DNA from: Escherichia phage vB_EcoP_F
Strand: one strand, 5' to 3'
Sequence record: NC_047808.1
Length of the DNA: 39,300 nt
Part shown: positions 1 to 39,300 of the stretch, piece after piece
How positions within the stretch are numbered: position 1 is the stretch's first letter
How the letters are laid out: every line of letters starts with the position of its first letter
The notes under the pieces: generated by a model
Databases searched by the model: none
What the model was told of the DNA's origin: nothing
What the model saw: only the letters and a program-made list of their open reading frames with translations
Translations under genes and position numbers: made by a program

Positions 1-581
1 ATAACGCCACGAAGAACAACCGAGCGATGGACGCTGCCCTGTCCACTGTGATCTCTATGGGTCTTGCTGGTATCTACTACATGGCTCAGGCTCATGTCAA
101 GGCTTACGCTATGCAGGATGGTCGAGACCGTGACTACCTCAAGCAAGCTCTAGACCCGACGATGATTGGATATGCAGCTCTATCACGTAGTTCACACCTT
201 GGTGGACCACTTGGGGTAGCTAACATTCTGGGTGGCATCGCTGGGTATGAGGACACTAAGATGCTCCGTTCGTCTATCCTACCTCGTTCGCCTACAGAGA
301 AGCCTGAACGTGCCATCGCGTATGGTGCAGCTACAAGTGACCCTGTGATGAATGTTGTTGGTAACTTCTTGGAGCAGGTTCCAGCTTTCGGATATGCTGC
401 TAACGTTGGCGCTTCGGCTTACAACTTGGCTGGCTACCTCAAGGCTGATACTCGTGTCAACGAGCGTGACTACATGACCGGGATGTATAATACGTTCCGT
501 GAACTGGTTCCGAACGACCCAATTACCCAGAAGCTGTTGCTTGGGATGTTTGAGGAGCAAGGTATCCACATCAAGGACTAA
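1..581 (+). CDS. internal virion (core) protein gp16, C-terminal part; 5' truncated by window start, same gene as 35995..39300
   Basis: Track ORF 27..581 is open in frame back to nt 3; translation (..NATKNNRAMDAALSTVISMGLAG..VPNDPITQKLLLGMFEEQGIHIKD) matches recalled T7 gp16 C-terminus; gene order 15-16-17. Confidence 0.85.
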   Translation, partial: NATKNNRAMDAALSTVISMGLAGIYYMAQAHVKAYAMQDGRDRDYLKQALDPTMIGYAALSRSSHLGGPLGVANILGGIAGYEDTKMLRSSILPRSPTEKPERAIAYGAATSDPVMNVVGNFLEQVPAFGYAANVGASAYNLAGYLKADTRVNERDYMTGMYNTFRELVPNDPITQKLLLGMFEEQGIHIKD

Positions 582-599
582 ACTATCACTATAGGAAAC
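577..599 (+). promoter_or_regulatory. phage RNA polymerase promoter (phi17 position), ACTAAACTATCACTATAGGAAAC, +1 G at 594
   Basis: Matches the 11-copy consensus in this window; CACTATAGG core as in T7 -7..+2; upstream gene's TAA stop lies inside promoter. Confidence 0.75.
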
Positions 600-645
600 T
601 GGAGGCGCTACCATAGGTCTCCGTTTAAATAACAAAGGAGGCATA

Positions 646-3600
646 ATGTCCACGATTACACAATTCCCTTCAGGAAACACTCAGTACAGGATTGAGTTCG
701 ACTACCTAGCCAGAACGTTTGTTGTTGTTACGCTGGTGAATAGCTCTAACCCTACCCTGAACCGTGTACTGGAAGTTGGTCGAGATTACCGATTCCTTAA
801 TCCAACGATGATTGAGATGTTGGTTGACCAATCAGGTTTCGACATCGTTCGTATTCACCGTCAGACTGGAACTGACTTAGTGGTAGACTTCAGGAATGGC
901 TCAGTGTTGACAGCTAGTGACCTGACCAATTCAGAGCTTCAGGCTATCCATATTGCAGAAGAAGGTCGAGACCAAACGGTTGACTTAGCGAAGGAATATG
1001 CCGATGCTGCTGGTAGCTCTGCTGGCAACGCTAAGGATAGCGAGGACGAAGCACGCCGAATCGCTGCGAGTATCAGGGCAGCTGGTCTAATTGGCTATAT
1101 TACCCGTCGCTCCTTCGAGAAAGGCTACAACGTTACAACATGGAGCGAGGTCCTGCTATGGGAAGAGGATGGTGATTATTACCGCTGGGATGGTACGCTT
1201 CCAAAGAACGTTCCTGCTGGTTCAACTCCTGAAACTTCCGGTGGGATTGGATTAGGTGCGTGGGTTAGTGTTGGTGATGCGGCTTTAAGAAGTCAGATTT
1301 CAAACCCGGAAGGGGCAATACTCTACCCTGAATTACATAGAGCACGCTGGCTTGATGAAAAAGATGTTCGTGGTTGGGGTGCTAAAGGGGATGGTGTCAC
1401 TGATGATACAGCAGCGTTAACGAGCGCATTAAACGACACACCGGTTGGACAAAAGATTAATGGCAATGGGAAGACATATAAGGTCACATCCCTGCCTGAC
1501 ATTAGCCGCTTCATCAACACTCGTTTCGTTTATGAGCGCATTCCCGGACAACCTCTTTATTATGCCTCTGAAGAATTTGTTCAGGGTGAGCTGTTCAAAA
1601 TAACGGACACCCCTTATTATAATGCGTGGCCTCAGGATAAAGCGTTCGTATATGAGAATGTGATATATGCACCTTACATGGGTAGCGATCGTCATGGTGT
1701 TAGTCGTCTGCATGTATCATGGGTTAAGTCTGGTGATGATGGTCAAACATGGTCTACTCCAGAGTGGTTAACTGATCTGCATCCAGATTACCCTACAGTG
1801 AACTATCATTGTATGAGTATGGGTGTATGTCGCAACCGTCTGTTTGCCATGATTGAAACACGTACTTTAGCCAAGAACGCATTAACCAATTGTGCATTGT
1901 GGGATCGCCCCATGTCTCGTAGCCTGCATCTTACTGGCGGTATCACTAAAGCTGCAAATCAGCGATATGCAACAATACATGTACCAGACCACGGACTATT
2001 CGTGGGTGATTTTGTTAACTTCTCTAATTCTGCGGTAACAGGTGTATCCGGTGATATGACTGTTGCAACCGTAATAGATAAGGACAACTTCACGGTTCTT
2101 ACACCCAACCAGCAGACTTCAGATTTGAATAACGCTGGAACGAATTGGCACATGGGTACTTCTTTCCATAAGTCTCCATGGCGTAAGACGGATCTTGGTC
2201 TAATCCCTAGTGTCACAGAGGTGCACAGCTTTGCTACTATTGATAACAATGGCTTTGTTATGGGCTATCATCAAGGTGATGTAGCTCCACGAGAAGTTGG
2301 GCTTTTCTACTTCCCTGATGCTTTCAATAGCCCATCTAATTATGTTCGTCGTCGGATACCATCTGAGTATGAACCAGATGCGGCAGAGCCATGCATCAAG
2401 TACTATGACGGTGTATTATACCTTATCACTCGTGGCACTCGTGGGGATAGACTAGGTAGCTCTTTGCACCGTAGTAGAGACATAGGTCAGACTTGGGAGT
2501 CACTGAGATTTCCACATAATGTTCATCATACTACATTACCTTTTGCTAAAGTAGGGGATGACCTTATTATGTTTGGTTCAGAACGTGCAGAAAATGAATG
2601 GGAAGCAGGTGCACCAGATGATCGTTACAAGGCATCTTATCCTCGCACCTTCTATGCACGCTTGAATGTAAACAATTGGAATGCAGATGATATTGAATGG
2701 GTTAACATCACTGACCAGATTTATCAGGGCGGAATAGTTAACTCAGGTGTAGGTGTTGGTTCGGTAGTTGTGAAGGATAATTACATCTACTACATGTTTG
2801 GTGGAGAGGACCATTTTAACCCATGGACATATGGAGATAACTCAGCGAAGGATCCATTCAAAGCAGATGGTCATCCCTCAGATTTGTATTGCTACAAAAT
2901 GAAGATTGGCCCAAGCAATCATGTTTCCCGTGATTTCAGGTATGGTGCTGTACCTAACAGAGCTGTTCCCGTGTTTTTTGATACGAATGGGATTCGCACT
3001 GTTCCTGCGCCAATGGAATTTACAGGGGATTTGGGTTTAGGTCATGTGACCATTAGAGCCAGCACCAGTAGTAACATTCGCTCTGAAGTTTTAATGGAAG
3101 GTGAATATGGGTTTATCGGGAAATCTATACCGACTGATAACCCGGCAGGGCAGCGCATCATATTTTGCGGGGGTGAAGGCACCAGTTCAACGACTGGCGC
3201 ACAGATTACGCTTTATGGTGCAAATAACACCGACTCAAGGCGAATAGTTTACAATGGTGCTGAGCATCTGTTCCAGACTGCTGACGTTAAGCCTTATAAC
3301 GATAACGTCACTGCGCTTGGTGGGCCTAGCAACCGTTTCACCACTGCATACCTCGGAAGTAACCCTATTGTTACTTCTAACGGGGAGAAGAAAACAGAGC
3401 CGGTAGTTTTTGATGATGCTTTCCTGGATGCCTGGGGTGACGTTCGCTACATCATGTACCAGTGGTTAGATGCTGTTCAACTGAAAGGCAATGATGCTCG
3501 TATTCACTTCGGGGTTATTGCACAGCAAATTCGTGATGTATTCATTGCACATGGTCTGATGGATGAAAACAGTACGAATTGTCGTTATGCTGTTCTGTGC

Positions 3601-3840
3601 TATGACAAGTATCAACGGATGACCGATACGGTATTTTCGCACAATGAAATCGTTGAACACACTGACGAGGAGGGTAATGTCACTACTACGGAAGAACCTG
3701 TATACACCGAGGTGGTTATTCACGAAGAGGGTGAGGAGTGGGGTGTTCGGCCTGACGGAATTTTCTTTGCTGAAGCCGCTTATCAGAGAAGAAAACTGGA
3801 AAGAATCGAAGCCAGACTTTCTGCTCTTGAACAGAAGTAA
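646..3840 (+). CDS. tailspike protein gp17 with endosialidase (endo-N-acetylneuraminidase) domain and C-terminal intramolecular chaperone domain
   Basis: 1064 aa; N-terminus like T7 gp17 adaptor (FDYLARTFVVVTL..); Asp-boxes SGDDGQTW (1729..1752) and SRDIGQTW (2473..2496); C-terminus GVIAQQIRD..RRKLERIEARLSALEQK typical of self-cleaving chaperone domain; AGGAGG RBS. Confidence 0.85.
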   Translation: MSTITQFPSGNTQYRIEFDYLARTFVVVTLVNSSNPTLNRVLEVGRDYRFLNPTMIEMLVDQSGFDIVRIHRQTGTDLVVDFRNGSVLTASDLTNSELQAIHIAEEGRDQTVDLAKEYADAAGSSAGNAKDSEDEARRIAASIRAAGLIGYITRRSFEKGYNVTTWSEVLLWEEDGDYYRWDGTLPKNVPAGSTPETSGGIGLGAWVSVGDAALRSQISNPEGAILYPELHRARWLDEKDVRGWGAKGDGVTDDTAALTSALNDTPVGQKINGNGKTYKVTSLPDISRFINTRFVYERIPGQPLYYASEEFVQGELFKITDTPYYNAWPQDKAFVYENVIYAPYMGSDRHGVSRLHVSWVKSGDDGQTWSTPEWLTDLHPDYPTVNYHCMSMGVCRNRLFAMIETRTLAKNALTNCALWDRPMSRSLHLTGGITKAANQRYATIHVPDHGLFVGDFVNFSNSAVTGVSGDMTVATVIDKDNFTVLTPNQQTSDLNNAGTNWHMGTSFHKSPWRKTDLGLIPSVTEVHSFATIDNNGFVMGYHQGDVAPREVGLFYFPDAFNSPSNYVRRRIPSEYEPDAAEPCIKYYDGVLYLITRGTRGDRLGSSLHRSRDIGQTWESLRFPHNVHHTTLPFAKVGDDLIMFGSERAENEWEAGAPDDRYKASYPRTFYARLNVNNWNADDIEWVNITDQIYQGGIVNSGVGVGSVVVKDNYIYYMFGGEDHFNPWTYGDNSAKDPFKADGHPSDLYCYKMKIGPSNHVSRDFRYGAVPNRAVPVFFDTNGIRTVPAPMEFTGDLGLGHVTIRASTSSNIRSEVLMEGEYGFIGKSIPTDNPAGQRIIFCGGEGTSSTTGAQITLYGANNTDSRRIVYNGAEHLFQTADVKPYNDNVTALGGPSNRFTTAYLGSNPIVTSNGEKKTEPVVFDDAFLDAWGDVRYIMYQWLDAVQLKGNDARIHFGVIAQQIRDVFIAHGLMDENSTNCRYAVLCYDKYQRMTDTVFSHNEIVEHTDEEGNVTTTEEPVYTEVVIHEEGEEWGVRPDGIFFAEAAYQRRKLERIEARLSALEQK

Positions 3841-3973
3841 TAAACAAAACCCTTTTGCCATTAAGTTGGTGGGGTAGATGTTAGAAGGTTGTGGAGGTAG
3901 AGGCTAACTACACGCTAACCAACGTAGGTAACAACTTTGGGTCACGGACGACCCGCTTTAAACTGGAGGTTTT

Positions 3974-4168
3974 ATGATTGAGTTAGACTTCAAGAATGAG
4001 GTCCTTAAAGCCTCTCCTATCGTCGGGACCGCTGCGGCTGATGGTGCCAGTCGGTTCTTCTTCGGACTTACACTGAACGAATGGTTCTACGTTGCAGCTA
4101 TCGCGTACACCGTTGTCCAGATTGGTGTGCTAGTCTACAAAACGATTAAAGGAGGTGGTAAAACATGA
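3974..4168 (+). CDS. class II holin gp17.5
   Basis: 64 aa; FFFGLTLNEWFYVAAIAYTVVQIG matches recalled T7 gp17.5; GGAGG RBS; position after tailspike. Confidence 0.8.
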   Translation: MIELDFKNEVLKASPIVGTAAADGASRFFFGLTLNEWFYVAAIAYTVVQIGVLVYKTIKGGGKT

Positions 4169-4428
4169 CGCAGATGGACTTAGAGAAGTTCCTCTTGATG
4201 CTTGATACTGAGCGTGCTCGACTTATGCTTCAAGACTTGCGGGATGACACTAAGCGTTCACCTCAGCTCTACAACGCCATTGAGAAGCTGCTTGCTCGTC
4301 ACAACTTTGTGTTAAGTAAGGTGTCTGTGGACGAGAAGACGCTGGCTGATATGGAGGCCCTGAACGCAGAGTATGATAAGGTGCTTTCAGCGACTGAGGA
4401 TAATGACACAGGGTATGGTGTTCAATAA
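4165..4428 (+). CDS. terminase small subunit gp18
   Basis: 87 aa, size and position as T7 gp18; ATGA overlap with holin stop. Confidence 0.75.
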   Translation: MTQMDLEKFLLMLDTERARLMLQDLRDDTKRSPQLYNAIEKLLARHNFVLSKVSVDEKTLADMEALNAEYDKVLSATEDNDTGYGVQ

Positions 4429-4480
4429 GTGTTAGACTCAAGGTCATTACTATATGTAGTGGCCTTTATGGTTAACACTA
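4429..4480 (+). promoter_or_regulatory. candidate RNase III processing hairpin (R18.5 position) containing motif TAGACTCAAGGTCAT
   Basis: Imperfect inverted repeat GTGTTA..TAACAC enclosing the recurrent motif; intergenic, same relative position as T7 R18.5. Confidence 0.3.
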
Positions 4481-4529
4481 ACTAGTGGAGGCGACTCTAC
4501 GTGAAATCTGATAAACCGGGAGGGCAACT

Positions 4530-4979
4530 ATGCTCGAATTTTTAAAGAGAGCGGCTCCGTGGTTACTTGCAGCAGTGATGTTTGCTGGTGGCTACCACAC
4601 CGCTAACAATAAGTGGGAGGCTAAGGTCAATGCAGAATACACCTCGAATCTTAAGGCATCGGAGGATACAAGGCTTGCTGTCCAAGCTGAAGTCAACAAA
4701 GTGTCCAAACGGTTCCAGGACGAAATGTCCTCGTTGGAAGGCAGCACTGATAGGATTATTGCTGACCTTAAGTCTGACAATAAGCGGCTGCTCATCCGAG
4801 TCAAACCTACGAGTGGAACCACGCAAAGTGACGGTCGATGCTTCATTGATGGTTACGCCGAACTTGACGAACGAGATGCTAAACGTCTTATCGCCATCGG
4901 AGTGAAAGGAGACAAGTGGATTAAGGCCCTTCAAGACACTGTGAGAGCCTTACAGCAAGAGAAGGAGGTGACGCATTGA
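4530..4979 (+). CDS. Rz-like i-spanin gp18.5
   Basis: 149 aa; N-terminal TM segment ([12 protein letters not shown]) then coiled-coil-like region; GGGAGG RBS; position before large terminase. Confidence 0.75.
4630..4905 (+). CDS. Rz1-like o-spanin lipoprotein embedded in +1 frame of Rz
   Basis: Embedded ORF with signal/lipobox LTISGC (Cys codon 4789..4791), proline-rich C-terminus; ATG 4630 preceded by GGGAGG at 4615..4620; start uncertain (track uses TTG at 4582). Confidence 0.45.
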   Translation: MQNTPRILRHRRIQGLLSKLKSTKCPNGSRTKCPRWKAALIGLLLTLSLTISGCSSESNLRVEPRKVTVDASLMVTPNLTNEMLNVLSPSE

Positions 4980-6739
4980 GTAAAGACTTAGTGGCGCGTC
5001 AGGCGCTAATGACTGCCCGTATGAAGGCAGACTTCGTGTTCTTCCTGTTCGTCCTGTGGAAAGCTCTGTCACTCCCGGTCCCGACTCGCTGTCAGATTGA
5101 CATGGCGAAGAAACTATCGGCTGGCGACAACAGGCGTTTCATCCTACAGGCGTTCCGTGGTATCGGGAAGTCCTTCATTACGTGTGCATTCGTGGTCTGG
5201 AAACTATGGAACAACCCAGACTTGAAGTTCATGATTGTGTCGGCCTCAAAGGAACGAGCCGATGCGAACTCCATCTTCATCAAGCGAATCATCGACCTCA
5301 TGCCTCAGCTTAAGGAACTCAAACCTAAGCAGGGACAGCGAGATGCGGTTATCAGCTTCGACGTTGGACCAGCCAAGCCGGACCACTCACCTTCGGTTAA
5401 GTCCGTTGGTATCACTGGTCAGTTGACTGGTAGTCGTGCTGACATCCTGATTGCCGATGACGTGGAGGTTCCGAACAACTCAGCGACTCAGGCTGCACGA
5501 GACCGTCTGTCAGAGCTTGTGAAAGAGTTCGATGCTATCCTGAAGCCCGGAGGCACAATCATCTATCTGGGTACTCCTCAGAACGAGATGACCCTGTATC
5601 GTGAGCTGGAAGGTCGTGGGTACACCACTACTATCTGGCCTGCTCGTTATCCACGCGACAGGAAGGACTGGCAGTCTTACGGCGACCGTCTGGCTCCTAT
5701 GCTTCAGGCAGAACTGGAAGAGGACCCTGAGTCCTTCTACTGGCGTCCGACCGACGAGGTACGCTTCGATGATACGGACCTGAAGGAACGTGAGTTGTCA
5801 TATGGCAAGGCTGGCTTCGCTCTACAGTTCATGCTTAACCCGAACCTGAGTGATGCTGAGAAGTACCCTCTGAAGCTCCGTGACCTTATCGTAGCTGACT
5901 TGGACCCAGCGTCTAGCCCAATGGTCTACCAATGGCTTCCTAACCCTCAGAACAAGCGTGAGGACGTTCCTAACGTTGGACTCATGGGGGACTCATACCA
6001 CACGTATCAGACTGTAGGTTCTGCCTTCAGTTCGTACACCCAGAAGATTCTAGTCATTGACCCTAGTGGTCGTGGTAAGGATGAAACTGGTTATGCGGTA
6101 CTGTACCAGCTAAACGGCTACATCTTCGCTATGGAAGTTGGCGGTATGCGGGGCGGCTATGAAGACTCTACGCTGGAAGCCCTGGCTAAGATTGGTCGTA
6201 AGTGGAAGGTCAACGAATACGTAATTGAGGGTAACTTCGGTGATGGTATGTACCTTGAGCTATTCAAGCCTGTAGCTTCCCGTATTCATCCTGCTGCTGT
6301 AACTGAAGTGAAGAGTAAGGGTCAGAAGGAACTCCGCATCTGTGACGTTCTGGAGCCTATCATGGGGTCTCACCGACTTATCATCAACGCTGCTGCTATC
6401 GTCCAAGATTACCAGTCTGCCTCTGATAAGGATGGTGTTCGTAATCCTATCTACTCTCTCTTCTACCAGATGACACGTATCTCTCGTGAACGTGGAGCAT
6501 TGGCACACGATGACCGACTTGATGCGCTGGCTATCGGTGTACAGTTCTTCGTTGAGTCTATGGCGAAGGATGCCAACAAAGGCGAACGTGAAGTCACTGA
6601 GGAGTGGCTGGAAGAACAGATGGAGAACCCACGGAAAGGCTTCGAGTCCATCCACACTGAGTTCTGGGACAATGGGGTCCGGGTAACTCACGATACGGAC
6701 GACGAGCTTGGACTAGGGTCCTACGTTACGTTCCACTAG
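4976..6739 (+). CDS. terminase large subunit gp19
   Basis: 587 aa; strong similarity to recalled T7 gp19 from the first residues ([33 protein letters not shown]); apparent TTG start 4976 overlapping Rz stop, GAAGGAGG RBS upstream. Confidence 0.9.
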
Positions 6740-6781
6740 CTGAATGAATAACTATAGGCGAAAACTGAATTAATAAGCAGT

Positions 6782-6800
6782 TAGTAACCTATGGTTACTA
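6782..6800 (+). promoter_or_regulatory. tight hairpin TAGTAACC-TAT-GGTTACTA (8-bp perfect stem, 3-nt loop)
   Basis: Perfect inverted repeat between terminase stop and phiOR-like promoter; no adjacent U-tract. Confidence 0.25.
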
Positions 6801-6833
6801 CCAGTCTAACCTACTGTTTTACAAGGAGTTTGG

Positions 6834-6856
6834 ACTTAACTATCACTATAGGGAAG
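6834..6856 (+). promoter_or_regulatory. phage RNA polymerase promoter (phiOR position), ACTTAACTATCACTATAGGGAAG
   Basis: Consensus match; located after gene 19 as T7 phiOR. Confidence 0.75.
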
Positions 6857-7035
6857 ACCCCCGGTTACTTATAGTATTACTGTAGTGAATATACATATGC
6901 AGACTTTATGCAAGACCTTAGGAGGCAGACTCCGAGTTCTTACCTAAGGCTTGCACCGATGGAAGGAGGGTGATATTAATCATAATCCCTCCAATACAGA
7001 TAGTAAAGACCATAGATACAGGAGGTATGTAGCAT

Positions 7036-7194
7036 ATGGCAAAGACCAAAGCTGTACTTAAAGCTCTGGCTACCAATCGAGCTACATACAGGTTTCTTGC
7101 TGCTGTTCTACTTGCTGCTGGCGTTACTGCTGGAAGTAAGTGGGTCGGGTGGGTCGAGACTCTCGTATGTTCTCTGGTGTCTCAGTGCAATTAA
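7036..7194 (+). CDS. gp19.5-like small membrane protein
   Basis: 52 aa (MAKTKAVLKALATNRATYRFLAAVLLAAGV..); GGAGG RBS at 7021..7025; resembles recalled T7 gp19.5 (RVTYRFL motif); last gene before genome end. Confidence 0.5.
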   Translation: MAKTKAVLKALATNRATYRFLAAVLLAAGVTAGSKWVGWVETLVCSLVSQCN

Positions 7195-7309
7195 CGCAAT
7201 CATGGTAACGATTCATGAAAGGAGGTAGGTAGGTGTGAACGAAGATGACTACGTGTCGTTCTCAGAAGAGGACTACCAGACAGAGTGGGAATACGCACAT
7301 GGGAGGAAG

Positions 7310-7356
7310 AGCTAAGGTCAGTACGTGGATAAAGACTCACTCTACTGACCTTAGCT
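7310..7356 (+). promoter_or_regulatory. perfect 14-bp stem hairpin AGCTAAGGTCAGTA ... TACTGACCTTAGCT with 19-nt loop
   Basis: Exact inverted repeat 7310..7323 / 7343..7356 in the non-coding right-end region. Confidence 0.35.
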
Positions 7357-7447
7357 ACTGTAGTCAAGGACTTTAGGTAACACCTTAATAGAAGCTCACT
7401 TAGGGTCATCCTACTTATTGGTCCATCCTAGTGTCGCCTGACCTACG

Positions 7448-7490
7448 GTCCTTGACCTACAGTGGCTGTGGCCTACAGTAGTGACGATGA
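7448..7490 (+). repeat. short imperfect direct repeats (GACCTACGG / GACCTACAGTGG / GGCCTACAGTAG), right-end array
   Basis: Three CCTACAG-like units at about 14-bp spacing immediately before predicted terminus; analogous to T7 short-repeat array adjacent to terminal repeat. Confidence 0.3.
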
Positions 7491-7517
7491 GTTTTGGACC
7501 AAAAGTTTGAGACCACA

Positions 7518-7715
7518 TCTCACAGTTCAAGAACCTCAAGTCTCCCCATAGGCCCTCTTTAAGTCCAGACCAAAGGCCCTACCCAGTCTATCATAAGGCT
7601 GGACCGATGGTCGACGATAGGTCTAGGCTATGGCTGGAGGTCAGGACGATAGGTAGGGACTATTGGTCTGTCTCTGAGTCTCTATCTGTATAGTGATATA
7701 GTATAACATTACGTC
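7518..7715 (+). other. predicted physical genome terminus and terminal-repeat region (single collapsed copy); left end predicted at 7518
   Basis: TCTCACAGTTCAAGAACC..CCCCATAGG at 7518 resembles recalled T7/T3 left-terminal sequence (TCTCACAG..); non-coding; flanked by short-repeat arrays; right boundary not determinable. Confidence 0.3.
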
Positions 7716-7815
7716 CTACACCTACAGTCCTACACCTACAGTCCTACAACCTACAGTCCTACAACCTACAGTCACAACCATAAGACACCAACACCTACAG
7801 TCATAGACCTACAGT
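7716..7815 (+). repeat. array of imperfect short tandem repeats (unit approx CCTACA[A]CCTACAGT, 14-15 bp period)
   Basis: cctacacctacagtcctacacctacagtcctacaacctacagtcctacaacctacagtc.. seen directly; position equals T7 left-end short-repeat array. Confidence 0.5.
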
Positions 7816-7926
7816 TAATAGACACACAGCTATAGACTTAAGGTCAAAGACATGTTAGTCAAAGACTATATCCTCTTACACCATGAGGCCGACGATAGCT
7901 CAATCAATATTATTTCGAATTACCTA

Positions 7927-7956
7927 TTGACTATAGGTCTAGACTATGGCTTAATA
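7927..7956 (+). promoter_or_regulatory. candidate host sigma70 early promoter (A1-like): TTGACT-17 bp-CTTAAT
   Basis: -35 TTGACT at 7927..7932; spacer contains CTAGACTATGG resembling T7 A1 spacer; weak -10. Confidence 0.3.
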
Positions 7957-8067
7957 GCTTCCGTCAACACGACACGGCAACAACCGGATAGTGAAGACGC
8001 CTGGTCATCCCGGTTAAGTAGACAGCCTGATAAGTCATACGAACAACAGGCAGATGACAGAAAGTAG

Positions 8068-8105
8068 TTGACAAGATGTAACGATAAGATGTAAGCTGTA
8101 CCACA
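8068..8105 (+). promoter_or_regulatory. candidate host sigma70 early promoter (A2/A3-like): TTGACA-18 bp-TAAGCT followed by GTACCACAT
   Basis: Consensus -35 TTGACA at 8068..8073; architecture and downstream GTACCACAT resemble recalled T7 A2/A3 promoters. Confidence 0.45.
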
Positions 8106-8204
8106 TCGAAACAACGGTGATGACCAACACTGAAATGGTCTACCTGAAGTCCTCTGACTGAAGGGAATGCTCTTTAACAATCTGGATAAACTCTTAATGT
8201 GCGC

Positions 8205-8262
8205 CGACAGTGATTAACTACAGGGTCTTTGAGTCTACATCTGAAGGCCCTGACTGATAGTC
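8205..8262 (+). promoter_or_regulatory. candidate RNase III site/hairpin (AGTGATTAACTACAGG ... CCTGACTGATAGTCACTAAC), copy 1
   Basis: Imperfect inverted repeat; a near-identical copy precedes the ocr gene (8532..8590). Confidence 0.35.
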
Positions 8263-8284
8263 ACTAACTTAACGGATGGACACT

Positions 8285-8530
8285 ATGAAACACTTAAGCA
8301 CAATCACTAATCGCAATGAAGTATTCGTGAACACTAAAGGTTATGCGTGGATTCAGCTTAAAGAGATGACAGGAGCGCGTCACCGTGTGGTAGTGCGCAA
8401 GGTCTCAAGCAAGCCATTCAGCAACTACAGCGTAGATACTGTGCGTATAGACAACGAGACCTACCTGATAGACTCGCAGATAACCGTGAGTCTTACAGCG
8501 GGCGTCTCAGCTCCTTATTTCGCTAACTGA
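8285..8530 (+). CDS. hypothetical early protein (first gene downstream of host promoters)
   Basis: Track ORF 8276..8530; start moved to ATG 8285 with GGATGG RBS; no recognisable homolog. Confidence 0.45.
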   Translation: MKHLSTITNRNEVFVNTKGYAWIQLKEMTGARHRVVVRKVSSKPFSNYSVDTVRIDNETYLIDSQITVSLTAGVSAPYFAN

Positions 8531-8531
8531 G

Positions 8532-8590
8532 AGTGATTAACTACAGGTCGTTAGACTCATAGCGGCCTGACTGATAGTCACTAACATACA
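8532..8590 (+). promoter_or_regulatory. candidate RNase III site/hairpin, copy 2 (R0.3-like), upstream of ocr
   Basis: Repeat of the 8205..8262 element (AGTGATTAACTACAGG..GCCTGACTGATAGTCACTAAC). Confidence 0.35.
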
Positions 8591-8617
8591 CACAAACAAC
8601 TTTGAGAGGATATAACT

Positions 8618-8962
8618 ATGGAACGTAACGCTAACGCATACTATGAGCTGCTGGCTGCAACCGTTGAGCTGTTCAATGAGCGTATTCAGTACGACGAAAT
8701 AACTGAAGGCGATGATTATTATGATGCGCTGCATGAGGTCGTAGACGGTCAGGTTCCGCACTATTACCACGAGATTTTTACGGTGATGGCTGCTGATGGT
8801 ATAGACCACGAGTTCGAAGACTCTGGGCTGATGCCTGAGACCAAGGACGTAATGCGTATACTACAAGCTCGCATCTATGAGGCTCTGTATAACGATGTGT
8901 ATGATAGCTCGGATGTAGTCTGGTTCGAGGCTGAAGAGAGTGACGAGGAGGACTGCGAGTGA
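8618..8962 (+). CDS. ocr: Ocr-like DNA-mimic anti-restriction protein gp0.3
   Basis: 114 aa, acidic; strong match to recalled T7 gp0.3 (VPHYY..IF.VMA..GID.EFEDSGLMP.TKDV.RILQARIYE). Confidence 0.85.
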   Translation: MERNANAYYELLAATVELFNERIQYDEITEGDDYYDALHEVVDGQVPHYYHEIFTVMAADGIDHEFEDSGLMPETKDVMRILQARIYEALYNDVYDSSDVVWFEAEESDEEDCE

Positions 8963-9111
8963 TGGTAACTTATGGTCTCTGCCAGCACCACGTCACCAAC
9001 GCCCGGCTTATGGTCAAGACCGGGCAGTTAAACCACGATGCGACTATGCGCCACCTGAAAGCGGTCTACGAGGGCCGCAAGCGTATACACGACAGCTTAC
9101 ACACTGAGTGA
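8962..9111 (+). CDS. hypothetical early protein, 49 aa
   Basis: ATGA overlap with ocr stop, GAGGAGGA upstream; own translation MVTYGLCQHHVTNARLMVKTGQLNHDATMRHLKAVYEGRKRIHDSLHTE. Confidence 0.4.
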   Translation: MVTYGLCQHHVTNARLMVKTGQLNHDATMRHLKAVYEGRKRIHDSLHTE

Positions 9112-9177
9112 TAGACGAGAGGTCATCGACTGATAGGTGGCCTCAAAGATTACCACTTACATTGATAGGAGTTAACT

Positions 9178-9267
9178 ATGAACATCGGTTACTGGGTATG
9201 CCTGTCTCCAGTTATCTGGATGATAGGCTATGGGTTATACGACTGTATTAAACGGAAATCACTATGA
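9178..9267 (+). CDS. hypothetical small hydrophobic peptide, 29 aa
   Basis: GGAG RBS at 9166..9169; MNIGYWVCLSPVIWMIGYGLYDCIKRKSL; stop overlaps next start (ATGA). Confidence 0.35.
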   Translation: MNIGYWVCLSPVIWMIGYGLYDCIKRKSL

Positions 9268-9461
9268 GTAGCGCAATATTGATAGCCATAGGCTATGGAC
9301 TTATCGCCTACGTGCTGGTGAGAGACATCGACAAAGCGCGTAAAGTCTACAAATTCAACTATGTACGTCTGGGCCGCTGGACTGTACGTCAACCTAACGG
9401 ACGATTCATGCGCAACTTAGCGAACGTCTGGGATATAGCAACTATTGGGAGCAAACTGTAA
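9264..9461 (+). CDS. hypothetical early membrane protein, 65 aa
   Basis: Track ORF; N-terminal TM helix (AILIAIGYGLIAYVLV); translationally coupled. Confidence 0.45.
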   Translation: MSSAILIAIGYGLIAYVLVRDIDKARKVYKFNYVRLGRWTVRQPNGRFMRNLANVWDIATIGSKL

Positions 9462-9721
9462 TGAAAACCGTATACATTAACAAACCATCTATCCGTAGCC
9501 GTGTAGAGCAAATACAGCGTGACGTGTTCTTACATCGCCGCATGGAGGCTGAGGGCCATAAGTCCGAACTGATGTGTCTGGCGTATGGTGGACGACCGAT
9601 CACTGAAGATGGTAAACTTTTAGTCTCAGGCTGGAAGGCGATAGACCAACGGTCAACCATCAAGCACACGACTAATGGTGACTTCAGCCATCTCCACGCT
9701 AACCCACTGATATGCAAGTGA
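9461..9721 (+). CDS. hypothetical early protein, 86 aa
   Basis: Track ORF; GGGAG RBS; ATGA overlap with upstream ORF. Confidence 0.5.
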   Translation: MKTVYINKPSIRSRVEQIQRDVFLHRRMEAEGHKSELMCLAYGGRPITEDGKLLVSGWKAIDQRSTIKHTTNGDFSHLHANPLICK

Positions 9722-9726
9722 TTATG

Positions 9727-9749
9727 ACTTAACTATCACTATAGGACTC
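9727..9749 (+). promoter_or_regulatory. phage RNA polymerase promoter immediately upstream of the RNA polymerase gene, ACTTAACTATCACTATAGGACTC
   Basis: Full consensus match; +1 G at 9744, 75 nt upstream of gene 1 ATG. Confidence 0.7.
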
Positions 9750-9815
9750 AAGGTCTAAGACTACAAGTGAAAGACCAAAGAGACTTTAAGTGAAAGACTA
9801 ATAACAAGGACTTTA
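9745..9815 (+). promoter_or_regulatory. candidate RNase III processing region (R1 position) with repeated AAGTGAAAGAC / GACTTTAAGT units
   Basis: GACTCAAGGTC motif plus internal direct repeats in leader of gene 1. Confidence 0.3.
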
Positions 9816-9818
9816 AGT

Positions 9819-12500
9819 ATGAGCGTCATCTCTATTGACAAACACGACTTCTCTGATGTGTCGAACGCCATTGAGCCGTTTAACCTGCTGGCCGACCACT
9901 ACGGGCAAGACCTTGCAGTCAAACAGCTTCAGCTTGAGCATGAGGCATACACTGAAGGCGAGCGACGTTTCATCAAAAACCTTGAGCGACAGACTGAGCG
10001 CGGGGAACTGGCAGACAATCAGGTCGCCAAGCCTTTGATGCAGACTCTGGTCCCTAAGATTGCGCAAGCCGTCAGGGAGTGGCATGAAGGTCCAGACGGG
10101 AAGCTGTCAACCTCTCGTCCTAGCGTAGCGTTCACCATGTTAAGCACTGAAGAGAAGGCCGTCAAGGACCGCTCTCTGCGTATCTCTTGCGAGTCTGCTG
10201 CGGTCATCATACTGAAGGTCATACTCTCCAAGCTGGTCAAGCCTGAAGGGATACCGATTACACCGATGGCCTCCGCGATAGGCCGCACACTTGAGGACGA
10301 AATCCGCTTCGGTCGCATCCGTGACAAAGAGAAAGAGCACTTCAAGAAGGCGATAGCTGATAACCTGAATAAGCGGGCCGGGGCGTCCTACAAGAAAGCC
10401 TACATGCAAGCGGTCGAGGCGTCCATGCTGGAGCAAGGCCAACTGGAAGATGCGTGGGGGACTTGGAGTCCTACAGAGGCTGTCCACGTTGGCATCAAGA
10501 TGCTTGAGATTGTCATCCAGTCAACACAACTGGTCGAGCTTAAGCGGTACGGTGCTGGCAATGCAGCGGCTGACGTAGAGATGGTCCACCTGTCGGACTT
10601 CTGGGTCAAGAAGATGGCACAACGAGGATTCAGCCTTGCGGGTATCGCTCCAGTCTACCAGCCTTGCGTCGTTCCACCTAAGCCGTGGACTGGTGTCGTA
10701 GGTGGTGGGTACTGGGCCAAAGGTCGCAGACCGTTACCATTGATTCGCTTAGGGTCTAAGTCTGCGGTAGCACGTTATGAAGACGTGTACATGCCTGAAG
10801 TCTATGACGCTGTGAACATCATCCAAAATACACCTTGGAAAGTGAACAAGGAGGTATTGGACGTGGTGAACATGGTCGAGAAGCTGAACAACACGCCTAT
10901 TGATGACATCCCTCAGATGGAACCGCTGAAGCCTGAGGACTATGCTGGTGAGACCGAGGAGGAACTCAAGGCATGGAAGAAGGCTGCTGCTGGTATCTAT
11001 CGCCGCGAGAAGGCCAGACAGTCACGCAGATTATCACTGAGCTTTATCGTTAACCAAGCAAACAAGTTCTCTCAGTTCAAGGCCATCTGGTTCCCGTACA
11101 ACATGGATTGGCGAGGTCGTGTCTACGCTGTCCCGATGTTCAACCCTCAGGGTAACGACATGCAGAAGGGTCTCCTGACTCTGGCAGTCGGCAAGCCTAT
11201 TGGTGCTGACGGTTTCAAATGGCTGAAGGTCCACGGTGCAAACTGTGCGGGTGTCGATAAAGTCACCTTCGAGGAGCGCATCAAGTGGGTGGAAGACAAC
11301 CACGAAAACATCATGGCTGCTGCTAAGGCACCGATGGATAGTATTGAGTGGTGGGGCAAGTTAGACTCTCCGTTCTGTTTCCTCGCGTTCTGCTTCGAGT
11401 ATGCTGGCGTAATGCACCACGGCCTGTCTTACTCCTGCTCGCTGCCGATAGCGTTCGATGGGTCCTGCTCTGGTATTCAGCACTTCAGTGCGATGCTTCG
11501 TGACCACATCGGTGGACATGCAGTAAACCTGACGCCATCCGGTAAGGTACAAGACATCTACCGCATTGTGTCTGACCGCATTGAGGAGGAGCTTAAAGTC
11601 CTGCTGATTAACGGTACTGACAACGAGATGGTCACTCACGAGGATAAGAAAACTGGTGAGATTACCGAACGTATCAAGCTGGGGACACGAGAGCTGGCCC
11701 GTCAGTGGCTGACATACGGTATGTCACGCAAGGTCACTAAGCGTTCAGTCATGACTCTGGCATACGGGTCGAAAGAGTACGGCTTCGCAGACCAAGTTTA
11801 CGAGGACATCGTGATGCCAGCGATTGACTCAGGGTCTGGCGCTATGTTCACCGAGCCGAGCCAAGCGTCTCGCTTCATGGCTAAGATGATTTGGGAAGCT
11901 GTGAGCGTGACCGTAGTTGCTGCGGTTGACGCGATGAAGTGGCTTCAGGGTGCTGCCAAGCTGCTGGCTGCTGAAGTGAAGGACAAGAAGACTGGAGAAA
12001 TCCTGAAGCCTTGCCTTCCGGTACACTGGGTAACACCTGATGGTTTCCCGGTCTGGCAGGAATACCGCAAGAAGGATACCACTCGTCTGAATCTGATGTT
12101 CTTAGGGTCATTCAACCTTCAACCTACGGTCAACAAAGGCATGAAGAAAGAGCTGGACAAGCACAAGCAGGAGTCAGGCATTAGCCCGAACTTCGTCCAC
12201 TCACAAGATGGTAGCCACCTACGCAAGACTGTAGTCCACACGCATCGCAAGTATGGCGTGATGTCATTCGCAGTGATTCATGATAGCTTCGGGACCATCC
12301 CGGCTGACGCTGAATATCTGTTCCGTGGTGTCCGTGAGACGATGGTCGAGACCTACCGCGACAACGATGTGCTGCTTGACTTCTACGAGCAGTTTGAATA
12401 CCAGCTTCACGAGAGCCAGCGCGATAAGTTGCCTGAGCTTCCGAAGAAAGGTAAACTGAATATCGAAGACATCTTGTCTTCAGACTTTGCATTCGCTTAA
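9819..12500 (+). CDS. single-subunit DNA-directed RNA polymerase gp1
   Basis: 893 aa vs T7 RNAP 883 aa; conserved motifs e.g. HDSFGT, YGVMSFAVIHDSFGTIP, C-terminal FAFA. Confidence 0.95.
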   Translation: MSVISIDKHDFSDVSNAIEPFNLLADHYGQDLAVKQLQLEHEAYTEGERRFIKNLERQTERGELADNQVAKPLMQTLVPKIAQAVREWHEGPDGKLSTSRPSVAFTMLSTEEKAVKDRSLRISCESAAVIILKVILSKLVKPEGIPITPMASAIGRTLEDEIRFGRIRDKEKEHFKKAIADNLNKRAGASYKKAYMQAVEASMLEQGQLEDAWGTWSPTEAVHVGIKMLEIVIQSTQLVELKRYGAGNAAADVEMVHLSDFWVKKMAQRGFSLAGIAPVYQPCVVPPKPWTGVVGGGYWAKGRRPLPLIRLGSKSAVARYEDVYMPEVYDAVNIIQNTPWKVNKEVLDVVNMVEKLNNTPIDDIPQMEPLKPEDYAGETEEELKAWKKAAAGIYRREKARQSRRLSLSFIVNQANKFSQFKAIWFPYNMDWRGRVYAVPMFNPQGNDMQKGLLTLAVGKPIGADGFKWLKVHGANCAGVDKVTFEERIKWVEDNHENIMAAAKAPMDSIEWWGKLDSPFCFLAFCFEYAGVMHHGLSYSCSLPIAFDGSCSGIQHFSAMLRDHIGGHAVNLTPSGKVQDIYRIVSDRIEEELKVLLINGTDNEMVTHEDKKTGEITERIKLGTRELARQWLTYGMSRKVTKRSVMTLAYGSKEYGFADQVYEDIVMPAIDSGSGAMFTEPSQASRFMAKMIWEAVSVTVVAAVDAMKWLQGAAKLLAAEVKDKKTGEILKPCLPVHWVTPDGFPVWQEYRKKDTTRLNLMFLGSFNLQPTVNKGMKKELDKHKQESGISPNFVHSQDGSHLRKTVVHTHRKYGVMSFAVIHDSFGTIPADAEYLFRGVRETMVETYRDNDVLLDFYEQFEYQLHESQRDKLPELPKKGKLNIEDILSSDFAFA

Positions 12501-12518
12501 TAACATAGGAGAGACAAC

Positions 12519-12719
12519 ATGCAGTTCGCACACCGTGTATCAAACGTATCTGGCGGCAACAAGGTAGTAACCGTAACCACTGTGGCTGGCAAGGGTCTGG
12601 TCAAGGTTACTATGGTCCCGACCGGAACGGCTAAGGCCAAGGGTATCAGCCAGAAGGAGCTGATTCAGGTAATCAAGTGGTCCCACGAGAAGTCCCTACG
12701 GGAAGAGGCAACCAAATGA
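12519..12719 (+). CDS. hypothetical protein, 66 aa
   Basis: Track ORF; GGAGAG RBS. Confidence 0.45.
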   Translation: MQFAHRVSNVSGGNKVVTVTTVAGKGLVKVTMVPTGTAKAKGISQKELIQVIKWSHEKSLREEATK

Positions 12720-12793
12720 CATACCTACAGTTACTGGCCTTGTGGCTGGGAGTACTAGCAGTATTCACTTTAATCCAACGCAGAAGAGGTTAA
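12716..12793 (+). CDS. hypothetical small hydrophobic peptide, 25 aa
   Basis: ATGA coupling; MTYLQLLALWLGVLAVFTLIQRRRG; ends at promoter. Confidence 0.3.
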   Translation: MTYLQLLALWLGVLAVFTLIQRRRG

Positions 12794-12816
12794 CCTAAAC
12801 TATCACTATAGGATTA
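12794..12816 (+). promoter_or_regulatory. phage RNA polymerase promoter (phi1.1 position), CCTAAACTATCACTATAGGATTA
   Basis: Consensus match; by analogy with T7 this region may also be the primary replication origin. Confidence 0.75.
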
Positions 12817-12870
12817 GACTCAAGGTCATGACTCAGAGTCGTGGCCTTCATGATTAACCCTATAACCTAA
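12815..12870 (+). promoter_or_regulatory. candidate RNase III site (R1.1 position) with motif TAGACTCAAGGTCAT
   Basis: Recurrent motif at 12815..12829. Confidence 0.3.
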
Positions 12871-12888
12871 ACAACTGGAGCTACAACA

Positions 12889-13068
12889 ATGTATCAGAAC
12901 ACTATCAACTTCGAGCGCATCCGTGAACGTCAGCAGACTGAAGATTACATTCCGAAGGGCCGCAAGCTGAACAAGACCAAGCGTGGCGGTGGTGTCAAGG
13001 GTGCTTTCCGTAACGCTGAGGGCAAAGACTCTATGGTAAATCAAGAGAAATACTTCGTAGGAGCATAA
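12889..13068 (+). CDS. gp1.1-like small basic protein, 59 aa
   Basis: Own translation MYQNTINFERIRERQQTEDYIPKGRKLNKTKRGGGVKGAFRNAEGKDSMVNQEKYFVGA; KGRKLNKTKR matches recalled T7 gp1.1; GGAG RBS. Confidence 0.6.
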   Translation: MYQNTINFERIRERQQTEDYIPKGRKLNKTKRGGGVKGAFRNAEGKDSMVNQEKYFVGA

Positions 13069-13072
13069 CGCT

Positions 13073-13336
13073 ATGGGCCGACTTTATAGTGGCAACATTA
13101 ACGCTTTCAGAGCAGCGTGCAACCGACTATATCAGTTAGACTTCGCTGTCATATCTCAGGAGTCTCAAGACCTTGCGTCACGCCAAGAGTGCATGAGACT
13201 CAGGGTCGAGGACCGGGCTGGTAACATATTCGCTCTTGAGTCCTTCGCACACTACGATGAAGACGTACTGTACAATACTGCAACCGACTTCCTTAATGGT
13301 CTCGCTGACCAACTCGACACATGGAGCAAATCCTAA
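13073..13336 (+). CDS. gp1.2-like protein (T7 gp1.2 is the host dGTPase inhibitor)
   Basis: 87 aa; MGRLYSGN..LRVEDRAGN..HYDEDVLYN matches recalled T7 gp1.2. Confidence 0.75.
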   Translation: MGRLYSGNINAFRAACNRLYQLDFAVISQESQDLASRQECMRLRVEDRAGNIFALESFAHYDEDVLYNTATDFLNGLADQLDTWSKS

Positions 13337-14388
13337 TGACAACGATTATCAAAACTAACCCACATCGCGCTGTATACTACTCTGAGTCTGGCGTTAAGAA
13401 AGCACTGGATGCCACTGGGTCTCTCGAAGCTGAAGTGAAGTACGATGGCGTCCGGTTGAATCTTCCGGTCTTCCCTACTGGTGAGACTCAATGGTTGAGC
13501 CGTGAGTCTAAACCTCTCCCAGCCCTTAGCTGGTTGAACACTTCCGGTCAGGACATAGGAGCTACCAAAGCGAGCGACTGGCGGTGGTTCCTGAAGCAAG
13601 CTGGCTATGAAGGGACTGGCCTGATGATTGATGGCGAGGTCATGGTGAAAGGGGTTGACTTCAACACGTCTTCGGGCCTCATCCGCACGAAGTATGTCAA
13701 GTCTAAAAACTACGACTTCCACGATGGCGATTGGGACCTCAAGTCCAAGACTACTCAGTTCCGGCTGGACCGAGACCATATCAAGGTGGTCGTCTATGGT
13801 ATCATAGACCTTAACGTCATCCTTGACCAGAAAGCCGAAGGTCCTATCCATAGCGTCACACGCCTGAAGGCCGAAGCTATCGTCCCTCTCCTCCAGAAAT
13901 ACTTCCCGGAAATCGACTGGGTTCTGTCTGAGTCACACACGGTCTATGACCTTGAGTCGCTCAACTCCCTGTACGAACAGAAGCGTCTGGAAGGACATGA
14001 GGGTCTGGTAGTCAAGGACCCGCTGGGTAAATACAAGCGTGGCAAGAAGTCAGGCATGTGGAAGATGAAGCCTGAGGAGACCATCGACGGGACAGTATGT
14101 GGCCTCGTGTGGGGGACTCCGGGTAAGGCTAACGAAGGTAAGGTGATTGGCTTTGAGGTGCTGCTTGAGGATGGCATGGTGGTTAATGCTTGTGGTCTGA
14201 CTGAAGAACAGAAGGATGAGTTTACGGAAGCCTGTAACACTGATACATATATTCTCGGTGGAATCAATCCATACGAAGGCTGGCAGTGTGAAGTCCTTTT
14301 CATGGAGCGGTTCCCTGATGGCTCACTCCGTCATCCCAGCTTCAAGTGTTGGCGTGGAACGGAAGACAATCCAACCGTTAAGAGCTAA
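13336..14388 (+). CDS. ATP-dependent DNA ligase gp1.3
   Basis: Adenylation motif KYDGVR; start set to ATG 13336 (TAATG overlap, GGAG RBS), giving MTTIIKTNP.. like T7 MMNIKTNP.. Confidence 0.9.
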   Translation: MTTIIKTNPHRAVYYSESGVKKALDATGSLEAEVKYDGVRLNLPVFPTGETQWLSRESKPLPALSWLNTSGQDIGATKASDWRWFLKQAGYEGTGLMIDGEVMVKGVDFNTSSGLIRTKYVKSKNYDFHDGDWDLKSKTTQFRLDRDHIKVVVYGIIDLNVILDQKAEGPIHSVTRLKAEAIVPLLQKYFPEIDWVLSESHTVYDLESLNSLYEQKRLEGHEGLVVKDPLGKYKRGKKSGMWKMKPEETIDGTVCGLVWGTPGKANEGKVIGFEVLLEDGMVVNACGLTEEQKDEFTEACNTDTYILGGINPYEGWQCEVLFMERFPDGSLRHPSFKCWRGTEDNPTVKS

Positions 14389-14399
14389 CTAAACGTCAA

Positions 14400-14430
14400 C
14401 CCAGTGGTCTTCGGACTGCTGGGTTTCTTT
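14400..14430 (+). terminator. intrinsic terminator (early terminator TE position): CCCAGTGGTC-UUCG-GACTGCTGGG + TTTCTTT
   Basis: 10-bp stem (two G-U pairs), UUCG tetraloop, U-rich tail; immediately after ligase gene, as T7 TE. Confidence 0.65.
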
Positions 14431-14452
14431 GCGTCTTGGCCACAAGCCTGAC

Positions 14453-14475
14453 CCTAAGCTATCACTATAGGACAA
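14453..14475 (+). promoter_or_regulatory. phage RNA polymerase promoter, CCTAAGCTATCACTATAGGACAA
   Basis: Consensus match with one upstream substitution. Confidence 0.7.
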
Positions 14476-14501
14476 CCATAACTCGACCTAAGGAGGCCGA
14501 C

Positions 14502-14765
14502 ATGTTTAAGAACTTAATGTTCAACCGTTATACCAGTACCTTCCACCTGTCCCACAACCCGTTCGCTTGCATTGAGCGCAACGAGAAGCTAGGATACTTC
14601 GGGAAGGCCGTTAAGCTGTCACCTACAGTCTTCGCTCTGATTACTCCGGGAAAAGCTGAAGAGGCTCGCCAAAAGCGTGAGACCAACGTACCTGTGGTCT
14701 ACACCAAGTGGCCTCGCGTTCGTCTGTTTGTTGAGTTCGTGAAGAAGGAGGTGAACAATGGTTAA
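14502..14765 (+). CDS. hypothetical protein at gene 1.6 position, 87 aa
   Basis: ATG 14502 with TAAGGAGG RBS; track ORF from TTG 14436 would run through the promoter. Confidence 0.5.
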   Translation: MFKNLMFNRYTSTFHLSHNPFACIERNEKLGYFGKAVKLSPTVFALITPGKAEEARQKRETNVPVVYTKWPRVRLFVEFVKKEVNNG

Positions 14766-15201
14766 GGTGGGGGATACAGTTGAATATGTTGGACCAGTTG
14801 AAGCCTACACGGGACGCTCCTGTGGCAAGGTGATAGTGGTTAAGAATGAGCATGTAGCTGTTGTTAAGTGGCCCGGTTTATCTGAACCACTCAGTCACTC
14901 CATTAGCTCCTTAAGTATTACCAATCAGGCTCAGTCCGAGCCGACAACCATAGGTCAGGGAGATAGCGTCCGTAAGCCGTCGCACTATCAGGTCTTTGAC
15001 GGTGTGGAATCCATTGAGATTATCGCCCGGTCCATGACTGTCAGTGAGTTCCGTGGTTTCTGCATGGGTAACGTCCTGAAGTATCGACTCCGAGCTGGTA
15101 AGAAGTCAGAGCTGGCTACTATGGAGAAGGACCTGAACAAAGCAGCCTTCTATCAGGAGTTGTTCGACCTGCATAAAGGTAAGTGCTATGACTCCAAGTA
15201 G
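14758..15201 (+). CDS. gp1.7-like nucleotide kinase (C-terminal domain conserved)
   Basis: 147 aa; KPSHYQVFDGVESIEIIARSMTVSEFRGFCMGNVLKYRLRAGKKSEL matches recalled T7 gp1.7 C-terminus; shorter N-terminus than T7. Confidence 0.7.
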   Translation: MVKVGDTVEYVGPVEAYTGRSCGKVIVVKNEHVAVVKWPGLSEPLSHSISSLSITNQAQSEPTTIGQGDSVRKPSHYQVFDGVESIEIIARSMTVSEFRGFCMGNVLKYRLRAGKKSELATMEKDLNKAAFYQELFDLHKGKCYDSK

Positions 15202-15279
15202 CTGGTGCTTTAGACAGTGGGTCTCAACCGGGAATGTGGACTACCTGTCCATGTACCATATGTGGAAGGAGAAAGGACT

Positions 15280-15438
15280 ATGAGCCTTGAAGAAAAGAAG
15301 TACATCGTGGAGCTTGAGGGACGCGTTCAGTCCTTCGAGGTTCCGTTGTACGCAAAGTCTCTTGAAGAGGCTACCCTGAAGTCCCAAGAGTATGAGGACG
15401 CTGGGTTTGTGGTCGGACGGATTCGTCCTGAGACCTAA
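15280..15438 (+). CDS. gp2-like inhibitor of host RNA polymerase
   Basis: [24 protein letters not shown] matches recalled T7 gp2; start ATG 15280 with GGAAGGAG RBS (track ORF starts 15217). Confidence 0.7.
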
Positions 15439-15456
15439 ACTATCACTGTAGGACAG
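15434..15456 (+). promoter_or_regulatory. phage RNA polymerase promoter variant (phi2.5 position), CCTAAACTATCACTGTAGGACAG (-3 A to G)
   Basis: Consensus match except one core substitution. Confidence 0.55.
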
Positions 15457-15495
15457 ACGTCCAGTTCGTAACTTTAAAATAGGAGATTTACACCG

Positions 15496-16194
15496 ATGGC
15501 TAAAGAGCAACTGAAGACTTTCACCACTCCGGTAGCTGGCATAGTTGAGCCTTACGCATGGCTGAACAAAGCAGACACCAAGTTTAACGAGCGTGGTGAG
15601 CATAAGGTTAACCTGACATTCGACCTGAGCAACCCGAAGGTCCGTAAGATGATTGATGTCTTACAGAAGATTCACGACGATGCGTATGCGAAAGCACTTG
15701 CAGACCACGAGAAGAACCCACCTCAGGTTCAGCGTGGCAAGAAGCCTATTGAACCACGAGAAGGCGACATGCCGTGGATTGAGAATGGTGACGGTACTGT
15801 TACCTTGAAGTTTAAATGCTTCGCGTCTTACCTGAAGGATGGTAAGTCTGAGCCTATCGTATTACGGTTCTACGACACCGATGCTAAGTTAATCCGTGAC
15901 GTCCCGAATATTGGCGCTGGCTCAAAGCTGAAGGTCAAGTTTAAAGTCCTGCCGTTTAAGTGGAACGCTGCGACTGGTGCAAGCGTTAAGCTCCAACTTG
16001 AGTCCTGCCTTCTGGTAGAACTGAAGGAGTGGAAAGGCGATGGTGCTGGTGGCGATGGTGGTTGGGGTGATGATGAAGACCTCGGTACTGGCTACAAAGC
16101 GTCAACCGATGGTGACTTCGGGTCTGATGACTTCGGTGACGATGGTTCCGAAGGTGGTTCCGAGTCCAACTCTGGTGGCGATTACGACTTCTAA
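15496..16194 (+). CDS. single-stranded DNA-binding protein gp2.5
   Basis: 232 aa, same length as T7 gp2.5; acidic C-terminal tail ending in F (..GGDYDF). Confidence 0.9.
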   Translation: MAKEQLKTFTTPVAGIVEPYAWLNKADTKFNERGEHKVNLTFDLSNPKVRKMIDVLQKIHDDAYAKALADHEKNPPQVQRGKKPIEPREGDMPWIENGDGTVTLKFKCFASYLKDGKSEPIVLRFYDTDAKLIRDVPNIGAGSKLKVKFKVLPFKWNAATGASVKLQLESCLLVELKEWKGDGAGGDGGWGDDEDLGTGYKASTDGDFGSDDFGDDGSEGGSESNSGGDYDF

Positions 16195-16646
16195 TGGCCC
16201 AATGGTCTGCAAAACGGGGGCACTCTGTGGGTGCCTACCGCTCTGGGCTTGAAGCCAAGAACCAGCAGTGGCTGGAACAGAACGGCGTCAAAGCGGAGTA
16301 CGAAAGCCATTATATCAACTATGTGATTCCGGCTTCCGACCACAAGTACACACCAGATTTTATTCTTCCTAACGGTATCATCGTGGAGACCAAAGGTATC
16401 TTCGATAGTGATGACCGTAAGAAGCACCTTCTGGTACGAGAACAGCACCCAGAGTTAGACATCCGGTTCGTGTTCTCAAGTTCCCGCTCCAAGTTATACA
16501 AAGGGTCTCCGACCACGTATGGCACATGGTGCGAAAAGAACGGCTTTAAGTATGCCGATAAGTTCATCCCGGTTGAGTGGCTGCGAGAGACGACTGTACG
16601 TCTGCCTTCGGGTATACTCATTCCAAAAAAGAAAGGAGTTAAGTGA
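16194..16646 (+). CDS. endonuclease I (Holliday junction resolvase) gp3
   Basis: 150 aa; YVIPASDHKYTPDF, HLLVREQHPELDIRFVFSSS match recalled T7 gp3. Confidence 0.9.
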   Translation: MAQWSAKRGHSVGAYRSGLEAKNQQWLEQNGVKAEYESHYINYVIPASDHKYTPDFILPNGIIVETKGIFDSDDRKKHLLVREQHPELDIRFVFSSSRSKLYKGSPTTYGTWCEKNGFKYADKFIPVEWLRETTVRLPSGILIPKKKGVK

Positions 16647-16870
16647 TGACCCAAGAAGTTAAGGTCGTTCGTCAGCGTCTGACCATTGATAAAATCCCGG
16701 TAGGCTATGCGTTTATCGTCCACGGTAAGCCTGGTGAAGTGTACGTGAAGATTAGTAACTCTCACGTCTTCAACCATAAGTTGCTCCAGATGCACACCAC
16801 GGATGCTAACCGCTTCCAACGTCATCTGAACCTCGTAGCTGTAGAGCTGGTGGTGTATGATGGTGAGTAA
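16646..16870 (+). CDS. hypothetical protein, 74 aa, between gene 3 and 3.5
   Basis: ATG 16646 with AAAGGAG RBS; overlaps both neighbours; no T7 counterpart recalled. Confidence 0.45.
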   Translation: MTQEVKVVRQRLTIDKIPVGYAFIVHGKPGEVYVKISNSHVFNHKLLQMHTTDANRFQRHLNLVAVELVVYDGE

Positions 16871-17318
16871 GGTGCAATTCAACCCACGGTCCCGGACTGA
16901 CGCTATCTTCGTTCACTGTTCGGCTACCAAGCCAGAGATGGACATCGGGGTAGAGACCATCCGTATGTGGCACAAGCAGCAAGGCTGGCTGGATGTAGGC
17001 TACCACTTTATCATCAAGCGTGATGGTACTGTGGAAGAGGGTCGCCCGGTAAATGTCGTAGGGTCACACGTTAAGGATTGGAACTCCCGGTCCGTAGGCG
17101 TCTGCCTTGTAGGGGGAATTGACGCTAAGGGTCAGTTTGAAGCTAACTTCACTCCAGCCCAGATGAACTCCCTGCGCAACAAGCTGGCTGACCTGAAGGT
17201 CCTGTATCCTCAGGCAGAAATAAAAGCACACCATGACGTAGCACCTAAGGCGTGTCCAAGTTTTGACTTGCAACGCTGGCTGTCTACCAATGAACTGGTC
17301 ACTTCCGACCGTGGTTAA
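16857..17318 (+). CDS. N-acetylmuramoyl-L-alanine amidase (T7 lysozyme) gp3.5
   Basis: DAIFVHCSATKP, GYHFIIKRDGTVEEGR, HHDVAPKACPSFDL..NELVTSDRG match recalled T7 gp3.5. Confidence 0.9.
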   Translation: MMVSKVQFNPRSRTDAIFVHCSATKPEMDIGVETIRMWHKQQGWLDVGYHFIIKRDGTVEEGRPVNVVGSHVKDWNSRSVGVCLVGGIDAKGQFEANFTPAQMNSLRNKLADLKVLYPQAEIKAHHDVAPKACPSFDLQRWLSTNELVTSDRG

Positions 17319-17342
17319 TAAACTCTAAGGGAGAACAACCCA

Positions 17343-17558
17343 ATGATTAAACTTATCGAATTTCTTGGTCGTCTGGTGGTGCGTGGTTATCGTCGTGCTG
17401 CGGTACTGGAACGAAAGGTAGAAAAGAAGACTGCGGACGGTGCGGCTGATGCTGCTGCTCTGGCTGACAAGCTGACCATCGCGTCACTGGAAGCTGGCAT
17501 GAAGGCTCGTCAGGCTGATACCAAAGCTGACCAATTGGCTCAGTTCTTCAAAGCCTAA
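17343..17558 (+). CDS. hypothetical protein, 71 aa
   Basis: AGGGAG RBS; predicted helical/basic; identity not established. Confidence 0.5.
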   Translation: MIKLIEFLGRLVVRGYRRAAVLERKVEKKTADGAADAAALADKLTIASLEAGMKARQADTKADQLAQFFKA

Positions 17559-17576
17559 ACTATCACCTTAGGGATG
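17554..17576 (+). promoter_or_regulatory. divergent phage-promoter-like sequence CCTAAACTATCACCTTAGGGATG (two core mismatches)
   Basis: Upstream half identical to consensus; -4/-3 differ. Confidence 0.35.
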
Positions 17577-17626
17577 GGACCATTAGTCCTGTCCCTTTGT
17601 TCGCATTATTGATTAAGGAGTGACCA

Positions 17627-17806
17627 ATGGTTACAGTTATTCTAGTTCTAACGCTGATCAGTGGTAGTGGGCAAACTATCAGCCAAGTACCTATAACAGC
17701 GCCAACATTACAGGACGCATTCACAATATGTGACCAGTCCGGCTCAAAGTGGGCCGATAAGTTTGGCGATGTCTCAAACGTTGCAGCAGGGTATGAGTGT
17801 ATTTAA
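17627..17806 (+). CDS. hypothetical small protein, 59 aa, hydrophobic N-terminus
   Basis: Own translation MVTVILVLTLISGSGQTISQVPITAPTLQDAFTICDQSGSKWADKFGDVSNVAAGYECI; RBS/start context TAAGGAGTGACCAATG identical to that of gene 4. Confidence 0.45.
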   Translation: MVTVILVLTLISGSGQTISQVPITAPTLQDAFTICDQSGSKWADKFGDVSNVAAGYECI

Positions 17807-17813
17807 GGAGTGA

Positions 17814-19517
<1,704 letters not shown>

Positions 19518-19550
19518 TTACGAGAAGTATAAATGGAGGGTTCCATTCTA

Positions 19551-19856
19551 ATGTTACGAAAACTTAAAGCTCGCTACCATCGGTTCATGTACAAATGGTG
19601 GAGTGACGAAGCAACCTGCCTGTCCAACATTCTGGGAGACCAAAGGTTCGAAGGCGTGGGGAGGGTAAAGCTCGCTACCATCGGTTCATGTACAAATGGT
19701 GGAGTGACGAAGCAACCTGCCTGTCCAACATTCTGGGAGACCAAAGGTTCGACTCCGAGGCGTGGAAGAGAGCTAACCGGAAGTTTATGTATCACTTCTT
19801 GCGTACAGACTTCTAGGTCTAGACTCAAGGTCATTCATAGCGAGTGGCCTGTATGA
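19551..19856 (+). CDS. hypothetical protein ORF altered by an internal 101-bp tandem duplication (gene 4.x region)
   Basis: GGAGGG RBS before ATG 19551; reading passes through repeat copy 1 in one frame and copy 2 in another. Confidence 0.3.
   Translation: MLRKLKARYHRFMYKWWSDEATCLSNILGDQRFEGVGRVKLATIGSCTNGGVTKQPACPTFWETKGSTPRRGRELTGSLCITSCVQTSRSRLKVIHSEWPV
19565..19766 (+). repeat. tandem direct duplication, period 101 bp, 87 bp identical (19565..19651 = 19666..19752)
   Basis: Seen directly: TAAAGCTCGCTACCATCGGTTCATGTACAAATGGTGGAGTGACGAAGCAACCTGCCTGTCCAACATTCTGGGAGACCAAAGGTTCGA twice. Confidence 0.85.
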
Positions 19857-19870
19857 TTAGACTAAAGCGG
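19814..19870 (+). promoter_or_regulatory. candidate RNase III site (R4.7 position) with motif TAGACTCAAGGTCAT
   Basis: Motif at 19820..19834 in intergenic leader of gene 5. Confidence 0.3.
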
Positions 19871-19880
19871 AGGATTAACC

Positions 19881-22052
19881 ATGTTTGACTTTAAGAGTAT
19901 CTGGGGTTCTGACATCGAGACCAACGGTCTCCTTGATACAGTCTCCCAGTTTCACTGTGGGGTCCTGATTAACGCCGAGTCGAATGAGACCCTTAAGTAT
20001 GGGGTAGCTCCGATGGTCGGTATCGTCGGCGGCTTCAAAGAGTATGTTCATAAAGTGGAAGAGATTGCCGCATCACCTGATGGTATGCTGGTATTCCATA
20101 ACGGTATCAACTATGACGTCCCGGCTATAGACAAGCTGAAGCGTTTGTACTTTGGGAAACGCTTTAACTTCCCGAAACATAAGATGATTGATACCTTGGT
20201 GCTGGGACGCTTGATGTATCCAAACATTAAGTTCTCAGACATGGGCGCAGTGAAAGCTGGTCGTCTGCCACCTAAGATGATGGGACGCCAGTCTCTTGAG
20301 GCTTGGGGCTATCGTCTCGGTGAGATGAAAGGTGAGTACAAACACGATTACGTTGCCAAGTGCAAGGCTGAAGGTATCGAATATAAGGCTGGGGACGAAT
20401 GGTTGTTCCCGTCTCAGGAGATGCTGGACTATAACGTTCAAGACGTTGTGGTCACACTGGCGTTGTTCAAGAAGTTCCTGACTGACAAGTATTACTTCCA
20501 GTCTGAACAGTTCGCTTTCGACCAGATTTATGCGTTGCGTCTGGAACATGATGCTGCGTGGACCTGTGCGAAGATGGAACGTAACGGCTATCCGATGAAC
20601 ACCGAGATGGTCGAAGGTTTATATCGTGAACTCACCGTCAAACGTGCAGAGCTGCTGGACAAGCTGCGTTCGACTTTCGGCAGCTGGTACGCACCAAAGG
20701 GAGGCAAGGAGTTCTTCAAGCACCCACGGACAGGCAAGGACCTTCCGAAGTATCCGCGCGTCGTGTATCCTAAGGTCGGGTCAGTATTCAAGAAGCCGAA
20801 GAACAAAGCTCAACGCTTAGGTCTGGAGCCTTGCGAGTTCGACTCACGAGACACGATGGAGGGAGCGCCGTTCACACCTATCACTTACGTTGAGTTTAAT
20901 CCGGGAAGCGGGGACCACTTAGCGAAAGTTCTGATGGAGCGTGGCTGGGAGCCTGTGGACTTCACTGACACCGGGAAACCTGTAGTCGATGACGAGACGT
21001 TGGAACACGTTAAGTTACCAGACGCAGAGGCTCAGGCTTGCGTAGAGCTGGTCCGTGAATATCTGGTGGTCCAGAAGCGCATCGGTCAGGCTGCTGAAGG
21101 TAAGAACGCATGGTTGAAACTTGTAGGTCCAGACGGGCGTATGCACGGTTCAATCAACCCATGCGGGGCAGTAACCGGACGTGCGACTCACAGTTCACCA
21201 AACATGGCTCAGGTCCCGGCTAACGGTGCTCCATACGGTGAGACTTGCCGTGGTGCTTTCGGTGCAGCGTGGAACAAGAAGGACGGTACGCCAGACCCTT
21301 GGATTCAAGTAGGCGTGGATGCTTCAGGTCTTGAGCTTCGTTGTCTGGGGAACCGAGCGGCTCCGTTTGATGGTGGCGCCTATGCGAAGACTGTGGTCGA
21401 AGGTGACATCCACTGGGCCAACGCAGTCAACGCTGGGTTAGCACCTAACGTCCCACGCAATAAGTCCAGCCACGACCATGATGCTTTCCGTAACAACGCT
21501 AAGACGTTCATCTATGCGTTCCTATATGGTGCAGGGGCCGCGAAGATTGGACTGATAGTTGGCGGTGGTAAGAAGGAAGGTGCTGCCCTGATGAAGAAAT
21601 TCATTGAGGGTACACCAGCTATTAAAGACCTCAGGGAAGCTGTGAGTAATACGTTAATCTCCGAATCCAAATGGGTAGATGGAGAGAACATCGTGAAGTG
21701 GAAACGTCGCTGGCTGAAAGGTCTGGATGGTCGCCGTATCCACATCCGGTCTCCACACTCAGCACTAAACGCATTACTTCAAGGCGATGGTGCGGTTGTC
21801 TGTAAGCACTGGATTGTAGAGACTGAACGTATGCTTGAAGAGGCAGGGTATGTTCACGGCTGGGAGGGGGACTTCGCGTACATGGCCTGGGTTCACGACG
21901 AATTGCAGATTGCGTGCCGTACTCAGGAGATTGCCGAAGAAGTCGTCAAGATTGCTCAACTTGCTATGCGTAAGGTGGGTGAGTTCTATAACTTTAAATG
22001 TGTCCTTGATACCGAAGGTAAGATTGGACCAACGTGGAAGGAGTGTCACTAA
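19881..22052 (+). CDS. DNA polymerase gp5 (family A, with 3'-5' exonuclease)
   Basis: 723 aa; position and size as T7 gp5; GGAGG RBS. Confidence 0.95.
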   Translation: MFDFKSIWGSDIETNGLLDTVSQFHCGVLINAESNETLKYGVAPMVGIVGGFKEYVHKVEEIAASPDGMLVFHNGINYDVPAIDKLKRLYFGKRFNFPKHKMIDTLVLGRLMYPNIKFSDMGAVKAGRLPPKMMGRQSLEAWGYRLGEMKGEYKHDYVAKCKAEGIEYKAGDEWLFPSQEMLDYNVQDVVVTLALFKKFLTDKYYFQSEQFAFDQIYALRLEHDAAWTCAKMERNGYPMNTEMVEGLYRELTVKRAELLDKLRSTFGSWYAPKGGKEFFKHPRTGKDLPKYPRVVYPKVGSVFKKPKNKAQRLGLEPCEFDSRDTMEGAPFTPITYVEFNPGSGDHLAKVLMERGWEPVDFTDTGKPVVDDETLEHVKLPDAEAQACVELVREYLVVQKRIGQAAEGKNAWLKLVGPDGRMHGSINPCGAVTGRATHSSPNMAQVPANGAPYGETCRGAFGAAWNKKDGTPDPWIQVGVDASGLELRCLGNRAAPFDGGAYAKTVVEGDIHWANAVNAGLAPNVPRNKSSHDHDAFRNNAKTFIYAFLYGAGAAKIGLIVGGGKKEGAALMKKFIEGTPAIKDLREAVSNTLISESKWVDGENIVKWKRRWLKGLDGRRIHIRSPHSALNALLQGDGAVVCKHWIVETERMLEEAGYVHGWEGDFAYMAWVHDELQIACRTQEIAEEVVKIAQLAMRKVGEFYNFKCVLDTEGKIGPTWKECH

Positions 22053-22210
22053 TGGCTAAAACTTATAGTGAGCAGGAGGTCAAAGACCTGATGCGGTCAG
22101 CTTGGTGGTGTGGACACGAGGAGTCTCGTTATAGTCCAAACCTCAGTGGTTCATGCAGTCAAGACATTCATGAAATCCTGAAAGAACATAACGAAGAAGG
22201 AGAAGGCTAA
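22052..22210 (+). CDS. hypothetical protein, 52 aa
   Basis: TAATG overlap with gene 5 stop; GGAAGGAG RBS; own translation MAKTYSEQEVKDLMRSAWWCGHEESRYSPNLSGSCSQDIHEILKEHNEEGEG. Confidence 0.45.
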   Translation: MAKTYSEQEVKDLMRSAWWCGHEESRYSPNLSGSCSQDIHEILKEHNEEGEG

Positions 22211-22500
22211 TGGCTATTACTAAACGTATGCGAGTTTCATTCTCGCTTGGCGCTGTACTGTCTACTGAAGAAGTTGAGCACTTCAAGAAGTCTCTCTGTG
22301 AGTTGAGCCGTAAGGTTCTCAATGGTGAGAAGACCACTGGCTTCGAGCGTAAGATGGTCGAGGTCGGCGTTACAGATGGTCTGGAAGCTGTGGTAGAGCT
22401 TGTCTTTAAGAAGGGTATTGTTGATGGTCTGAAAGAAGACCTGAGTCATTATGCTGACAAGCCCAGCTTCGGAGACTTCCGAGTGGAGTTCAAGCAATGA
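22210..22500 (+). CDS. gp5.5-like protein (T7 gp5.5 binds H-NS)
   Basis: 96 aa; N-terminus MAITKRMRVSF resembles recalled T7 gp5.5; TAATG coupling. Confidence 0.5.
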   Translation: MAITKRMRVSFSLGAVLSTEEVEHFKKSLCELSRKVLNGEKTTGFERKMVEVGVTDGLEAVVELVFKKGIVDGLKEDLSHYADKPSFGDFRVEFKQ

Positions 22501-22706
22501 GTGAATACTTACGGGTCCTAGCGGCCCTTAAGTCCTGCCCGAAGACCTTCCAGTCCAACTATGTGCGCAACAACGCTGCACTTGTGGCTGAGGCTGCGAG
22601 TCGTGGACATCTAAGCTGCCTGTCTATGGATGGGCGTAACAACGGTGCGTGGGAGATTACCGCTGAAGGCACCAAGTTCCTGAACCAACACGGAGGCTGT
22701 CTATGA
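22497..22706 (+). CDS. gp5.7-like protein
   Basis: 69 aa; LKSCPKTFQSNYVRNNAALVAEAASRGH matches recalled T7 gp5.7. Confidence 0.6.
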   Translation: MSEYLRVLAALKSCPKTFQSNYVRNNAALVAEAASRGHLSCLSMDGRNNGAWEITAEGTKFLNQHGGCL

Positions 22707-23152
22707 AGATACCTGAAAGTCTGAAAGAGCTGGTCCTTGAAATGGGTGAGTGCGAGATGACGCACCGTAAGTATGCTGAGTTCTACGCATCTTGGTCTTA
22801 CACCCTGACCGAGAAGGACGTTGAGTCCTACACCGAGTCTCCTTCTGAGGCTTATGAGTGGAGTCCGTTCATCGGACTGACCATCGTAGCTAGCGGTATG
22901 TGGGATGACAGCTACGGCTCAGAGGTAAACGACTGGGACGTGTACCGCCAAGTTGAGAAGGAGACCGAAATGTCTTCCAACTTCTGGAGCCTGATGTCCC
23001 ACCTCAACTCAGATGACAACGACATGGCCCATGAGTTCGCCAACAAATGGCTGAAGCCTGAGGTGACTCTGGAACGTATTGAGGAGCCTAAAGTTCCCTT
23101 GATGCCATATGCAGTCGCTATGGCTACAGGAGGTCTGGACGATGGGTGCTGA
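22703..23152 (+). CDS. hypothetical acidic Trp-rich protein, 149 aa, at gene 5.9 position
   Basis: Track ORF; ATGA coupling; no resemblance to the 52-aa T7 gp5.9. Confidence 0.5.
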   Translation: MKIPESLKELVLEMGECEMTHRKYAEFYASWSYTLTEKDVESYTESPSEAYEWSPFIGLTIVASGMWDDSYGSEVNDWDVYRQVEKETEMSSNFWSLMSHLNSDDNDMAHEFANKWLKPEVTLERIEEPKVPLMPYAVAMATGGLDDGC

Positions 23153-24011
23153 GAAGAAGATAGCTCTTGTTCTTGATGGCGATTACCTAGTATTCTCTTC
23201 TATGGCTGCTGCCGAGGACGAGACAGACTGGGGTGATGACATCTGGACCCTTATCTGCGACCACGAGAAGGCTCGCCGTATCCTTGAGAACACCATCGCT
23301 GAAATCGTTAAGAAGCGCAAGGCGTGGAAAGACGCTAAGATTGTGATGTGCTTTACTGATGATAACAACTGGCGTAAGGACGTTTTGCCTACCTATAAGG
23401 CTAACCGTAAGGGTTCTCGCAAGCCTGTAGGTTACAAGAAGTTCGTAGCCGAAGTGATGGCTGACCCACGGTTCAACAGCTTCCTGCGTCCAACGCTTGA
23501 GGGTGATGATTGTATGGGTATCATCGGGACCAGACCTCAGATTGTCGGATGCGACCATGCGGTGCTGGTGTCCTGCGATAAGGACTTCAAGACCATCCCG
23601 AACTGTGAGTTCTTCTGGTTAACCACTGGTGAAATCCTGAGTCATACGACTTCCGAGGCAGACTACTGGCACATGGAGCAGACCATCAAGGGTGACACTA
23701 CAGATGGCTACGGCGGTATTCCGGGGATGGGTGAGGACACCACTCGTGCATTCCTTGACGAACCGTATTACTTCGTGCAGGAGAGCCGCGAGCTTAAGAC
23801 TGGCAAGAACAAAGGCCAGATTAAGACTGAGTGGAAGAAGTATCCGAAGCGTGAAGACATGACGCTGTGGGACTGCATGGTTACACTGGCTGCTAAGGCT
23901 GGCATGACCGAGGAGGAACTTCTGGTCCAAGCTCAGGTCGCTCGTATTTGTCGAGCATCTGACTATGACCCTAAGTCCAAGGAGGTCATCCTATGGACAC
24001 CATCCATGTAA
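23142..24011 (+). CDS. 5'-3' exonuclease gp6
   Basis: Start set to ATG 23142 (AGGAGG RBS); LVLDGDYLVFSSMAAAE resembles T7 gp6 N-terminus. Confidence 0.9.
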   Translation: MGAEKKIALVLDGDYLVFSSMAAAEDETDWGDDIWTLICDHEKARRILENTIAEIVKKRKAWKDAKIVMCFTDDNNWRKDVLPTYKANRKGSRKPVGYKKFVAEVMADPRFNSFLRPTLEGDDCMGIIGTRPQIVGCDHAVLVSCDKDFKTIPNCEFFWLTTGEILSHTTSEADYWHMEQTIKGDTTDGYGGIPGMGEDTTRAFLDEPYYFVQESRELKTGKNKGQIKTEWKKYPKREDMTLWDCMVTLAAKAGMTEEELLVQAQVARICRASDYDPKSKEVILWTPSM

Positions 24012-24085
24012 TTTACTGGGTCGGACTTCTTGCCCTTTACTGCATGTACAAGGGGTTCGGGTCGAACAACCGCCCTAAACACTGA
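23993..24085 (+). CDS. hypothetical small membrane peptide, 30 aa (gene 6.3 position)
   Basis: AGGAGG at 23980..23985; MDTIHVIYWVGLLALYCMYKGFGSNNRPKH; overlaps end of gene 6 out of frame. Confidence 0.4.
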   Translation: MDTIHVIYWVGLLALYCMYKGFGSNNRPKH

Positions 24086-24137
24086 GTCTAGCCGATAGTC
24101 ATATCCTATCAATCCAACAGTCATCCATAGGTGAAAC

Positions 24138-24160
24138 ACTAAACTATCACTATAGGGACT
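24138..24160 (+). promoter_or_regulatory. phage RNA polymerase promoter (phi6.5 position), ACTAAACTATCACTATAGGGACT
   Basis: Full consensus, GGG start (late class). Confidence 0.75.
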
Positions 24161-24221
24161 TTAGGACCTAAGATATGACTATAAGATAGACTTTAGTCTT
24201 AACTTAAAGAGGAGATTCAAG

Positions 24222-24494
24222 ATGGCTCTTAATGCTATTGAAAACGTTGTTAAGCAGTTACAGGAAGAAAGACTCGATGTCCCTAACATCTCCCAGTCTG
24301 CCATCCAGTTCCTGCACGTATTGTTCAACGCAAGCTATGCTGAGAAGATGGGAGCTATCAGTCTCCTCAAGCAGCAAGGCTACAGCGATGCGTTCATTGC
24401 CGGGTTCATCAAGGGTCTCCAGTATTGTTCTGACACTCTCGACTCTGCGATTGCTATGCGTCGTGAGCTGAAAGATACCGTTCAGTTTGATTAA
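24222..24494 (+). CDS. hypothetical protein at gene 6.5 position, 90 aa
   Basis: Track ORF; GAGGAG RBS. Confidence 0.5.
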   Translation: MALNAIENVVKQLQEERLDVPNISQSAIQFLHVLFNASYAEKMGAISLLKQQGYSDAFIAGFIKGLQYCSDTLDSAIAMRRELKDTVQFD

Positions 24495-24508
24495 CTGTAG
24501 GAGGGACT

Positions 24509-24733
24509 ATGTGTTTCAGTCCAAAGATTAGCACTCCGAAGCCTTCGGTCCAAGCACCTGAACCAGCACCTCTGAGTGAGGAAGTTGCGTCAGTTGACAT
24601 CGGGGCTGAATCGGATGTTGACACCAACGAGACCAAAGGTATCAAAGACCTGAAGGTCAAGAAGGAGTCTGCACCTAAAGATAAATCGTCAGTTAGCCGC
24701 GCTATGCGAGCCTCTGGCGTCAACATGGGGTAA
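24509..24733 (+). CDS. gp6.7-like virion protein
   Basis: 74 aa; MCFSPKISTPK..EPAPLSEEV matches recalled T7 gp6.7. Confidence 0.65.
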   Translation: MCFSPKISTPKPSVQAPEPAPLSEEVASVDIGAESDVDTNETKGIKDLKVKKESAPKDKSSVSRAMRASGVNMG

Positions 24734-24737
24734 GACA

Positions 24738-25142
24738 ATGCTACCATATCTCAACTCACGCGAAGGTCGCCACATGTGCGCTTGTCGCCTCTGGGAAGAC
24801 GGGCAGTCTAACTTCAAGTCATTCGAGGACTTCAAGGCTCATACTTACCGTATGGCTGACGAGTTCGATGGTGAAGAGTACACAATCTACGATGTCTCAG
24901 GTCAACCAGTAGCGTATCTCTACATGCTGGCTACCGCATCTTGGCACCGACCGACTCCCGGTCTTGACCTTTCAATCGTCGCTATTCGTCGTGACTCGCA
25001 GTCCTCCCGTAAGGTTCTTGAGACTGTCAGGCACATCATAGACGAAGAGTGCAAGCGTTGGGGTCTTGGCTGGTATTCTCGTGTCAAGCATGTTTCCGGG
25101 TCGGTAGACATCGTAACAACTAAGGAGATTAATCATGGGTAA
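24738..25142 (+). CDS. hypothetical protein at gene 7 position, 134 aa
   Basis: Track ORF; start uncertain (alternative ATG 24774 has a better RBS). Confidence 0.5.
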   Translation: MLPYLNSREGRHMCACRLWEDGQSNFKSFEDFKAHTYRMADEFDGEEYTIYDVSGQPVAYLYMLATASWHRPTPGLDLSIVAIRRDSQSSRKVLETVRHIIDEECKRWGLGWYSRVKHVSGSVDIVTTKEINHG

Positions 25143-25383
25143 ATCAATCAGTAAGGCATTCAAGAAAGTGGTGAAAAGTACGCTAGGGACCGTTGGTCTT
25201 GGCTCTGATGACGCACCTAAGGTTGTTGAGGCTCAGACCCCAGCAGCACCAGTGGAAGTACCGAACGACAAAGTGGAGGATGTGGATACTGAAACAACCG
25301 CATCTGACGAGAAGAAAGTGAAGCGTTCCGGTAAGCGTAGCCTTCAGGTCTCTCGTACCTCTGGTGGCGGTATTTCTATTTAA
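25135..25383 (+). CDS. gp7.3-like tail/adsorption protein
   Basis: 82 aa; C-terminus SLQVSRTSGGGISI matches recalled T7 gp7.3. Confidence 0.65.
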   Translation: MGKSISKAFKKVVKSTLGTVGLGSDDAPKVVEAQTPAAPVEVPNDKVEDVDTETTASDEKKVKRSGKRSLQVSRTSGGGISI

Positions 25384-25394
25384 GGAGGTGACGA

Positions 25395-26963
25395 ATGGCT
25401 GAACGTGAAGGGTTCGCTGCTGAAGGAGCCAAAGCGGTCTATGACCGACTGAAGAACGGTAGACAGCCATATGAGACACGCGCTCAGAACTGTGCTGCTG
25501 TCACTATCCCGTCACTGTTTCCTAAGGAGTCCGACAACTCGTCTACTGAGTACACAACTCCGTGGCAAGCTGTAGGTGCTCGCTGTTTGAACAACTTGGC
25601 TGCAAAGCTGATGCTGGCATTATTCCCTCAGTCACCGTGGATGCGACTTACAGTCTCCGAATATGAGGCCAAGACCTTGAGTCAGGACTCAGAGGCTGCT
25701 GCTCGTGTTGACGAAGGGCTTGCTATGGTCGAGCGTGTGTTGATGGCCTACATGGAGACTAACAGTTTCCGTGTGCCATTGTTCGAAGCTCTGAAGCAGC
25801 TTATCGTCTCCGGTAACTGTCTGCTTTACATTCCAGAGCCTGAACAGGGTACTTACAGTCCTATGCGAATGTACCGCTTAGTGTCCTACGTTGTTCAACG
25901 TGATGCTTTCGGTAATATCTTGCAGATTGTGACTCTCGACAAGGTAGCGTTTAGTGCTCTACCGGAAGACGTTAAGTCACAACTCAACGCAGACGACTAT
26001 GAGCCTGACACAGAGCTGGAAGTATATACGCACATCTACCGTCAAGACGACGAGTATCTACGTTATGAGGAAGTGGAAGGCATTGAGGTGGCAGGGACCG
26101 AGGGTTCCTACCCACTGACTGCATGTCCATACATCCCGGTACGAATGGTTCGACTGGATGGTGAAGACTATGGTCGTTCTTACTGCGAGGAGTATCTGGG
26201 AGACCTGAACTCGCTGGAGACGATTACAGAAGCTATCACCAAAATGGCTAAGGTAGCCTCCAAGGTGGTGGGCCTCGTTAACCCGAACGGTATCACGCAA
26301 CCTCGTCGTCTGAACAAGGCGGCTACAGGTGAGTTCGTTGCCGGTCGCGTTGAGGACATCAACTTCCTGCAACTGACTAAGGGTCAGGACTTTACGATTG
26401 CCAAGTCGGTGGCTGATGCTATCGAGCAACGTTTAGGCTGGGCCTTCCTTCTTAATAGTGCTGTTCAGCGTAATGCCGAGCGAGTCACTGCTGAAGAGAT
26501 TCGTTATGTTGCTGGCGAACTGGAGGCGACCTTAGGTGGCGTGTACTCAGTACAATCCCAAGAGCTTCAGTTACCTATCGTCCGTGTGCTGATGAACCAA
26601 CTTCAGTCTGCTGGCATGATTCCTGACCTTCCGAAAGAAGCGGTAGAGCCTACTGTCTCCACTGGTCTGGAAGCGTTAGGTCGTGGTCAGGACTTGGAGA
26701 AGCTAACTCAGGCGGTTAACATGATGACTGGTCTTCAGCCGCTATCTCAGGACCCGGACATCAACTTGCCGACCCTTAAGCTACGACTCCTGAACGCTCT
26801 GGGCATCGACACCGCTGGCCTACTCCTGACGCAAGACGAGAAGATTCAGCGCATGGCTGAGCAGTCGTCTCAACAGGCAGTTGTCCAAGGTGCTAGTGCT
26901 GCTGGTGCTAACATGGGTGCTGCTGTAGGTCAGGGAGCTGGTGAGGACATGGCTCAAGCCTAA
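25395..26963 (+). CDS. head-tail connector (portal) protein gp8
   Basis: 522 aa; position and size as T7 gp8; AGGAGG RBS. Confidence 0.9.
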   Translation: MAEREGFAAEGAKAVYDRLKNGRQPYETRAQNCAAVTIPSLFPKESDNSSTEYTTPWQAVGARCLNNLAAKLMLALFPQSPWMRLTVSEYEAKTLSQDSEAAARVDEGLAMVERVLMAYMETNSFRVPLFEALKQLIVSGNCLLYIPEPEQGTYSPMRMYRLVSYVVQRDAFGNILQIVTLDKVAFSALPEDVKSQLNADDYEPDTELEVYTHIYRQDDEYLRYEEVEGIEVAGTEGSYPLTACPYIPVRMVRLDGEDYGRSYCEEYLGDLNSLETITEAITKMAKVASKVVGLVNPNGITQPRRLNKAATGEFVAGRVEDINFLQLTKGQDFTIAKSVADAIEQRLGWAFLLNSAVQRNAERVTAEEIRYVAGELEATLGGVYSVQSQELQLPIVRVLMNQLQSAGMIPDLPKEAVEPTVSTGLEALGRGQDLEKLTQAVNMMTGLQPLSQDPDINLPTLKLRLLNALGIDTAGLLLTQDEKIQRMAEQSSQQAVVQGASAAGANMGAAVGQGAGEDMAQA

Positions 26964-26981
26964 ACTATCACTATAGGAACA
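26959..26981 (+). promoter_or_regulatory. phage RNA polymerase promoter (phi9 position), CCTAAACTATCACTATAGGAACA
   Basis: Consensus match; gene 8 stop TAA inside promoter. Confidence 0.75.
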
Positions 26982-27071
26982 ACACAACTTGAGTGAGTGA
27001 ACGCATAGCCAGCCGTAACGGGAGGGCAGGTTGTTGTGTTTCCTATTAACGACTTAAAGGAGAATGACTTA

Positions 27072-27956
27072 ATGTCTCAATCAGTTTATGCCGAGTTCGG
27101 CGTTAGCTCTAATGCAATCACTGGTTCCGTTGAGGACCTGAACGAACACCAGAAGTCTATGCTTGAACAGGACGTAGCTGTTCGTGATGGCGATGACGCT
27201 ATTACCTTCAAGCAACTGGAAGCCGAAAACGAAGAGGCGACCGAAGAAGACGAGAACGTCGAAGAGACTGGGGGTGATGAAGACAACGAGTCCGATGACG
27301 AAGAGTCGGAGGACGATGGTGAGCAGCCTGAGTTCATCGAACTGGGTGATGCACCGAAAGATCTGACCGAAAGTGTCACCGCTCTGGATGAAAACGAAGC
27401 TGCATTTGACGACATGGTGTCTTCTGCTGTAGAAGCTGGCAAGGTCACTGCTGATGAAATTACCGCTATCAAGGCTGAATACGCCAAGGACGGTAAGCTG
27501 TCTGACGCATCCTACGCTAAGTTGCAGGAAGCAGGTTACACCAAGCGCTTCGTAGATTCGTTTGTCCGTGGTCAGGAAGCTCTGGCTGAACAGTATGCCG
27601 CTGGTGTGGTTCGCTACGCTGGTGGTGCTGAACAGTTTAATCGCATCCTGTCACACCTTGAGGCCAACGACCCGTCAACTCGTGAAGCACTGGAAGCTGC
27701 TATCGTTCGTAAGGACATTGCGACTACCAAAGCTCTGCTGAATCTGGCTGGCAAGACTCTGGGTAAAGCTGTGGGTGTTAAACCTCAGCGTACCATCACC
27801 ACTCAGGCTAAACCTGTGGTCGCACCTAAGGCTCCTCAGACCGAAGCATTCAGCTCCAAGGCTGACATGATTAAGGCTATGAGTGACCCGCGATACCTGC
27901 GTGACGCTAAGTACACGATGGAAGTTCGCGCTAAGGTAGCCGCCTCAAGCCTGTAG
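27072..27956 (+). CDS. capsid assembly (scaffolding) protein gp9
   Basis: Start set to ATG 27072 (AAAGGAG RBS); acidic; SYAKLQEAGYTKRFVDSFVRGQEAL and KAMSDPRY match recalled T7 gp9. Confidence 0.85.
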   Translation: MSQSVYAEFGVSSNAITGSVEDLNEHQKSMLEQDVAVRDGDDAITFKQLEAENEEATEEDENVEETGGDEDNESDDEESEDDGEQPEFIELGDAPKDLTESVTALDENEAAFDDMVSSAVEAGKVTADEITAIKAEYAKDGKLSDASYAKLQEAGYTKRFVDSFVRGQEALAEQYAAGVVRYAGGAEQFNRILSHLEANDPSTREALEAAIVRKDIATTKALLNLAGKTLGKAVGVKPQRTITTQAKPVVAPKAPQTEAFSSKADMIKAMSDPRYLRDAKYTMEVRAKVAASSL

Positions 27957-27957
27957 G

Positions 27958-27980
27958 ACTAAACTATCACTATAGGGAGA
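27958..27980 (+). promoter_or_regulatory. phage RNA polymerase promoter (phi10 position), ACTAAACTATCACTATAGGGAGA
   Basis: Best consensus copy; GGGAGA initiating region as in T7 phi10. Confidence 0.85.
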
Positions 27981-28082
27981 CCAAGAGATAGACTCAAGGT
28001 TTCCCTATTACTTCAGTCCATACGGATTGGGCATACAGTAAGTAATACACTTTATCTTTCAATTGAATAGGAGAATTATCAT

Positions 28083-29126
28083 ATGGCAAACGTTCCGGGT
28101 CAGAAAATTGGTACAGACCAAGGTAAAGGTGAATCCAGTTCCGACGCGCTGGCGTTGTTCCTGAAGGTCTTTGCTGGTGAAGTCCTGACCGCATTCACTC
28201 GCCGCTCTGTAACCGCTGACAAACATATTGTCCGTACCATTCAGAACGGTAAGTCTGCTCAGTTCCCGGTCATGGGTCGCACCTCTGGTGTGTATCTGGC
28301 TCCAGGTGAGCGACTGTCCGATAAGCGTAAAGGTATTAAACATACCGAGAAAGTGATTACCATTGATGGTCTGCTGACTGCCGATGTGATGATTTTCGAC
28401 ATTGAAGACGCGATGAACCACTATGACGTGGCTGGCGAGTATTCCAACCAGCTAGGTGAAGCTCTGGCTATCGCTGCCGATGGTGCGGTTTTAGCTGAAA
28501 TGGCTATCCTGTGCAACCTCCCGGCTGCATCCAACGAGAACATCGCTGGTCTGGGTACTGCGTCCGTCCTGCAAGTTGGTAAGAAAGCTGACCTCGACAC
28601 CCCGGCTAAACTGGGCGAAGCAATCATCGGTCAACTGACCATTGCTCGTGCGAAGCTGACCTCCAACTACGTTCCTGCTGGCGACCGTTACTTCTACACC
28701 ACGCCGGACAACTACTCTGCAATCCTCGCGGCTCTGATGCCTAACGCTGCTAACTATGCTGCGCTGATTGACCCAGAGACTGGTAACATCCGTAACGTGA
28801 TGGGCTTCGTTGTTGTTGAAGTTCCTCATCTGGCACAGGGTGGTGCTGGTGAGACTCGTGGTGAAGATGGTATCTCTATCTCTTCTGGTCAGAAACACGC
28901 ATTCCCGGCGGCTGCTACTGGAGACGTTAAAGTTGCTATGGACAACGTTGTTGGTCTGTTCTCTCACCGTTCTGCTGTGGGTACTGTGAAGCTGCGTGAC
29001 TTGGCGCTGGAACGTGACCGTGACGTAGATGCTCAGGGCGACCTGATTGTTGGTAAATACGCTATGGGTCACGGTGGTCTGCGTCCTGAAGCGGCTGGCG
29101 CACTGGTTTTCAGCCCAGCGGCGTAG
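28083..29126 (+). CDS. major capsid protein gp10A
   Basis: 347 aa; extensive identity to recalled T7 gp10A (KSAQFPVMGRT, IKHTEKVITIDGLLTADV, YAMGHGGLRPEAAG). Confidence 0.95.
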   Translation: MANVPGQKIGTDQGKGESSSDALALFLKVFAGEVLTAFTRRSVTADKHIVRTIQNGKSAQFPVMGRTSGVYLAPGERLSDKRKGIKHTEKVITIDGLLTADVMIFDIEDAMNHYDVAGEYSNQLGEALAIAADGAVLAEMAILCNLPAASNENIAGLGTASVLQVGKKADLDTPAKLGEAIIGQLTIARAKLTSNYVPAGDRYFYTTPDNYSAILAALMPNAANYAALIDPETGNIRNVMGFVVVEVPHLAQGGAGETRGEDGISISSGQKHAFPAAATGDVKVAMDNVVGLFSHRSAVGTVKLRDLALERDRDVDAQGDLIVGKYAMGHGGLRPEAAGALVFSPAA

Positions 29127-29256
29127 CACCTTTAGCCAACCTAACGTCGCTACAGTAGCGGCTGCACCTGAAGAGGAGACTCTAACTCCTCAACAGAAAG
29201 CTGCGCGTACTCGTGCTGCGAACAGGGCCGCTAAACTGGCTGAGACCAACAACTAA
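29110..29256 (+). other. 10B-like capsid C-terminal extension ORF in the +1 frame relative to 10A (frameshift-dependent)
   Basis: +1 frame open 29047..29256 encodes ..NVATVAAAPEEETLTPQQKAARTRAANRAAKLAETNN, resembling recalled T7 10B tail; slippery GGTTTTC at 29105..29111. Confidence 0.5.
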
Positions 29257-29262
29257 TTGAAA

Positions 29263-29299
29263 CCCCTTGGGTGCCTTCGGGTGCCTGAGGGGTTTTTTT
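29263..29299 (+). terminator. intrinsic terminator (Tphi position): CCCCTTGGGTGCC-UUCG-GGTGCCTGAGGGG + T7
   Basis: 13-bp stem (with G-U pairs), UUCG tetraloop, seven T residues; directly after capsid gene. Confidence 0.8.
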
Positions 29300-29318
29300 G
29301 CTTAAAGTGAGGATGATT

Positions 29319-29408
29319 ATGTTTTACTTACTTACAGCCTTGGGACTATTTGTTAGTTTCTGGGCGATTATATTATTAACCGGACCATGCAGTCCTTACG
29401 ACAGATAG
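29319..29408 (+). CDS. hypothetical small hydrophobic peptide, 29 aa, between terminator and gene 11
   Basis: GAGG RBS; MFYLLTALGLFVSFWAIILLTGPCSPYDR; low certainty. Confidence 0.3.
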   Translation: MFYLLTALGLFVSFWAIILLTGPCSPYDR

Positions 29409-29416
29409 GAGGGAGT

Positions 29417-29983
29417 ATGGCTCAATACATTCCACTGAATGCTAACGATGACTTAGACGCTATCAACGATATGTTAGCTGCTATCGGTGAACCGGCAGTC
29501 CTACAGCTTGACGAGGGGAACGCTGACGTCTCGAACGCCCAACGTATCCTGCATCGTGTCAATCGTCAGGTCCAAGCTAAAGGCTGGAACTTTAACATCA
29601 ATGAAGCTGCTGTCCTGACACCTGATGTCCAAGACAATAGGATTCGATTCTTGCCGTCATACCTTCGTGTAATGACCGCTGGGGCCACCAGCTACTACAG
29701 CAACATGGGTGGATACCTGTACGACCTGTCCACTCAGTCGACCACTTTCACCGACCCTATCACGGTAGAGCTTGTGGAGATGAAGCCATTCTCCGAGATG
29801 CCTGTGGTCTTCAGGGACTACATCGTCACTAAAGCTAGCCGTGAGTTCAACGCTAAGTTCTTCGGTAGCCCAGAGTCTGAACTGTACCTTCGTGAGCAGG
29901 AAGCAGAACTCTATCAGCAGGTCATGGAATACGAGATGGATACTGGTCGCTACAACATGATGTCTGACATCGGGAGAGACTAA
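29417..29983 (+). CDS. tail tubular protein A gp11
   Basis: Start ATG 29417 (GGAGGGAG RBS); AAIGEP, KGWNFNINE, FRDYIVTKASREFNAKFFG, MEYEMD match recalled T7 gp11. Confidence 0.9.
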   Translation: MAQYIPLNANDDLDAINDMLAAIGEPAVLQLDEGNADVSNAQRILHRVNRQVQAKGWNFNINEAAVLTPDVQDNRIRFLPSYLRVMTAGATSYYSNMGGYLYDLSTQSTTFTDPITVELVEMKPFSEMPVVFRDYIVTKASREFNAKFFGSPESELYLREQEAELYQQVMEYEMDTGRYNMMSDIGRD

Positions 29984-30210
29984 TGTCTAGTCACAACCTG
30001 AAGATTCGCCGCCAGCACTTTGGTCCGGTACAGCTAGGTCTAAAGACAGCAGAGCTGAGACTTAACGACCGGGACTTTAAGGTTGGAGATTGGCTTATCC
30101 TGAATGAGTGGGACAACGGGTATACTGGACAACAGGTAGCGCGTAAGGTTGTCCACATTGCTGACGTTGGTGACATCGCTGAAGGATACGTCCTAATGAG
30201 TATAATTTAA
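29983..30210 (+). CDS. small ASCH/PUA-like (DUF3850-like) protein inserted between tail tubular genes
   Basis: 75 aa; pattern LKI..QHFGPVQLGLKTAELRLNDRDFKVGDWLIL resembles DUF3850/ASCH family by motif; ATGA coupling to gene 11. Confidence 0.45.
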   Translation: MSSHNLKIRRQHFGPVQLGLKTAELRLNDRDFKVGDWLILNEWDNGYTGQQVARKVVHIADVGDIAEGYVLMSII

Positions 30211-30219
30211 GGAGGGCCT

Positions 30220-32577
30220 ATGCCACTAATTACTCAATCAATCAAGAACCTTAAAGGTGGCATTAGCCAACAGCCTGATATACTGAGGTTCTCAGACCAA
30301 GGCGAGGCACAGGTTAACTGCTGGTCATCCGAGAGTGATGGCCTCCAGAAGCGCCCACCTACAGTCTTCAAGCGACGTCTTAACATCGACGTTGGGAGCA
30401 ACCCTAAGTTCCACCTGATTAACCGTGACGAGCATGAGCAGTATTACATCGTGTTCAATGGGTCCAACATTCAGGTAGTTGACTTGAGTGGTAATCAATA
30501 CTCAGTGTCAGGTGCGGTAGACTACGTTAAGTCCTCCAACCCACGAGATGACATCCGTGTCGTTACCGTGGCAGACTATACGTTCGTCGTTAACCGTAAG
30601 GTTGTCGTCAAAGGTGGAAGCGAGAAGTCACACTCTGGTTATAACCGCAAAGCACGAGCTTTAATTAACCTGCGTGGTGGACAGTATGGTCGAACCCTTA
30701 AGGTGGGAATCAACGGTGGCGTTAAGGTCTCGCATAAGCTACCAGCAGGTAATGATGCCGAGAATGACCCGCCTAAGGTGGACGCTCAAGCCATTGGTGC
30801 AGCTCTGAGAGACCTTCTTGTTACTGCCTACCCTACCTTCACGTTTGACCTTGGGTCTGGATTCCTGCTAATCACAGCTCCTTCAGGGACCGATATTAAC
30901 TCAGTGGAGACGGAGGATGGCTACGCTAACCAGCTAATAAGCCCAGTCCTAGACACTGTGCAGACAATCTCTAAACTACCTCTTGCCGCTCCTAATGGGT
31001 ATATCATTAAGATTCAAGGTGAGACAAACAGTAGCGCCGATGAATACTACGTGATGTATGACTCCAACACTAAGACGTGGAAGGAGACAGTGGAGCCGGG
31101 AGTTGTCACTGGGTTCGATGTCACCACAATGCCACATGCTCTGGTAAGACAGTCTGACGGCTCCTTTGAGTTCAAGACTCTGGATTGGTCCAAGCGTGGT
31201 TCTGGTAACGATGACACAAACCCTATGCCTAGCTTCGTGGATGCTGCGATTAATGATGTGTTCTTCTACAGGAACAGACTTGGGTTCTTGTCGGGTGAGA
31301 ACGTAATCATGAGCCGTTCAGCCAGCTACTTTTCGTTCTTCCCTAAGAGTGTGGCGACACTGAGTGATGATGACCCTATTGATGTAGCTGTAAGTCACCC
31401 TCGAATCTCAATCCTTAAGTATGCCGTTCCGTTTAGCGAGCAGCTACTACTTTGGTCGGATGAGGTTCAGTTCGTGATGACAAGCTCTGGGGTCCTTACC
31501 TCGAAGTCTATCCAGCTTGATGTAGGCTCAGAGTTTGCCTTAGGCGACAATGCCAGACCGTTCGCTGTAGGACGCTCAGTCTTCTTCTCAGCTCCTCGTG
31601 GGTCATTCACCAGCATTAAGCGATACTTCGCTGTAGCTGATGTGTCTGATGTGAAGGATGCTGATGATACAACCGGTCACGTATTGTCCTACATCCCTAA
31701 CGGGGTGTTTGATATTCAAGGTACAGGGACTGAGAACTACATCTGCGTCAACTCTACAGGTGCATACAACCGTATCTACATCTACAAGTTCTTGTTTAAG
31801 GACGGCGTACAGCTTCAAGCCTCTTGGTCACACTGGGAGTTCCCTAAAGATGATAAGATTCTGGCGTCTGCTTCTATTGGCTCTACCATGTTCATCGTTC
31901 GTCAGCATCAAGGAGGGGTAGACATTGAGCACCTTAAGTTCATCAAGGAGGCAACTGACTTCCCGTCAGAGCCATATAGACTACACATTGACTCCAAGGT
32001 GTCTATGGTAATTCCAATTGGCTCATATAATGCTGACACCTATAAGACTACGGTTGACATTGGTGCTGCTTATGGTGGCAACGCTCCGTCTCCCGGTCGG
32101 TACTATCTGATTGACAGTCAGGGTGCTTATGTGGACCTTGGGGACTTGACCAGTATCTCTACTGTGATTACCCTCAACGGCGATTGGTCAGGACGTACAG
32201 TGTTCATCGGACGGCCCTATCTGATGTCCTACAAGTTCTCACGGTTCCTGATTAAGATTGAAGATGATAGGGGCACTCAGTCTGAAGACACTGGTCGTCT
32301 ACAGCTTCGTCGGGCCTGGGTCAACTACAAGGACACTGGCGCTCTGAGACTCATTGTCAGAAACGGTGAGCGAGAGTTCGTTAACACCTTTAATGGGTAC
32401 ACCCTTGGTCAGCAAACCATAGGGACTACTAACATTGGTGACGGGCAGTATCGCTTCGCTATGAATGGTAACGCATTAACCACGAGTCTAACCTTAGAGT
32501 CCGACTATCCTACCCCAGTGTCCATCGTTGGGTGTGGCTGGGAGGCATCATACGCTAAGAAAGCTCGTTCAGTCTAA
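30220..32577 (+). CDS. tail tubular protein B gp12
   Basis: 785 aa; position and size as T7 gp12; AGGAGGG RBS. Confidence 0.9.
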   Translation: MPLITQSIKNLKGGISQQPDILRFSDQGEAQVNCWSSESDGLQKRPPTVFKRRLNIDVGSNPKFHLINRDEHEQYYIVFNGSNIQVVDLSGNQYSVSGAVDYVKSSNPRDDIRVVTVADYTFVVNRKVVVKGGSEKSHSGYNRKARALINLRGGQYGRTLKVGINGGVKVSHKLPAGNDAENDPPKVDAQAIGAALRDLLVTAYPTFTFDLGSGFLLITAPSGTDINSVETEDGYANQLISPVLDTVQTISKLPLAAPNGYIIKIQGETNSSADEYYVMYDSNTKTWKETVEPGVVTGFDVTTMPHALVRQSDGSFEFKTLDWSKRGSGNDDTNPMPSFVDAAINDVFFYRNRLGFLSGENVIMSRSASYFSFFPKSVATLSDDDPIDVAVSHPRISILKYAVPFSEQLLLWSDEVQFVMTSSGVLTSKSIQLDVGSEFALGDNARPFAVGRSVFFSAPRGSFTSIKRYFAVADVSDVKDADDTTGHVLSYIPNGVFDIQGTGTENYICVNSTGAYNRIYIYKFLFKDGVQLQASWSHWEFPKDDKILASASIGSTMFIVRQHQGGVDIEHLKFIKEATDFPSEPYRLHIDSKVSMVIPIGSYNADTYKTTVDIGAAYGGNAPSPGRYYLIDSQGAYVDLGDLTSISTVITLNGDWSGRTVFIGRPYLMSYKFSRFLIKIEDDRGTQSEDTGRLQLRRAWVNYKDTGALRLIVRNGEREFVNTFNGYTLGQQTIGTTNIGDGQYRFAMNGNALTTSLTLESDYPTPVSIVGCGWEASYAKKARSV

Positions 32578-32584
32578 CTTATTG

Positions 32585-32634
32585 AAGGGCCTATAGATTT
32601 ACCTTAACTATCACTATAGGGACTATAGGCCCTT
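32585..32634 (+). promoter_or_regulatory. perfect 12-bp inverted repeat (AAGGGCCTATAG / CTATAGGCCCTT) enclosing the phi13 promoter; candidate RNase III site R13
   Basis: Arms at 32585..32596 and 32623..32634 seen directly. Confidence 0.4.
32602..32624 (+). promoter_or_regulatory. phage RNA polymerase promoter (phi13 position), CCTTAACTATCACTATAGGGACT
   Basis: Consensus match, GGG start. Confidence 0.75.
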
Positions 32635-32653
32635 AAGGTTATAAGGAGACTTT

Positions 32654-33124
32654 ATGTATATTCGCAAGGCTACGGAACCGGATGTCCACTACTTTCTGTG
32701 GCATCTTTCAGCAGATGATGTTAATGAGTGCAAAGCAAACTATGGGTCAACCGTTGGTCTCTCTGAAAGACTGCTTAAGCACCTATCTCCGTCATCTGTG
32801 GTTTTAACGAACGGTGTAGGCGAAGTGTTTGCCTATGGTGGAAACCAAGGGGATAACGTATGGTTCTTGACTTCCGGTCTGGTCTATAAGCTGAGACCTA
32901 AAGAGAAGCGAGAGTTCATAAAGCGTATCTCTGAGTACAGGGACTTAATGTTAGACCAATACGGGACCATCTGGAACTACGTGTGGTCAGGCAATAAGTC
33001 TCACATTAAATTCTTGAAGTTGCTTGGGGCTAAGTTCCATGATGATTGGACTATCAGCCCGGTAACTGGTGAGCGTTTTCAATTATTCACTATCTCTAAG
33101 GAGGACGTATGTGTGAACCCGTAA
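32654..33124 (+). CDS. internal virion protein gp13
   Basis: 156 aa; NYVWSGNKSHIKFLKLLGAKFHDD resembles recalled T7 gp13; AGGAG RBS. Confidence 0.7.
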   Translation: MYIRKATEPDVHYFLWHLSADDVNECKANYGSTVGLSERLLKHLSPSSVVLTNGVGEVFAYGGNQGDNVWFLTSGLVYKLRPKEKREFIKRISEYRDLMLDQYGTIWNYVWSGNKSHIKFLKLLGAKFHDDWTISPVTGERFQLFTISKEDVCVNP

Positions 33125-33696
33125 GTATCGGCATGGGTATCATGGCTGTAGCCGGGGCCACTATGTCCGCATCCCAGCAGGCCAAGGCCGAAGGTGCAGC
33201 AATTGACGCTCAGAACCGACAGGCTCAGGAAATGGTTAAGCAGATGAACTACTCTGACGCCAACCTGAAGATGCAGGAGCGAGACCTGAAGGAGCAGCAG
33301 ATGGCTGAACTGACAGAGACCACGCTCAACGGTATACGAAATCAGGGTATGGTCAGAGCTGCGGTAGCTGAGTCTGGTTTGGAAGGTAACTCTATGGACA
33401 GGATTGAACGTCAGGTCGAAGGAGATACAGTCAAGGAGCGAGCAGGGATTACCGAAAGTTACAACCGCGACTATGCGGCTATCTTCGGGAACCGTATCGC
33501 CAACATTGAGAACACCAAGTCTGCTATCCGTGGTCAAGGTAAAATCATCAAGACCAGTCCACTGGCCCATGCACTTAATGTTGCTAACGCCGGGATGCAA
33601 GGTTACGCCGCTGGTAAGTCAATCTCTGGAGCGTCAAGCTCTGGTGATGCTGCACCAATTAGTGCTGCTAAAGGCACACCTACAGGTCATAGCTAA
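33109..33696 (+). CDS. internal virion protein gp14
   Basis: 195 aa (T7 gp14 196 aa); SMDRIERQVEG, YNRDYAAIFG, AAKGT motifs. Confidence 0.8.
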   Translation: MCEPVSIGMGIMAVAGATMSASQQAKAEGAAIDAQNRQAQEMVKQMNYSDANLKMQERDLKEQQMAELTETTLNGIRNQGMVRAAVAESGLEGNSMDRIERQVEGDTVKERAGITESYNRDYAAIFGNRIANIENTKSAIRGQGKIIKTSPLAHALNVANAGMQGYAAGKSISGASSSGDAAPISAAKGTPTGHS

Positions 33697-33707
33697 GAGG
33701 AGGACTA

Positions 33708-35990
33708 ATGGCTAGTAATATTGAATCAGCTCTGGCTAATCGGACTATGGGTCGCGGCAGAGCGCCGGGTAAAACTATCGCCGTCAACTATCAAGCAGCC
33801 AACGTTCAGGCTCCGACTGGGGACTCCGGTCTGGCTCGTGCGTTAACCAACTTCGTTGAGTCTGGGACTGGATTGTACAAGCAGTTCAAGGACGAGGAGA
33901 AGACCAGAGCTGACGAGCGGTCTAACGAGATTATCCGTAAACTGACACCTCAGCAAAGACGTGAGGCTATCCAGAACGGCACATTGCTGTATCAGGATGA
34001 CCCTTACGCTATGGAAGCACTTCGAGTCAAGACTGGTCGTAATGCTGCCTTTGCTGTAGACGACGAGATTAACGTTAAGATTCAGAACGGTGAGTTCCGT
34101 ACACGTCAGGACATGGAAGAGTATCGCCACCAGCGACTTCAGGACGCCGCTAAGTCCTATGCTGAAGAGGCGGGTATTAACCCTACAGACGAGTTCTTCC
34201 AGCGTGGGTTCAACGATAACATCACAGACCGCAACATCGCTATCTATGGGTCTTTCAATAAGTATTTCAGCAAGCAGTCTGAAGAGACAGCAATGTTGAA
34301 CACTCGTATTGAGATGAACTCATTCCTGAACGATGGCGACCTGATGCGTTCACCTGAGTCTGGCAAGACATTCATGGCCTACCTTCGTGATGGACTGACT
34401 ACTGCTGCTATCCCCTCGGACCAGCGAGCGCGGGAGGTCATTACCCAGACGGTCCGTGACGCAATCCAGAAGTCAGGCGGCTCAAACTTCCTACAGCAAG
34501 TACGAGGCGAGCGAATCGCCCTTAACGGTGTTGACGCTACCATCGAAGAGATTGTAGGACCTGACGTCTTCAATGCTGCTATGGTTGAGGCCCAAGGTAC
34601 TGAGTATAAACTGGTGGCTAAGTATCAGGAAGACTTGTCGTTAGGCGTTCAGTCTGCGATTCTTCAGGATGACCCAACCATCGGTCTGGCCCAGATTCAG
34701 AAACTCAAGGAGCAGAACAACCTGCTTCAGCCGGGTGAAGAACTAACGCCTCAGCGTCAGATGCTTATTAATGCCGAAGCCAGCTTACTGGAAGCGGTCA
34801 AGCGTAAGTCCGCTGAACAGGCTAAGGAGAACACTAAGTTAATCCAGACCCAGAATAAGCAACTGGTCATTGACCAAGTTTATCAGCGACGTCTGGCTGG
34901 GGACAACGTGTCCACCAACTATGAGGACCTTCCGGTCTCTGAAGCTACAGGAGAGTTCAAGCGTTCAGACATGAACAACTATGCGTCTGCCAAGCTACAG
35001 CAGATTGACCAGATGGACATCCCTGAGGCTGCTAGAGACGCACAGAAGGTGGCATTGTTAAGGGCTGACACTAACAATGGTCCGTTCCGTAATGCCTTCC
35101 AGACGCTGACTCAGGACGCTGCTGGTGAGTGGCAAGCTGCGGTCATCCGTGGGCAGTACGACCCAGACAAGATGCAACGCTTCGAATCTCTTCGTCGTGC
35201 CTACACTCAGGACCCTTCAAGTTTTGCTGCTCTGTATCCTGACCAAGCTCAGTTGTTCTCTACGTTCGACCAGATGGACAAGATGGGTCTGGACCCTCAG
35301 ACGATGATTGAAGCTGATAAGCAAGCTGCAAGTCAAAGCCGTGAGATGCGCATGGAGTCAGACAAGGCGTGGCAGGAGTTGAAGAACGACTCTCGGAATA
35401 AGGACCTTTCGCGTCTTCCTACGTCTCTGGACGCAAGTGCTCGTAAGGTCTGGGACTCATGGTACTATCGTACAGGTAACGCTGACGCTGCAACTCAGCA
35501 GACTCAACGCTGGCTGAATGAGAACACCGTAACGTTCCAGTCTGAAGGTTCTGATGGCAAGTCCATCGGCATGGTGTCCAAGCACCAGCTTATGGTCGGG
35601 GATAACCCAGAGTCGTGGCAGGTTGGTCGAGACATTATCGACACCGCTCGTAAGCAGCTCATTAAGGCCAACCCTTGGGTAGTGAACTCTCAGTTGTCCG
35701 TTGTTGAACAGAACGGCTCTATCTTCCTCCAAGACGCTACAGGGACTATTCGTATTCGCTACGATAAAGAACTTGTAGGTAAACTCTACCGCGAACAACA
35801 GCAGAAGGCACAGGATGCCGCATATGCTCAGGCAGAACGTGACGCTAACAAGCGAGCGCGTATCGTCAGGACTAAAGCTGCTGGTGATAAACGTCGAGCT
35901 GACCGAGAGGCCAACATCGAGAAGCGCGGTGGGATGTACAATGACGTCTCACTGGAGGGTATCGCAAACGTACTAATCGGTAAGGAGTAA
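33708..35990 (+). CDS. internal virion (core) protein gp15
   Basis: 760 aa; position and size as T7 gp15; GAGGAGG RBS. Confidence 0.85.
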   Translation: MASNIESALANRTMGRGRAPGKTIAVNYQAANVQAPTGDSGLARALTNFVESGTGLYKQFKDEEKTRADERSNEIIRKLTPQQRREAIQNGTLLYQDDPYAMEALRVKTGRNAAFAVDDEINVKIQNGEFRTRQDMEEYRHQRLQDAAKSYAEEAGINPTDEFFQRGFNDNITDRNIAIYGSFNKYFSKQSEETAMLNTRIEMNSFLNDGDLMRSPESGKTFMAYLRDGLTTAAIPSDQRAREVITQTVRDAIQKSGGSNFLQQVRGERIALNGVDATIEEIVGPDVFNAAMVEAQGTEYKLVAKYQEDLSLGVQSAILQDDPTIGLAQIQKLKEQNNLLQPGEELTPQRQMLINAEASLLEAVKRKSAEQAKENTKLIQTQNKQLVIDQVYQRRLAGDNVSTNYEDLPVSEATGEFKRSDMNNYASAKLQQIDQMDIPEAARDAQKVALLRADTNNGPFRNAFQTLTQDAAGEWQAAVIRGQYDPDKMQRFESLRRAYTQDPSSFAALYPDQAQLFSTFDQMDKMGLDPQTMIEADKQAASQSREMRMESDKAWQELKNDSRNKDLSRLPTSLDASARKVWDSWYYRTGNADAATQQTQRWLNENTVTFQSEGSDGKSIGMVSKHQLMVGDNPESWQVGRDIIDTARKQLIKANPWVVNSQLSVVEQNGSIFLQDATGTIRIRYDKELVGKLYREQQQKAQDAAYAQAERDANKRARIVRTKAAGDKRRADREANIEKRGGMYNDVSLEGIANVLIGKE

Positions 35991-35994
35991 CATA

Positions 35995-38900
35995 ATGGCG
36001 ACTCGTGGTATTCGCAATAACAATCCGGGTAACATCCGGGTAAGTAAGGACCAATGGGAAGGAATGACTGGAGATGATGGCGCATTTGTCACCTTCGATA
36101 GTCCAGAGTCTGGCGTCCGAGCTTTAGGTAAAAACCTGCTGTCCTACGGTCGCCGAGGTTATGACTCCATCGAGAAGATTATCAACCGATGGGCACCTCC
36201 TAACGAGAACGACACTAAGGCTTATATCGACTCAGTGGTGGCTGCAACTGGTATTCCAGCTACCCAGAGTCTCGACCTATCGGACCCTGACACCCTGTCT
36301 TCTCTGGCTCAAGCTATCAGCTTCCATGAGACAGGCTCCCGGTACGACCCTGAAGTCTATCAGAAGGGAGTCGCACGAGCACTCAATGGCATTAGCCCAA
36401 AGACTCCACCAGTAAGCGCTAACGTATTTGACGCACTCACGGAAGGACTCAAGGCTAAACCTAAAGTAGCTCTGGGCGAGAACCTTCCGACCGCTGCTGG
36501 TCTAAACATTGAGGGTCAAGCACCTGAAGCTCCCAACGAATCGTTCGGTGAGATGTTCTATAAGTCTACTGGCGAGACCATGCAGGAACGAGAGGATCGC
36601 TCTACGTGGTTCGGTTTCGGCTCGGCTACAGAAGCTGAAGTGAAGAACTCTATGGTCGGCGTGGCTATCCGCGCTGGTCAGACCGAGGACTCACTTGATG
36701 TCATTGGCGATGTGTTCAACCCTACCCGCTGGAACAACCATAAGTGGACTCGTGAAGAGCTTGACCAGATTCGTAACGCTGGGGTTCTGCCTCAGTATTA
36801 CGGAGTAATTACTGGCGGTTCTCCTCAGAATCTGACAGAGCTGATCAACTTGGCGTTGGAGAACCAGAAGTTGGACCAAGAGAAGGCCAAGGCTGGGACT
36901 GGTGCTCAGTTAGCTGCTGGTGTGATTGGCGCTGGTGTGGATCCTCTGACCTACGTTCCTATCGCTGGACAGATTGGTAAGGGTGGCAAGCTGGTCAACA
37001 AGATGTTCACCGTTGCTGCTCAATCTGGAGCACTTGCTGGTGTATCAGAGATGGCCCGTACCTCAGTGGCTGGTGGTGATGCTCATGTGGCTGAGGCTAT
37101 CCTTGGCGGTGCTCTCTTCGGCGGAGGCATGACTGCTATCGCTGATGGTTTAGGCAGAGCCTTAGGTCGCAACACTAATGAGTTCGCTGGCCCAGCTACA
37201 CGTCTGGAAGCTCGTGAGACCGCTCGTAACATTGATGGTCAGGACCTGTCTCGTCTCCCTATTCAGGAAGGTGAGCAGACCTTTAGTCATCAAGGCGTTA
37301 AGTTCGCCGACGTTCCGAATGAGCCTGGTAGTGTGCGGCTGGAGGATGGTTCAATCCTGATTGGTGAGAACCCTCTGAACCCTAAGACACGTAAGGTCTT
37401 TGACGAAGTGATTGAGCCTGAACGGGCCGCTGCTGGTGTGAACCTTGGTGGTCTGACTGAGATTGGCCTGAAGCTGCTTCGGTCTGAGAACCCTGAGATT
37501 CGTGGAGTAGCTGCTGACTTAGTGCGTTCACCGACTGGTATGCAGTCTGGGGCCTCAGGTAAAATCGGGACCACTGCGTCTGACGTATTCGAGAGACTTC
37601 GTGCTGTGGACCATCGGTTCTACAATGACATCGACGATGCGGTTACTGAGGCCCTAAAGGACCCGTACTTCCAGACAGCATTCTGGCGAGACTCTGGAGC
37701 ATTCCGTCAGGACATCTACCAGCGTGTGTCTATGGCTATCGAAGATGGTAGCGGAAACCTGAAGGCTGAACTGACTCCGGGAGAACTGAAAGTCTATGAC
37801 CTGCTGAAGAACCAGTTTGACGCCAAGCGTGAGATGATGGAGAACCCGGCGATGTTTGGTCGTCCAGACGCTCAGTCTATCTTTCCGGGCAGCCGCTTCA
37901 AGGGAACCTACGTCCCGCATGTGTATAGCAACCAGATGAAGGAGCTGTACATCAAGGAGCTTGGGAGTCCAGAGGCACTACAGGAGGCCATCAAGAAGTC
38001 ATGGTTGACCAGCTATGCGTCTCGACCTGAGGTCAAGAAACGTGTGGACGAGGCACTCTTAGAGGCTGACCCTACGTTGACTCCAGAAGGACTTGCGGCT
38101 GCGGTCGATAAGTACGCCAACGATAAGGCTTATGGTATCTCTCACACCGAGCAGTTCGAGCGTTCATCCGTAATGGAAGAGAACATCAATGGTCTGGTGG
38201 GTCTGGAGAACAACAGCTTCCTTGAGGCTCGTAACCTGTTCGATAGCGATATGTCAATCGTCCTACCTAACGGTCAGACCTTCAGTGTCAACAACCTGCG
38301 TGAGTGGGACATGGACAAGATTGTCCCGGCCTACAACCGTCGAGTTAATGGCGATATTGCTATCATGGCTGGTACAGGCAAGACCACGAAGGACATGAAG
38401 GACTTGGTTGAGACCATGATGAACAAGGCTGGGGATGACGGTAAGTTGAAAGGTGAAGTATCTACCTTACGTGACACCTTGAAGATTCTAACTGGTCGTG
38501 CTCGACGTGATGGTGCTGATGATGCAGCCTTCGCTACCGTGATGCGCACAATGACAGACCTATCGTTCTTCGCTAAGAATGCCTACATGGGTGTTCAGAA
38601 CTTAACGGAGATTGGTGGTATGCTGGCTCGTGGCAACGTTCGTGCAATGCTGCATGGAGTCCCAATTTTCCGTGACCTAGCCTTCCGTAACAAGAAGGTT
38701 GGGGCCTCAGAGATTAAGGACCTGCACAATGTTATCTTCGGTAAGGAACTGGATGACTCAATCCGTCCGTCTAAACAGGATGTCATTGACCGTCTGCGAT
38801 CTTACAGTGACCTCGGTCGTGGTACAGCTACAGCTCTGGGGACTGCCAAGTATTACACTGGCGAACTTGCAGTACGCTCTCCGTTCACTAAAGTCCTCAA

Positions 38901-39300
38901 CGGTACGACCAACTACCTGTTAGATGCTGGACGTCAAGGCTTCCTGTCTGACATCGTGGAGCATAGCCTGACTGGTAGTAAGCGTAAGTTCGATGACCGC
39001 TGGCTTAAGACCGCTGGTATCTCTGACGAGCAGTGGAAGGGCATTAAGTCCCTCATCCGTGAGTCAGTGACTCGTGGTCCAGACGGGAAGTACACCATCA
39101 AGGATAAGAAGGCGTTCAGTCAGGACCCAAGGGCTATGGACCTATGGCGTATGGGTGATACCATCGCTGACGAAACGTTACTACGTCCTCATAAGCTGTC
39201 CAACATGGACGCAAAGGCTTATGGTCCTCTCGCTAAGACTGTCCTTCAGTTTAAGAACTTCGTCATCAAGTCCATCAATGGACGTACCATGCGAACCTTC
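35995..39300 (+). CDS. internal virion (core) protein gp16, N-terminal part; 3' truncated by window end, continues at window start
   Basis: Open frame from ATG 35995 to last base (1102 codons, no stop), which is why it is absent from the ORF track; end ..VLQFKNFVIKSINGRTMRTF aligns with recalled T7 gp16 just upstream of the residues at window start. Confidence 0.9.
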   Translation, partial: MATRGIRNNNPGNIRVSKDQWEGMTGDDGAFVTFDSPESGVRALGKNLLSYGRRGYDSIEKIINRWAPPNENDTKAYIDSVVAATGIPATQSLDLSDPDTLSSLAQAISFHETGSRYDPEVYQKGVARALNGISPKTPPVSANVFDALTEGLKAKPKVALGENLPTAAGLNIEGQAPEAPNESFGEMFYKSTGETMQEREDRSTWFGFGSATEAEVKNSMVGVAIRAGQTEDSLDVIGDVFNPTRWNNHKWTREELDQIRNAGVLPQYYGVITGGSPQNLTELINLALENQKLDQEKAKAGTGAQLAAGVIGAGVDPLTYVPIAGQIGKGGKLVNKMFTVAAQSGALAGVSEMARTSVAGGDAHVAEAILGGALFGGGMTAIADGLGRALGRNTNEFAGPATRLEARETARNIDGQDLSRLPIQEGEQTFSHQGVKFADVPNEPGSVRLEDGSILIGENPLNPKTRKVFDEVIEPERAAAGVNLGGLTEIGLKLLRSENPEIRGVAADLVRSPTGMQSGASGKIGTTASDVFERLRAVDHRFYNDIDDAVTEALKDPYFQTAFWRDSGAFRQDIYQRVSMAIEDGSGNLKAELTPGELKVYDLLKNQFDAKREMMENPAMFGRPDAQSIFPGSRFKGTYVPHVYSNQMKELYIKELGSPEALQEAIKKSWLTSYASRPEVKKRVDEALLEADPTLTPEGLAAAVDKYANDKAYGISHTEQFERSSVMEENINGLVGLENNSFLEARNLFDSDMSIVLPNGQTFSVNNLREWDMDKIVPAYNRRVNGDIAIMAGTGKTTKDMKDLVETMMNKAGDDGKLKGEVSTLRDTLKILTGRARRDGADDAAFATVMRTMTDLSFFAKNAYMGVQNLTEIGGMLARGNVRAMLHGVPIFRDLAFRNKKVGASEIKDLHNVIFGKELDDSIRPSKQDVIDRLRSYSDLGRGTATALGTAKYYTGELAVRSPFTKVLNGTTNYLLDAGRQGFLSDIVEHSLTGSKRKFDDRWLKTAGISDEQWKGIKSLIRESVTRGPDGKYTIKDKKAFSQDPRAMDLWRMGDTIADETLLRPHKLSNMDAKAYGPLAKTVLQFKNFVIKSINGRTMRTF

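Follow-up and report, generated by a model that had tools for sequence, protein, structure and literature searches.

A family of eleven predicted promoters and a K1F-type RNA polymerase in an Escherichia phage genome

The genome studied here carries a short sequence that recurs eleven times on one strand and also encodes an RNA polymerase of its own, and the question is whether the one is read by the other and with what specificity. The window, i.e. the whole stretch of 39,300 nucleotides that was analysed, is a circularly permuted Kayfunavirus genome, which shares 98.8% identity with Escherichia phage vB_EcoP_FFK3. The explanation we favour, with high confidence, is that the eleven sites are the complete promoter set of the phage's own T7-type single-subunit RNA polymerase and that they belong to the specificity class of phage K1F (AM084414).

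The eleven sites and their placement

A search of the whole window with CTAAACTATCACTATAGG, allowing up to three mismatches, recovered 11 copies with 0-2 mismatches (none in five, one in five and two in one), all on the + strand; the matches start at 578, 6835, 9728, 12795, 14454, 15435, 17555, 24139, 26960, 27959 and 32603. Chance would supply a mean of 0.06 copies per shuffle, and 0/100 shuffles reached 11. This confirms the eleven-copy promoter family of the preliminary description at the places listed there: its coordinates (577, 6834 and onward) are position -17 of a 23-bp promoter, and its end point 32624 is +6 of the last site (Table 1). The weight-matrix scan of the whole genome, which it had proposed as a check, was run for promoter positions -17..+4 on both strands of the window and sets the sites cleanly apart: they score 30.5-36.7 bits, against 14.7 for the runner-up at 24167 and a maximum of 5.3 on the - strand. 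The information summed over the sites amounts to ~36 bits, as against the ~12.8 bits that would be sufficient for 11 sites in 2 x 39.3 kb.

The sites have the form of T7-group promoter elements: they span ~23 bp (-17..+6), contain the initiation core CACTATAGG and have a G at +1. The base is fixed in all eleven at -16, -15, -13, -11 to -5 and -2 to +2; the stretch -11..-7 reads CTATC in every site and -12 is A in ten. The resulting binding-region hexamer ACTATC at -12..-7 is that of the K1F class, K1F's own sites being identical in this respect. The engineered PK1F promoter presumably carries the same hexamer at -12..-7. When the window sites are aligned with 17 mapped T7 promoters and 11 annotated promoters of Citrobacter phage CR8, a more distant relative, C-7 and A-6 are invariant, and C-5, T-4, A-3, A-1, G+1 and G+2 are conserved at >=90%.

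All the sites are co-directional with the genes (the + strand being the coding strand), and they lie between genes or overlap the final codons of the gene before them, ahead of clusters syntenic with those of T7. The +1 position is non-coding in 11/11, with a chance p of ~3e-12 in a genome of which 9% is non-coding; the next start codon, mostly with a Shine-Dalgarno sequence, follows at 32-185 nt in each case. That several promoters embed the TAA stop of the upstream gene at -15..-13, as had been observed, is true for four: 577 (gene 16), 15434 (gene 2), 17554 (gene 3.7) and 26959 (portal gene 8). Ten sites occupy T7 promoter junctions (1.1, 1.6, 2.5, 3.8/4, 6.5, 9, 10, 13, 17 and OR); the eleventh is directly upstream of the polymerase gene 1, a junction at which T7 has no counterpart.

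Table 1. Predicted promoters and associated features of the window, with their counterparts in related phages
Feature	Coordinates	Strand	+1	Sequence	Matrix score (bits)	Context	Counterparts
phi17	577..599	+	594	ACTAAACTATCACTATAGGAAAC	36.5	ahead of endosialidase tailspike gene 17 (646-3840)	K1F 32592; named phi17 in Ro45lw
phiOR-like	6834..6856	+	6851	ACTTAACTATCACTATAGGGAAG	34.9	after terminase gene 19; terminal repeat begins ~670 bp further on	K1F 38847
Gene 1 promoter	9727..9749	+	9744	ACTTAACTATCACTATAGGACTC	34.0	+1 is 75 nt ahead of gene 1 ATG	K1F 2474; Ro45lw 2400; SAKp10309 6943; CR8 3356 (annotated, predicted)
Gene 1, T7-type single-subunit RNA polymerase	9819..12500	+				893 aa; 1280 bits to T7 RNAP in an end-to-end alignment	
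phi1.15 / phi1.1-like	12794..12816	+	12811	CCTAAACTATCACTATAGGATTA	34.2	first promoter past gene 1	K1F 5552; Ro45lw 5483 (annotated as predicted promoter)
phi1.6	14453..14475	+	14470	CCTAAGCTATCACTATAGGACAA	32.5	after ligase gene	same variant in K1F 7182 and Ro45lw 7178 (annotated phi1.6)
phi2.5	15434..15456	+	15451	CCTAAACTATCACTGTAGGACAG	32.7	ahead of ssDNA-binding protein gene 2.5	identical variant in K1F 8497, Ro45lw 8018 (annotated phi2.5) and SAKp10309 13157
Gene 3.5, amidase/lysozyme homologue	16857..17318	+					K1F gp3.5, annotated 'putative lysozyme/RNA polymerase inhibitor'
phi4 / phi3.8-like	17554..17576	+	17571	CCTAAACTATCACCTTAGGGATG	30.5	upstream of primase/helicase gene	same core in K1F 10863 and SAKp10309 15281
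phi6.5	24138..24160	+	24155	ACTAAACTATCACTATAGGGACT	36.2	first late promoter	K1F 17172; Ro45lw 16775, overlapping annotated phi6.5 (16774-16796)
Degenerate promoter-like copy	24167..24187	+		CCTAAGATATGACTATAAGAT	14.7	29 bp downstream of phi6.5	K1F 17201; Ro45lw 16804; SAKp10309 21393
phi9	26959..26981	+	26976	CCTAAACTATCACTATAGGAACA	36.7	after portal gene 8	K1F 19993
phi10	27958..27980	+	27975	ACTAAACTATCACTATAGGGAGA	36.2	ahead of major capsid gene	K1F 20992; Ro45lw 20967 (annotated promoter)
T-phi-like intrinsic terminator	29259..29299	+				after capsid gene 10; 17-bp GC-rich hairpin, then seven T	same place in T7 (T-phi) and Ro45lw (annotated terminator)
phi13	32602..32624	+	32619	CCTTAACTATCACTATAGGGACT	35.1	perfect 12-bp inverted repeat flanks the site on both sides	K1F 25316

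Variant middle sites and a degenerate copy

The core consensus over -16..+2, CT(A/T)AACTATCACTATAGG, is kept in 6/6 late sites; the departures from it are phi1.6, phi2.5 and phi4, all three among the five middle-gene sites. The core substitutions pointed out earlier in two copies are real by sequence: 15434 has A>G at -3 (core CACTGTAGG), and 17554 has T>C at -4 together with A>T at -3 (core CACCTTAGG). To these we add a third variant, 14453, with A>G at -12. Variant middle sites and consensus late sites are arranged in the same way as the class II and class III promoters of T7. Unlike the six late promoters of T7, however, which are identical over 23 bp, the late sites of the window vary at -17, -14 and +3..+6, such that the sequence shows no sharp division into classes II and III; phi10 is the only window site with the GGGAGA that T7 class III promoters have at +1..+6.

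The two substituted copies had been described as possibly weak or inactive. The alternative that fares best takes this further: 15434, 17554 or both would be inactive relics, with the consensus sites alone acting as promoters. Their matrix scores are indeed the lowest or nearly so, and the substitutions fall within the -4..-1 melting region. Moreover, the phi4 core drifts, being CACCTTAGG in the window, K1F and SAKp10309 as against CACCTAAGG in Ro45lw, and at -3 of phi2.5 no more than about half the distinct orthologues among the matches listed share the window's G. Nevertheless, both copies keep all the binding-region bases (-16 to -5) as well as the GG at +1/+2, both are kept at these junctions in K1F, SAKp10309 and Ro45lw, and both precede essential middle genes (2.5 and 4), where T7 has active sub-consensus class II promoters such as CACTAAAGG and CACTATTAGG. 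A scan of IMG/VR was made with AACTATCACTATAGG and favours exact matches; in many contigs among the matches listed the two variants recur as unselected bystander sites, and the exact phi2.5 21-mer has at least 12 occurrences in the fetched loci among those matches. Conservation is 0.95-1.00 in the core vs 0.87-0.98 in the flanks, values drawn from relatives that are ~90-95% identical overall and from loci mostly picked by an exact 15-mer match. Since the variants are kept in K1F, SAKp10309, Ro45lw (one of them slightly altered) and the IMG/VR contigs, decay of 15434 and 17554 appears unlikely, and we likewise give the relic explanation as a whole a low probability. The sub-consensus class II promoters of T7 at the same places make it more likely that the two copies are weak by design rather than inactive.

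The runner-up of the matrix scan is a degenerate promoter-like copy that lies close to phi6.5 and is also found in the related phages (Table 1). It mismatches the family at -12, -11, -7 and +2 and, on account of these mismatches, is probably not an active promoter. Its inclusion in a strong processing hairpin was considered and dropped, the RNA fold downstream of phi6.5 being no better than shuffles; the same result was obtained downstream of phiOR and downstream of the gene 1 promoter.

The polymerase and its specificity

The product of gene 1 conserves the motifs around T7 D537, K631, Y639 and D812, as expected of a cognate polymerase, and we infer that it is the enzyme reading the 11 sites. 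Its identity is 99.0% with K1F gp1 and 94.3% with the RNAP of Escherichia phage Ro45lw. The window and K1F have the same specificity hairpin (T7 744-761), TTRLNLMFLGSFNLQPTV, which is hence of the K1F type; the hairpins of Ro45lw and SAKp10309 differ from it solely by M750L. Relative to T7 the window's hairpin has four changes, namely Q744T, Q754S, R756N and I761V, and at the T7 contact positions 746/748/756/758 the window, K1F and Ro45lw all have R/N/N/Q. On the DNA side, the preliminary description placed the difference from the T7 consensus at -8 to -13. This stands for -9..-12, where the window has ACTA (A-12 C-11 T-10 A-9) and T7 has CGAC, but not for -8 (T) and -13 (A), which are both as in T7; -14..-17 differ too, the window reading (A/C)CT(A/T) at -17..-14 against the TAAT of T7. 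Its conclusion that the polymerase has a promoter specificity distinct from that of T7 is supported by the four hairpin differences and by the identity of this hairpin to K1F's.

A second alternative accepts the sites as promoters but holds the polymerase to be essentially T7-like in specificity, with the upstream differences as neutral drift. It could appeal to the unchanged N748, R746 and Q758 and to positions -8, -7 and -6..+2, which are identical to T7; we consider it very improbable. Across the eleven sites, positions -9 to -12 vary little or not at all, and yet each of them differs from T7. In T7 RNAP, R756 contacts -9, Q758 contacts -8 and N748 contacts -10/-11, and promoter mutations in -9..-7 leave <5% of the activity (PMC5937735); the window's enzyme has N in place of R756, which makes the -9 contact. 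Furthermore, T7 RNAP with the K1F loop grafted at 744-761 and a promoter with the K1F subfamily consensus at -12..-7 form a pair orthogonal to the T7 promoter (PMC3458549). As N748 is unchanged while -10/-11 differ from T7, the three 'key' residues alone are insufficient to account for the whole change in specificity.

The weakest alternative, to which we attach almost no probability, is that the repeats are dispersed cis elements of another kind (targets of recombination or of a homing endonuclease, origins of replication, packaging signals or sites at which RNA is processed): dispersed repeats of 18-23 bp could in principle have such roles, some T7 promoters double as replication origins, and the inverted repeat around phi13 resembles an RNA processing hairpin. 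Against this, the core CACTATAGG is common to the experimentally mapped T7 promoters; the strict strand polarity, the placement ahead of gene clusters and the co-variation with the polymerase loop would be unexpected; and an Rfam scan of the whole window returned no family at threshold. A further point against it is that the first 21 nt of the phiOR-like site (6834-6854) are exactly ACTTAACTATCACTATAGGGA, the minimal promoter from which the purified, 94%-identical Ro45lw RNAP transcribes in vitro, with a +1 G by 5'-end sequencing (PMC12272871).

If the sites are indeed promoters of the K1F class, the analogy with T7 suggests the following course of events: the early region and gene 1 would be transcribed by the host RNA polymerase; the phage polymerase would then bind duplex DNA from -17 to -5, -11..-7 being read in the major groove by its specificity hairpin and -17..-13 by its N-terminal AT-rich recognition loop; the TATA at -4..-1 would be melted and transcription would start at the first G of GG(G/A); and nested transcripts would run rightward, with a partial stop at the terminator after gene 10. 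The distinct specificity would stem mainly from the four hairpin substitutions, with ACTA in place of CGAC at -12..-9 as their counterpart in the DNA. The predicted terminator folds with a dG of -28 kcal/mol (z = -4.8; 0/200 shuffles as stable), and it was the only element that stood out in scans of the window for sigma-70 promoter and terminator consensus sequences, which gave no enrichment over shuffles. The gene 3.5 protein of T7 inhibits the phage polymerase and favours late promoters; the homologue in the window may play the same role.

Prior knowledge and comparison with known systems

The observation of a distinct promoter family is real and was correctly interpreted, and it is already known: since 2012 the K1F promoter class has served in an orthogonal promoter/polymerase pair (PMC3458549), and it was verified biochemically with a 94%-identical enzyme in 2025 (PMC12272871), while putative promoters with the 18-mer consensus CTWAACTATCACTATAGG have been reported in another Kayfunavirus (PMC13298934). 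A literature search found no study of transcription start sites in K1F in vivo. Initiation at the +1 G and orthogonality were shown by others on near-identical parts (the 94%-identical polymerase and the loop grafts) and by analogy would extend to the window phage, for which we infer the activity and relative strength of each single site. To the biology nothing new is added, the promoters being ordinary for a K1F-like coliphage with its own T7-type polymerase. The practical value is in annotation: vB_EcoP_FFK3, the closest public record, lists no promoters, and its paper mentions none; with the 11 coordinates, the terminator and the permutation point added, its transcription map would be complete.

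There is about equal reason to believe and to doubt a further proposal, whereby the site at 9727-9749 makes gene 1 a natural 'autogene' with direct positive feedback, replacing the distant phiOL of T7 and T3, and the retained sub-consensus phi1.6, phi2.5 and phi4 are deliberately weak and set the dosage of the middle genes. If true, the early-to-middle switch of the K1F group would be wired differently from that of T7. Even so, this would be a mere variation on known T7 biology, and in CR8 the annotation already lists the gene 1 site as a predicted promoter.

Among the known systems K1F is the closest: all 11 sites recur there at matching gene junctions, ten of them with cores identical to those of the window, and it shares the three variants and the degenerate copy after phi6.5. 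Between the two phages the differences are at +3 for the phiOR site and at -17 for that of phi4. Otherwise the window phage is set apart from K1F by scattered, mostly synonymous substitutions and by the circular permutation of its record, with essentially the same promoters. SAKp10309 and Ro45lw have close versions of the window's 11 sites. Ro45lw has 12 sites in all, the extra one at 12445 upstream of the DNA polymerase gene; its gene 1 promoter core is CACTAAAGG and its phi4 core CACCTAAGG, and its GenBank record names phi1.6, phi2.5, phi6.5 and phi17. The class II/III promoters of T7 (TAATACGACTCACTATAGGGAGA) have in common with the window the 23-bp architecture, the -8..+2 block TCACTATAGG, the strand logic, ten of the junctions, a terminator downstream of gene 10 and the presence of sub-consensus sites among the middle genes. 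They number 17 as against 11; and T7 and T3 have phiOL near the left end and no phage promoter upstream of gene 1, whereas the window shows the reverse. The predicted promoters of CR8 (Caroctavirus), AAGGAAGGTACACTATAGG, are also 11 in number; they occupy the junctions seen in the window, and one of them immediately precedes gene 1. CR8 has the same -6..+2 core as the window but a different -17..-7 block (AGGTA at -12..-8) and a different specificity loop (TRIKLMFMG-VQYRPT, with K at 748, a deletion and R at 758); judged by these sequences, it is a sister specificity class, distinct from that of the window.

Eleven promoters and their placement

A search of the window with CTAAACTATCACTATAGG, allowing up to three mismatches, recovers 11 matches, all on the + strand, against a mean of 0.06 in shuffled sequence. 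A weight matrix spanning -17 to +4, scored over both strands of the whole window, sets the 11 sites clearly apart: they score 30.5-36.7 bits, the next-best match reaches 14.7 bits and scores on the - strand stay at or below 5.3 bits. The eleven-member family proposed in the preliminary description is real and was correctly read, with two small corrections needed; its coordinates are also right, lying one base to the left of the match starts since they mark -17 of a 23-bp element (-17 to +6). The sites show no variation at -16, -15, -13, -11 to -5 and -2 to +2. Their information content totals about 36 bits; about 13 bits would suffice to specify 11 sites in the genome.

Promoter sites and gene 16 in the window (gene names transferred from K1F record AM084414)
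Feature	Position -17	Match start (sequence search)	Strand	Extent	Basis of assignment
phi17	577	578	+		synteny with K1F and T7
phiOR	6834	6835	+		synteny with K1F and T7
gene 1 site	9727	9728	+		synteny with K1F
phi1.15 / 1.1-like	12794	12795	+		synteny with K1F and T7
phi1.6	14453	14454	+		synteny with K1F and T7
phi2.5	15434	15435	+		synteny with K1F and T7
phi4 / 3.8-like	17554	17555	+		synteny with K1F and T7
phi6.5	24138	24139	+		synteny with K1F and T7
phi9	26959	26960	+		synteny with K1F and T7
phi10	27958	27959	+		synteny with K1F and T7
phi13	32602	32603	+		synteny with K1F and T7
gene 16 (internal virion protein D)				35995-39300 plus 1-581, split by window ends	

The start points of all 11 sites fall in the non-coding 9% of the genome (chance about 3e-12); the next start codon lies 32-185 nt downstream of each, and most such starts have a clear Shine-Dalgarno sequence. 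As previously described, the TAA stop of the upstream gene occupies -15 to -13 at some sites, namely four (577, 15434, 17554 and 26959). With the exception of the gene 1 site, the mapped promoters of T7 occupy the same junctions.

Two further elements lie close to individual sites. The next-best matrix score belongs to a degenerate promoter-like copy, CCTAAGATATGACTATAAGAT (24167-24187), 29 bp downstream of phi6.5 and also present in the related phages K1F, Ro45lw and SAKp10309; given its mismatches at -7 and +2 it is probably inactive as a promoter, and the RNA fold around it is unremarkable. A perfect 12-bp inverted repeat, AAGGGCCTATAG / CTATAGGCCCTT, flanks phi13, with arms at 32585-32596 (-34 to -23) and 32623-32634 (+5 to +16). 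Its hairpin (fold z = -2.4), whose 3' arm is kept in K1F, Ro45lw and SAKp10309, can form only in read-through RNA from upstream and is a possible RNase III site, comparable to R13 of T7.

The polymerase and its recognition code

The gene 1 product (gp1; 893 aa, window 9819-12500) is the phage's single-subunit RNA polymerase. Its alignment with T7 RNA polymerase covers the full length at 1280 bits, and the catalytic motifs are kept; the protein shares 99.0% of its residues with K1F gp1 and 94.3% with the Ro45lw enzyme. Its specificity hairpin, the element equivalent to T7 residues 744-761 that reads the upstream promoter bases, is identical to that of K1F and differs from T7 by Q744T, Q754S, R756N and I761V. 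In T7, R756 contacts the -9 base pair, Q758 contacts -8 and N748 contacts -10/-11, and promoter activity falls below 5% after changes at -9 to -7 (PMC5937735). In the present family, -8 and -7 are the same as in T7, with Q758 and R746 retained; -9 is altered, alongside the change of R756 to N; -10 to -12 and -14 to -17 are also unlike T7. The range of -8 to -13 earlier given for the difference from T7 therefore holds for -9 to -12, but not for -8 and -13, which match T7.

The distinct promoter specificity claimed for this polymerase is supported by the correspondence of promoter and hairpin changes (-9 with R756N), by co-variation in the more distant Citrobacter phage CR8 and by the orthogonality of a grafted loop. 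The CR8 loop has K at 748, a one-residue deletion and R at 758, and its promoters have AGGTA at -12 to -8: on sequence comparison it is a small co-variation control for the loop-promoter pairing. The K1F-subfamily loop placed in T7 RNA polymerase at 744-761, together with the subfamily consensus at promoter positions -12 to -7, gives an active pair orthogonal to T7, T3 and N4-type pairs (PMC3458549), and this pair was used again later (PMC4299498). N748 is unchanged in gp1 despite -10 and -11 being unlike T7; hence, the three canonical residues leave the specificity switch not fully explained. Elsewhere in the protein, an 11-residue insertion relative to T7 (residues about 96-120) directly follows the N-terminal AT-rich recognition loop, which itself has R96L and K98S-type changes that parallel the altered -17 to -14 bases.

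Purified Ro45lw polymerase transcribes from a promoter with the minimal active form ACTTAACTATCACTATAGGGA, starting at a G fixed by 5'-end deep sequencing (PMC12272871); the 21 bases at window 6834-6854 are identical to this 21-mer. Others have shown initiation and orthogonality with near-identical parts.

Genome framework and the region upstream of gene 1

Over its first 20 kb the window aligns throughout with Escherichia phage vB_EcoP_FFK3 (ON548433, genus Kayfunavirus). The two records are colinear and equally long (39,300 bp); they differ by 486 substitutions and not a single indel. Of the 366 substitutions within annotated genes, 273 affect third codon positions; the stretch from -17 to +6 is free of substitutions in all 11 promoters. 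The block from 22 to 28 kb is near-identical (1 difference in 6 kb), and this uneven spread suggests recombination between close relatives or differently derived sequence.

In the window, a linear T7-like genome is circularly permuted: the left end of K1F corresponds to 7518. By homology with the 178-bp repeat of K1F and the 190-bp repeat of Ro45lw, a direct terminal repeat lies at about 7518-7682, in single copy. In all three phages the heptamer TATCTGT coincides precisely with the right edge of the repeat (window 7683, K1F 179, Ro45lw 190); it resembles the class II pause signal of the T7 concatemer junction, reached by phiOR transcripts. Directly to the right, CCTACAGT occurs six times in a loose tandem array (7715-7815), comparable to the short repeat arrays annotated beside the CR8 terminal repeat. 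Relative to K1F gene 16, one T is absent exactly at the 39300/1 junction, probably an assembly or linearisation artefact, which puts the two halves of the gene out of frame; the cut and frame break account for the lone 184-aa 'hypothetical protein' at 27-581 in the FFK3 record.

Two good sigma-70-like promoters, missed by the consensus scan owing to its spacer and match rules, lie within the 'alpha,alpha-trehalase' ORF (7852-8067; K1F gene 0.1) and at its last base: TTGACT-18-TTAATA (7927-7956) and TTGACA-18-TAAGCT (8068-8097). They resemble the A1 and A2/A3 early promoters of T7, and because they lie inside or overlap the end of this ORF, it may be spurious. Neither T7 nor T3 has a phage promoter between genes 0.7 and 1; both carry phiOL close to the left end instead. 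In the K1F group, the matrix scan from the left end to gene 1 turns up a single match, located 75 nt ahead of the ATG of gene 1. Judged from its location, this site would give polymerase synthesis direct positive feedback; the CR8 record already predicts a promoter directly upstream of gene 1.

Conservation, strength and the T7 scheme

The orthology of the sites, like their sequences and positions and the polymerase loop, is established by the present comparisons. In K1F all 11 sites recur at the corresponding junctions, the variants among them: phi1.6 with -12 G, phi2.5 with -3 G and phi4 with its CACCTTAGG core. SAKp10309 has 11 and Ro45lw 12, the extra one upstream of the DNA polymerase gene; the Ro45lw and CR8 GenBank records already annotate promoters at these junctions. 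Orthologue alignments, drawn from close relatives with biased sampling, show identities of 0.95-1.00 in the core versus 0.87-0.98 in the flanks. Among the matches listed, at least 118 IMG/VR fragments collected by an exact 15-mer, the variants of phi2.5 and phi4 turn up repeatedly as bystanders that cannot themselves match this 15-mer. For another Kayfunavirus, a genome note from 2026 lists eight copies of CTWAACTATCACTATAGG as putative promoters (PMC13298934); the window has exactly eight exact matches to this degenerate sequence, plus three variants.

Three sites depart from the core consensus CT(A/T)AACTATCACTATAGG (-16 to +2), and all three are promoters of middle genes, a region where T7, too, has sub-consensus promoters of class II. 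Since the variants are kept across the genus, their sequences are more likely to reflect tuned weakness than inactivity. The six late promoters of T7 are identical over 23 bp, whereas the six late sites here are not: phi10 alone among them has GGGAGA at +1 to +6. For the individual sites of this phage, activity and strength are inferred.

The T7 scheme, modified in its recognition code, is the account with the best support. Early RNA, the gene 1 message included, would be made by the host polymerase; gp1 would then bind duplex DNA at -17 to -5, melt -4 to -1 and initiate at the first G, yielding nested rightward transcripts attenuated by the terminator after gene 10. At that position, 3' of the capsid gene, lies a GC-rich 17-bp hairpin with a run of seven T behind it (-28 kcal/mol, z = -4.8), where T7 has its T-phi terminator. 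The promoter family is textbook material, and the phage group it belongs to is well studied; the consensus, polymerase specificity and biochemical activity are all already published and known.

Follow-up and report, generated by a model that had tools for sequence, protein, structure and literature searches.

Gene 17 of coliphage vB_EcoP_F: an endosialidase-type tailspike with an exchanged host-range cassette

The stretch of DNA analysed here, referred to throughout as the window, is 39,300 bp long and carries at 646..3840 gene 17, the tailspike gene, preceded by a Shine-Dalgarno sequence and a putative promoter. The features of the locus, all on the plus strand, are as follows.

577..599 (+): putative phage-RNA-polymerase promoter upstream of gene 17, overlapping the gene 16 stop codon
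635..641 (+): Shine-Dalgarno sequence AAGGAGG, read from the sequence and separated by 4 nt from the ATG at 646
646..3840 (+): gene 17, endosialidase tailspike precursor; open reading frame with ATG start, 1064 aa and TAA stop
646..1281 (+): anchor segment, aa 1–212, common to non-K1 Kayfunavirus tailspikes; ~95% DNA identity to phage LS3
673..990 (+): T7 gp17 N-terminal tail-attachment domain, aa 10–115; Pfam PF03906 Phage_T7_tail, 58 bits (cut-off 25.2)
1111..1278 (+): TSP1/gp66-type tailspike N-terminal domain, aa 156–211; Pfam PF18668 Tail_spike_N, E 4.9e-19; ends at the recombination border
1282..3883 (+): exchanged host-range cassette, aa 213–1064 plus 43 nt past the stop codon; no blastn match to LS3
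1381..1581 (+): endosialidase N-terminal extension, aa 246–312; Pfam PF12218 End_N_terminal, E 3.3e-38; where the crystallised fragment of endoNF begins
1582..2907 (+): catalytic six-bladed beta-propeller, aa 313–754; Pfam PF12217 End_beta_propel, E 9.5e-222, profile positions 1–366 of 367
1693–1695, 2290–2292, 2386–2388, 2431–2433 and 2584–2586 (+): propeller codons for His350, Arg549, Glu581, Arg596 and Arg647, respectively
1729..1752 (+): Asp-box 1, SGDDGQTW, aa 362–369, from the translation; fits S-x-D-x-G-x-T-W
1915..2163 (+): beta-barrel inserted in the propeller, aa 424–506; Pfam PF12195 End_beta_barrel, E 3.1e-47
2473..2496 (+): Asp-box 2, SRDIGQTW, aa 610–617, from the translation; fits S-x-D-x-G-x-T-W
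2914..3375 (+): stalk domain, aa 757–910; Pfam PF12219 End_tail_spike, E 4.8e-79
3376..3837 (+): C-terminal intramolecular chaperone/autoprotease, aa 911–1064; Pfam PF13884 and PDB 3gw6
3376–3378 and 3391–3393 (+): codons for Ser911 and Lys916

Gene 17 and the domains of its product

From first to last residue the gene 17 product is an exact match to the vB_EcoP_F tail protein (AQT25396.1 / YP_009789073.1), with no detectable difference between the two. Comparison with endosialidases, the check proposed alongside the initial annotation, returned 98.3% identity to K1F gene 17 at both the nucleotide and amino-acid level, and matches at E=0 to the endoNF structures 3gvl/1v0e over aa 245–910; the sequence offers no evidence against a K1F-type endosialidase identity. 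Seven Pfam domains, each above its curated cut-off, are arranged as a T7 gp17-like anchor, a TSP1/gp66-type N-domain, an endosialidase N-extension, a propeller with its inserted beta-barrel, a stalk and a Peptidase_S74 chaperone. K1F gp17 endoNF (PDB 1v0e, 3gvj-l, 3ju4; chaperone 3gw6) is equal in length, domain order and functional residues, and solved structures at 98–99% identity span the protein, with aa 1 to about 250 covered by 9vvr_A and aa 245–1064 by endoNF. The flanking genes are likewise shared with K1F, 16 upstream and 17.5, 18, 18.5 and 19 downstream.

The anchor predicted initially is present, in the sense of an N-terminal domain with homology to about residues 1–150 of T7 gp17: in addition to the Pfam match, T7 gp17 structure 7boz aligns over aa 6–116 (E 1e-15), as do 8dsp and 8e4g, with about 40% amino-acid identity over aa 6–113. 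Its cognate docking partners, the tail tubular proteins gp11 and gp12, are also encoded in the window (PF17212 Tube, 29387–29983; PF25675 nozzle, 30220–32577). Downstream of the anchor, the TSP1/gp66-type domain matches the PDB tailspikes 4oj5, 5w6h and 6nw9, and shares 50–63% amino-acid identity with tailspikes of unrelated phages. This domain was missing from the architecture first proposed, as were the inserted beta-barrel and the stalk, but the parts that had been named all stand.

Both Asp-boxes of the propeller lie exactly where they had been placed, and are the only two sites matching S.D.G..W in a six-frame translation of the whole window; two or more matches occurred in 0 of 20,000 shuffles of the gene 17 protein, with a mean of 0.008. 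In the stalk, Arg837, Ser848 and Gln853, residues described in the endoNF structural literature, are kept, together with Arg812 and Tyr821. The five propeller residues His350, Arg549, Glu581, Arg596 and Arg647, whose catalytic and substrate-binding roles have been described (PMC13564897), are all kept at homologous positions, and the beta-barrel and stalk carry the second and third polysialic-acid binding sites, respectively (PMC13564897).

The proposed self-cleaving chaperone domain is also recognisable, its autocleavage being predicted from the characterised homologue. Peptidase_S74 (PF13884) matches aa 914–971 (37.7 bits, cut-off 22) at the C-terminus, directly after the triple-beta-helix stalk, and the endoNF chaperone structure 3gw6 matches aa 790–1064 (E 1.8e-182). 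In the K1F record gene 17 is annotated as an endosialidase whose mature peptide ends before Ser911, with the products named gp17* and gp17-CTD, the released C-terminal domain; on the basis of that border, the Ser911/Lys916 numbering presumably holds here. Ser911, Asn912, Lys916, Gly956 and Asp994 are kept. The Ser-Lys dyad and the essential residues of S74 chaperone domains, here Asn912 and Gly956, have been described (PMC3742443), with residue roles also given in PMC13564897. Altogether, 23 of the 23 catalytic, binding and chaperone residues checked are conserved; beyond Arg837, Ser848 and Gln853 of the stalk, this set comprises those named in a deep mutational scan (PMC13564897) and in the MYRF paper (PMC3742443).

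The motif ..A..TATCAC..TAGG occurs 11 times in the window, its commonest core being CTAAACTATCACTATAGG, and one of these occurrences, ACTAAACTATCACTATAGGAAAC (577..599), lies upstream of the gene; the architecture of T7-group promoters suggests that this copy may act as a promoter. Sites resembling sigma-70 promoters and intrinsic terminators were no commoner in 1–5000 than in shuffled sequence, and the intergenic RNA folds at 577–650 and 3836–3975 were not more stable than shuffles (z -0.59 and +0.06). Because the 3836–3975 fold is no more stable than shuffles, no terminator is claimed downstream of gene 17, although one is annotated in an old K1F record. Across the whole window, neither Rfam at gathering thresholds nor tRNA scanning gave a hit. 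Antisense and out-of-frame open reading frames inside 646–3840 were set aside as mechanical ORFs without support.

The phage backbone and the exchanged cassette

The backbone genes of the window are T7-like, comprising a T7-type RNA polymerase, primase-helicase, DNA polymerase A, portal, capsid and terminase, as well as the tail tube and nozzle on which the spike is mounted. To K1F, 95.7% of the window aligns at about 94.5% identity; the homing-endonuclease insert that K1F carries in its DNA polymerase gene is absent. The nearest record in the phage collection searched is FFK3, classified in Kayfunavirus, from which the window differs at 486 positions (98.76% identity), the same value that the FFK3 paper gives against vB_EcoP_F (PMC9697832). 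The published genome of phage F measures 39,465 bp and has terminal repeats of 165 bp (PMC5582158), and a 39,300-bp window holding one copy of the 165-nt repeat, at 7518–7682, fits this. Judged by sequence, the backbone, which is collinear and encodes a single-subunit RNA polymerase, is assigned to Kayfunavirus (K1F group) and is T7-like in gene set. The "T7 backbone" of the initial annotation is therefore upheld for the gene set but refined to Kayfunavirus, the anchor being only about 40% identical to T7 gp17.

A modular host-range swap had also been proposed, and comparison with LS3, a non-K1 Kayfunavirus, bears this out and fixes its borders. The two DNAs are about 95% identical as far as nt 1281 (codon 212), show no identity over 1282–3883, and are about 97% identical thereafter. 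The exact borders, nt 1281/1282 and 3883/3884, are added by the present analysis. At 2602 nt, the cassette is the largest block unmatched to LS3 in the genome, compared with at most 441 nt elsewhere. It is AT-richer than the backbone, with a GC content of 44.7% against 50.0% for the genome, and a GC3 of 37.9% against 51–63% in nine backbone genes.

Non-K1 Kayfunavirus tailspikes have the same anchor, over aa 1–212 in LS3 gp45 and to about aa 250 in 9vvr_A, and their promoter region and flanking genes are the same at 95–97% DNA identity. Over aa 1–220 the gene 17 product is 91% identical to LS3, and from 9vvr_A, an 843-aa tail spike protein, it differs at two positions over aa 1–230, diverging after about aa 250. 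What follows the anchor in LS3 gp45 (877 aa) and 9vvr_A is unrelated, and these receptor-destroying parts are the other allele of the swap.

The cassette core has a relative on a different backbone and in a different gene neighbourhood, in the Vectrevirus vB_EcoP_K (K1E/SP6-like, Molineuxvirinae), a phage of another subfamily, whose host is the same K1 strain as that of phage F. DNA identity to the phage K endosialidase gene is 86.5% over window positions 1516–3143, and the core proteins are 71% identical over aa 234–1055, the phage K protein being shorter (811 aa, CDS of 2436 nt). As this protein match starts only at aa 234, no similarity to the T7-type anchor is detected. The T7-type anchor thus appears to be the K1F solution only, with phage K carrying the endosialidase core without detected anchor similarity.

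Such a chimeric architecture could in principle arise from an assembly artefact joining two phages, and the record does contain assembly artefacts elsewhere: gene 16, within which the circular junction falls, lacks one base there. The same full-length architecture is nevertheless found in 29 independent phage records (at least 80% DNA coverage), including in K1F as sequenced by two laboratories, so that the probability of an artefact is considered negligible.

Enzymatic activity and variation relative to K1F

Endosialidase activity and autocleavage are predicted from the 98% identity to a characterised enzyme and from the published phage F phenotype. Gene 17 could instead be a decayed copy whose product has lost catalysis and can do no more than bind polysialic acid, with infection proceeding via another receptor-binding protein. 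No support for this was found; the reading frame is intact, the catalytic residues are all kept, selection is purifying (dN/dS of 0.13–0.19 against four relatives), and the window contains no second endosialidase or Asp-box-bearing ORF. K1F has moreover been described as a single receptor-binding protein system (PMC13352976), and a dead copy is considered highly improbable.

An active enzyme could still differ from that of K1F in specificity or efficiency while keeping the endosialidase fold, for example with respect to O-acetylated and non-acetylated K1 capsule, in which case the term "K1-specific" would be too coarse. Between the two proteins 18 residues differ (T95N, A96S, E141A, M152I, A241V, K499T, A538V, Q570R, S580A, S740A, D757S, R759H, V783I, D872A, S878T, R915K, H934R and P990Q), of which S580A adjoins the catalytic Glu581 and R915K adjoins Lys916. 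Ala580 is found in phiHAO2-2 as well, and Lys915 in FFK3, phiYIO1-1 and phiHAO2-2. In a comparison of five sequences, four of the changes are seen in this one alone: K499T, which lies in the beta-barrel, Q570R, S740A and P990Q. Position 740 lies between G730/N732 and G742, host-discriminating loop positions (PMC13564897), and the close relative FFK3 lysed only three of nine clinical E. coli isolates (PMC9697832). Against this, the named discriminating and catalytic positions are all unaltered, the replacements are conservative and dN/dS is low; a K1 strain supports growth of phage F (PMC5582158), and in the mutational scan single substitutions opened no non-K1 hosts (PMC13564897). A shift in specificity or efficiency is held to be unlikely.

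The lineage-specific K499T, S580A and S740A could conceivably, at similarly low probability, tune which K1 strains are handled relative to K1F, for instance by favouring capsule with or without O-acetylation. Of these three, S740A belongs to the cluster of loops that discriminated between K1 hosts in the K1F mutational scan (PMC13564897), S580A is next to the catalytic Glu581, and K499T is located in the binding domain formed by the beta-barrel. If true, such tuning would amount to natural variation on the same axes that the scan mapped.

Host range and proposed mechanism

Nine K1-specific phages, with phage F among them, were reportedly described by Smith and Huggins in 1982. The K1 host range first proposed from the gene agrees with the published record: the exact protein belongs to vB_EcoP_F, which is K1-specific and was propagated on E. 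coli O18:K1:H7 ColV+ (PMC5582158).

By analogy with K1F, the C-terminal domain (aa 911–1064) would guide trimerisation of the precursor, and would then cut itself off before Ser911 using the Ser911-Lys916 dyad. Mature trimers would attach to the tail via the T7 gp17-like anchor, six spikes per virion. The spike would bind polysialic acid at the propeller, beta-barrel and stalk, and cleave it in the propeller active site formed by His350, Arg549, Glu581, Arg596 and Arg647, allowing the virion to bore through the K1 capsule and reach the outer membrane. Binding and cleavage of polysialic acid would therefore confine the host range to E. coli encapsulated in this polymer (K1), with other surface features probably further modulating which K1 strains are infected.

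Two GenBank records with genes 97.6–97.8% identical to gene 17 list non-K1 hosts, MG1655 and Acinetobacter baumannii. If correct, these entries would question strict K1 dependence; they are regarded as unverified metadata. Overall, it is close to certain that gene 17 is the gene for an endo-alpha-2,8-sialidase tailspike in a T7-like coliphage of the K1F group.

The initial annotation had rightly judged this to be known biology: the protein, its structure, the self-cleaving chaperone, the role in K1 host range and phage vB_EcoP_F itself have all been published. As discovery the result adds little; the practical gain is a confident label for the window, that of a Kayfunavirus dependent on the K1 capsule. 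The swap borders, in turn, mark where natural recombination exchanges receptor-destroying modules, in the same junction region that is used by phage engineers.

Architecture and conservation of the gene 17 tailspike

Gene 17 (646..3840, + strand) begins with ATG, comprises 1064 codons and ends in TAA, and its product is exactly the sequence deposited as AQT25396.1 / YP_009789073.1, ‘tail protein [Escherichia phage vB_EcoP_F]’. The Pfam search returned seven domains, each exceeding its curated cut-off, and translation of both stretches places the two Asp-boxes at the coordinates originally claimed for them.

Features of gene 17, its product and its upstream region
577-599: phage promoter motif; this copy overlaps the stop codon of gene 16
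635-641: strong Shine-Dalgarno sequence, upstream of gene 17
1729-1752, + strand: Asp-box 1, SGDDGQTW (aa 362-369)
2473-2496, + strand: Asp-box 2, SRDIGQTW (aa 610-617)
aa 10-115: Phage_T7_tail (Pfam)
aa 156-211: Tail_spike_N, TSP1/gp66 type (Pfam)
aa 246-312: End_N_terminal (Pfam)
aa 313-754: End_beta_propel (Pfam, E 9.5e-222)
aa 424-506: End_beta_barrel (Pfam), an insert within the propeller
aa 757-910: End_tail_spike (Pfam)
aa 914-971: Peptidase_S74 (Pfam)

The T7 gp17-like anchor, sialidase β-propeller and C-terminal chaperone domain described in the initial annotation are all recovered, and a search of solved structures agrees: aa 6-116 match T7 gp17 (7boz), aa 245-910 match the K1F endosialidase structures (1v0e, 3gvj-l; E=0), and the endoNF chaperone domain (3gw6) aligns with aa 790-1064, for which self-cleavage is predicted. 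The anchor is composite, with aa 1-113 being T7 gp17-like (40% identity) and aa 150-225 resembling tailspike N-terminal domains from unrelated phages. Both octapeptides conform to the Asp-box pattern; a six-frame translation of the whole 39.3-kb window contained no S.D.G..W outside these two sites, and at least two copies arose in 0 of 20,000 shuffles of the tailspike protein.

The proposed homology check against endosialidases, when run, matched the endoNF structures and gave 98.3% identity to K1F gene 17 in both DNA and protein, with 18 residue differences; one K1F record distinguishes, within that gene's annotation, a precursor, the mature endosialidase (gp17*) and the C-terminal chaperone domain released from it. 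All 23 functional positions checked are unchanged. These comprise catalytic or binding residues (His350, Arg549, Glu581, Arg596, Arg647), the propeller core (Gln330, Asp331, His527, Ser528, Lys585, Asn699), the stalk (Arg812, Tyr821, Arg837, Ser848, Gln853, Arg866), the chaperone domain (Ser911, Asn912, Lys916, Gly956, Asp994) and Lys410. Arg837, Ser848 and Gln853 we take to be functional stalk positions from the endoNF structural literature. Against four close relatives, gene 17 has a dN/dS of 0.13-0.19, and is therefore under purifying selection. Roles for the other 20 residues come from a K1F deep mutational scan (PMC13564897) and a MYRF paper that deals with this chaperone domain (PMC3742443).

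Exchange of the enzyme cassette on a T7-like backbone

The backbone is T7-like in replication (single-subunit RNA polymerase, T7-type primase-helicase, family A DNA polymerase) and in virion structure and packaging (portal, Gp10A-like capsid, tail tube, nozzle, T7-type terminase). The promoter motif occurs 11 times in the window, its commonest core being CTAAACTATCACTATAGG; holin, small terminase, Rz-like spanin and large terminase genes lie 3' of gene 17, and the intergenic regions flanking it showed no significant RNA structure and no terminator.

The modular swap proposed earlier is borne out by LS3, a non-K1 Kayfunavirus in which the gene 17 product is an unrelated spike of 877 aa. Identity to LS3 is ~95% from gene 16 up to and including nt 1281 (codon 212), blastn finds no LS3 match within 1282-3883, and identity returns at 96.7% from 3884, 43 nt beyond the gene 17 stop codon. 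This 2602-nt cassette is the largest LS3-unmatched segment genome-wide (the runner-up is 441 nt), which supports its description as the defining accessory feature. Its left border falls immediately after the Tail_spike_N domain, whereas the 843-aa tail spike protein of PDB 9vvr_A shares the anchor to ~aa 250 and diverges after a conserved GAKGDGVTD motif, so the junction used is not always the same.

Cassette GC is 44.7% against 50.0% for the genome, and GC3 is 37.9% against 51-63% in nine backbone genes. The cassette core (window 1516-3143) shares 86.5% DNA identity with the endosialidase gene of vB_EcoP_K, a Vectrevirus of a different subfamily isolated on a K1 strain also used for phage F. 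The LS3 borders, the composition and the vB_EcoP_K identity show that the enzyme module has been laterally exchanged between phage lineages.

Genome ends and near relatives

Positions 7518-7682 (165 nt) align with both the left and right ends of the K1F genome, and thus represent the direct terminal repeat, present as a single copy in the window; as in K1F, it starts TCTCACAGTT and ends GTCTCTGAGTCTC. With the second copy added, the genome as packaged would reach 39,465 bp (39,300 + 165), which is the size published for phage F. Within and just right of the terminal repeat (7436-7815) there are short repeats of 14 nt (CCTACACCTACAGT and variants), reminiscent of the arrays found close to the genome ends of T7-group phages. 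The record ends split gene 16, which encodes internal virion protein D (35992-39300 joined to 1-581). Relative to K1F, the 39300|1 junction lacks exactly one base (T), so that the halves of the gene are out of frame upon circularisation; the probable cause is an artefact of assembly or trimming. In the FFK3 record, the 3' piece (27..581) carries its own annotation as a ‘hypothetical protein’.

A ~101-nt tandem duplication (19565-19765; copies 94% identical) between the primase-helicase and DNA polymerase genes is also found in FFK3, whereas K1F has a single copy. The length of the unit is not divisible by three, and in ORF 19533..19856 a small gene (phrog_13039; match limited to aa 7-41) is fused to out-of-frame sequence. 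The ~600-bp homing endonuclease insert of the K1F polymerase gene (K1F 14935-15535; CDS annotated as joined) is missing from the window (site 21895-21897), leaving polymerase ORF 19881..22052 unbroken. ORF 22703-23152 (149 aa) is a small accessory gene, located between the gp5.5-like H-NS inhibitor region and the gene for the exonuclease. Neither K1F nor LS3 has a DNA match to it, and it falls in phrog_4382 (unknown function; E 1e-48).

The window differs from FFK3 (ON548433.1) by 486 substitutions and 0 indels (98.76% identity), the very value that the FFK3 paper gives against vB_EcoP_F (PMC9697832). Substitutions are uneven: each 3-kb bin has ~41-60 of them across the first 21 kb and 1-29 between 21 and 36 kb (≤9 in four of these five bins), and the 36-39 kb bin has 71. 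Together with the lack of indels, and a length and gene coordinates exactly as in the window, this suggests that FFK3 was assembled with vB_EcoP_F as a guiding reference, is a recombinant mosaic, or both.

Host range and proposed mechanism

Published work on K1F allows activity, trimerisation, autoproteolysis and docking to be proposed for this tailspike. The C-terminal domain would drive trimerisation and stalk folding, then remove itself by Ser-Lys autoproteolysis (PMC3742443); mature trimers would dock on the tail via the anchor, and polysialic acid would bind at three sites, with cleavage taking place in the propeller (PMC13564897). The enzymatic part of K1F, grafted onto a Klebsiella phage, was sufficient for growth on E. 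coli K1 (PMC13352976).

Endosialidase genes 97.6-97.8% identical to gene 17 occur in PV615262.1 and MZ311862.1, with named hosts of E. coli K-12 MG1655 for one phage and Acinetobacter baumannii for ‘Acinetobacter phage vB_Aba_01KA’; both entries look doubtful for a polysialic-acid-dependent spike and are treated as unverified. The 90% cluster that holds the tailspike also contains a partial ‘phage tail fiber domain-containing protein’ of 180 aa, attributed to Pantoea dispersa and located on a 2.5-kb contig; phage DNA contaminating a bacterial assembly is the likely explanation.

Baig et al. 2017 (PMC5582158) place phage F in the Smith and Huggins (1982) set of nine K1-specific phages; they give E. 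coli O18:K1:H7 ColV+ as its propagation host, 39,465 bp as its genome size and 165 bp as the length of its direct terminal repeats. The K1 host range implied by the initial annotation is therefore already experimental fact for vB_EcoP_F; what was observed there is confirmed as stated and its interpretation supported. Host range is not set by K1 specificity alone: K1 strains differed from one another in the K1F mutational scan (PMC13564897), and FFK3 lysed only three of nine clinical isolates, with haloed plaques (PMC9697832). The tailspike is already known biology, down to this individual phage.

Follow-up and report, generated by a model that had tools for sequence, protein, structure and literature searches.

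Six predicted T7-type RNase III processing hairpins, and three motif copies outside them, in a K1F-like Escherichia phage

A short word that recurs between the genes of Escherichia phage vB_EcoP_F is very probably the conserved 5′ half of the RNase III processing signal of the T7 group, with six hairpins as the sites of that signal and three further copies of the word that are not such sites. We analyzed the whole 39,300-nt stretch of record NC_047808.1 (the window). The phage is K1F-like (Kayfunavirus) and is 98.8% identical to Escherichia phage vB_EcoP_FFK3.

Copies of the motif

The 14-mer TAGACTYAAGGTCA has four exact matches in the window, all on the + strand, where none is expected (0 matches across 100 dinucleotide-preserving shuffles). 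Its 10-nt core, GACTYAAGGT, occurs nine times versus 0.23 expected; all six + strand copies of the core are non-coding, and all three - strand copies lie inside genes. The exact and partial copies are as follows:

4433-4446, + strand, exact copy of TAGACTYAAGGTCA
7833-7846, + strand, exact copy (T variant)
9745-9755, + strand, partial copy GACTCAAGGTC, 3 mismatches to the 14-mer
12815-12828, + strand, exact copy
19820-19833, + strand, exact copy
27989-28000, + strand, partial copy TAGACTCAAGGT, 2 mismatches to the 14-mer

The sequence-only reading that preceded this work had listed these six copies, both real partial ones included, with correct positions except for the second, which it placed 6 nt off at 7839..7855. 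It also put all of them in intergenic leaders. That description suits five copies; the one at 7833, also non-coding, is 316 nt away from the left genome end, in DNA that is not a mapped mRNA leader. When the motif regions were folded as RNA, strong hairpins appeared at 4433, 12815 and 19820, and none was significant at 7833 or 9745. The imperfect inverted repeats that had been noted around several copies are thus real at the first three positions and absent at the latter two (z -1.4 and -0.8), while the copy at 27989 belongs to an inverted repeat in a different sense, a 5′-terminal hairpin described below.

Three exact copies are 5′ arms of R1.1-type hairpins

At 4433, 12815 and 19820, the motif supplies the 5′ arm of a + strand hairpin whose 3′ arm is GTGGCCTTnATGnTT. 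In each, a lower stem of 7 bp is separated by an asymmetric internal loop (4 nt/5 nt) from an upper stem of 9-12 bp. The folds range from -19.4 to -23.4 kcal/mol, with z between -3.6 and -5.9; because of conserved G.U pairs, the opposite strand is far less stable at all three (-12.5, -18.1 and -8.9 kcal/mol, respectively).

4426..4482, + strand, R18.5-type hairpin (predicted RNase III site) between gene 18 (end 4428) and gene 18.5 (start 4530); -23.4 kcal/mol, z -5.9; single cut predicted after 4469
12808..12864, + strand, R1.1-type hairpin (predicted RNase III site) between gene 1 and the ORF at 12889, motif at 12815-12828; -21.2 kcal/mol, z -3.9; cut predicted after 12851
19813..19867, + strand, R4.7-type hairpin (predicted RNase III site) 22 nt upstream of gene 5 (DNA polymerase, start 19881), motif at 19820-19833; -19.4 kcal/mol, z -3.6; cut predicted after 19854

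These three agree with the members of the T7 R1.1 class in architecture, in the sequence of both arms, in syntenic intercistronic position on the + strand and in compensatory changes at paired positions, so their earlier equation with R18.5, R1.1 and R4.7 stands. In the R18.5-type hairpin, the motif runs from the uppermost pairs of the lower stem through the 5′ strand of the internal loop into the lowest pairs of the upper stem, and the 3′ arm GTGGCCTTTATGGTT lies at 4459-4473; the hairpin matches T7 R18.5, and a downstream CTACGTGAAATCTGA is also common to both phages. Among 15 distinct R18.5 orthologues, 6 of the 16 pairs show compensatory changes, and an independent MAFFT/RNAalifold analysis of these orthologues, aligned without the family model, gave the same fold. 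The R1.1-type hairpin sits directly 3′ of the phage promoter phi1.1 (core 12799-12812, +1 = 12811), just as T7 R1.1, with ACTCAAGGTCAT...GTGGCCTTTATGATT, occupies the equivalent promoter-proximal position, and it is found after gene 1 in related loci. T7 R4.7 has CCTCAAGGTCG...GTGGCCTTCATGAAT, and in Kayfunavirus loci 17-22 nt separate orthologues of the R4.7-type hairpin from the downstream gene 5. An nhmmer profile built from relatives only recovers all three hairpins of the window (E 3e-13 to 2e-10).

Hairpins of the early region without the exact motif

Three further hairpins of the R1.1-type family, which lack the exact motif and had not been flagged earlier, lie in the early region:

8207..8268, + strand, additional hairpin of the same variant type as the R0.3-type one (predicted RNase III site), upstream of the ORF at 8285-8530; cut predicted after 8255
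8530..8585, + strand, R0.3-type hairpin (predicted RNase III site) 33 nt upstream of gene 0.3 (ocr, start 8618); cut predicted after 8572
9105..9160, + strand, R0.5-type hairpin (predicted RNase III site) in the early region, after the ORF at 8962-9111; cut predicted after 9147

The R0.5-type hairpin (-19.6 kcal/mol, z -4.0) has the arms TAGACGAGAGGTCA (5′) and GGTGGCCTCAAAGATT (3′), and its flanks GAGTGATAGAC...GATTACCACTTAC parallel the GAGTGATAGAC...GATTATCACTTTAC of T7 R0.5. The R0.3-type hairpin has variant arms, ACTACAGGTCG / CGGCCTGACTGATAGT, that resemble those of T7 R1; it folds at -23.3 kcal/mol (z -4.8) versus -10.7 on the opposite strand, and its place before gene 0.3 is kept in relatives. 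As a single sequence, the hairpin at 8207..8268 folds weakly (-17.2 kcal/mol, z -1.0), and it has homologues in relatives.

Family model and covariation

An alignment of 13 members yielded a 16-pair consensus with compensatory changes at 10 pairs. A scan of the window with the full family model (CM) returned exactly six sites, all at E < 2e-9, and no match at E <= 10 for the motif copies at 7833, 9745 and 27989. Since the six hairpins of the window belong to the training set, their own scores are circular (64.2 bits for the R18.5-type, 58.1 for the R1.1-type, 54.4 for the R4.7-type, 58.7 for the R0.3-type and 54.8 for the R0.5-type hairpin, and 48.6 bits, E 1.9e-9, for 8207..8268), and the support comes from the relatives.

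In 80 polymerase-anchored loci of related phages, the same model found 327 hairpin matches, and every match listed is on the + (transcribed) strand. A sequence-only nhmmer scan of these loci gave 267 matches, likewise all on the + strand; just 12 overlap long ORFs and 255 lie outside, although such ORFs make up 70% of the sequence. The hairpins recur at syntenic positions: after gene 18, before gene 0.3, after gene 1 and before gene 5. Across the family, 96.8% of the cells are paired, versus 26-48% when the partners are slid, with 252 double-change cells, and at one hairpin position a U.G pair is conserved in 108 of 113 distinct sequences. At its gathering thresholds, Rfam has no family anywhere in the window; to our knowledge, T7 RNase III sites are not represented in that database.

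Three motif copies outside the hairpin family

The copy nearest the left end is an unstructured word in non-coding DNA and not an R1.1-family RNase III hairpin.

7833..7846, + strand, orphan motif copy TAGACTTAAGGTCA, at the end of an array of CCTACAGT short repeats, 316 nt from the left genome end

Alignment to the ends of K1F places the terminal repeat at 7518-7682, and K1F carries the same motif at its position 333. The earlier assignment of this copy to R0.3 fails on several counts: the fold is not significant (-12.2 kcal/mol, z -1.4), the family model gives only E > 10, and the copy lies 785 nt before gene 0.3 and not in the R0.3 position, where the hairpin of that type is the one at 8530-8585. 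It is conserved only in the RNAP group of at least 98%, and its changes in relatives are uncompensated. We also considered other readings of this spot. As a decayed hairpin with the downstream GGCCGACGATAGCTC, it would have only ~4 bp of pairing, and GGCCGACGATAGCTC belongs to another local repeat family. As a sigma-70 -35 box (compare T7 A1, TTGACTTAAAGTCT), it has no acceptable -10 box, and a promoter scan was negative there. Two candidate A1-like early promoters at ~7927 and ~8068 were likewise unconfirmed by the promoter scan.

The partial copy at 9745 is part of a promoter and leader.

9732-9745 (feature 9732..9756), + strand, phage promoter core before gene 1, +1 = 9744; exact 14-nt core, which the window contains 8 times

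The transcript from this promoter starts with GGACTCAAGGTCT, which contains the partial motif. It had been taken as the counterpart of T7 R1, an identification that does not survive the comparison with relatives: Kayfunaviruses have a phage promoter before gene 1, with a transcript beginning GGACUCAAGGUC, and T7/T3-like loci have the R1 hairpin there instead. The leader of the window phage has no R1-type hairpin, no homology to T7 R1 and no family-model match, and its fold is not significant (z -0.8 and -0.6). A longer hairpin that includes the promoter is present in the minimum-energy structure, and we rejected it as no better than shuffles and not conserved in the alignment. In relatives, the gene 1 promoter co-varies with the polymerase type and the motif stays constant. 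The promoter and the ~75-nt gene 1 leader of Kayfunaviruses give a short, tentative alignment with T7 phi1.1B-gene 1.1 and share an identical RBS, AGGACTTTAAGTATG; unlike its T7 likeness, the Kayfunavirus module serves to express the RNA polymerase gene.

The partial copy at 27989 falls within another kind of hairpin, at the 5′ end of the capsid gene transcript.

27975..28005, + strand, 5′-terminal hairpin of the phi10 (capsid gene) transcript, with a GGGAGACC / GGTTTCCC outer stem and an inner GAG/CUC stem

Here the motif letters at 27989-28000 are the loop plus both 3′ arms of a hairpin that folds at -17.4 kcal/mol (z -4.95). This copy does not belong with the internal-loop hairpins of the R1.1 class, from which it differs in shape and in giving no family-model match; it belongs with the promoter-proximal 5′ hairpins of the phi10 / phi3.8 type, whose conserved stem begins at +1. 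It had been described as having no T7 counterpart, which needs correcting: T7 phi10 transcripts, with the leader GGGAGACCACAACGGTTTCCC, also carry a GGGAGACC...GGTTTCCC 5′ hairpin, though no RNase III site is listed there. The T7 stem-loop (the pET leader) and the near-identical phi3.8 hairpin share the outer stem from the promoter +1. They differ in that the loop is 5 nt in T7 and 8-28 nt in Kayfunavirus, where an inner GAG/CUC stem usually supplies the GACUCAAGG word. In 23 distinct phi10 leaders, mostly from Kayfunavirus with a few more distant, the 5′-terminal hairpin is present in 22 and the full 12-mer in only 2.

RNase III processing and alternative readings

By homology to T7 R1.1, the host RNase III would bind each of the six hairpins and cleave it once, on the 3′ strand of its internal loop. 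The polycistronic transcripts, early and late, would thereby be divided into smaller mRNAs, with the hairpin left to protect the 3′ end of each upstream product. We infer both the cleavage and the exact cut positions; the latter were placed by alignment to T7 R1.1, whose cut position is reportedly given by Dunn and Studier (1983). As retrieved here, the T7 records NC_001604 and V01146 annotate promoters and terminators and list no RNase III sites. T7 R1.1 lies between genes 1.0 and 1.1, has the same 4/5 internal loop and is cut once both in vivo and in vitro (PMC6121014). The literature that we searched contained no experimental cleavage data for this phage or its genus and no relevant link between K1F or Kayfunavirus and RNase III.

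That all six motif copies, with those at 7833, 9745 and 27989 included, are RNase III sites and that the motif is the recognition element, as the sequence-only reading had it, seems to us very unlikely. The strong over-representation of the GACTYAAGGT core and the non-coding location of every + strand copy speak for it. RNase III, however, requires double-stranded RNA, and the 7833 and 9745 copies have no significant or conserved fold and occupy positions other than those of T7 R0.3 and R1. At phi10, the "TA" of the motif falls in the variable loop of a hairpin that mostly does without the full word. T7 also has differently shaped, promoter-proximal RNase III sites (R3.8, R6.5 and R13), and its phi3.8 5′ hairpin is almost identical to that of phi10, so a weak cut at the phi10 hairpin is conceivable. 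We would give a somewhat better, though still small, chance to some other function of the orphan 5′ half-sites, for example that the ACUCAAGGUC of the promoter-9732 transcript pairs with the gene 1 RBS GGACUUUAAGU and tunes polymerase translation. RNAalifold proposes exactly such a 9-pair interaction for 11 Kayfunavirus gene 1 leaders, the half-site word after the gene 1 promoter is retained in all three promoter-specificity groups, and the complement ACCUURAGUC is enriched in coding mRNA (16 versus 4.3 in synonymous shuffles). Yet all nine pairs are invariant and hence show no covariation, the consensus energy is just -4.1 kcal/mol over a ~60-nt loop, in the sole natural variant (L010) the pairing is weaker, with no compensating change, and the leader folds no better than shuffles. 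A second role of GACUYAAGGU more generally, in long-range or trans pairing that would either create extra RNase III targets or tune polymerase translation, is improbable as well; we keep it in mind because the word is kept at the 5′ end of the gene 1 transcript and in the phi10 leader and its complement is significantly enriched in coding mRNA.

For the six hairpins themselves, it is highly improbable that they act mainly as DNA (origin palindromes, cruciforms, or targets or decoys of host defence) with the RNA fold incidental. The T7 R1.1 region does lie within the primary replication origin. In their DNA form, T7 RNase III-site palindromes trigger Lamassu DdmABC whichever way they are oriented (PMC11707656). 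Symmetry would be expected of a DNA palindrome, however, whereas the conserved G.U pairs give the + strand RNA an advantage of 3-12 kcal/mol in folding energy over its complement; all 267 nhmmer matches and every listed family-model match lie on the transcribed strand, and the hairpins are intercistronic at six separate genome positions and not clustered at an origin. We regard it as equally far-fetched that these stable intercistronic stem-loops, one of which (12808-12864) directly follows a promoter, are transcription terminators, attenuators or binding sites for phage proteins. None is followed by a U-tract, and a terminator scan that detects Tphi at 29259-29296 was negative at the hairpins. 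In sequence and in the geometry of the internal loop, they instead match T7 R1.1, which has been defined biochemically as a substrate of RNase III (PMC6121014, PMC4858673).

Comparison with T7 and significance

The six hairpins are additional members of the textbook T7 class in a sister genus, and the differences between the lineages are modest. They share with the T7 R1.1-type signals (R0.3, R0.5, R1, R1.1, R1.3, R4.7 and R18.5) the two-arm sequence ACUCAAGGUC ... GUGGCCUUnAUGAUU and the succession of lower stem, 4/5 internal loop and upper stem, and T7 R0.5 contains TAGACTCAAGGTC exactly. The strand and intercistronic positions are those of R18.5, R1.1, R4.7, R0.5 and R0.3. Unlike T7, the window phage lacks the R1 and R1.3 hairpins, which would lie before gene 1 and the ligase gene, respectively, and it has an extra predicted early site at 8207-8268. 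Its R4.7-type site lies directly before gene 5 because gene 4.7 is absent. In T7, the gp0.7 kinase stimulates RNase III; the window contains no gp0.7 kinase homologue, and the efficiency of processing could therefore differ from that in T7.

The public records of this phage carry no RNA features. This analysis supplies a map of six predicted RNase III sites together with a corrected picture of the promoters and leaders of a K1F-like phage, which is useful for engineering phages that target the K1 capsule and for interpreting their transcriptomes. Hairpins of the T7 RNase III-site type are also known to set off, at the DNA level, the Lamassu DdmABC defence of another host (PMC11707656), so how many there are and where they lie may influence host range.

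Genome map and motif copies

This 39.3-kb, circularly permuted genome belongs to a K1F-like member of Kayfunavirus (Autographiviridae, Studiervirinae). Escherichia phage vB_EcoP_FFK3 (ON548433.1) is colinear with it in the same coordinates, differing at 486 positions that fall mainly at third codon positions. Every gene lies on the + strand, including the following:

646-3840, +, gene 17
4165-4428, +, gene 18
4530-4979, +, gene 18.5
4976-6739, +, gene 19
8618-8962, +, gene 0.3
9819-12500, +, gene 1 (RNA polymerase)
13336-14388, +, ligase
17817-19517, +, gene 4
19881-22052, +, gene 5
28083-29126, +, gene 10

Because the left and right ends of the linear K1F genome (NC_007456) align to 7518 and 7682, we place the terminal repeat at 7518-7682; arrays of (A/G)CCTACAGT repeats lie on both flanks of this collapsed repeat (region 7430-7820). 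The FFK3 record annotates a 71-aa 'alpha,alpha-trehalase' CDS at 7852-8067, inside the non-coding left-end region, which is probably spurious, as K1F has no annotation there. Unlike T7, whose 0.7 kinase increases RNase III activity during infection (PMC4858673), the window has no homologue of the gene 0.7 protein kinase (region 8618-9818); some other Kayfunavirus loci (L012, L013, L017, L019, L021 and L041) carry one.

An exact match to the motif TAGACTYAAGGTCA is present four times, each time on the + strand (starting at 4433, 7833, 12815 and 19820), where chance predicts none, and its 10-nt core occurs 9 times versus 0.23 expected. The sequence-only reading had proposed it as a marker of candidate RNase III sites. 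That core idea is correct, although three of its six site assignments were wrong, three true sites were missed and the second copy was placed 6 nt away from its actual position. Both partial copies that it listed do exist (GACTCAAGGTC at 9745-9755 and TAGACTCAAGGT at 27989-28000).

Three copies lie in hairpins of the T7 type

The copies at 4433, 12815 and 19820 are each followed, 12-14 nt downstream, by GTGGCCTTnATGnTT, and the RNA is predicted to fold stably at all three (-23.4 kcal/mol, z -5.9; -21.2 kcal/mol, z -3.9; and -19.4 kcal/mol, z -3.6, respectively). They share one architecture, in which an internal loop separates a lower stem from an upper stem of 9-12 bp; UAG of the motif forms the top of the lower stem, ACUC the 5′ side of the loop and AAGGUCA the base of the upper stem. 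The complementary strands fold much more weakly (-12.5, -18.1 and -8.9 kcal/mol) because the structure relies on conserved G.U pairs. No U-tract follows any of the three, and a terminator scan of the window made no calls at them.

The corresponding T7 sequences, read at the positions of its sites, are those of R1.1 (ACTCAAGGTCATTCGCAAGAGTGGCCTTTATGATT), R4.7 (CCTCAAGGTCGCCAAAGTGGTGGCCTTCATGAAT), R18.5 (ACTCAAGGCCACTACAGATAGTGGTCTTTATGGAT) and R0.5 (TAGACTCAAGGTCGCTCCTAGCGAGTGGCCTTTATGATT); T7 R0.3, R1 and R1.3 are variants on the same design. T7 R1.1, located between genes 1.0 and 1.1, is a hairpin of ~60 nt whose internal loop is asymmetric (4/5 nt), and RNase III cuts it at one primary site both in vivo and in vitro (PMC6121014). 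Context agrees with the assignments proposed earlier for these three copies: 4433 sits between genes 18 and 18.5, with a downstream CTACGTGAAATCTGA common to T7; 12815 is directly 3′ of the phage promoter that comes first downstream of gene 1, as in T7; and 19820 has the gene 4 block on one side and gene 5 on the other, again as in T7. Judged by sequence and position, these hairpins are the T7 sites R18.5, R1.1 and R4.7.

Just upstream of the R4.7-type hairpin, between genes 4 and 5, is a perfect 101-nt tandem duplication (19565-19752, 1.9 copies), of which K1F has a single unit. An unannotated 107-aa ORF (19533-19856) spans the duplication and continues into the hairpin.

Further hairpins and conservation in relatives

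Aligning the window and T7 hairpins revealed three more that lack the exact motif:

8207-8268, +, hairpin upstream of ORF 8285
8530-8585, +, hairpin 33 nt upstream of gene 0.3
9105-9160, +, R0.5-like hairpin (TAGACGAGAGGTCA...GGTGGCCTCAAAGATT), alike in sequence and position

The arms ACTACAGGTCG/CGGCCTGACTGATAGT of the first two resemble T7 R1. The consensus of the resulting 13 sequences comprises 16 pairs, of which 10 show compensatory changes, and it served to build a covariance model for an unfiltered search of the whole window. The model recovered these six sites at E < 2e-9, all of them training members, and no further match below E = 1; the copies at 7833, 9745 and 27989 gave none even at E <= 10. 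An Rfam scan matched no family to these hairpins.

The RNA polymerase gene served as anchor for 80 related loci, with protein identities from 99% to 58%. In these the covariance model found 327 matches, all on the + strand among the matches listed, and a sequence-only nhmmer scan found 267, every one on the + strand. Only 12 of these 267 overlap a + strand ORF of at least 100 aa, although such ORFs make up 70% of the sequence. By synteny the matches group as follows: downstream of gene 18, upstream of 0.3, in the early region, downstream of gene 1, upstream of the ligase gene (a class absent in Kayfunavirus) and downstream of gene 4/upstream of gene 5. In an alignment of 113 distinct sequences, itself fitted to the model, 96.8% of cells pair, versus 26-48% with the 3′ partners slid, 252 cells show double changes, and the AGGUC/GGCC core, U.G pair included, is almost invariant. 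Because of that fitting, 15 distinct R18.5 orthologues were also aligned by MAFFT/RNAalifold alone, which gave the same fold, with 6 of 16 pairs compensatory.

The remaining copies lie outside the R1.1 class

The copy at 7833, previously equated with R0.3, lies 316 nt from the genome left end (K1F carries the same motif at position 333), at the end of a ACCTACAGT repeat array just beyond the terminal repeat. Its fold is not significant (z -1.4), the motif is retained only in the closest group of relatives (the region differs in the 93% group), and the single changes TTACGGTC and TTAAAGTC and a variable 3′ neighbor have no compensating partner. We therefore reject the R0.3 assignment, in keeping with the lack of a covariance-model match. 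The word is near-palindromic (GAC...GTC), and a related one occurs in T7, in the -35 region of its A1 promoter; considered as a promoter element, the 7833 copy had no acceptable promoter.

At 9745, taken earlier for R1, there is instead a perfect phage promoter core (ACTATCACTATAGG, 9732-9745, +1 at 9744), one of eight exact copies in the window, so that the motif fragment is the first 12 nt of the transcript. A promoter immediately upstream of the polymerase gene, which would let the polymerase transcribe its own gene, is common to all Kayfunavirus loci, whereas in T7/T3-like loci the R1 hairpin occupies that place. This promoter co-varies with polymerase type: in L017 and L041, relatives whose polymerase is only 88% identical, it reads AACCCTCACTATAGG while the downstream ACTCAAGGTCT is unchanged. 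The same T3-like core stands at their phi10 position, suggesting that promoter specificity has switched within this Kayfunavirus-related group. Folding and alignment of the gene 1 leaders gave no significant or conserved hairpin; the leader aligns with the T7 phi1.1B-gene 1.1 leader, both ending in identical AGGACTTTAAGTATG. RNAalifold pairs ACUCAAGGUC (9746-9755) with the RBS-proximal GGACUUUAAGU of gene 1, but since all nine pairs are invariant, this leader-RBS pairing is speculation.

The 27989 copy, said to have no T7 counterpart, belongs to a 5′-terminal hairpin of the phi10 transcript (predicted start 27975; -17.4 kcal/mol, z -4.95), with outer stem GGGAGACC/GGUUUCCC and inner stem GAG/CUC. 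T7 phi10 RNA has this element, starting GGGAGACCACAACGGTTTCCC, and the T7 phi3.8 start is almost identical. Relatives keep the outer stem around a loop of 8 to 28 nt and mostly retain GACTCAA as the 3′ arm of the inner stem, while just 2 of the 23 distinct leaders contain TAGACTCAAGGT in full. The site is outside the R1.1 class; RNase III might still cut there, since T7 has a weak listed site just 3′ of its phi3.8 hairpin.

The gene 10 leader holds a second element at 28006-28047, where TTCAGTCCATACGGATTGGGC shows essentially no variation among Kayfunavirus leaders and its core folds as a small hairpin, CAGUCC-AUAC-GGAUUG; T7 has no equivalent. The 12-bp inverted repeat AGGGCCTATAG/CTATAGGCCCT flanks the phi13 promoter (32585-32634), and in read-through RNA the two arms would pair, with that promoter enclosed in the loop between them (-21.5 kcal/mol, z -2.8). 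The phi3.8-type transcript (17571-17610) opens with a 5′ hairpin of 10 bp, after which comes CUUUGUUCGCAUU, the words found downstream of T7 phi3.8, and is a candidate equivalent of the promoter-proximal T7 R3.8 site.

Within genes, ACCTTRAGTC, the complement of the motif core in the mRNA sense, is over-represented (e.g. 4765, 13949 and 25674), with 16 matches at up to one mismatch versus 4.3 +/- 2.0 in synonymous-codon shuffles of the window; 13 of the 16 share one reading frame, and ACCTTGAGTC ranks 10th of 30,577 10-mers by excess.

Proposed processing

Host RNase III would cut the internal loop once, on its 3′ side. By homology to the T7 cut, which we take to fall between GCCUUUAU and GAUU, cuts are predicted after 4469, 8255, 8572, 9147, 12851 and 19854, and each hairpin would stay as the 3′ end of the upstream RNA. 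The T7 early precursor RNA is cut in five places, and processing extends to the middle and late RNAs (PMC4858673). The motif finding is real, and what it marks is an ordinary, well-understood class of element in a genome where that class was unannotated.

Follow-up and report, generated by a model that had tools for sequence, protein, structure and literature searches.

The large terminase gene of Escherichia phage vB_EcoP_F (sequence record NC_047808.1) can be read from either of two codons, a TTG that overlaps the stop codon of the upstream Rz gene or an internal ATG that has been preferred in some records of close relatives. We asked which of these codons starts the gene and what a non-ATG start might mean for terminase synthesis. 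The analysis was performed on a window of 39,300 nucleotides, by which we mean the whole stretch of DNA under study. The phage belongs to the K1F group of the genus Kayfunavirus (Autographiviridae, Studiervirinae), and the 601 bases around the start are 99.8% identical to vB_EcoP_FFK3 (ON548433.1), with identical coordinates, and 99.3% identical to phage K1F. The window as a whole is equal in length to ON548433.1, from which it departs by 486 substitutions without a single indel. These are unevenly spread: a 2-kb segment holds 0-1 of them across 22-28 kb and up to 59 elsewhere, and there are none between 4715 and 5606.

Public records are divided on the start. The TTG is annotated in ON548433.1 (CDS 4976..6739), in the K1F record AM084414/NC_007636 and in Peacock (MK903279), where a ribosome-binding site for the terminase is annotated as well. 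The K1F records nevertheless disagree with one another, as NC_007636 gives 586 aa from the TTG (YP_424964) whereas DQ111067/NC_007456 gives 575 aa from the ATG (YP_338131). The short form also appears in PR_Kaz2018 (QFP92962, 575 aa), and the terminase of SH3 (NC_031123) is annotated from the internal ATG with 577 aa. A TTG start for this gene is thus already known and annotated and is not new, and what the comparison of sequences below adds is a resolution of the annotation conflict in favor of TTG.

The large terminase gene and its neighbors

The genes around the terminase are arranged as in T7, with holin 17.5, small terminase 18, Rz/Rz1 and gene 19 following one another (Table 1). The terminase matches PF22530 over residues 361-468 (E=5e-38) and PF03237 over residues 61-176, both above the Pfam cut-offs, as well as phrog_38 (E=4e-131) and the structure 4bij_A (E=2e-216). 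It carries an N-terminal ATPase domain with Walker A and B motifs and a C-terminal RNase H-like nuclease domain; the Walker A sequence AFRGIGKS lies at residues 59-66, and ILIADD is visible in the translation. In HMMER, residues 1-579 pair with residues 1-579 of the T7-type large terminase 8dgc_E (E=6e-247), and therefore the similarity begins at the TTG codon itself, as a first-pass annotation made from the letters of this DNA had proposed.

Table 1. Coordinates of the features discussed in the text, numbered from the first base of the window.
Feature	Position	Strand	Basis or remark
Endosialidase tailspike	646-3840		gene-order listing
T7-type class II holin (gene 17.5 homologue)	3974..4168	+	Pfam PF10746, E=2e-22
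Small terminase subunit (gene 18 homologue)	4165..4428	+	Pfam PF11123, E=3e-12
Rz-like i-spanin (gene 18.5 homologue), 149 aa	4530..4979	+	phrog_1327, E=3e-60; N-terminal hydrophobic segment
Embedded Rz1-like o-spanin (gene 18.7 homologue)	4630..4905	+	phrog_4306, E=5e-33; +1 frame, lipobox LTISGC
In-frame TAA closing the terminase frame upstream	4922..4924	+	sequence read
Shine-Dalgarno site GAAGGAGGTGA, inside the Rz 3′ end	4961..4971	+	10-nt core AAGGAGGTGA at 4962-4971
TTG initiation codon of the large terminase (gene 19 homologue)	4976..4978	+	first start-type codon after the in-frame TAA
TGA stop of Rz (gene 18.5)	4977..4979	+	overlaps the TTG as TTGA, 4976-4979
Large terminase CDS, 587 aa	4976..6739	+	PF22530, PF03237, phrog_38, PDB 8dgc_E
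Codons 2-11 of the terminase	4979..5008	+	coding signatures in relatives; untranslated if the internal ATG is the start
Internal in-frame ATG, codon 12	5009..5011	+	rival start in some records; MTARMK...

The genes upstream form an embedded two-component spanin pair, in which an i-spanin with a membrane anchor contains, in the +1 frame, a lipoprotein with a lipobox. The Pfam Phage_lysis match of Rz falls below its cut-off, and the records of relatives annotate the gene as Rz. Rz1 carries no annotation in the FFK3 record, and its start is ambiguous, being placed at ATG 4630 in K1F and at codon 4675 in Peacock; the Peacock-type start is another TTG, 9 nt after GGAGG. Two further observations concern the annotation of the surrounding region. 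A 60-aa GTG open reading frame at 5601-5783 (+), in another frame inside the terminase gene, corresponds to the putative gene 19.2 annotated in K1F and T7. The 71-aa open reading frame at 7852-8067 is named ′alpha,alpha-trehalase′ in the FFK3 record, a name that is implausible for 71 aa in the early region of a T7-like phage and is probably an annotation artefact.

A strong Shine-Dalgarno site precedes the TTG codon

The TAA at 4922-4924 closes the terminase frame upstream, and hence the TTG at 4976 is the first start-type codon of the open reading frame. The overlap described in the first-pass annotation was confirmed, since the TTG (4976-4978) and the TGA of Rz (4977-4979) share the tetranucleotide TTGA. 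That annotation had also placed GAAGGAGG seven bases upstream of the TTG, and we found it at 4961-4968, followed by the spacer TGACGCA (4969-4975). This motif lies partly within a 10-nt sequence, AAGGAGGTGA, that is a perfect complement of the anti-Shine-Dalgarno end at the 3′ end of 16S rRNA, and the signal is stronger than had been stated. The TTG follows the GGAGG core at a distance of 7 nt and the full 10-nt sequence at 4 nt, so that the first start-type codon in the open frame stands 4-9 nt 3′ of a Shine-Dalgarno site. The window holds three copies of AAGGAGGTGA, compared with 0.12 expected by chance from shuffles, and all three lie 3-4 nt 5′ of annotated starts (4976, 14758 and 25395).

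The nearest in-frame ATG was said to lie 11 codons downstream, and it does: ATG 5009-5011 is codon 12, from which the frame reads MTARMK.... If this ATG were the start, the product would be a protein of 576 aa, positions 4980-5008 would be an untranslated spacer, and the TTG would be incidental. Such a reading has annotation practice on its side. ATG starts 47 of the 48 genes of this genome, and the internal ATG was chosen in Scholl and Merril's K1F record, in PR_Kaz2018 and by Hamdi et al. for SH3, a close relative. Some distant relatives also have N-termini as short as that of the ATG product (e.g. MSTRINEDF), and as a result length alone does not decide against it. The sequence in front of the codon argues the other way. 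No Shine-Dalgarno site was found within 20 nt upstream of ATG 5009, the only site listed in the SH3 paper being TCAGGCGCT, and the perfect 10-nt AAGGAGGTGA, at a distance of 37 nt, would go unused. We consider a start at ATG 5009 highly unlikely on these grounds together with the comparisons described below.

An in-frame GTG at 4991 (codon 6), which was absent from the first-pass annotation, was considered as a further candidate and rejected. It lies 19 nt from the Shine-Dalgarno site with no usable site ahead of it, and it is not conserved: codon 6 is Ala (GCG/GCA) in K1F-like relatives of the SQDLAARQAL type and Gln (CAG) in locus L012.

Relatives of K1F conserve the TTG and the coding character of codons 2-11

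Alignment of the start regions across relatives had been proposed as a check on the TTG start, and the outcome favors it. We compared K1F-like sequences from IMG/VR and GenBank, which comprise 16 distinct junction haplotypes. TTG and an intact GGAGG core are present in 16/16 of these junctions, each with its Shine-Dalgarno site, whereas three of the four bases in between vary. In locus L015 (1043-1204) a different 53-aa open reading frame precedes the terminase gene; its TGA overlaps the TTG, and the Shine-Dalgarno site is retained. Loci L013 and L014 carry an ATG exactly at the TTG position, followed by Ser-Lys, which counts against initiation at codon 12. Met12 itself is not conserved, as codon 12 is GTG (Val) in L103.

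The ten codons between the two candidate starts evolve as coding sequence would. Ser2 is written AGT or TCT and Arg8 is written CGT or AGA among K1F-like sequences, L013/L014 carry a 3-nt in-frame indel, and the segment can be aligned to xRNAL in the N-terminus of the T7 family. The variable sites number 6:4:6 at the three codon positions, a tally dominated by one divergent sequence, and the coding argument consequently rests on the multi-base synonymous changes and the in-frame indel. On that evidence codons 2-11 behave as coding sequence, and they align with the T7-type terminase N-terminus, where translation from ATG 5009 would leave them unread.

The insertions at this junction are of some interest in their own right. 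In L013 (762-1199), as well as L014, an HNH homing-endonuclease gene separates Rz from gene 19 and the N-terminus of the terminase has diverged, and the insert, the ATG start and the diverged N-terminus look like co-conversion of flanking sequence. An insert at the gap between Rz and gene 19 is also seen in several GenBank relatives (H29, H48, H74-H76).

We also considered whether the overlap with the Rz stop leaves the terminase no choice but TTG, and rejected the idea. An ATGA would retain the stop and alter only the last residue of Rz, which is not conserved: K1F-like relatives end Rz with CAT (His), CCT (Pro) or CGT (Arg). Where that codon is CCT or CGT, replacing its T by A or G would turn the TTG into ATG or GTG and leave the Rz residue unchanged, yet this is unseen, and for this reason the overlap does not explain the TTG. 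The invariance of this T within clades concerns a single site in close relatives, so that its statistics are weak and it amounts to no significant test of selection.

KP32-like and T7-like phages share the arrangement

The arrangement extends to a second genus. In the KP32-like Klebsiella phages (Przondovirus), AAGGAGGTGA-N3-TTGA was found in 30/30 sampled loci (L117, L122-L147, L173, L180 and L184 carry this module). As in the phage studied here, AAGGAGGTGA is followed after 3 nt by a TTG that overlaps the Rz TGA, and residue 2 is Ser; the difference is that these phages belong to another genus, their junction being about 72% identical at the nucleotide level. In all 30 loci the stretch from the upstream stop to the conserved DFVAF motif is free of any further ATG, GTG or TTG, and therefore the TTG is the sole route to the conserved N-terminus in KP32-like phages. 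They have no equivalent of the internal start at codon 12. The annotation of one of them, MH172261.1 (L117, KP32 isolate 192; 639-714), begins 26 codons into the gene, at an internal GTG, because the TTG had not been accepted as a start, and it truncates conserved sequence.

Gene 19 of T7 and T3 is an orthologue in the same gene order (holin-18-18.5/18.7-19) and likewise has a non-ATG start 4 nt after a strong Shine-Dalgarno site. The N-terminal sequences align with that of the present terminase (VSTQSNRNALVVAQLKGDF shown). The start codon differs, being GTG behind TAAGGAGG in T7 and T3 and TTG in Kayfunavirus, and so does the spacing, as the T7 and T3 starts lie 21 nt and 9 nt, respectively, after the 18.5 stop with no overlap, unlike the TTGA found here.

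A last possibility for the position of the start is that both codons are used, with UUG 4976 giving the full-length protein and AUG 5009, or AUG 5021 (Met16), giving a minor shortened isoform. Most K1F-like sequences have in-frame ATGs at codon 12 and at codon 16, and T7-like phages use internal starts elsewhere, for example in gene 4A/4B according to annotation. Neither ATG is preceded by a Shine-Dalgarno site, however, Met12 is not kept in L103, KP32-like and T7-like phages have Ile, Val or Leu at these positions, and nothing suggests a function for the shortened form. Two products from this gene seem to us exceedingly improbable.

Taken together, orthologues keep both the start position and the signal ahead of it, and the sequence that follows evolves as coding sequence. 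We conclude from these alignments that the terminase of this Kayfunavirus is very probably translated from UUG 4976, giving a protein of 587 aa that begins fMet-Ser-Lys-Asp. Literature searches, with the K1F genome paper outside their scope, returned no experimental gp19 N-terminus (Edman, proteomics or ribosome profiling) and no discussion of the terminase start codon.

Coupling to Rz is optional at most

The junction is a stop/start overlap, TTGA at 4976-4979, that is conserved in K1F-like and KP32-like loci. It resembles other four-base overlaps (ATGA, GTGA and TTGA) in sharing bases between the two codons and in having the Shine-Dalgarno site inside the upstream CDS. The UUGA would set ribosomes terminating on Rz directly at the terminase start, and some initiation may be coupled in this way. 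RNA structure that could mask the start was not significant, with a minimum free energy of -33.9 kcal/mol, z=-1.52 and 14/200 shuffles folding as well. A hairpin predicted over the TTG would be disrupted by substitutions of the L011 type, as judged by pairing the bases by hand. A structural switch or obligatory coupling to Rz was dropped as an explanation, given the z-score of -1.5 and the hand-paired disruption of the hairpin in relatives. Coupled operon pairs differ from the present case, in which no masking structure that is significant or conserved was seen, and T7 and T3 do without an overlap. Because the structure is not significant and T7/T3 lack the overlap, coupling to Rz is optional at most. 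An Rfam scan of 3800-7400 at E<=1 returned nothing, and a scan of 3800-5400 for sigma-70 promoters and terminators gave hits at chance level.

Non-ATG starts are concentrated in the terminase gene

Given a TTG start, we considered how unusual it is. The terminase is the sole exception to ATG among the 48 annotated CDS of this genome, while in T7 GTG starts 6/57 CDS. Among 171 related loci, with starts assigned heuristically from Shine-Dalgarno strength and alignment in a sample biased toward relatives of two queries, the terminase begins with ATG in 97, TTG in 52, GTG in 17 and ATT in 4, so that 73/171 are non-ATG (TTG, GTG or ATT); the loci are phylogenetically non-independent, and these counts are not counts of independent events. 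The alignable starts of the neighboring holin, gp18 and Rz genes in the first 80 loci are 55 ATG and 1 GTG (n=56). Within one cluster of terminases at least 92% identical over 100 aa, there are TTG (KP32-like), GTG (T7-/T3-like) and ATG lineages. By these counts, non-ATG initiation is enriched specifically in the terminase gene, stable within lineages and switching between them.

Still weaker codons may be in use. Loci L039 and L182 (around 1165-1185) have TAAGGAGGT-N5-ATT at the homologous start, where the sibling locus L040 has TTG. L072 and L073 (1174), which come from independent samples and do not differ in sequence, have GAGGTGA-N6-ATT, whose ATT lines up with the ATG of L190-L201. Both pairs have a good Shine-Dalgarno site in front of the ATT. 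No ATG, GTG or TTG alternative is available at either pair of terminase starts, and it is possible that these are rare AUU starts. In the more distant loci L065-L067 (around 1147-1200), the expected terminase ATG is out of frame by one base (gcATGcTGG), and the frame offers a single start-type codon, an upstream TTG whose Shine-Dalgarno site is weak; these loci have either a further TTG start or a frameshift.

Expression tuning or codon drift

Because of the weakness of the codon, we considered a role for the TTG in setting the level of terminase. UUG is read by the initiator tRNA with a first-position mismatch, and IF3 discriminates against it. The maximal 10-nt Shine-Dalgarno sequence AAGGAGGUGA (4962-4971) in the last codons of Rz can place the 30S subunit, and the UUG, 4 nt after it, is the only start-type codon within reach. 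Initiation at UUG is expected to be less efficient than at AUG, and a very strong Shine-Dalgarno site combined with a weak codon may yield a fixed, moderate and reliable output. Terminase would be needed in catalytic rather than structural amounts, with few copies per packaging event, and on late mRNAs shared with the genes of abundant structural proteins the codon would lower the terminase share. A strong Shine-Dalgarno site with a non-AUG start, often with a stop/start overlap, would then be a lineage-stable module of T7-like terminase genes, with TTG as its codon in Kayfunavirus and KP32-like Przondovirus and GTG in T7/T3.

This arrangement recalls E. coli infC and pcnB, where a poor initiation codon (AUU) serves a product needed in small amounts, and the likeness extends to the two phage lineages in which ATT stands at the homologous position of the terminase gene. 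IF3, the product of infC, regulates its own synthesis, and the comparison is limited in that nothing here points to feedback. It is limited further by the codon, as UUG is canonical and far stronger than AUU. According to Hecht et al., infC and pcnB are the only two E. coli genes with confirmed AUU starts, and the three canonical start codons gave 10-100% of AUG activity in E. coli reporter assays.

The same range can be read the opposite way, with the TTG a real start that has no regulatory meaning, the codon drifting because a very strong Shine-Dalgarno site, possibly helped by coupling to Rz, buffers output against such changes. GUG and UUG fall in AUG's broad class (10-100%) according to Hecht et al., and the cluster of terminases with at least 92% identity over 100 aa includes lineages with ATG, GTG and TTG starts, all behind strong Shine-Dalgarno sites. 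Many terminase orthologues have an ATG with an equally strong Shine-Dalgarno site, which means that a weak start codon is not obligatory and that neutral codon drift stays a serious alternative to tuning. Drift should also have hit the neighbors, however, and the holin, gp18 and Rz starts stand at 55 ATG to 1 GTG. In this genome the single non-ATG start is that of the terminase, TTG is fixed within the Kayfunavirus and KP32-like clades, and two lineages apparently went on to ATT, a much weaker codon. Weighing these points, we regard drift without regulatory meaning as rather unlikely. Tuning of expression by the non-ATG terminase start is plausible from this analysis. Its broader form, in which selection across T7-like podoviruses has kept a non-AUG start downstream of a near-maximal Shine-Dalgarno site as a throttle on terminase synthesis that is stable within lineages, is put forward tentatively, as a possibility that falls short of being probable.

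Implications for T7-like phages

The choice of start matters for cloning, expressing and engineering these terminases, and phage engineering and therapy make use of both K1F- and KP32-type phages. The TTG start is an ordinary feature, common to T7-like relatives, and changes no concept. The biological addition is a modest one: weak start codons recur in the T7-like terminase gene and not in its neighbors, which is consistent with a translational setting of enzyme dosage. Should the throttle exist, lineages would have switched repeatedly among AUG, GUG and UUG, with at least two apparently using AUU, and terminase dosage relative to procapsids would be critical for fitness and set at the initiation codon.

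Follow-up and report, generated by a model that had tools for sequence, protein, structure and literature searches.

Direct terminal repeats (DTRs) are generated when staggered nicks are extended by synthesis, and in assemblies of such phages the choice of base 1 is arbitrary (PMC5557969). In T7-like phages, short-read assemblers often delete these repeats and linearise the contigs mid-genome (PMC10438801). The repeat of phage K1F is 179 bp, and for SH3, a K1F-like phage, run-off sequencing on virion DNA has established the ends (PMC4925675). In T7 (NC_001604), the class II pause/termination signal ATCTGTT is located at the concatemer junction, at positions 161-167, directly after the 160-bp repeat, and it likewise follows the 231-bp repeat of T3 (NC_003298). 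Any base change in ATCTGTT has been reported to abolish termination by the T7 polymerase.

The stretch of DNA that we analyzed (the window; 39,300 nucleotides of Escherichia phage vB_EcoP_F, NC_047808.1) is by its sequence that of a Kayfunavirus, a K1F-like podophage of the T7 family. The records nearest to it are classified as Kayfunavirus, and it carries the hallmarks of the genus, namely an endosialidase tail spike, a single-subunit RNA polymerase and ocr. In a blastn comparison, K1F (NC_007456 / DQ111067) matched the window with 84-97% identity over nearly the full length and in the same order. The nearest public record, phage FFK3 (ON548433.1), is near-identical to the window and co-linear with it, has the identical start, end and length, and is flagged as linear and complete. 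With their K1F counterparts, the large terminase and the RNA polymerase share at least 99% identity (99.0% for the polymerase), whereas identity to those of T7 is only about 65%. The genes that precede the region of interest are listed below.

4165-4428, plus strand: gene 18, small terminase subunit (Pfam DNA_Packaging_2, E=3e-12; 98.9% identity to K1F gp18, 47% to that of T7).
4976-6739, plus strand: gene 19, T7-type large terminase, ORF from a TTG at 4976 with the K1F-equivalent start at ~5012 (Pfam Terminase-T7_RNaseH-like, E=5e-38; 99.7% identity to K1F gp19 over 575 aa and 66% to T7 gp19).
7036-7194, plus strand: gene 19.5 homologue, 52 aa (PHROG 2193, E=2e-24), matched in the EcoDS1 alignment by a gene annotated as gp19.5.

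An acidic 26-codon ORF at 7235-7316 is present in K1F and absent in EcoDS1.

Predicted terminal repeat and genome ends

Very probably, the region around 7518 represents the concatemer junction in a K1F-like T7-family phage, whose linear virion DNA would have its first base at 7518 and its last at about 7683 with a 166-bp repeat at both ends, and the window is a collapsed and permuted assembly of that genome. We predict a unit of 39,301 bp and virion DNA of ~39,467 bp. The terminal repeat and the assembly artefact are both already known kinds.

7518-7683, plus strand: predicted direct terminal repeat, one collapsed copy, 166 bp, placed by the record ends of relatives and the K1F alignment overlap.
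7683-7690, plus strand: TATCTGTA, concatemer-junction motif adjoining the repeat, which agrees at 6/7 positions with ATCTGTT, the class II pause/termination core of T7.

The left end begins TCTCACAG... and is homologous to the termini of close relatives. The sequence at 7518-7552, TCTCACAGTTCAAGAACCTCAAGTCTCCCCATAGG, occurs once in the window and is identical to K1F nucleotides 1-35; the T7 left end TCTCACAGTGTACGGACCTAAAGTTCCCCCATAGG and the T3 left end TCTCATAGTTCAAGAACCCAAAGT..CCCATAG are clearly related to it, so that the resemblance to the T7/T3 left end that a sequence-only reading had noted at 7518 was borne out. The repeats of T7, T3 and the window share the start TCTCA(C/T)AG..CCCCATAG. 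Window position 7518 (TCTCACAGTTCAAGAACC...) is base 1 in ~13 distinct related phage genomes, including K1F, EcoDS1, YZ1, LS2, LS3, ECG4, NS1, Penshu1 and Peacock, and the first 43 nt of the terminal sequence are identical in K1F and the Kayfunavirus relatives EcoDS1 (EU734172), PE3-1, Penshu1 and SH3. Repeats that start at this sequence are annotated or predicted in EcoDS1, EPr2, Penshu1 and Peacock; the one in EcoDS1 is an annotated terminal repeat, those in Penshu1 and Peacock come from PhageTerm, and relatives are classed by PhageTerm as short DTR. The left end of the CR44b record lies 2 nt earlier.

At the other end, blastn aligned window 1-7682 with K1F 32021-39704, reaching the K1F right end, and window 7518-8938 with K1F 1-1434, starting from the K1F left end. 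These two alignments overlap exactly on 7518-7682, the picture expected of one collapsed terminal-repeat copy, and the repeat occurs just once in the window. Eight relatives have two-ended records, the eighth of them truncated at the right end. Identical repeat copies of 178-190 bp stand at both record ends in 6/8, and the right end reads ...GAGTCTCT in 5/8, the same right-end sequence as in the window (...GAGTCTC[T]). The K1F record ends 1 nt before this point, that of CR44b 1 nt beyond it and that of SH3 4 nt beyond it. From this homology we infer that the present phage carries two copies and where precisely it is cut, with a predicted right repeat boundary at 7683, give or take 1-4 nt.

The predicted 166-bp repeat compares with 160 bp in T7 and 231 bp in T3, and it is 12-30 bp shorter than the 178-196 bp found in every other relative listed. 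It is shorter because of internal deletions of 13 nt and 1 nt, both common to ON548433.1, which may be genuine or may have arisen in assembly. The same doubt applies to a 101-bp tandem duplication at 19565-19752. Deletions inside the repeat, or faulty assembly of this low-complexity sequence, could also mean that the T7-type fixed ends are shifted relative to K1F and that 7518 and 7683 are approximate, a reading that is in keeping with the short repeat and with the differences between the records of relatives of 1-4 nt at the right and 1-2 nt at the left. We find this improbable in view of the conservation around both boundaries in 18 relatives, which were collected by the exact 35-nt pattern at 7518-7552, so that these 35 columns are invariant by construction and are no independent evidence. 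In that set, the 35 bp to the left of 7518 were near-invariant, the 25 bp past the pattern (7553-7577) were at least 92% conserved and the last ~45 bp of the repeat 83-88% conserved, and the deletions lay in the poorly conserved middle of the repeat.

Headful packaging of a truly circularly permuted genome, in which 7518 would be at most a pac site, would also fit the single copy of the stretch and a window that closes to a circle save for 1 nt. It is a very improbable reading for a phage with a large terminase that has the RNaseH-like domain specific to T7 and is nearly the same protein as K1F gp19, not one of the P22, T4 or P1 type. The ends of the relatives are moreover fixed, as the common first nucleotide of ~13 of them, the identical copies at both record ends in six and the short-DTR class assigned by PhageTerm all indicate.

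Window edges and gene 16

The two ends of the window fall within one gene.

35995-39300, plus strand: gene 16, 5' part, 1102 codons, running off the window end.
1-581, plus strand: gene 16, 3' part, in phase only with one T restored before position 1.

The sequence-only reading had correctly held that the window starts and ends inside gene 16 and that the two parts do not stay in frame when joined directly. The last codon of gene 16 at the window end is complete (...NGRTMRTF), and the window start resumes in frame 3 (NATKNNRAMD...). As to the amount lost at the edge, which had been put at about 10 nt (3n+1), the 3n+1 form holds with n=0 but the size does not; exactly 1 nt is missing, giving ...CGAACCTTC[T]ATAACGCC, and relatives read ...CGAACCTTCTATAACGCC across the edge. 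With this T restored, gene 16 is 3888 nt long and encodes 1295 aa, which align without gaps with K1F gp16 at 97.4% identity. An 800-nt query made of the joined edges was covered to at least 80% in one place by 217 related records, and the junction was spanned as one continuous piece in 15/15 among the matches listed. That the window's own ends, inside gene 16, are the physical ends, as ON548433.1 with its same start, end and length and its linear flag might suggest, is scarcely credible when the two edges follow on each other within one gene save for one lost base, are continuous in these relatives and bear no terminal repeat.

The collapsed circular assembly of a linear, terminally redundant genome that had been proposed for the window is upheld by the K1F alignment overlap, the ~13 relatives that start at 7518 and the single base that restores gp16. 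We propose that an assembler merged the two repeat copies and closed the circle, that one base was lost at closure, and that the circle was then opened inside gene 16. A collapsed DTR with an arbitrary start is a known artefact, and the same permutation is found in many Kayfunavirus GenBank records; what differs here from the usual artefact is the base additionally lost at the closure point. The window and ON548433.1 are permuted and have no second repeat copy, unlike K1F-type records, and in ON548433.1 the lost base leaves gene 16 split out of frame and unannotated.

Elements of the probable concatemer junction

The further elements found around the repeat are as follows.

6834-6856, plus strand: phiOR-type phage RNA-polymerase promoter, TTAACTATCACTATAGGGAAGAC, with +1 at ~G6851, reading to the right across gene 19.5 and on to the junction.
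7310-7356, no strand assigned: perfect inverted repeat of 14 bp with a 19-nt loop, its centre 185 bp left of the terminal repeat.
7442-7478, plus strand: right-end-side short-repeat array (CCTACGG at 7442, CCTACAG at 7456, CCTACAG at 7472), spacing 14-16 bp, 46-76 bp before the terminal repeat.
7483-7517, no strand assigned: near-invariant block GACGATGAGTTTTGGACCAAAAGTTTGAGACCACA adjoining the left cut site, with the palindrome TTTTGGaCCAAAA at 7492-7504.
7713-7815, plus strand: short-repeat array on the left-end side with a period of 14-15, made up of six exact ACCTACAGT copies and of variants.
7927-7955, plus strand: putative A1-type early host sigma-70 promoter, TTGACT-17 bp-CTTAAT, by homology only (first 'host RNAP promoter' of EcoDS1; resembles T7 A1).
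8068-8097, plus strand: putative A2-type early host promoter, TTGACA-18 bp-TAAGCT, by homology (second EcoDS1 host promoter).

T7 and T3 have the same order of gene 19, phiOR, gene 19.5, heptamers, repeat, adjoining ATCTGT motif, heptamers, A1/A2 and gene 0.3 (ocr), and in them, too, heptamers on the same strand flank the repeat on both sides. Unlike T7 and T3, the window has no phiOL-type phage promoter in the interval from the repeat to A1. The TATCTGTA motif, the hairpin stems, the phiOR position, gene 19.5 and the A1/A2-type early promoters are common to K1F and its relatives, and at the corresponding sites the EcoDS1 record bears annotations for a 'terminal repeat', a 'concatemeric junction', 'phiOR' and host promoters.

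At the motif, the core is ATCTGTA, which differs in its last base from the ATCTGTT of T7, a sequence in which any base change is reported to abolish termination by the T7 polymerase; it is preceded by T, and its position is exact with respect to T7. This ATCTGTA version of the junction sequence (GAGTCTCTATCTGTATAG), which PE3-1 also annotates as 'concatemeric junction', is conserved across the genus, with TATCTGTA at least 90% conserved among the 18 relatives. On the plus strand, ATCTGTA occurs only as the junction copy, both in the window and in K1F. The transcribed strand carries ATCTGTT at three places in the window, in genes 17, 1 and 4, and at two places in K1F. On the transcribed strand of T7, ATCTGTT is found at the junction only and ATCTGTA nowhere; the other strand has four of each. 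In 129 kb from 20 related loci, ATCTGTA away from the junction was found at ~2 distinct sites on the plus strand versus ~12 on the minus strand. These strand counts are small, come from mutually related genomes and are raw, without a control for codon bias. Tentatively, K1F-like phages may use a genus-specific class II variant, (T)ATCTGTA, at the junction, which their own RNA polymerase would read while ATCTGTT is tolerated inside essential genes; we think it rather doubtful that this is so.

We examined the heptamer arrays for chance origin. Tandem Repeats Finder (TRF) described the array at 7713-7815 with period 14, 7.1 copies and a score of 107; exact CCTACAG stands at 7721, 7735, 7750, 7765, 7794 and 7808, with the variants CCTACAC, CCTACAA and CCATAAG among them. 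The whole window has 27 copies of CCTACAG versus 6.3 expected, a number reached in 0/100 shuffles. Eight of the 27, all on the plus strand, fall within 7456-7814 (Poisson P 6e-10, conditioned on the total of 27). Chance was ruled out by these eight exact copies in ~360 bp around the DTR versus 0.06 expected. The copy number and unit composition of the left-end-side array vary among relatives: six ACCTACAGT spaced by CCTAC(A/AA) stand here, and K1F and EcoDS1 have CCATAAGTC mixed with CCTACAGTC. In T7 the heptamer is CCTAAAG instead of CCTACAG, and the counterparts are ~12 CCTAAAG-type copies at 175-340 and a CCTAAGG/CCTAAAG set just left of the right terminal repeat. Arrays of this type had been placed at 7448-7490 and 7716-7815, within a few bases of where we found them, and their likeness to the T7 arrangement was confirmed directly on the T7 and T3 records.

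The promoter at 6834-6856 is among 11 matches to the window's promoter consensus, versus 0.01 expected; it aligns with the EcoDS1 promoter annotated 'phiOR' and its position is equivalent to that of T7 phiOR. A sigma-70/terminator consensus scan gave 4 matches versus 3.3 expected, which is chance level, and did not call the A1- and A2-type promoters. The third host promoter of EcoDS1 lies in an insertion missing from the window.

The hairpin at 7310-7356 folds with -14.7 kcal/mol as DNA (z -4.3) and -27.7 kcal/mol as RNA (z -4.35). Across 18 related junctions its loop is variable and its stems are invariant in 18/18, and for that reason covariation gives no evidence for or against pairing. It is not terminator-like, since no T-run follows it. 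Where the present phage has a perfect 14-bp repeat left of the DTR, T7 has imperfect inverted repeats only; with the imperfect inverted repeat of T7 the hairpin aligns weakly, and we do not claim that it corresponds to the 'hairpin end' intermediate of T7. For the block at 7483-7517, mean column identity among the 18 relatives was 0.91-0.98, outside the collecting pattern, and we infer that it is a candidate terminase recognition sequence.

The junction region had been called non-coding, and we agree: the only ORF that overlaps it, 42 codons on the minus strand, has no Pfam or PHROG support. Pfam gave no match for any ORF in or adjoining the junction region, and the 'alpha,alpha-trehalase' label that ON548433.1 places on 7852-8067 has no Pfam support either. 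An Rfam scan of 6700-8700 (E<=1) returned no family. PHROG matches of the small ORFs show merely that others called the same ORFs.

Proposed junction function and corrected layout

The steps by which such a junction works are established T7 biology, and what the present phage adds to them is the sequence parts alone. Replication and recombination via the repeats would yield head-to-tail concatemers in which each junction has one copy of it. The phage RNA polymerase, starting from the phiOR-type promoter, would enter the junction and be expected to pause at TATCTGTA (7683-7690). The T7-type terminase (gp18/gp19) would act at fixed sites, at both edges of the repeat, and extension synthesis from staggered nicks would duplicate the repeat, so that each end of the packaged genome would receive a copy. 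Both heptamer arrays, the hairpin and the near-invariant block (7483-7517) may serve as conserved, putative accessory parts of the junction.

In the corrected layout, 7518 would be the first base of the genome and 7683 the last, with the second 166-bp copy added and the T restored between 39300 and 1. The near-identical ON548433.1 record shares the permutation, the missing repeat and the split, unannotated gene 16. The value of this correction is practical, not conceptual, and it leaves the picture of T7-type packaging unaltered. True ends are needed for comparative genomics, for the synthetic rebooting and engineering of K1-capsule-specific therapeutic phages, and for the interpretation of packaging signals.

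Predicted terminal repeat and genome ends

The sequence TCTCACAGTTCAAGAACCTCAAGTCTCCCCATAGG occurs once in the window, at 7518-7552, and is identical to the first 35 nt of coliphage K1F (NC_007456 / DQ111067). The sequence-only reading had likened it to the left ends of T7 (NC_001604) and T3 (NC_003298); with those ends taken from their sequence records, relatedness to both was visible. In whole-genome blastn, K1F 32021-39704, up to its right end, matched window 1-7682, and K1F 1-1434, from its left end, matched window 7518-8938. Both alignments include window 7518-7682, the pattern expected when the copies of a terminal repeat have been collapsed into one.

A search with the repeat alone returned about 13 distinct related phage genome records in which base 1 is the homologue of 7518, including two separate sequencings of K1F, EcoDS1 (EU734172), YZ1, LS2, LS3, ECG4, NS1, Penshu1, Peacock and Kaz2018. 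EcoDS1 is annotated with a "terminal repeat 1-178" and a second copy at 39075-39252, PhageTerm predicted repeats of 179 bp in Penshu1 and Peacock, and EPr2 has an annotated direct terminal repeat (DTR) of 179 bp. A 179-bp repeat has been reported for K1F, and for the K1F-like phage SH3 run-off sequencing on virion DNA located the ends (PMC4925675). In the EPr2 record (OM256482.1, a Providencia phage), positions 1-680 open with a DTR copy (1-179) that runs straight into mid-gene 19.5; next come the unique sequence of the right end and another DTR copy (501-679). The start of this record looks mis-joined.

To place the right edge we compared eight relatives with both ends readable. The right end was ...GAGTCTCT in five, one base earlier in K1F, one base later in CR44b and four bases later in SH3, and in all eight the unique left-hand sequence carried on as ATCTGTAT. 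Transferred from these relatives, the window repeat would be 7518-7683 (166 bp), its right edge uncertain by 1-4 nt. It is shorter than all of the other listed repeats (178-196 bp) because two deletions, of 13 nt and 1 nt, fall in its poorly conserved middle; ON548433.1 (Escherichia phage vB_EcoP_FFK3) has both. Among 18 related junctions the repeat was well conserved at 7553-7577 and over its last ~45 bp and variable in the middle, the first 35 columns being identical by construction since that pattern served to collect the relatives. Ends displaced by a few bases relative to K1F are unlikely, as the surroundings of the cut site are near-invariant.

Window edges, circularity and the nearest records

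The final codon of the window completes ...NGRTMRTF, and gene 16 picks up in frame 3 at the window start. A joined-edge query of 800 nt covered 801 bp in relatives, the alignment placing one missing T at the edges (...CGAACCTTC[T]ATAACGCC, translation F-Y-N-A); likewise, K1F 32019 corresponds to window 39300 and K1F 32021 to window 1. The expected deficit of 3n+1 held, but its size is 1 nt, not the "about 10 nt" first proposed. Adding the T gives a gene 16 (35995-39300 plus 1-581) of 3,888 nt, whose 1,295-aa product aligns to K1F gp16 without gaps at 97.4% identity. Predicted lengths are 39,301 bp for the unit genome and ~39,467 bp for virion DNA.

This continuity of gene 16, together with the K1F overlap on 7518-7682, supports the proposal that the window is a collapsed circular assembly of a linear, terminally redundant genome. 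Its apparent circularity is a recognised assembly artefact: in T7-like phages, short-read assemblers drop one repeat copy and linearise contigs mid-genome (PMC10438801), and many Kayfunavirus GenBank records are permuted like the window. Headful packaging with circular permutation is contradicted by the T7-type terminase in the window and by the fixed ends of relatives, and physical ends at the window edges are contradicted by gene 16 running across them.

The window represents one complete genome unit from a K1F-like podophage of the T7 family, genus Kayfunavirus. Pfam domains included T7-type large terminase, small terminase, single-subunit RNA polymerase, endosialidase tail spike and ocr. 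K1F matched over almost the whole length by blastn (84-97% identity) with gene order kept, and protein identities were 99.7% for terminase, 98.9% for small terminase and 99.0% for polymerase. The K1F DNA polymerase gene is joined from two pieces around a ~600-bp insertion (K1F 14932-15535) annotated as an HNH endonuclease, whereas the window, at 21892-21897, is without it.

ON548433.1 is co-linear with the window in the same coordinates, at the same length of 39,300 and ~98.5% identity, and every difference is a substitution (the 3,501 bp surrounding the junction had 60, and 0 indels). Its edges are identical to those of the window. Since the record ends divide gene 16 (internal virion protein D) and the lost base shifts its frame, the gene is unannotated there, apart from the last 184 codons, which are entered as "hypothetical protein". 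Divergence was ~1.4-2.3% without indels (e.g. 5900-9400, 35900-39300 and 1-700), and many differences lie at 3-nt intervals, as seen in natural synonymous variation. The two records also have length, start point and missing base in common. Taken together, these features would be compatible with a reference-guided consensus or with a sibling record built in one shared coordinate frame. At 19565-19752, after gene 4 and before gene 5, a 101-bp unit is present in 1.86 tandem copies, which are identical in the window and differ at three sites in ON548433.1. The unit is single in other Kayfunavirus records, where a 551-nt query covers only ~450 bp; the repeat may be a genuine duplication of recent date or may have arisen during assembly.

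Parts of the junction

Features of the junction region, left to right
6739: end of gene 19 (terminase)
6834-6856: phage-polymerase promoter, one of 11 promoter-consensus matches in the window, aligned to the annotated phiOR of EcoDS1
7036-7194: gene 19.5
7235-7316, + strand: acidic ORF of 26 codons with a strong ribosome-binding site (Shine-Dalgarno) upstream
7310-7356: hairpin with a perfect 14-bp stem
7442-7478, + strand: first heptamer array (CCTACGG at 7442, CCTACAG at 7456 and 7472)
7483-7517: block near-invariant in the 18 relatives, holding the palindrome TTTTGGaCCAAAA 14 bp before the cut site
7518-7683: terminal repeat (predicted extent)
7683-7690: TATCTGTA
7713-7815, + strand: second heptamer array, period 14, 7.1 copies, six exact CCTACAG and several one-base variants
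7927-7955 and 8068-8097: two early host promoters, by alignment to annotated EcoDS1 promoters and resemblance to T7 A1/A2
Right of the early host promoters: two RNase III-like hairpins and ocr

The short-repeat arrays claimed on both sides of 7518 are real, at 7442-7478 and 7713-7815. The window has 27 copies of CCTACAG where 6.3 would be expected, and none of 100 shuffles had as many. Eight copies, each on the + strand, fall within ~360 bp (Poisson P ~6e-10 even given the total). Copy number and unit mix of the second array differ among relatives. The stretch is non-coding as supposed, its sole overlapping ORF (42 codons, minus strand) being without family support.

Folded either as DNA or as RNA, the hairpin at 7310-7356 far exceeded shuffled sequence in stability, with stems invariant and the loop variable among the 18 relatives; with no T-run after it, it is not like an intrinsic terminator. 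Its left arm contains the stop codon of the 26-codon ORF, which encodes a very acidic product (VNEDDYVSFSEEDYQTEWEYAHGRKS). K1F has the ORF too, conserved as protein though carrying no annotation, and it is absent in EcoDS1, PE3-1 and EPr2.

A sigma-70 consensus scan did not call the two early host promoters. Between the repeat and these promoters (7684-8600) there was no phiOL-type phage-polymerase promoter, the phage promoter consensus giving no match within 3 mismatches; T7 and T3 do have phiOL at that place. A 71-codon ORF at 7852-8067 (+), overlapping the A1-type early promoter region, is labelled "alpha,alpha-trehalase" in ON548433.1; it had no Pfam match at E<=1, and the label looks spurious. 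Two near-duplicate RNA hairpins, 8209-8265 and 8532-8583 (+), GTGATTAACTACAGG...CTGACTGATAGTCACTAAC, flank an ORF at 8276-8530. Their folding energies were -23.2 kcal/mol (z -2.7) and -23.7 kcal/mol (z -4.25), respectively; they resemble sites in T7 early mRNA that RNase III processes, and matched no Rfam family.

The suggested parallel with T7 also stands, the junction parts following the same order in T7 and T3. Their repeats are 160 bp and 231 bp, the heptamer of both is CCTAAAG, and ATCTGTT comes directly after the repeat.

Packaging and a candidate pause motif

By analogy, and from the sequence components seen here, packaging most likely follows the T7 scheme. Each concatemer junction would hold one repeat copy, terminase would act at fixed sites at both repeat edges, and extension synthesis from staggered nicks would duplicate the repeat, leaving a copy at each end of every packaged genome. 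Such duplication by extension synthesis has been described (PMC5557969, PMC10438801, PMC5000459).

T7 polymerase pauses or terminates at the class II signal ATCTGTT, sited at the concatemer junction. T7 may form a "hairpin end" intermediate to the left of that junction. In the window the positional homologue of the signal is ATCTGTA, with one base changed; this variant is kept across the genus, and "concatemeric junction" is annotated there in EcoDS1 and PE3-1. By analogy, a K1F-type polymerase may pause at it.

In both the window and K1F, the transcribed (+) strand carries ATCTGTA at the junction only (window 7684). Genes 17, 1 and 4 of the window contain canonical ATCTGTT on the coding strand (3266, 12316 and 18019, +), and K1F likewise carries it inside genes on the transcribed strand. 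The + strand of T7 has ATCTGTT at the junction only and no ATCTGTA, while its - strand has four of each. ATCTGTA may be a genus-specific pause motif; with small counts and uncontrolled phylogeny and codon bias, this stands as a lead only.

Earlier descriptions of T7, T3, K1F and EcoDS1 already cover the junction, its parts and the assembly artefact. The finding, though correct, is an ordinary one, and the possible genus-specific pause motif is its sole mildly new point.

Follow-up and report, generated by a model that had tools for sequence, protein, structure and literature searches.

Infection by phage K1F, a therapy candidate against neonatal-meningitis E. coli K1, yields filamentous cells with multiple FtsZ rings, and the gene responsible has been called unknown (PMC9372555). 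That 2022 study found that K1F, like T7, inhibits FtsZ and the division of the host cell; it described K1F as a phage that "lacks the 0.4 genes" and the inhibitor as "currently unknown" and "likely to be novel" (PMC9372555). This raises the question of which early genes a phage of this type carries between its host promoters and gene 1. We addressed it in Escherichia phage vB_EcoP_F (NC_047808.1), the whole stretch of 39,300 nucleotides being referred to as the window, with positions 8285–9721 as the region of interest. The original prediction was that only Ocr is recognizable in this region and that five uncharacterized small ORFs stand in place of T7 genes 0.4–0.7.

The window is the genome of a K1F-like phage (Kayfunavirus): it shows 98.1% identity to FFK3 (vB_EcoP_FFK3) over the early region, and K1F and many Kayfunavirus records are 92–95% identical to it. 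We read 8285–9721 as the protein-coding portion of a Kayfunavirus class I (early) operon of the K1F type, with a homologue of T7 gp0.4 after ocr, and consider this reading correct with a probability of about three in four. The reality of the genes, their homologies and the anatomy of the operon are what the analysis shows. The early region as such is ordinary and previously annotated; the useful point is the gp0.4 homologue in K1F-type phages. The following features are referred to below:

8068..8110, plus strand: putative A3-type host (sigma-70) promoter for the early operon, -35 TTGACA at 8068-8073
8209..8266, plus strand: predicted RNase III-type hairpin copy 1, upstream of gp0.2 (-23.1 kcal/mol, z -3.65)
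8285..8530, plus strand: gp0.2-family gene between hairpin copies 1 and 2; 81 aa, basic, all-beta in predicted structure
8532..8583, plus strand: predicted R0.3-equivalent hairpin of RNase III type (copy 2), preceding ocr (-22.9 kcal/mol, z -4.85)
8618..8962, plus strand: ocr, DNA-mimic anti-restriction protein, 114 aa (Pfam PF08684 at 1.5e-32; phrog_2568)
8962..9111, plus strand: T7 gp0.4-family protein, 49 aa (K1F gp0.35), predicted FtsZ polymerization inhibitor (PF26807, hhalign, PHROG)
9105..9160, plus strand: predicted R0.5-equivalent hairpin of RNase III type, which overlaps the gp0.4-like gene at its stop codon (-19.6 kcal/mol, z -4.04)
9178..9267, plus strand: gene of a 29-aa hydrophobic peptide with basic C-tail IKRKSL (dN/dS, 92 records, RBS; unannotated in FFK3)
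9264..9461, plus strand: T3 gene 0.6-family protein, 65 aa (K1F gp0.37; phrog_2385 at 3e-31)
9461..9721, plus strand: gp0.38-family protein, 86 aa, three-helix core and C-terminal motif HTTxGDFSHLHANPLICK
9729..9745, plus strand: predicted promoter for the phage RNA polymerase (TTAACTATCACTATAGG), after gp0.38 and before gene 1
9819..12500, plus strand: gene 1, single-subunit RNA polymerase, 893-aa ORF, downstream limit of the early region

All five small ORFs were found at the predicted positions (8285..8530, 8962..9111, 9178..9267, 9264..9461 and 9461..9721), and together with ocr they make six real genes. They correspond in the same order to K1F gp0.2 (97.5% identity), gp0.35 (77.6%), gp0.37 (96.9%) and gp0.38 (95.3%), with the 29-aa peptide placed between gp0.35 and gp0.37, where K1F carries gp0.36, a 55-aa TM protein. 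The ORFs are not newly seen: the K1F proteins gp0.2, gp0.35, gp0.37 and gp0.38 have GenBank annotation, genes of this kind being listed as hypothetical, and all products but the 29-aa peptide belong to existing PHROGs. A search of the early ORFs against Pfam and NCBIfam returned nothing except Ocr, and a literature search on K1F gp0.38, on gp0.2 together with Ocr and on Kayfunavirus early genes or FtsZ inhibitors retrieved no functional work.

Conservation was the proposed check on whether these frames are coding, and the ORFs proved intact in many phage records with mostly low dN/dS. An intact frame is present in 117 (8285), 92 (29-aa), 221 (9264) and 222 (9461) phage records. Computed against 10–16 related loci, dN/dS was 0.04–0.8 for the 8962 ORF, 0.24–0.92 for the 9264 ORF and 0.20–0.44 for the 9461 ORF. 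For the 8285 ORF, pN was 0.19–0.33 among four phage lineages while synonymous sites were saturated (pS 0.73–0.86). As judged from these substitution patterns, purifying selection acts on all five small ORFs. The test discriminates, because most comparisons with these loci put the dN/dS of the neighboring ORF 7852–8067 at roughly 1 or above. The weakest case is the 29-aa ORF, which is omitted from the FFK3 annotation, matches no PHROG and is replaced by a different gene in the K1F slot, as would be expected if some of the small ORFs, and this one above all, were chance frames in a non-coding spacer. This ORF is nevertheless full-length with ATG and stop in 10/15 related loci at a dN/dS of 0.06–0.30 (pS 0.28–0.79 against pN 0.04–0.22), its ATG at 9178 follows the strong RBS TAGGAG and its stop shares an ATGA overlap with the start of the next gene at 9264. 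Considering also the 92 records and the control ORF, chance frames are an extremely improbable explanation. Some of the 92 records annotate the frame, for example as 'putative transmembrane domain containing protein'.

The layout of the locus agrees with expression early in infection, as had been proposed: the ORFs sit downstream of the host promoters and ahead of gene 1, for which the FFK3 and K1F annotations give a DNA-dependent RNA polymerase. A-type promoters upstream would allow the host RNA polymerase to read the operon. The last of these before the operon is the presumed A3 homologue (-35 hexamer at 8068-8073); the segment 8068..8110 can be matched base by base to the A3 promoters annotated in T7 and T3, the conserved leader GCTCTTTAACAATCTGGATAA included, and from this homology we infer promoter function. 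A simple scan for sigma-70 promoters and terminators showed no enrichment compared to shuffles; the A3-type promoter came from the T7/T3 alignment. At the downstream end, 9729..9745 fits the consensus common to eight further CACTATAGG sites of the window, with 19 matches versus 8.1 expected, and Citrobacter phage CR8 has a predicted promoter in the same place. Translational coupling had been suggested for several ORFs and is seen for three of the five from stop/start overlaps at 8962, 9264 and 9461. The 8962 ATG and the stop codon of ocr have one nucleotide in common (TGATG), and the 9461 ATG forms a TAATG overlap with the stop of the preceding gene; the 8285 ATG is preceded by GGATGGA.

Three predicted hairpins would divide the transcript following the plan of T7 and T3. 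They share the layout of T3 R0.3, R0.5 and R1, namely a lower stem, an asymmetric internal loop and an upper stem, and a joint consensus structure with these three sites comprises 18 pairs, 10 of them with compensatory double changes. The core ACAGGUC...GGCCUGA is shared with R0.3, R0.5 and R1 of T7 and T3, as are the positions before ocr and after the ocr-0.4 unit. For copy 2 none of 200 shuffles folded as well. The 9105..9160 hairpin aligns with T3 R0.5, which also begins at the stop of gene 0.3. Unlike in T7 and T3, an extra copy precedes gp0.2, copies 1 and 2 form an 80–96% direct repeat, and the copies bound gene cassettes. If RNase III cleaves at these hairpins, unit 1 would consist of gp0.2, unit 2 of ocr and the gp0.4-like gene, and unit 3 of the 29-aa peptide, the T3-type gp0.6 and gp0.38. 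Ocr itself is 53% identical to T7 gp0.3 and as a DNA mimic blocks type I restriction; it has 114 aa in the window and 169 aa in K1F.

Contrary to the statement that only Ocr is recognizable, the product of 8962–9111 belongs to the family of T7 gp0.4. PF26807 (Phage_T7_GP04) is precomputed on 88/88 homologues with 61–98% identity to it, the assignment being read from these homologues. Comparison of the 8962 family to the T7 gp0.4 family by hhalign gave 94.5% (E 7.7e-8, 46 columns), and the PHROGs 5058 and 7202 match each other in both directions. The Pektosvirus protein PP47 gp03 bridges the two families, matching them with 95.7% and 97.4%. In pairwise alignment the identity to T7 gp0.4 is only 39% over 41 residues, and the Smith-Waterman score of 50 compares to a shuffle maximum of 46 (0/20,000 as good). 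Both proteins have about 50 aa, and the profile homology spans nearly the full length, including a YGL start, a central Gly turn and an LK..YE helix. Both genes directly follow ocr, and in each case stop and start codon overlap by 1 nt; in T7 the end of 0.3 and the start of 0.4 both lie at 1278. The window protein differs from its T7 counterpart (phrog_7202) by one extra residue in the turn and by a basic C-terminus, which is acidic in T7. Taken from profiles and alignments, it is a diverged T7 gp0.4 homologue. PP47 gp03 is annotated as 'putative cell division FtsZ inhibitor', and the conserved Gly, G21 in the window aligned to G25 in T7, fits a hairpin turn. T3 gp0.65 was also considered as a gp0.4 relative and rejected (hhalign probability ≤0.2%).

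Residues of T7 Gp0.4 that matter for its activity allow a closer comparison. Toxicity depends on every one of V15, V22, M32, L35 and Y39, and W28L and W28A abolish FtsZ inhibition (PMC13423816). Five of these six FtsZ-contact residues are identical in the window protein (V11, V18, M29, L32 and Y36, respectively), L32 and Y36 being invariant in the 8962 family. The contact surface is not fully conserved in the alignment, because W28 is aligned to H25, a nearly invariant residue of this family. By homology, the 49-aa protein would adopt a two-helix hairpin fold and bind monomeric FtsZ on its synergy-loop surface, which would prevent Z-ring assembly and lead to filamentous infected cells. Such a protein would explain the published FtsZ mislocalization in K1F infection, and we regard the gp0.4 homologue as the likely reason why K1F blocks host division.

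Alternatively, the homologue may have kept the fold but changed its target or lost FtsZ inhibition, with division being blocked by another early gene such as gp0.38 or a membrane peptide. This would fit the His at the very position where W28L or W28A inactivates T7 Gp0.4, the extra residue in the inter-helix turn, and the face sensed by CapRel, which differs at five of six residues and could indicate fast-evolving surfaces. We consider this unlikely, as five of six contact residues are identical and two of them invariant across the family, the PP47 protein also has His there and yet matches T7 gp0.4 at E 1e-11, the slot after ocr and the coupling to ocr are kept, and K1F displays a gp0.4-type phenotype (PMC9372555). 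Retained FtsZ inhibition therefore stays our preferred reading, and the post-ocr gene of K1F-like phages becomes a direct candidate for the K1F FtsZ inhibitor, contrary to the view that K1F lacks 0.4. A 2026 study found that T7 Gp0.4 triggers the CapRel(Ebc) defense and described homologues only in two very close T7 relatives (PMC13423816). Most of the trigger residues are changed in the window (A12Q, T14H, L16T, S19R and R23K, with K36 kept). The diverged gp0.4 thus retains most of the residues that contact FtsZ but has not kept the face sensed by CapRel, and such a natural set of variants could be used to separate FtsZ inhibition from immune sensing.

The second family assignment concerns 9264–9461. 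Its profile matches place this product in the family of T3 gene 0.6, which is widespread, and not in that of T7 gp0.6. The T3-type homologue of phage P694, which shares 69% identity with T3 gene 0.6, matches phrog_2385 at 1.7e-27, its tblastn search retrieved 589 records including the T3 'gene 0.6 protein', and phmmer connects the window and T3-type branches of phrog_2385. Members of the T3-type branch are roughly 35–45% identical to the window protein (36.7%; 46–48%). Both share a length of 65 aa, an N-terminal TM helix, the pattern RD..K..K, a basic tail containing R.(P/R)NGRF, and a location behind an R0.5-type hairpin within the second unit of early mRNA. The neighbors differ: in T3 gene 0.6 is followed by gp0.65 and the gp0.7 kinase, whereas in the window the 29-aa gene comes before and gp0.38 after. 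T7 gp0.6 is an inhibitor of MreB. Every window family compared to T7 gp0.6 (0.6A/0.6B) gave ≤0.6% in hhalign, and tblastn gave E > 0.3.

Two ORFs had been predicted to encode TM helices, and this was borne out. The 9264–9461 product (pI 10.7) has a clear N-terminal helix with a Kyte-Doolittle 17-residue maximum of 2.29 at residues 3–19, followed in its C-terminal part by the basic tail with the NGRF motif, and the 29-aa product is hydrophobic over residues 3–21 (maximum 1.31) before its basic tail. We infer that both are small inner-membrane proteins whose basic tails probably face the cytoplasm. A first hhalign value of 91% suggested paralogy of the 29-aa ORF and gp0.37; this was an artefact of phage ZG49 (L012), in which a deletion fuses both genes, and without it the probability is 2.4%. 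With T7 gp0.5 the 29-aa gene shares a small hydrophobic product with basic C-terminus, the first place after R0.5 and a 4-nt overlap (ATGA) with the gene that follows, but T7 gp0.5 has 47 aa and shows no sequence similarity (hhalign 0.1%), so that the likeness is an analogy of position and composition only.

T7 gp0.5, gp0.6 and gp0.7 have no homologue anywhere in the window as judged by tblastn (all E > 0.1) and hhalign. The predicted lack of a gp0.7-like kinase was confirmed: there was no Pfam kinase, hhalign gave ≤0.9% and tblastn of the whole window E > 0.5. Likewise, gp0.2, the 29-aa peptide, gp0.37 and gp0.38 were tried as relatives of T7 gp0.5, 0.6A/B or 0.7 using family alignments and rejected (hhalign, all ≤0.9%). 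The reading of the post-ocr ORF as standing in place of T7 gene 0.4 was wrong, since a gp0.4 homologue occupies that very slot. One could go further and take all five ORFs as unrecognizable novelties replacing T7 0.4–0.7, each equally likely to be a new inhibitor. Four of the five indeed have no relative of known function and T7 gp0.5, gp0.6 and gp0.7 are missing, but with the gp0.4 and T3 gene 0.6 families recognized, annotations for all these ORFs already present in K1F and relatives, and the 0.37-0.38 module of CR8 occurring together with a gp0.7 kinase, this view is improbable. Having no known function, the other four genes are sensible candidates when host-takeover or anti-defense activities are sought.

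That at least one of these four orphan early genes encodes a new host-takeover or anti-defense inhibitor with a new target is a tentative proposal and rather less likely than not. For these genes the gain is modest, beyond their being real, conserved and modular. The 29-aa peptide had no detectable relative of known function, and the same applies to gp0.2 and gp0.38, for which a PDB sequence search gave nothing below E 0.6. These latter two are the best candidates. gp0.2 forms a mobile cassette of 323 bp bounded by the duplicated hairpins, copies 1 and 2, and is common to N4-like, phiKT-like and large myovirus genomes besides T7-like ones. Of all the genes it enters and is expressed earliest, and it is self-contained and spread among phage groups.

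gp0.38 was found in 16/16 Kayfunavirus loci examined and its C-terminal motif is highly conserved. An exhaustive HMMER search with a gp0.38 profile covered 1.84 billion representatives and returned 14 hits; apart from two long (about 1,600 aa), multi-stretch matches, which are probably spurious, these are small phage proteins. The protein is expected to be soluble and helical, with the invariant and probably disordered C-terminal motif most likely docking on a host protein, and it might supply the host shut-off otherwise missing without the gp0.7 C-terminal domain. A role as positional substitute of the kinase was rejected, since Citrobacter phage CR8 carries both the kinase and the same three-gene module including gp0.38. 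The gp0.7 of CR8 is kinase-only.

Five small ORFs had been predicted around ocr, and all were found. The genes are as follows, with names from the K1F record AM084414 where available and dN/dS from comparisons of the window ORFs with related IMG/VR loci and with K1F:

8285-8530, gp0.2
8618-8962, gp0.3 (ocr)
8962-9111, gp0.35, 49 aa; dN/dS 0.04-0.8
9178-9267, ORF of 29 aa; dN/dS 0.06-0.30, pS up to 0.79
9264-9461, gp0.37, 65 aa; dN/dS 0.24-0.92
9461-9721, gp0.38; dN/dS 0.20-0.44

The small ORFs evolve under purifying selection. This test discriminates, since the neighboring ORF 7852-8067 gave values of about 1 or above in most of the same comparisons. For gp0.2, homologues of four phage lineages showed a saturated pS of 0.73-0.86 at a pN of 0.19-0.33. 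Translational coupling, proposed for several ORFs, was seen at three starts overlapping the upstream stop codon (8962 TGATG, 9264 ATGA, 9461 TAATG), and the two uncoupled ORFs (8285, 9178) have recognisable ribosome-binding sites. Two products had been expected to carry TM helices, and those of 9178-9267 and 9264-9461 are indeed hydrophobic N-terminally and basic C-terminally. Using tblastn, phage records were found for gp0.2 (117), the 29-aa peptide (92), gp0.37 (221) and gp0.38 (222), while the gp0.35 family comprises 88 clusters in a large protein collection. Since the ORFs are selected and widespread among phages, the non-conservation named beforehand as evidence against genes was not encountered; the small genes, including the unannotated one of 29 aa, are real.

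The original prediction held that only Ocr is recognisable in this region. This does not apply to 8962-9111, which profile evidence places in the T7 gp0.4 FtsZ-inhibitor family. In BLASTP, 41 of the 49 window residues aligned to T7 gp0.4 at 39% identity, and the Smith-Waterman score of 50 exceeded the maximum of 46 among 20,000 shuffles. Matches to PHROG profiles were reciprocal: the window protein matched phrog_5058 (2.9e-28) and phrog_7202 (2.4e-5), T7 gp0.4 matched phrog_7202 (4.6e-33) and phrog_5058 (9e-5), and both matched phrog_25044. Comparing a 33-member profile of the window family with one of 15 T7-type gp0.4 proteins, hhalign returned 94.5% (E 7.7e-8, 46 columns). Pectobacterium phage PP47 gp03, annotated as "putative cell division FtsZ inhibitor", bridges the two groups, as it matches both profiles (95.7% and 97.4%). 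The Pfam model PF26807 (Phage_T7_GP04) is present on 88 of 88 homologues in the large protein collection; our Pfam scans of the window protein were empty because the release scanned does not contain this model. Placement is also as in T7: the gene is the first after ocr and shares one base with the ocr stop codon.

T7 Gp0.4 folds as a hairpin of two helices and binds FtsZ monomers (382 nM) at the surface bearing the synergy loop, thereby occluding the next subunit (Zhang et al. 2026, PMC13423816). Its toxicity is abolished by each of the single exchanges V15A, V22A, W28A, M32A, L35A and Y39A and likewise in the escape alleles W28L and L35P, neither of which interacts with FtsZ any longer in yeast two-hybrid tests (PMC13423816). 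The hhalign alignment pairs these six residues with V11, V18, H25, M29, L32 and Y36 in the window protein, so that five of six FtsZ contacts are identical. L32 and Y36 are invariant in the family, and the position of W28 is taken by a nearly invariant His also found in the bridging PP47 protein. Among residues needed only for activation of CapRel(Ebc), A12, T14, L16 and S19 are replaced by Q, H, T and R and R23 by K, leaving K36 as the sole one kept. Since the contact residues are mostly identical and the activation residues mostly changed, we infer that the window protein still inhibits FtsZ and is unlikely to trigger CapRel(Ebc).

K1F infection has been reported to cause filamentous cells with mislocalised FtsZ, as with T7 (Dhanoa et al. 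2022, PMC9372555). In the authors' words the phage "lacks the 0.4 genes" and its inhibitor is "currently unknown" and "likely to be novel"; their BLAST search returned nothing resembling kil or gp0.4. The only Gp0.4 homologues reported by Zhang et al. 2026 (PMC13423816) are those of Bas64 and Bas65 (88% identity), and our literature search found no paper joining Kayfunavirus with gp0.4 or FtsZ inhibition. With PF26807, curators already group these proteins, which the experimental literature has yet to take up. Judged by sequence, K1F gp0.35 and its window homologue are the obvious candidates for the K1F FtsZ inhibitor, and which K1F protein blocks cell division is now open to a concrete and cheap experiment.

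The second recognisable gene is 9264-9461, whose product matches phrog_2385 (3e-31), as does the T3-type gp0.6 homologue of phage P694 (1.7e-27; 69% identity to T3 gene 0.6). The T3-type branch comprises 589 phage records, including the T3 "gene 0.6 protein" and phiSG-JL2 gp0.6A. These profile matches place the ORF in the T3 gene 0.6 family, which explains the label "0.6" in some K1F-group records; T7 gp0.6, the MreB inhibitor, is unrelated and was rejected as a relative. One TM helix lies at the N-terminus of the protein, and its basic tail carries a conserved R.(P/R)NGRF motif. The 29-aa peptide resembles T7 gp0.5 in its slot, composition and 4-nt overlap with the next gene, with no similarity detectable between the two sequences. 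It is not K1F gp0.36, a different membrane protein of 55 aa in the same slot. An apparent paralogy with gp0.37 was a false signal that disappeared after removal of a hybrid from phage ZG49 (locus L012, 2600-2743), where a deletion has created a 47-aa in-frame fusion of the 29-aa ORF with the final 20 gp0.37 codons. As a reasoned guess, the 29-aa and 65-aa products are probably small inner-membrane proteins with cytoplasmic basic tails, and gp0.38 probably a soluble protein binding a host factor via a conserved linear motif. The picture of uncharacterised ORFs thus stood in part: gp0.2, the 29-aa peptide and gp0.38 remain orphans, and the other two of the five belong to known families.

Of 16 related loci, all have gp0.38, 15 have gp0.37 and 14 have the gp0.4 homologue, while ocr, gp0.2, gp0.36, the 29-aa gene and several further small ORFs vary in presence. 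Ocr has 114 aa in the window and 169 aa in K1F (locus L002, 1114-1623), where about 55 residues are inserted ahead of the C-terminal DCE; in relatives it is 110, 114 or 169 aa long, and some have an ORF of 174 or 150 aa in the slot instead. In Citrobacter phage CR8 (locus L041, 1875-3331), gp0.7 precedes a TM peptide, a gp0.37 homologue of 80% identity and gp0.38. As kinase and module occur together there, the three genes are not simply a kinase substitute. CR8 gp0.7 (242 aa) aligns only to the kinase part of T7 gp0.7 (residues 55-222) and, unlike it, lacks the C-terminal shut-off domain, a layout raising the idea that gp0.38 supplies this function.

The stretch at 8066-8200 can be aligned to the A3 promoter and leader of both T7 and T3. 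Folding against shuffled controls (z -3.65 to -4.85) predicted three hairpins downstream:

8209-8266, RNase III-type hairpin
8532-8583, RNase III-type hairpin
9105-9160, RNase III-type hairpin

Like the annotated RNase III sites of T3, they consist of two stems with an internal loop, and aligning both sets together gave 18 consensus pairs, of which 10 show compensatory double changes. The hairpins would cut the transcript into gp0.2, ocr with the gp0.4-like gene, and the 29-aa gene with gp0.37 and gp0.38, mirroring the 0.3-0.4 and 0.5-0.6-0.7 units of T7. The first two (8206-8588) are direct repeats of 80-96%, 323 nt apart with gp0.2 between them. Relatives without gp0.2 have exactly one hairpin, with breakpoints precisely at the hairpin end, so gp0.2 is a gain/loss cassette; another relative (locus L018, 850-1578) has three hairpins around two cassettes. 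Such near-identical hairpins may be recombination points for early-gene shuffling. The gp0.2 family also occurs in Przondovirus, Ermolevavirus PGT2, the N4-like Gamaleyavirus EC1-UPM (L042 2526-2759, between early RNA polymerase genes) and a 154-kb Phapecoctavirus (loci L042-L045). Its neighbors are small early genes in unrelated virulent phages, which points to horizontal spread.

A consensus phage-RNA-polymerase promoter, TTAACTATCACTATAGG, lies at 9729-9745 directly 5' of gene 1, which encodes the polymerase itself, making self-amplifying transcription possible. CR8 has a predicted phage promoter at the same place, whereas the T7 and T3 annotations have none before gene 1.

The region is an ordinary Kayfunavirus early region on the T7/T3 plan and has been annotated before. 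The surrounding 2.4 kb have the same coordinates in Escherichia phage vB_EcoP_FFK3 (ON548433, a Kayfunavirus), in which the 29-aa ORF is without annotation, and are 98.1% identical to it; identity to K1F and more than 50 further K1F-like phages is 88-95%. Between window 5900-11320 (5,421 nt) and FFK3 there are 102 substitutions and no indels. Among these differences, two codons are replaced completely (6707-6709, 9270-9272), and two bases are changed (9169-9170) in the 29-aa ORF's ribosome-binding site; at 98% identity this pattern is unusual for natural variation.

ORF 7852-8067 (K1F gp0.1) is called 'alpha,alpha-trehalase' in FFK3, a product name that is certainly wrong. Most comparisons with relatives put its dN/dS at about 1-1.7, and the ORF is probably promoter DNA that does not code for protein. 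A phage-promoter-like GACTATAGG lies inside it at 7929, and it stops at the -35 hexamer of the A3-type host promoter. The window is a circularly permuted form of the phage genome, the K1F left end mapping to about 7518. Near this end, upstream of the early promoters, an array of 14-nt repeats containing CCTACAGT occupies 7701-7815.

Follow-up and report, generated by a model that had tools for sequence, protein, structure and literature searches.

Introduction

In the textbook scheme of T7 infection, gene 1, which encodes the phage RNA polymerase (RNAP), is a purely early gene transcribed by the host enzyme. The locus described here, from Escherichia phage vB_EcoP_F (NC_047808.1), raises the question of whether a phage of this group has placed its polymerase gene under the control of the polymerase itself. 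A sequence-only reading of this DNA had pointed to a full-consensus phage promoter directly upstream of gene 1, followed by a leader with internal direct repeats, and had proposed that this promoter would create positive autoregulation.

Genome organization around gene 1

The window, i.e. the whole stretch of 39,300 bases that was analysed, is a K1F-like coliphage genome (Kayfunavirus, Studiervirinae), complete and circularly permuted. Its region 9000-13000 shows 98.3% identity to Escherichia phage vB_EcoP_FFK3 and 92-97% identity to the other listed relatives. The K1F and EcoDS1 records align at their position 1 with window position 7518, and the CR44b record does so at its position 3. Together with the terminal repeat, mapped to 7518-7683, this places the physical left end of the genome at 7518. 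The start of gene 1 is therefore about 2.3 kb from this end, as in other T7 relatives. The gene 1 product shares 64% identity with T7 RNAP and 99% with EcoDS1 gp1. In the early region (7518-9744), the largest ORF has 114 aa, and a homology search of the proteins encoded by the window found no homologue of the gp0.7 kinase. The features used below are listed in Table 1.

Table 1. Position of the features discussed in the text (window numbering)
Feature	Position	Strand	Basis and remarks
Three canonical T3/T7-type RNase III hairpins, GACUCAAGGUCAU...GUGGCCUUnAUGAUUA	4431-4484, 12815-12866, 19818-19868	+	Headed by GACTCAAGGT
phiOR promoter	+1 = 6851	+	
Terminal repeat	7518-7683		Mapped by alignment to relatives
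Homologue of the first annotated EcoDS1 host-RNAP early promoter	7927-7963	+	36/37 identical to EcoDS1 469-505
Gene 0.38 homologue, last early ORF	9461-9721	+	72% identity to EcoDS1 gp0.38
Upstream flank CTAACCCACTGATATGCAAG..., common with the phiOR promoter flank (6806-6833)	9699-9726	+	Overlaps the 3' end of gene 0.38 (last codons and stop)
Predicted cognate phage-RNAP promoter, -17 to +6	9727-9749	+	ACTTAACTATCACTATAGGACTC; +1 G = 9744
Longer irregular hairpin, only in read-through RNA from upstream (host RNAP)	9733-9796	+	UCACUAUAGG pairs with CUUUAAGUGA
5'-proximal leader hairpin	9745-9784	+	Opens with the RNase III-site 5' box GACTCAAGGTC
Tandem leader repeat, about 23-nt unit AGACTnnAAGTGAAAGACnAA, two copies	9758-9801	+	Contains AAGTGAAAGAC twice
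Shine-Dalgarno, spacer and gene 1 ATG	9806-9821	+	AAGGA 9806-9810; CTTTAAGT 9811-9818
Gene 1, single-subunit T7-type RNAP, 893 aa	9819-12500	+	ORF and homology
Next phage promoter downstream of gene 1, then canonical R1.1-type hairpin	12794-12816	+	+1 = 12811
TE, host-RNAP terminator	14398-14425		Located by homology
gp2, host RNAP inhibitor	15280-15435		Encoded in the window
Gene 3.5 amidase/lysozyme homologue	16860-17315	+	96% identity to EcoDS1 gp3.5
Tphi homologue, first phage-RNAP terminator downstream of the gene 1 promoter	29260-29295	+	35/36 positions shared with the terminator annotated in EcoDS1; alignment score 34

The promoter-like site upstream of gene 1

The site ACTTAACTATCACTATAGGACTC, which consists of ACTTAACTATCACTATA followed by GGACTC, lies where the sequence-only reading had placed it: the stop codon of gene 0.38 is found 6 nt 5' of it, and its +1 G precedes the ATG of gene 1 by 75 nt. 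No other phage promoter of the genome lies further to the left, and about 2,227 bp separate its +1 from the physical left end. According to shuffles, 0.00 matches to the whole 23-mer are expected by chance. Furthermore, the core CACTATAGG has nine occurrences in the genome, all on the + strand, versus 0.22 expected.

A PWM was made from these nine core sites, the gene 1 site among them. The scan of the genome with this matrix gave 11 promoters in total, every one on the + strand. They match one-to-one the 11 promoters annotated in EcoDS1, namely those located before gene 1 and before gene 1.1, phi1.6, phi2.5, the one located before gene 4, phi6.5, phi9, phi10, phi13, phi17 and phiOR. The gene 1 site scores 34.4, a value that is partly circular because this site helped to build the matrix, and the other eight sites used score 33.5-37.7. 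Two divergent middle promoters, left out of the building of the matrix, score 29.2 and 24.7. The site also fits the consensus CTWAACTATCACTATAGG published for another Kayfunavirus, which is independent of the PWM (PMC13298934). The label of full consensus is a fair one. Moreover, a T7 RNAP with the K1F specificity loop was shown to be active on, and orthogonal for, its predicted promoter of the K1F subfamily (PMC3458549).

The initially transcribed sequence, GGACTC, is nearer to those of middle promoters (GGATTA, GGACAA and GGACAG) than to those of late ones (GGGAGA/GGGACT). Due to this middle-type start, the output of the promoter may be modest. Besides the 11 promoters, a weak promoter-like sequence, CCTAAGATATGACTATAAGATAG (24167-24189, +1 = 24184, PWM score 14.8), is located 29 nt downstream of the start of phi6.5.

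Conservation and co-variation with polymerase specificity

Eighty loci encoding relatives of the polymerase were taken from IMG/VR. All 21 K1F-like, GW1 and CR8 loci carry the promoter, 75-102 nt before gene 1. Every locus with 88-99% polymerase identity thus has it, as has Citrobacter phage CR8 at 79%. Among public phage records, 219 of the 220 matching ones align over at least 80% of window positions 9640-9900. An unbiased search for the best 20-mer present on both sides of gene 1, within 1.2 kb upstream and 1.2 kb downstream, recovers the gene-1-proximal site in the K1F-like, GW1 and CR8 loci. The same search found no site near gene 1 in the T7-, T3/BA14- and K11/KP32-like loci, a few of which have left-end phiOL-type sites located more than 0.6 kb from gene 1. 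L040 has a phiOL-type site at 33-52, about 1.17 kb upstream of gene 1. L042, a T3-like contig, carries a cognate T3-type promoter (AATCACCCTCACTAAAGGGA, about 568-590) in the early region, about 620 nt upstream of gene 1.

The promoter maps of other phages give the same picture: T7, T3, BA14, K11 and SP6 have no gene-1-proximal phage promoter (in SP6, no SP6-type promoter was found before the polymerase gene), whereas the K1F-like relatives examined all have one. The earlier statement that gene 1 of T7 is served only by host promoters was overstated. T7 indeed has no phage promoter close to gene 1, but phiOL lies upstream in the same orientation, and 'host promoters only' is therefore not strictly true. 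Among the genomes examined, the loss of phiOL and gp0.7 coincides with the presence of the gene-1-proximal promoter.

In three lineages, the bases found at -12 to -8 of the gene 1 site are those of the promoter located downstream of gene 1 in the same genome. The promoters flanking gene 1 both have AACTATCACTATAGG in this window and most relatives, both have AAACCCTCACTATAGG in Cronobacter phage GW1 (L017 and L041), and both are GGAAGGTACACTATAGG in CR8 (L015). At the positions of T7 N748, R756 and Q758, the polymerase of the window has N/N/Q, which goes with AACTAT, a core that we take to be also that of the promoter used with the T7 RNAP carrying the K1F loop. The loop of the GW1 polymerase is D/R/Q, i.e. 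the T3 solution, and pairs with a T3-like ACCCT promoter. The CR8 loop has K at the first position, as K11, and the promoter has AGGTA, with GG at -11/-10. The specificity switches of GW1 and CR8 are natural ones, among polymerases that are 79-89% identical.

The proposal of a phage-RNAP promoter directly upstream of gene 1 is thus borne out: the position of the site is conserved in the relatives, its orientation is that of the gene, and it co-varies with the specificity loop of the polymerase. It is very likely a working cognate promoter. A literature search, exclusive of the K1F genome paper, retrieved no transcript 5'-end or in vitro transcription data for any Kayfunavirus.

Autogenous feedback as the proposed function

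We propose that gene 1 would belong to two transcription units, one made by the host RNAP and the other by the phage polymerase. The host RNAP would start at the left-end early promoters and read through genes 0.3-0.38 into gene 1. A sigma-70 scan missed the annotated early promoters, and homology to EcoDS1 was used instead to find the host promoter listed in Table 1. This promoter would supply the first gene 1 mRNA and start the loop: no terminator-like site was found between it and gene 1, so that the host enzyme would make this first mRNA. The first polymerase molecules would then bind 9727-9749 and initiate at G9744; transcription would cover their own gene and continue through the middle genes to Tphi. 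No terminator-like site was found on the + strand between 9744 and 9819 either. With a cognate promoter in the same orientation and no terminator before the gene, transcription of gene 1 by its own product would follow logically. The polymerase mRNA would thus be amplified, and its synthesis would be sustained after the shutoff of the host enzyme by gp2.

Unchecked polymerase feedback is toxic in engineered T7 autogenes, and a brake therefore has to be assumed. Two restraints on the loop are proposed, the gp3.5 lysozyme and the middle-class (GGA...) initially transcribed sequence. By analogy with T7, in which gp3.5 is a known inhibitor of the RNAP, gp3.5 is a candidate brake on the feedback loop. 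We infer that the promoter fires in vivo, that the extra mRNA raises the level of the polymerase and that gp3.5 limits the loop.

Altogether, the site is probably a functional promoter for the phage's own K1F-type RNAP which, with its 75-nt leader, would give autogenous positive feedback. Judging from the arrangement of the locus, positive feedback on polymerase synthesis appears to be the most likely function.

A possible substitute for phiOL

The promoter would also drive all the genes located past gene 1, and it is the sole phage promoter to the left of gene 1 in a genus without phiOL. Autoregulation therefore need not be the function that was selected. The T7, T3, BA14 and K11 records place phiOL ahead of the host promoters, some 350-500 bp from the left end (annotated at 353-501). 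Neither EcoDS1 nor the window has a phiOL, and the PWM scan of the latter is blank between 7518 and 9744. Since phiOL is lacking and the gene 1 promoter is the leftmost one, the latter might substitute for phiOL, being selected mainly as the leftmost entry site of the phage RNAP with self-transcription of gene 1 as a by-product. We consider this main rival of the feedback model unlikely, and judge in the same way the roles that it would then have, i.e. late transcription of the left part of the genome, priming of replication or recombination, or stronger expression of genes 1.1-1.3 and beyond.

The upstream flanks of the gene 1 promoter and phiOR are identical at 19 of 28 positions, with a local alignment score of 14 versus a maximum of 12 in 2000 shuffles. 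The two promoters have in common a 47-nt module that includes a -14 T variant and an upstream TAACYYACTG, a core also found in the phiOR flanks of BA14 and T7 (L089 and L088). This suggests that the gene 1 promoter arose from a phiOR-type module, and links it to the end-associated class of promoters, which speaks for a phiOL substitute. The element can be written as TAACYYACTG(A/T)T.T.CA (about -44 to -27); it is found at the gene 1 promoter, at phiOR and, in part, at phi13 (32574-32590).

However, the +1 of the gene 1 promoter is 2,227 bp (2.2 kb) from the left end and downstream of the host promoter homologue, whereas a phiOL precedes the host promoters and is no more than about 500 bp away from the left end. 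As the gene 1 promoter, phiOL of T7 and T3 is a phage promoter located upstream of gene 1 in the same orientation, but it is 2.6-2.8 kb away from this gene. Here, the distance of 75 nt to gene 1 is fixed and the Shine-Dalgarno and leader are conserved, which applies even to CR8 despite its different flanks; this fixed distance argues for a role directed at gene 1. Moreover, the promoter must transcribe gene 1 whatever other role it has. The leader does not point to phiOL either: it scores 12-14 against those of the T7, BA14 and K11 phiOL, within the range of other leaders (7-14), and 14 against the phi1.1 and phiOR leaders. A relocated phiOL was therefore rejected, as the leader is no nearer to phiOL leaders than to unrelated ones and the upstream element is of the phiOR type. 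In T7 and BA14, the upstream flanks of phiOL and phiOR are unlike each other (13 and 16 of 43 positions).

A replication origin comparable to T7 phi1.1A/B, with an AT-rich tract and primase sites, was also considered by eye and set aside: the leader is only moderately AT-rich, and only one primase-like site (AGGTC) was seen on the displaced strand.

The leader and the RNA-level alternatives

The direct repeats announced by the sequence-only reading are real: AAGTGAAAGAC is found at 9765-9775 and 9788-9798, and GACTTTAAGT at 9782-9791 and 9809-9818. A repeat search showed that they belong to a tandem repeat whose copies (9758-9778 and 9781-9801, 21 nt each) are 86% identical, with partial extra copies at 9745-9763 and 9807-9823. 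The last partial copy provides the spacer between the Shine-Dalgarno and the ATG, and the second GACTTTAAGT overlaps the end of the Shine-Dalgarno. The Shine-Dalgarno/spacer/ATG segment is invariant among the Kayfunavirus relatives. The repeats (9790-9801 and 9767-9793) also contain a Shine-Dalgarno-like AAGAG followed by GTG mini-ORFs (GTG AAA GAC TAA and GTG AAA GAC CAA AGA GAC TTT AAG TGA), which look like duplicated ribosome-binding regions of gene 1.

From +2, the leader carries the 5' box of a T7/T3-type RNase III site (...ACU(C/U)AAGGUC), GACTCAAGGTC at 9745-9755. Its decamer GACTCAAGGT is strongly over-represented in the genome, with 7 exact occurrences and 23 with at most one mismatch versus 3.2 expected. 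The three canonical hairpins of the window (Table 1) compare well with R0.3, R0.5 and R1.1 annotated in T3. In the gene 1 leader, by contrast with these canonical sites, the 3' box (GUGGCCUUnAUGAUUA; form GUGGCCUU(n)AUGAU) is absent, AGACCAAAGAG being found in its place, and the upper stem has only 5 + 3 bp versus 9-11 bp. The leader folds are no better than those of shuffles (z = -1.0 to -1.6). In an RNAalifold analysis of 12 diverse leaders, covariation lent no support to a fold (term +0.39 kcal/mol; of 22 predicted pairs, only one is kept through two-sided changes), and an Rfam scan of 9400-10100 gave no match at E <= 1. The leader was therefore rejected as a canonical RNase III site homologous to R1, since it has the 5' box only, lacks the 3' box and folds at the level of shuffles. 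Judged by its motifs, it is built of ordinary leader elements of the T7 group, namely a 5' box of the RNase III type and a tandem repeat with a 23-nt unit.

The two kinds of transcripts would not start with the same structure. RNA begun at 9744 can form an interrupted stem of about 11 bp. In read-through RNA, the pairing gives a longer stem of about 21 bp, interrupted by several internal loops (-17.4 kcal/mol, z = -1.57, which is not significant alone). In addition, the Ro45lw/Dev2/IMM-002 subgroup (L011, L012, L013, L019 and L021, about 1100-1203; Dev2 = L091, 455-540) has a promoter variant, CACTAAAGG (-2 T>A), and a leader segment, CTTTAGTGATA, that has become a perfect 11-nt inverted repeat of the promoter core through this promoter change and two leader changes. 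Kc166A (L090, 395-475) has CACTGTAGG plus AGTGATA. Either selection for pairing or one templated mutation of the quasipalindrome type could explain the perfect repeat of the subgroup.

A quite doubtful extension of the autogenous model is that the promoter core doubles as a hairpin arm in the host-made read-through RNA. Gene 1 would then have two mRNAs with different 5' structures, one of them early and processed or stabilised, and the other polymerase-made; in the latter, the freed GACUUUAAGU could pair with its AUG-adjacent twin and damp translation. If true, gene 1 would be a natural autogene with its governor built in, and this device would have persisted while promoter specificity switched at least twice.

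It is very unlikely that the key role of the region is at the RNA level, in the early host-made transcripts, with the promoter core and leader forming a processing or stability hairpin that replaces R1. We view as equally improbable the related possibility that what matters is two kinds of gene 1 mRNA differing in processing or translation. A canonical R1 hairpin does occupy the same intergenic position in T7, BA14, K11 and T3, and the over-represented 5' box that opens the leader, the read-through stem of up to about 21 bp (UCACUAUAGG with CUUUAAGUGA), the perfect 11-bp repeat of Ro45lw/Dev2 and the AGTGATA kept by Kc166A are all consistent with such a role. However, besides the missing 3' box, the shuffle-level folds and the RNAalifold result, no such pairing is found in CR8 and the subgroup repeat has the mutational explanation given above. 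An RNA-level role would in any case be compatible with promoter function.

Lastly, an inactive relic of a duplicated phiOR module, as the 47-nt similarity to the phiOR region might suggest, is extremely improbable, since the site matches the full consensus, is kept in every relative and has been re-tuned at least twice with the specificity of the polymerase, whereas a relic, as a chance match, would have kept the old specificity or decayed.

Comparison with known systems

If the site is the promoter that we propose, the whole genus Kayfunavirus, plus the Caroctavirus CR8, has its polymerase gene under its own promoter, an arrangement that differs from the textbook scheme of T7. The gap between gene 0.7 and gene 1 of T7, T3, BA14 and K11 contains a weak promoter for the host enzyme (C) and R1, a canonical RNase III site, which in T7 and T3 form a promoter-plus-hairpin unit; in the phage studied here, the promoter is that of the phage itself, and of the two boxes the hairpin has the 5' one only. 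A promoter followed a few bases on by a hairpin is a standard module of the T7 group. For instance, phi1.1 of T3 (5984-6006) overlaps R1.1 (6003-6053), and the hairpin starts with ...CU(C/U)AAGGUC, like the gene 1 unit described here.

The promoter itself is already known. In EcoDS1 (NC_011042), an orthologous promoter 'phi' with the same 23-mer ACTTAACTATCACTATAGGACTC and leader is annotated at 2244-2266, after gene 0.38, its annotated end being 70 nt before the start of gene 1. Orthologous 'predicted promoters' are also annotated in the Citrobacter phages CR44b (HG818823, 1814-1836) and CR8 (HG818824, 3356-3378), the latter differing by its specificity (GGAAGGTACACTATAGG) and its longer leader. 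These are sequence annotations that carry no functional statement. Furthermore, a 2026 paper on a Kayfunavirus lists the promoter repeat, which several coding sequences, SPD_007 among them, carry at their 3' end (PMC13298934). Judging by the numbering, SPD_007 would be just before the polymerase gene SPD_008.

The idea of autoregulation has also been published, for phiA318 and LUZ100. In the Pseudomonas phage LUZ100, phi1 is located directly upstream of the RNAP gene, and a positive-feedback model was proposed on the basis of ONT-cappable-seq data (PMC10134795). The promoters of this phage come from ONT-cappable-seq, some of them from motif search and inspection (PMC10134795). LUZ100 is distant and temperate-like, and a MarR-like repressor has been proposed as the gate of its loop; by contrast, the window has no repressor and its promoter is predicted from the sequence. 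In the Vibrio phage phiA318, the predicted promoter phi-A8 lies immediately upstream of the early kinase and RNAP genes, and autoregulation was suggested (PMC4099482). Thus, phi-A8 precedes a kinase-RNAP pair, whereas the window has no gp0.7 kinase. Since the promoter was annotated and the feedback idea published, our analysis adds comparative support and not a new phenomenon; what it contributes is mainly the co-variation with the specificity loop, together with the description of the leader. These data are relevant to models of infection timing and to the engineering of K1F-type phages and of expression systems, in particular the orthogonal ones derived from K1F.

The same logic is found in an engineered system, the T7 autogene reportedly built by Dubendorff and Studier in 1991, in which the RNAP gene is under its cognate promoter and amplifies itself. 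This autogene is said to be a synthetic plasmid construct that was tolerated only with lac repression and lysozyme. By contrast, the arrangement described here is natural and belongs to a lytic genome. It may illustrate how the self-amplification of a polymerase is tolerated in nature.
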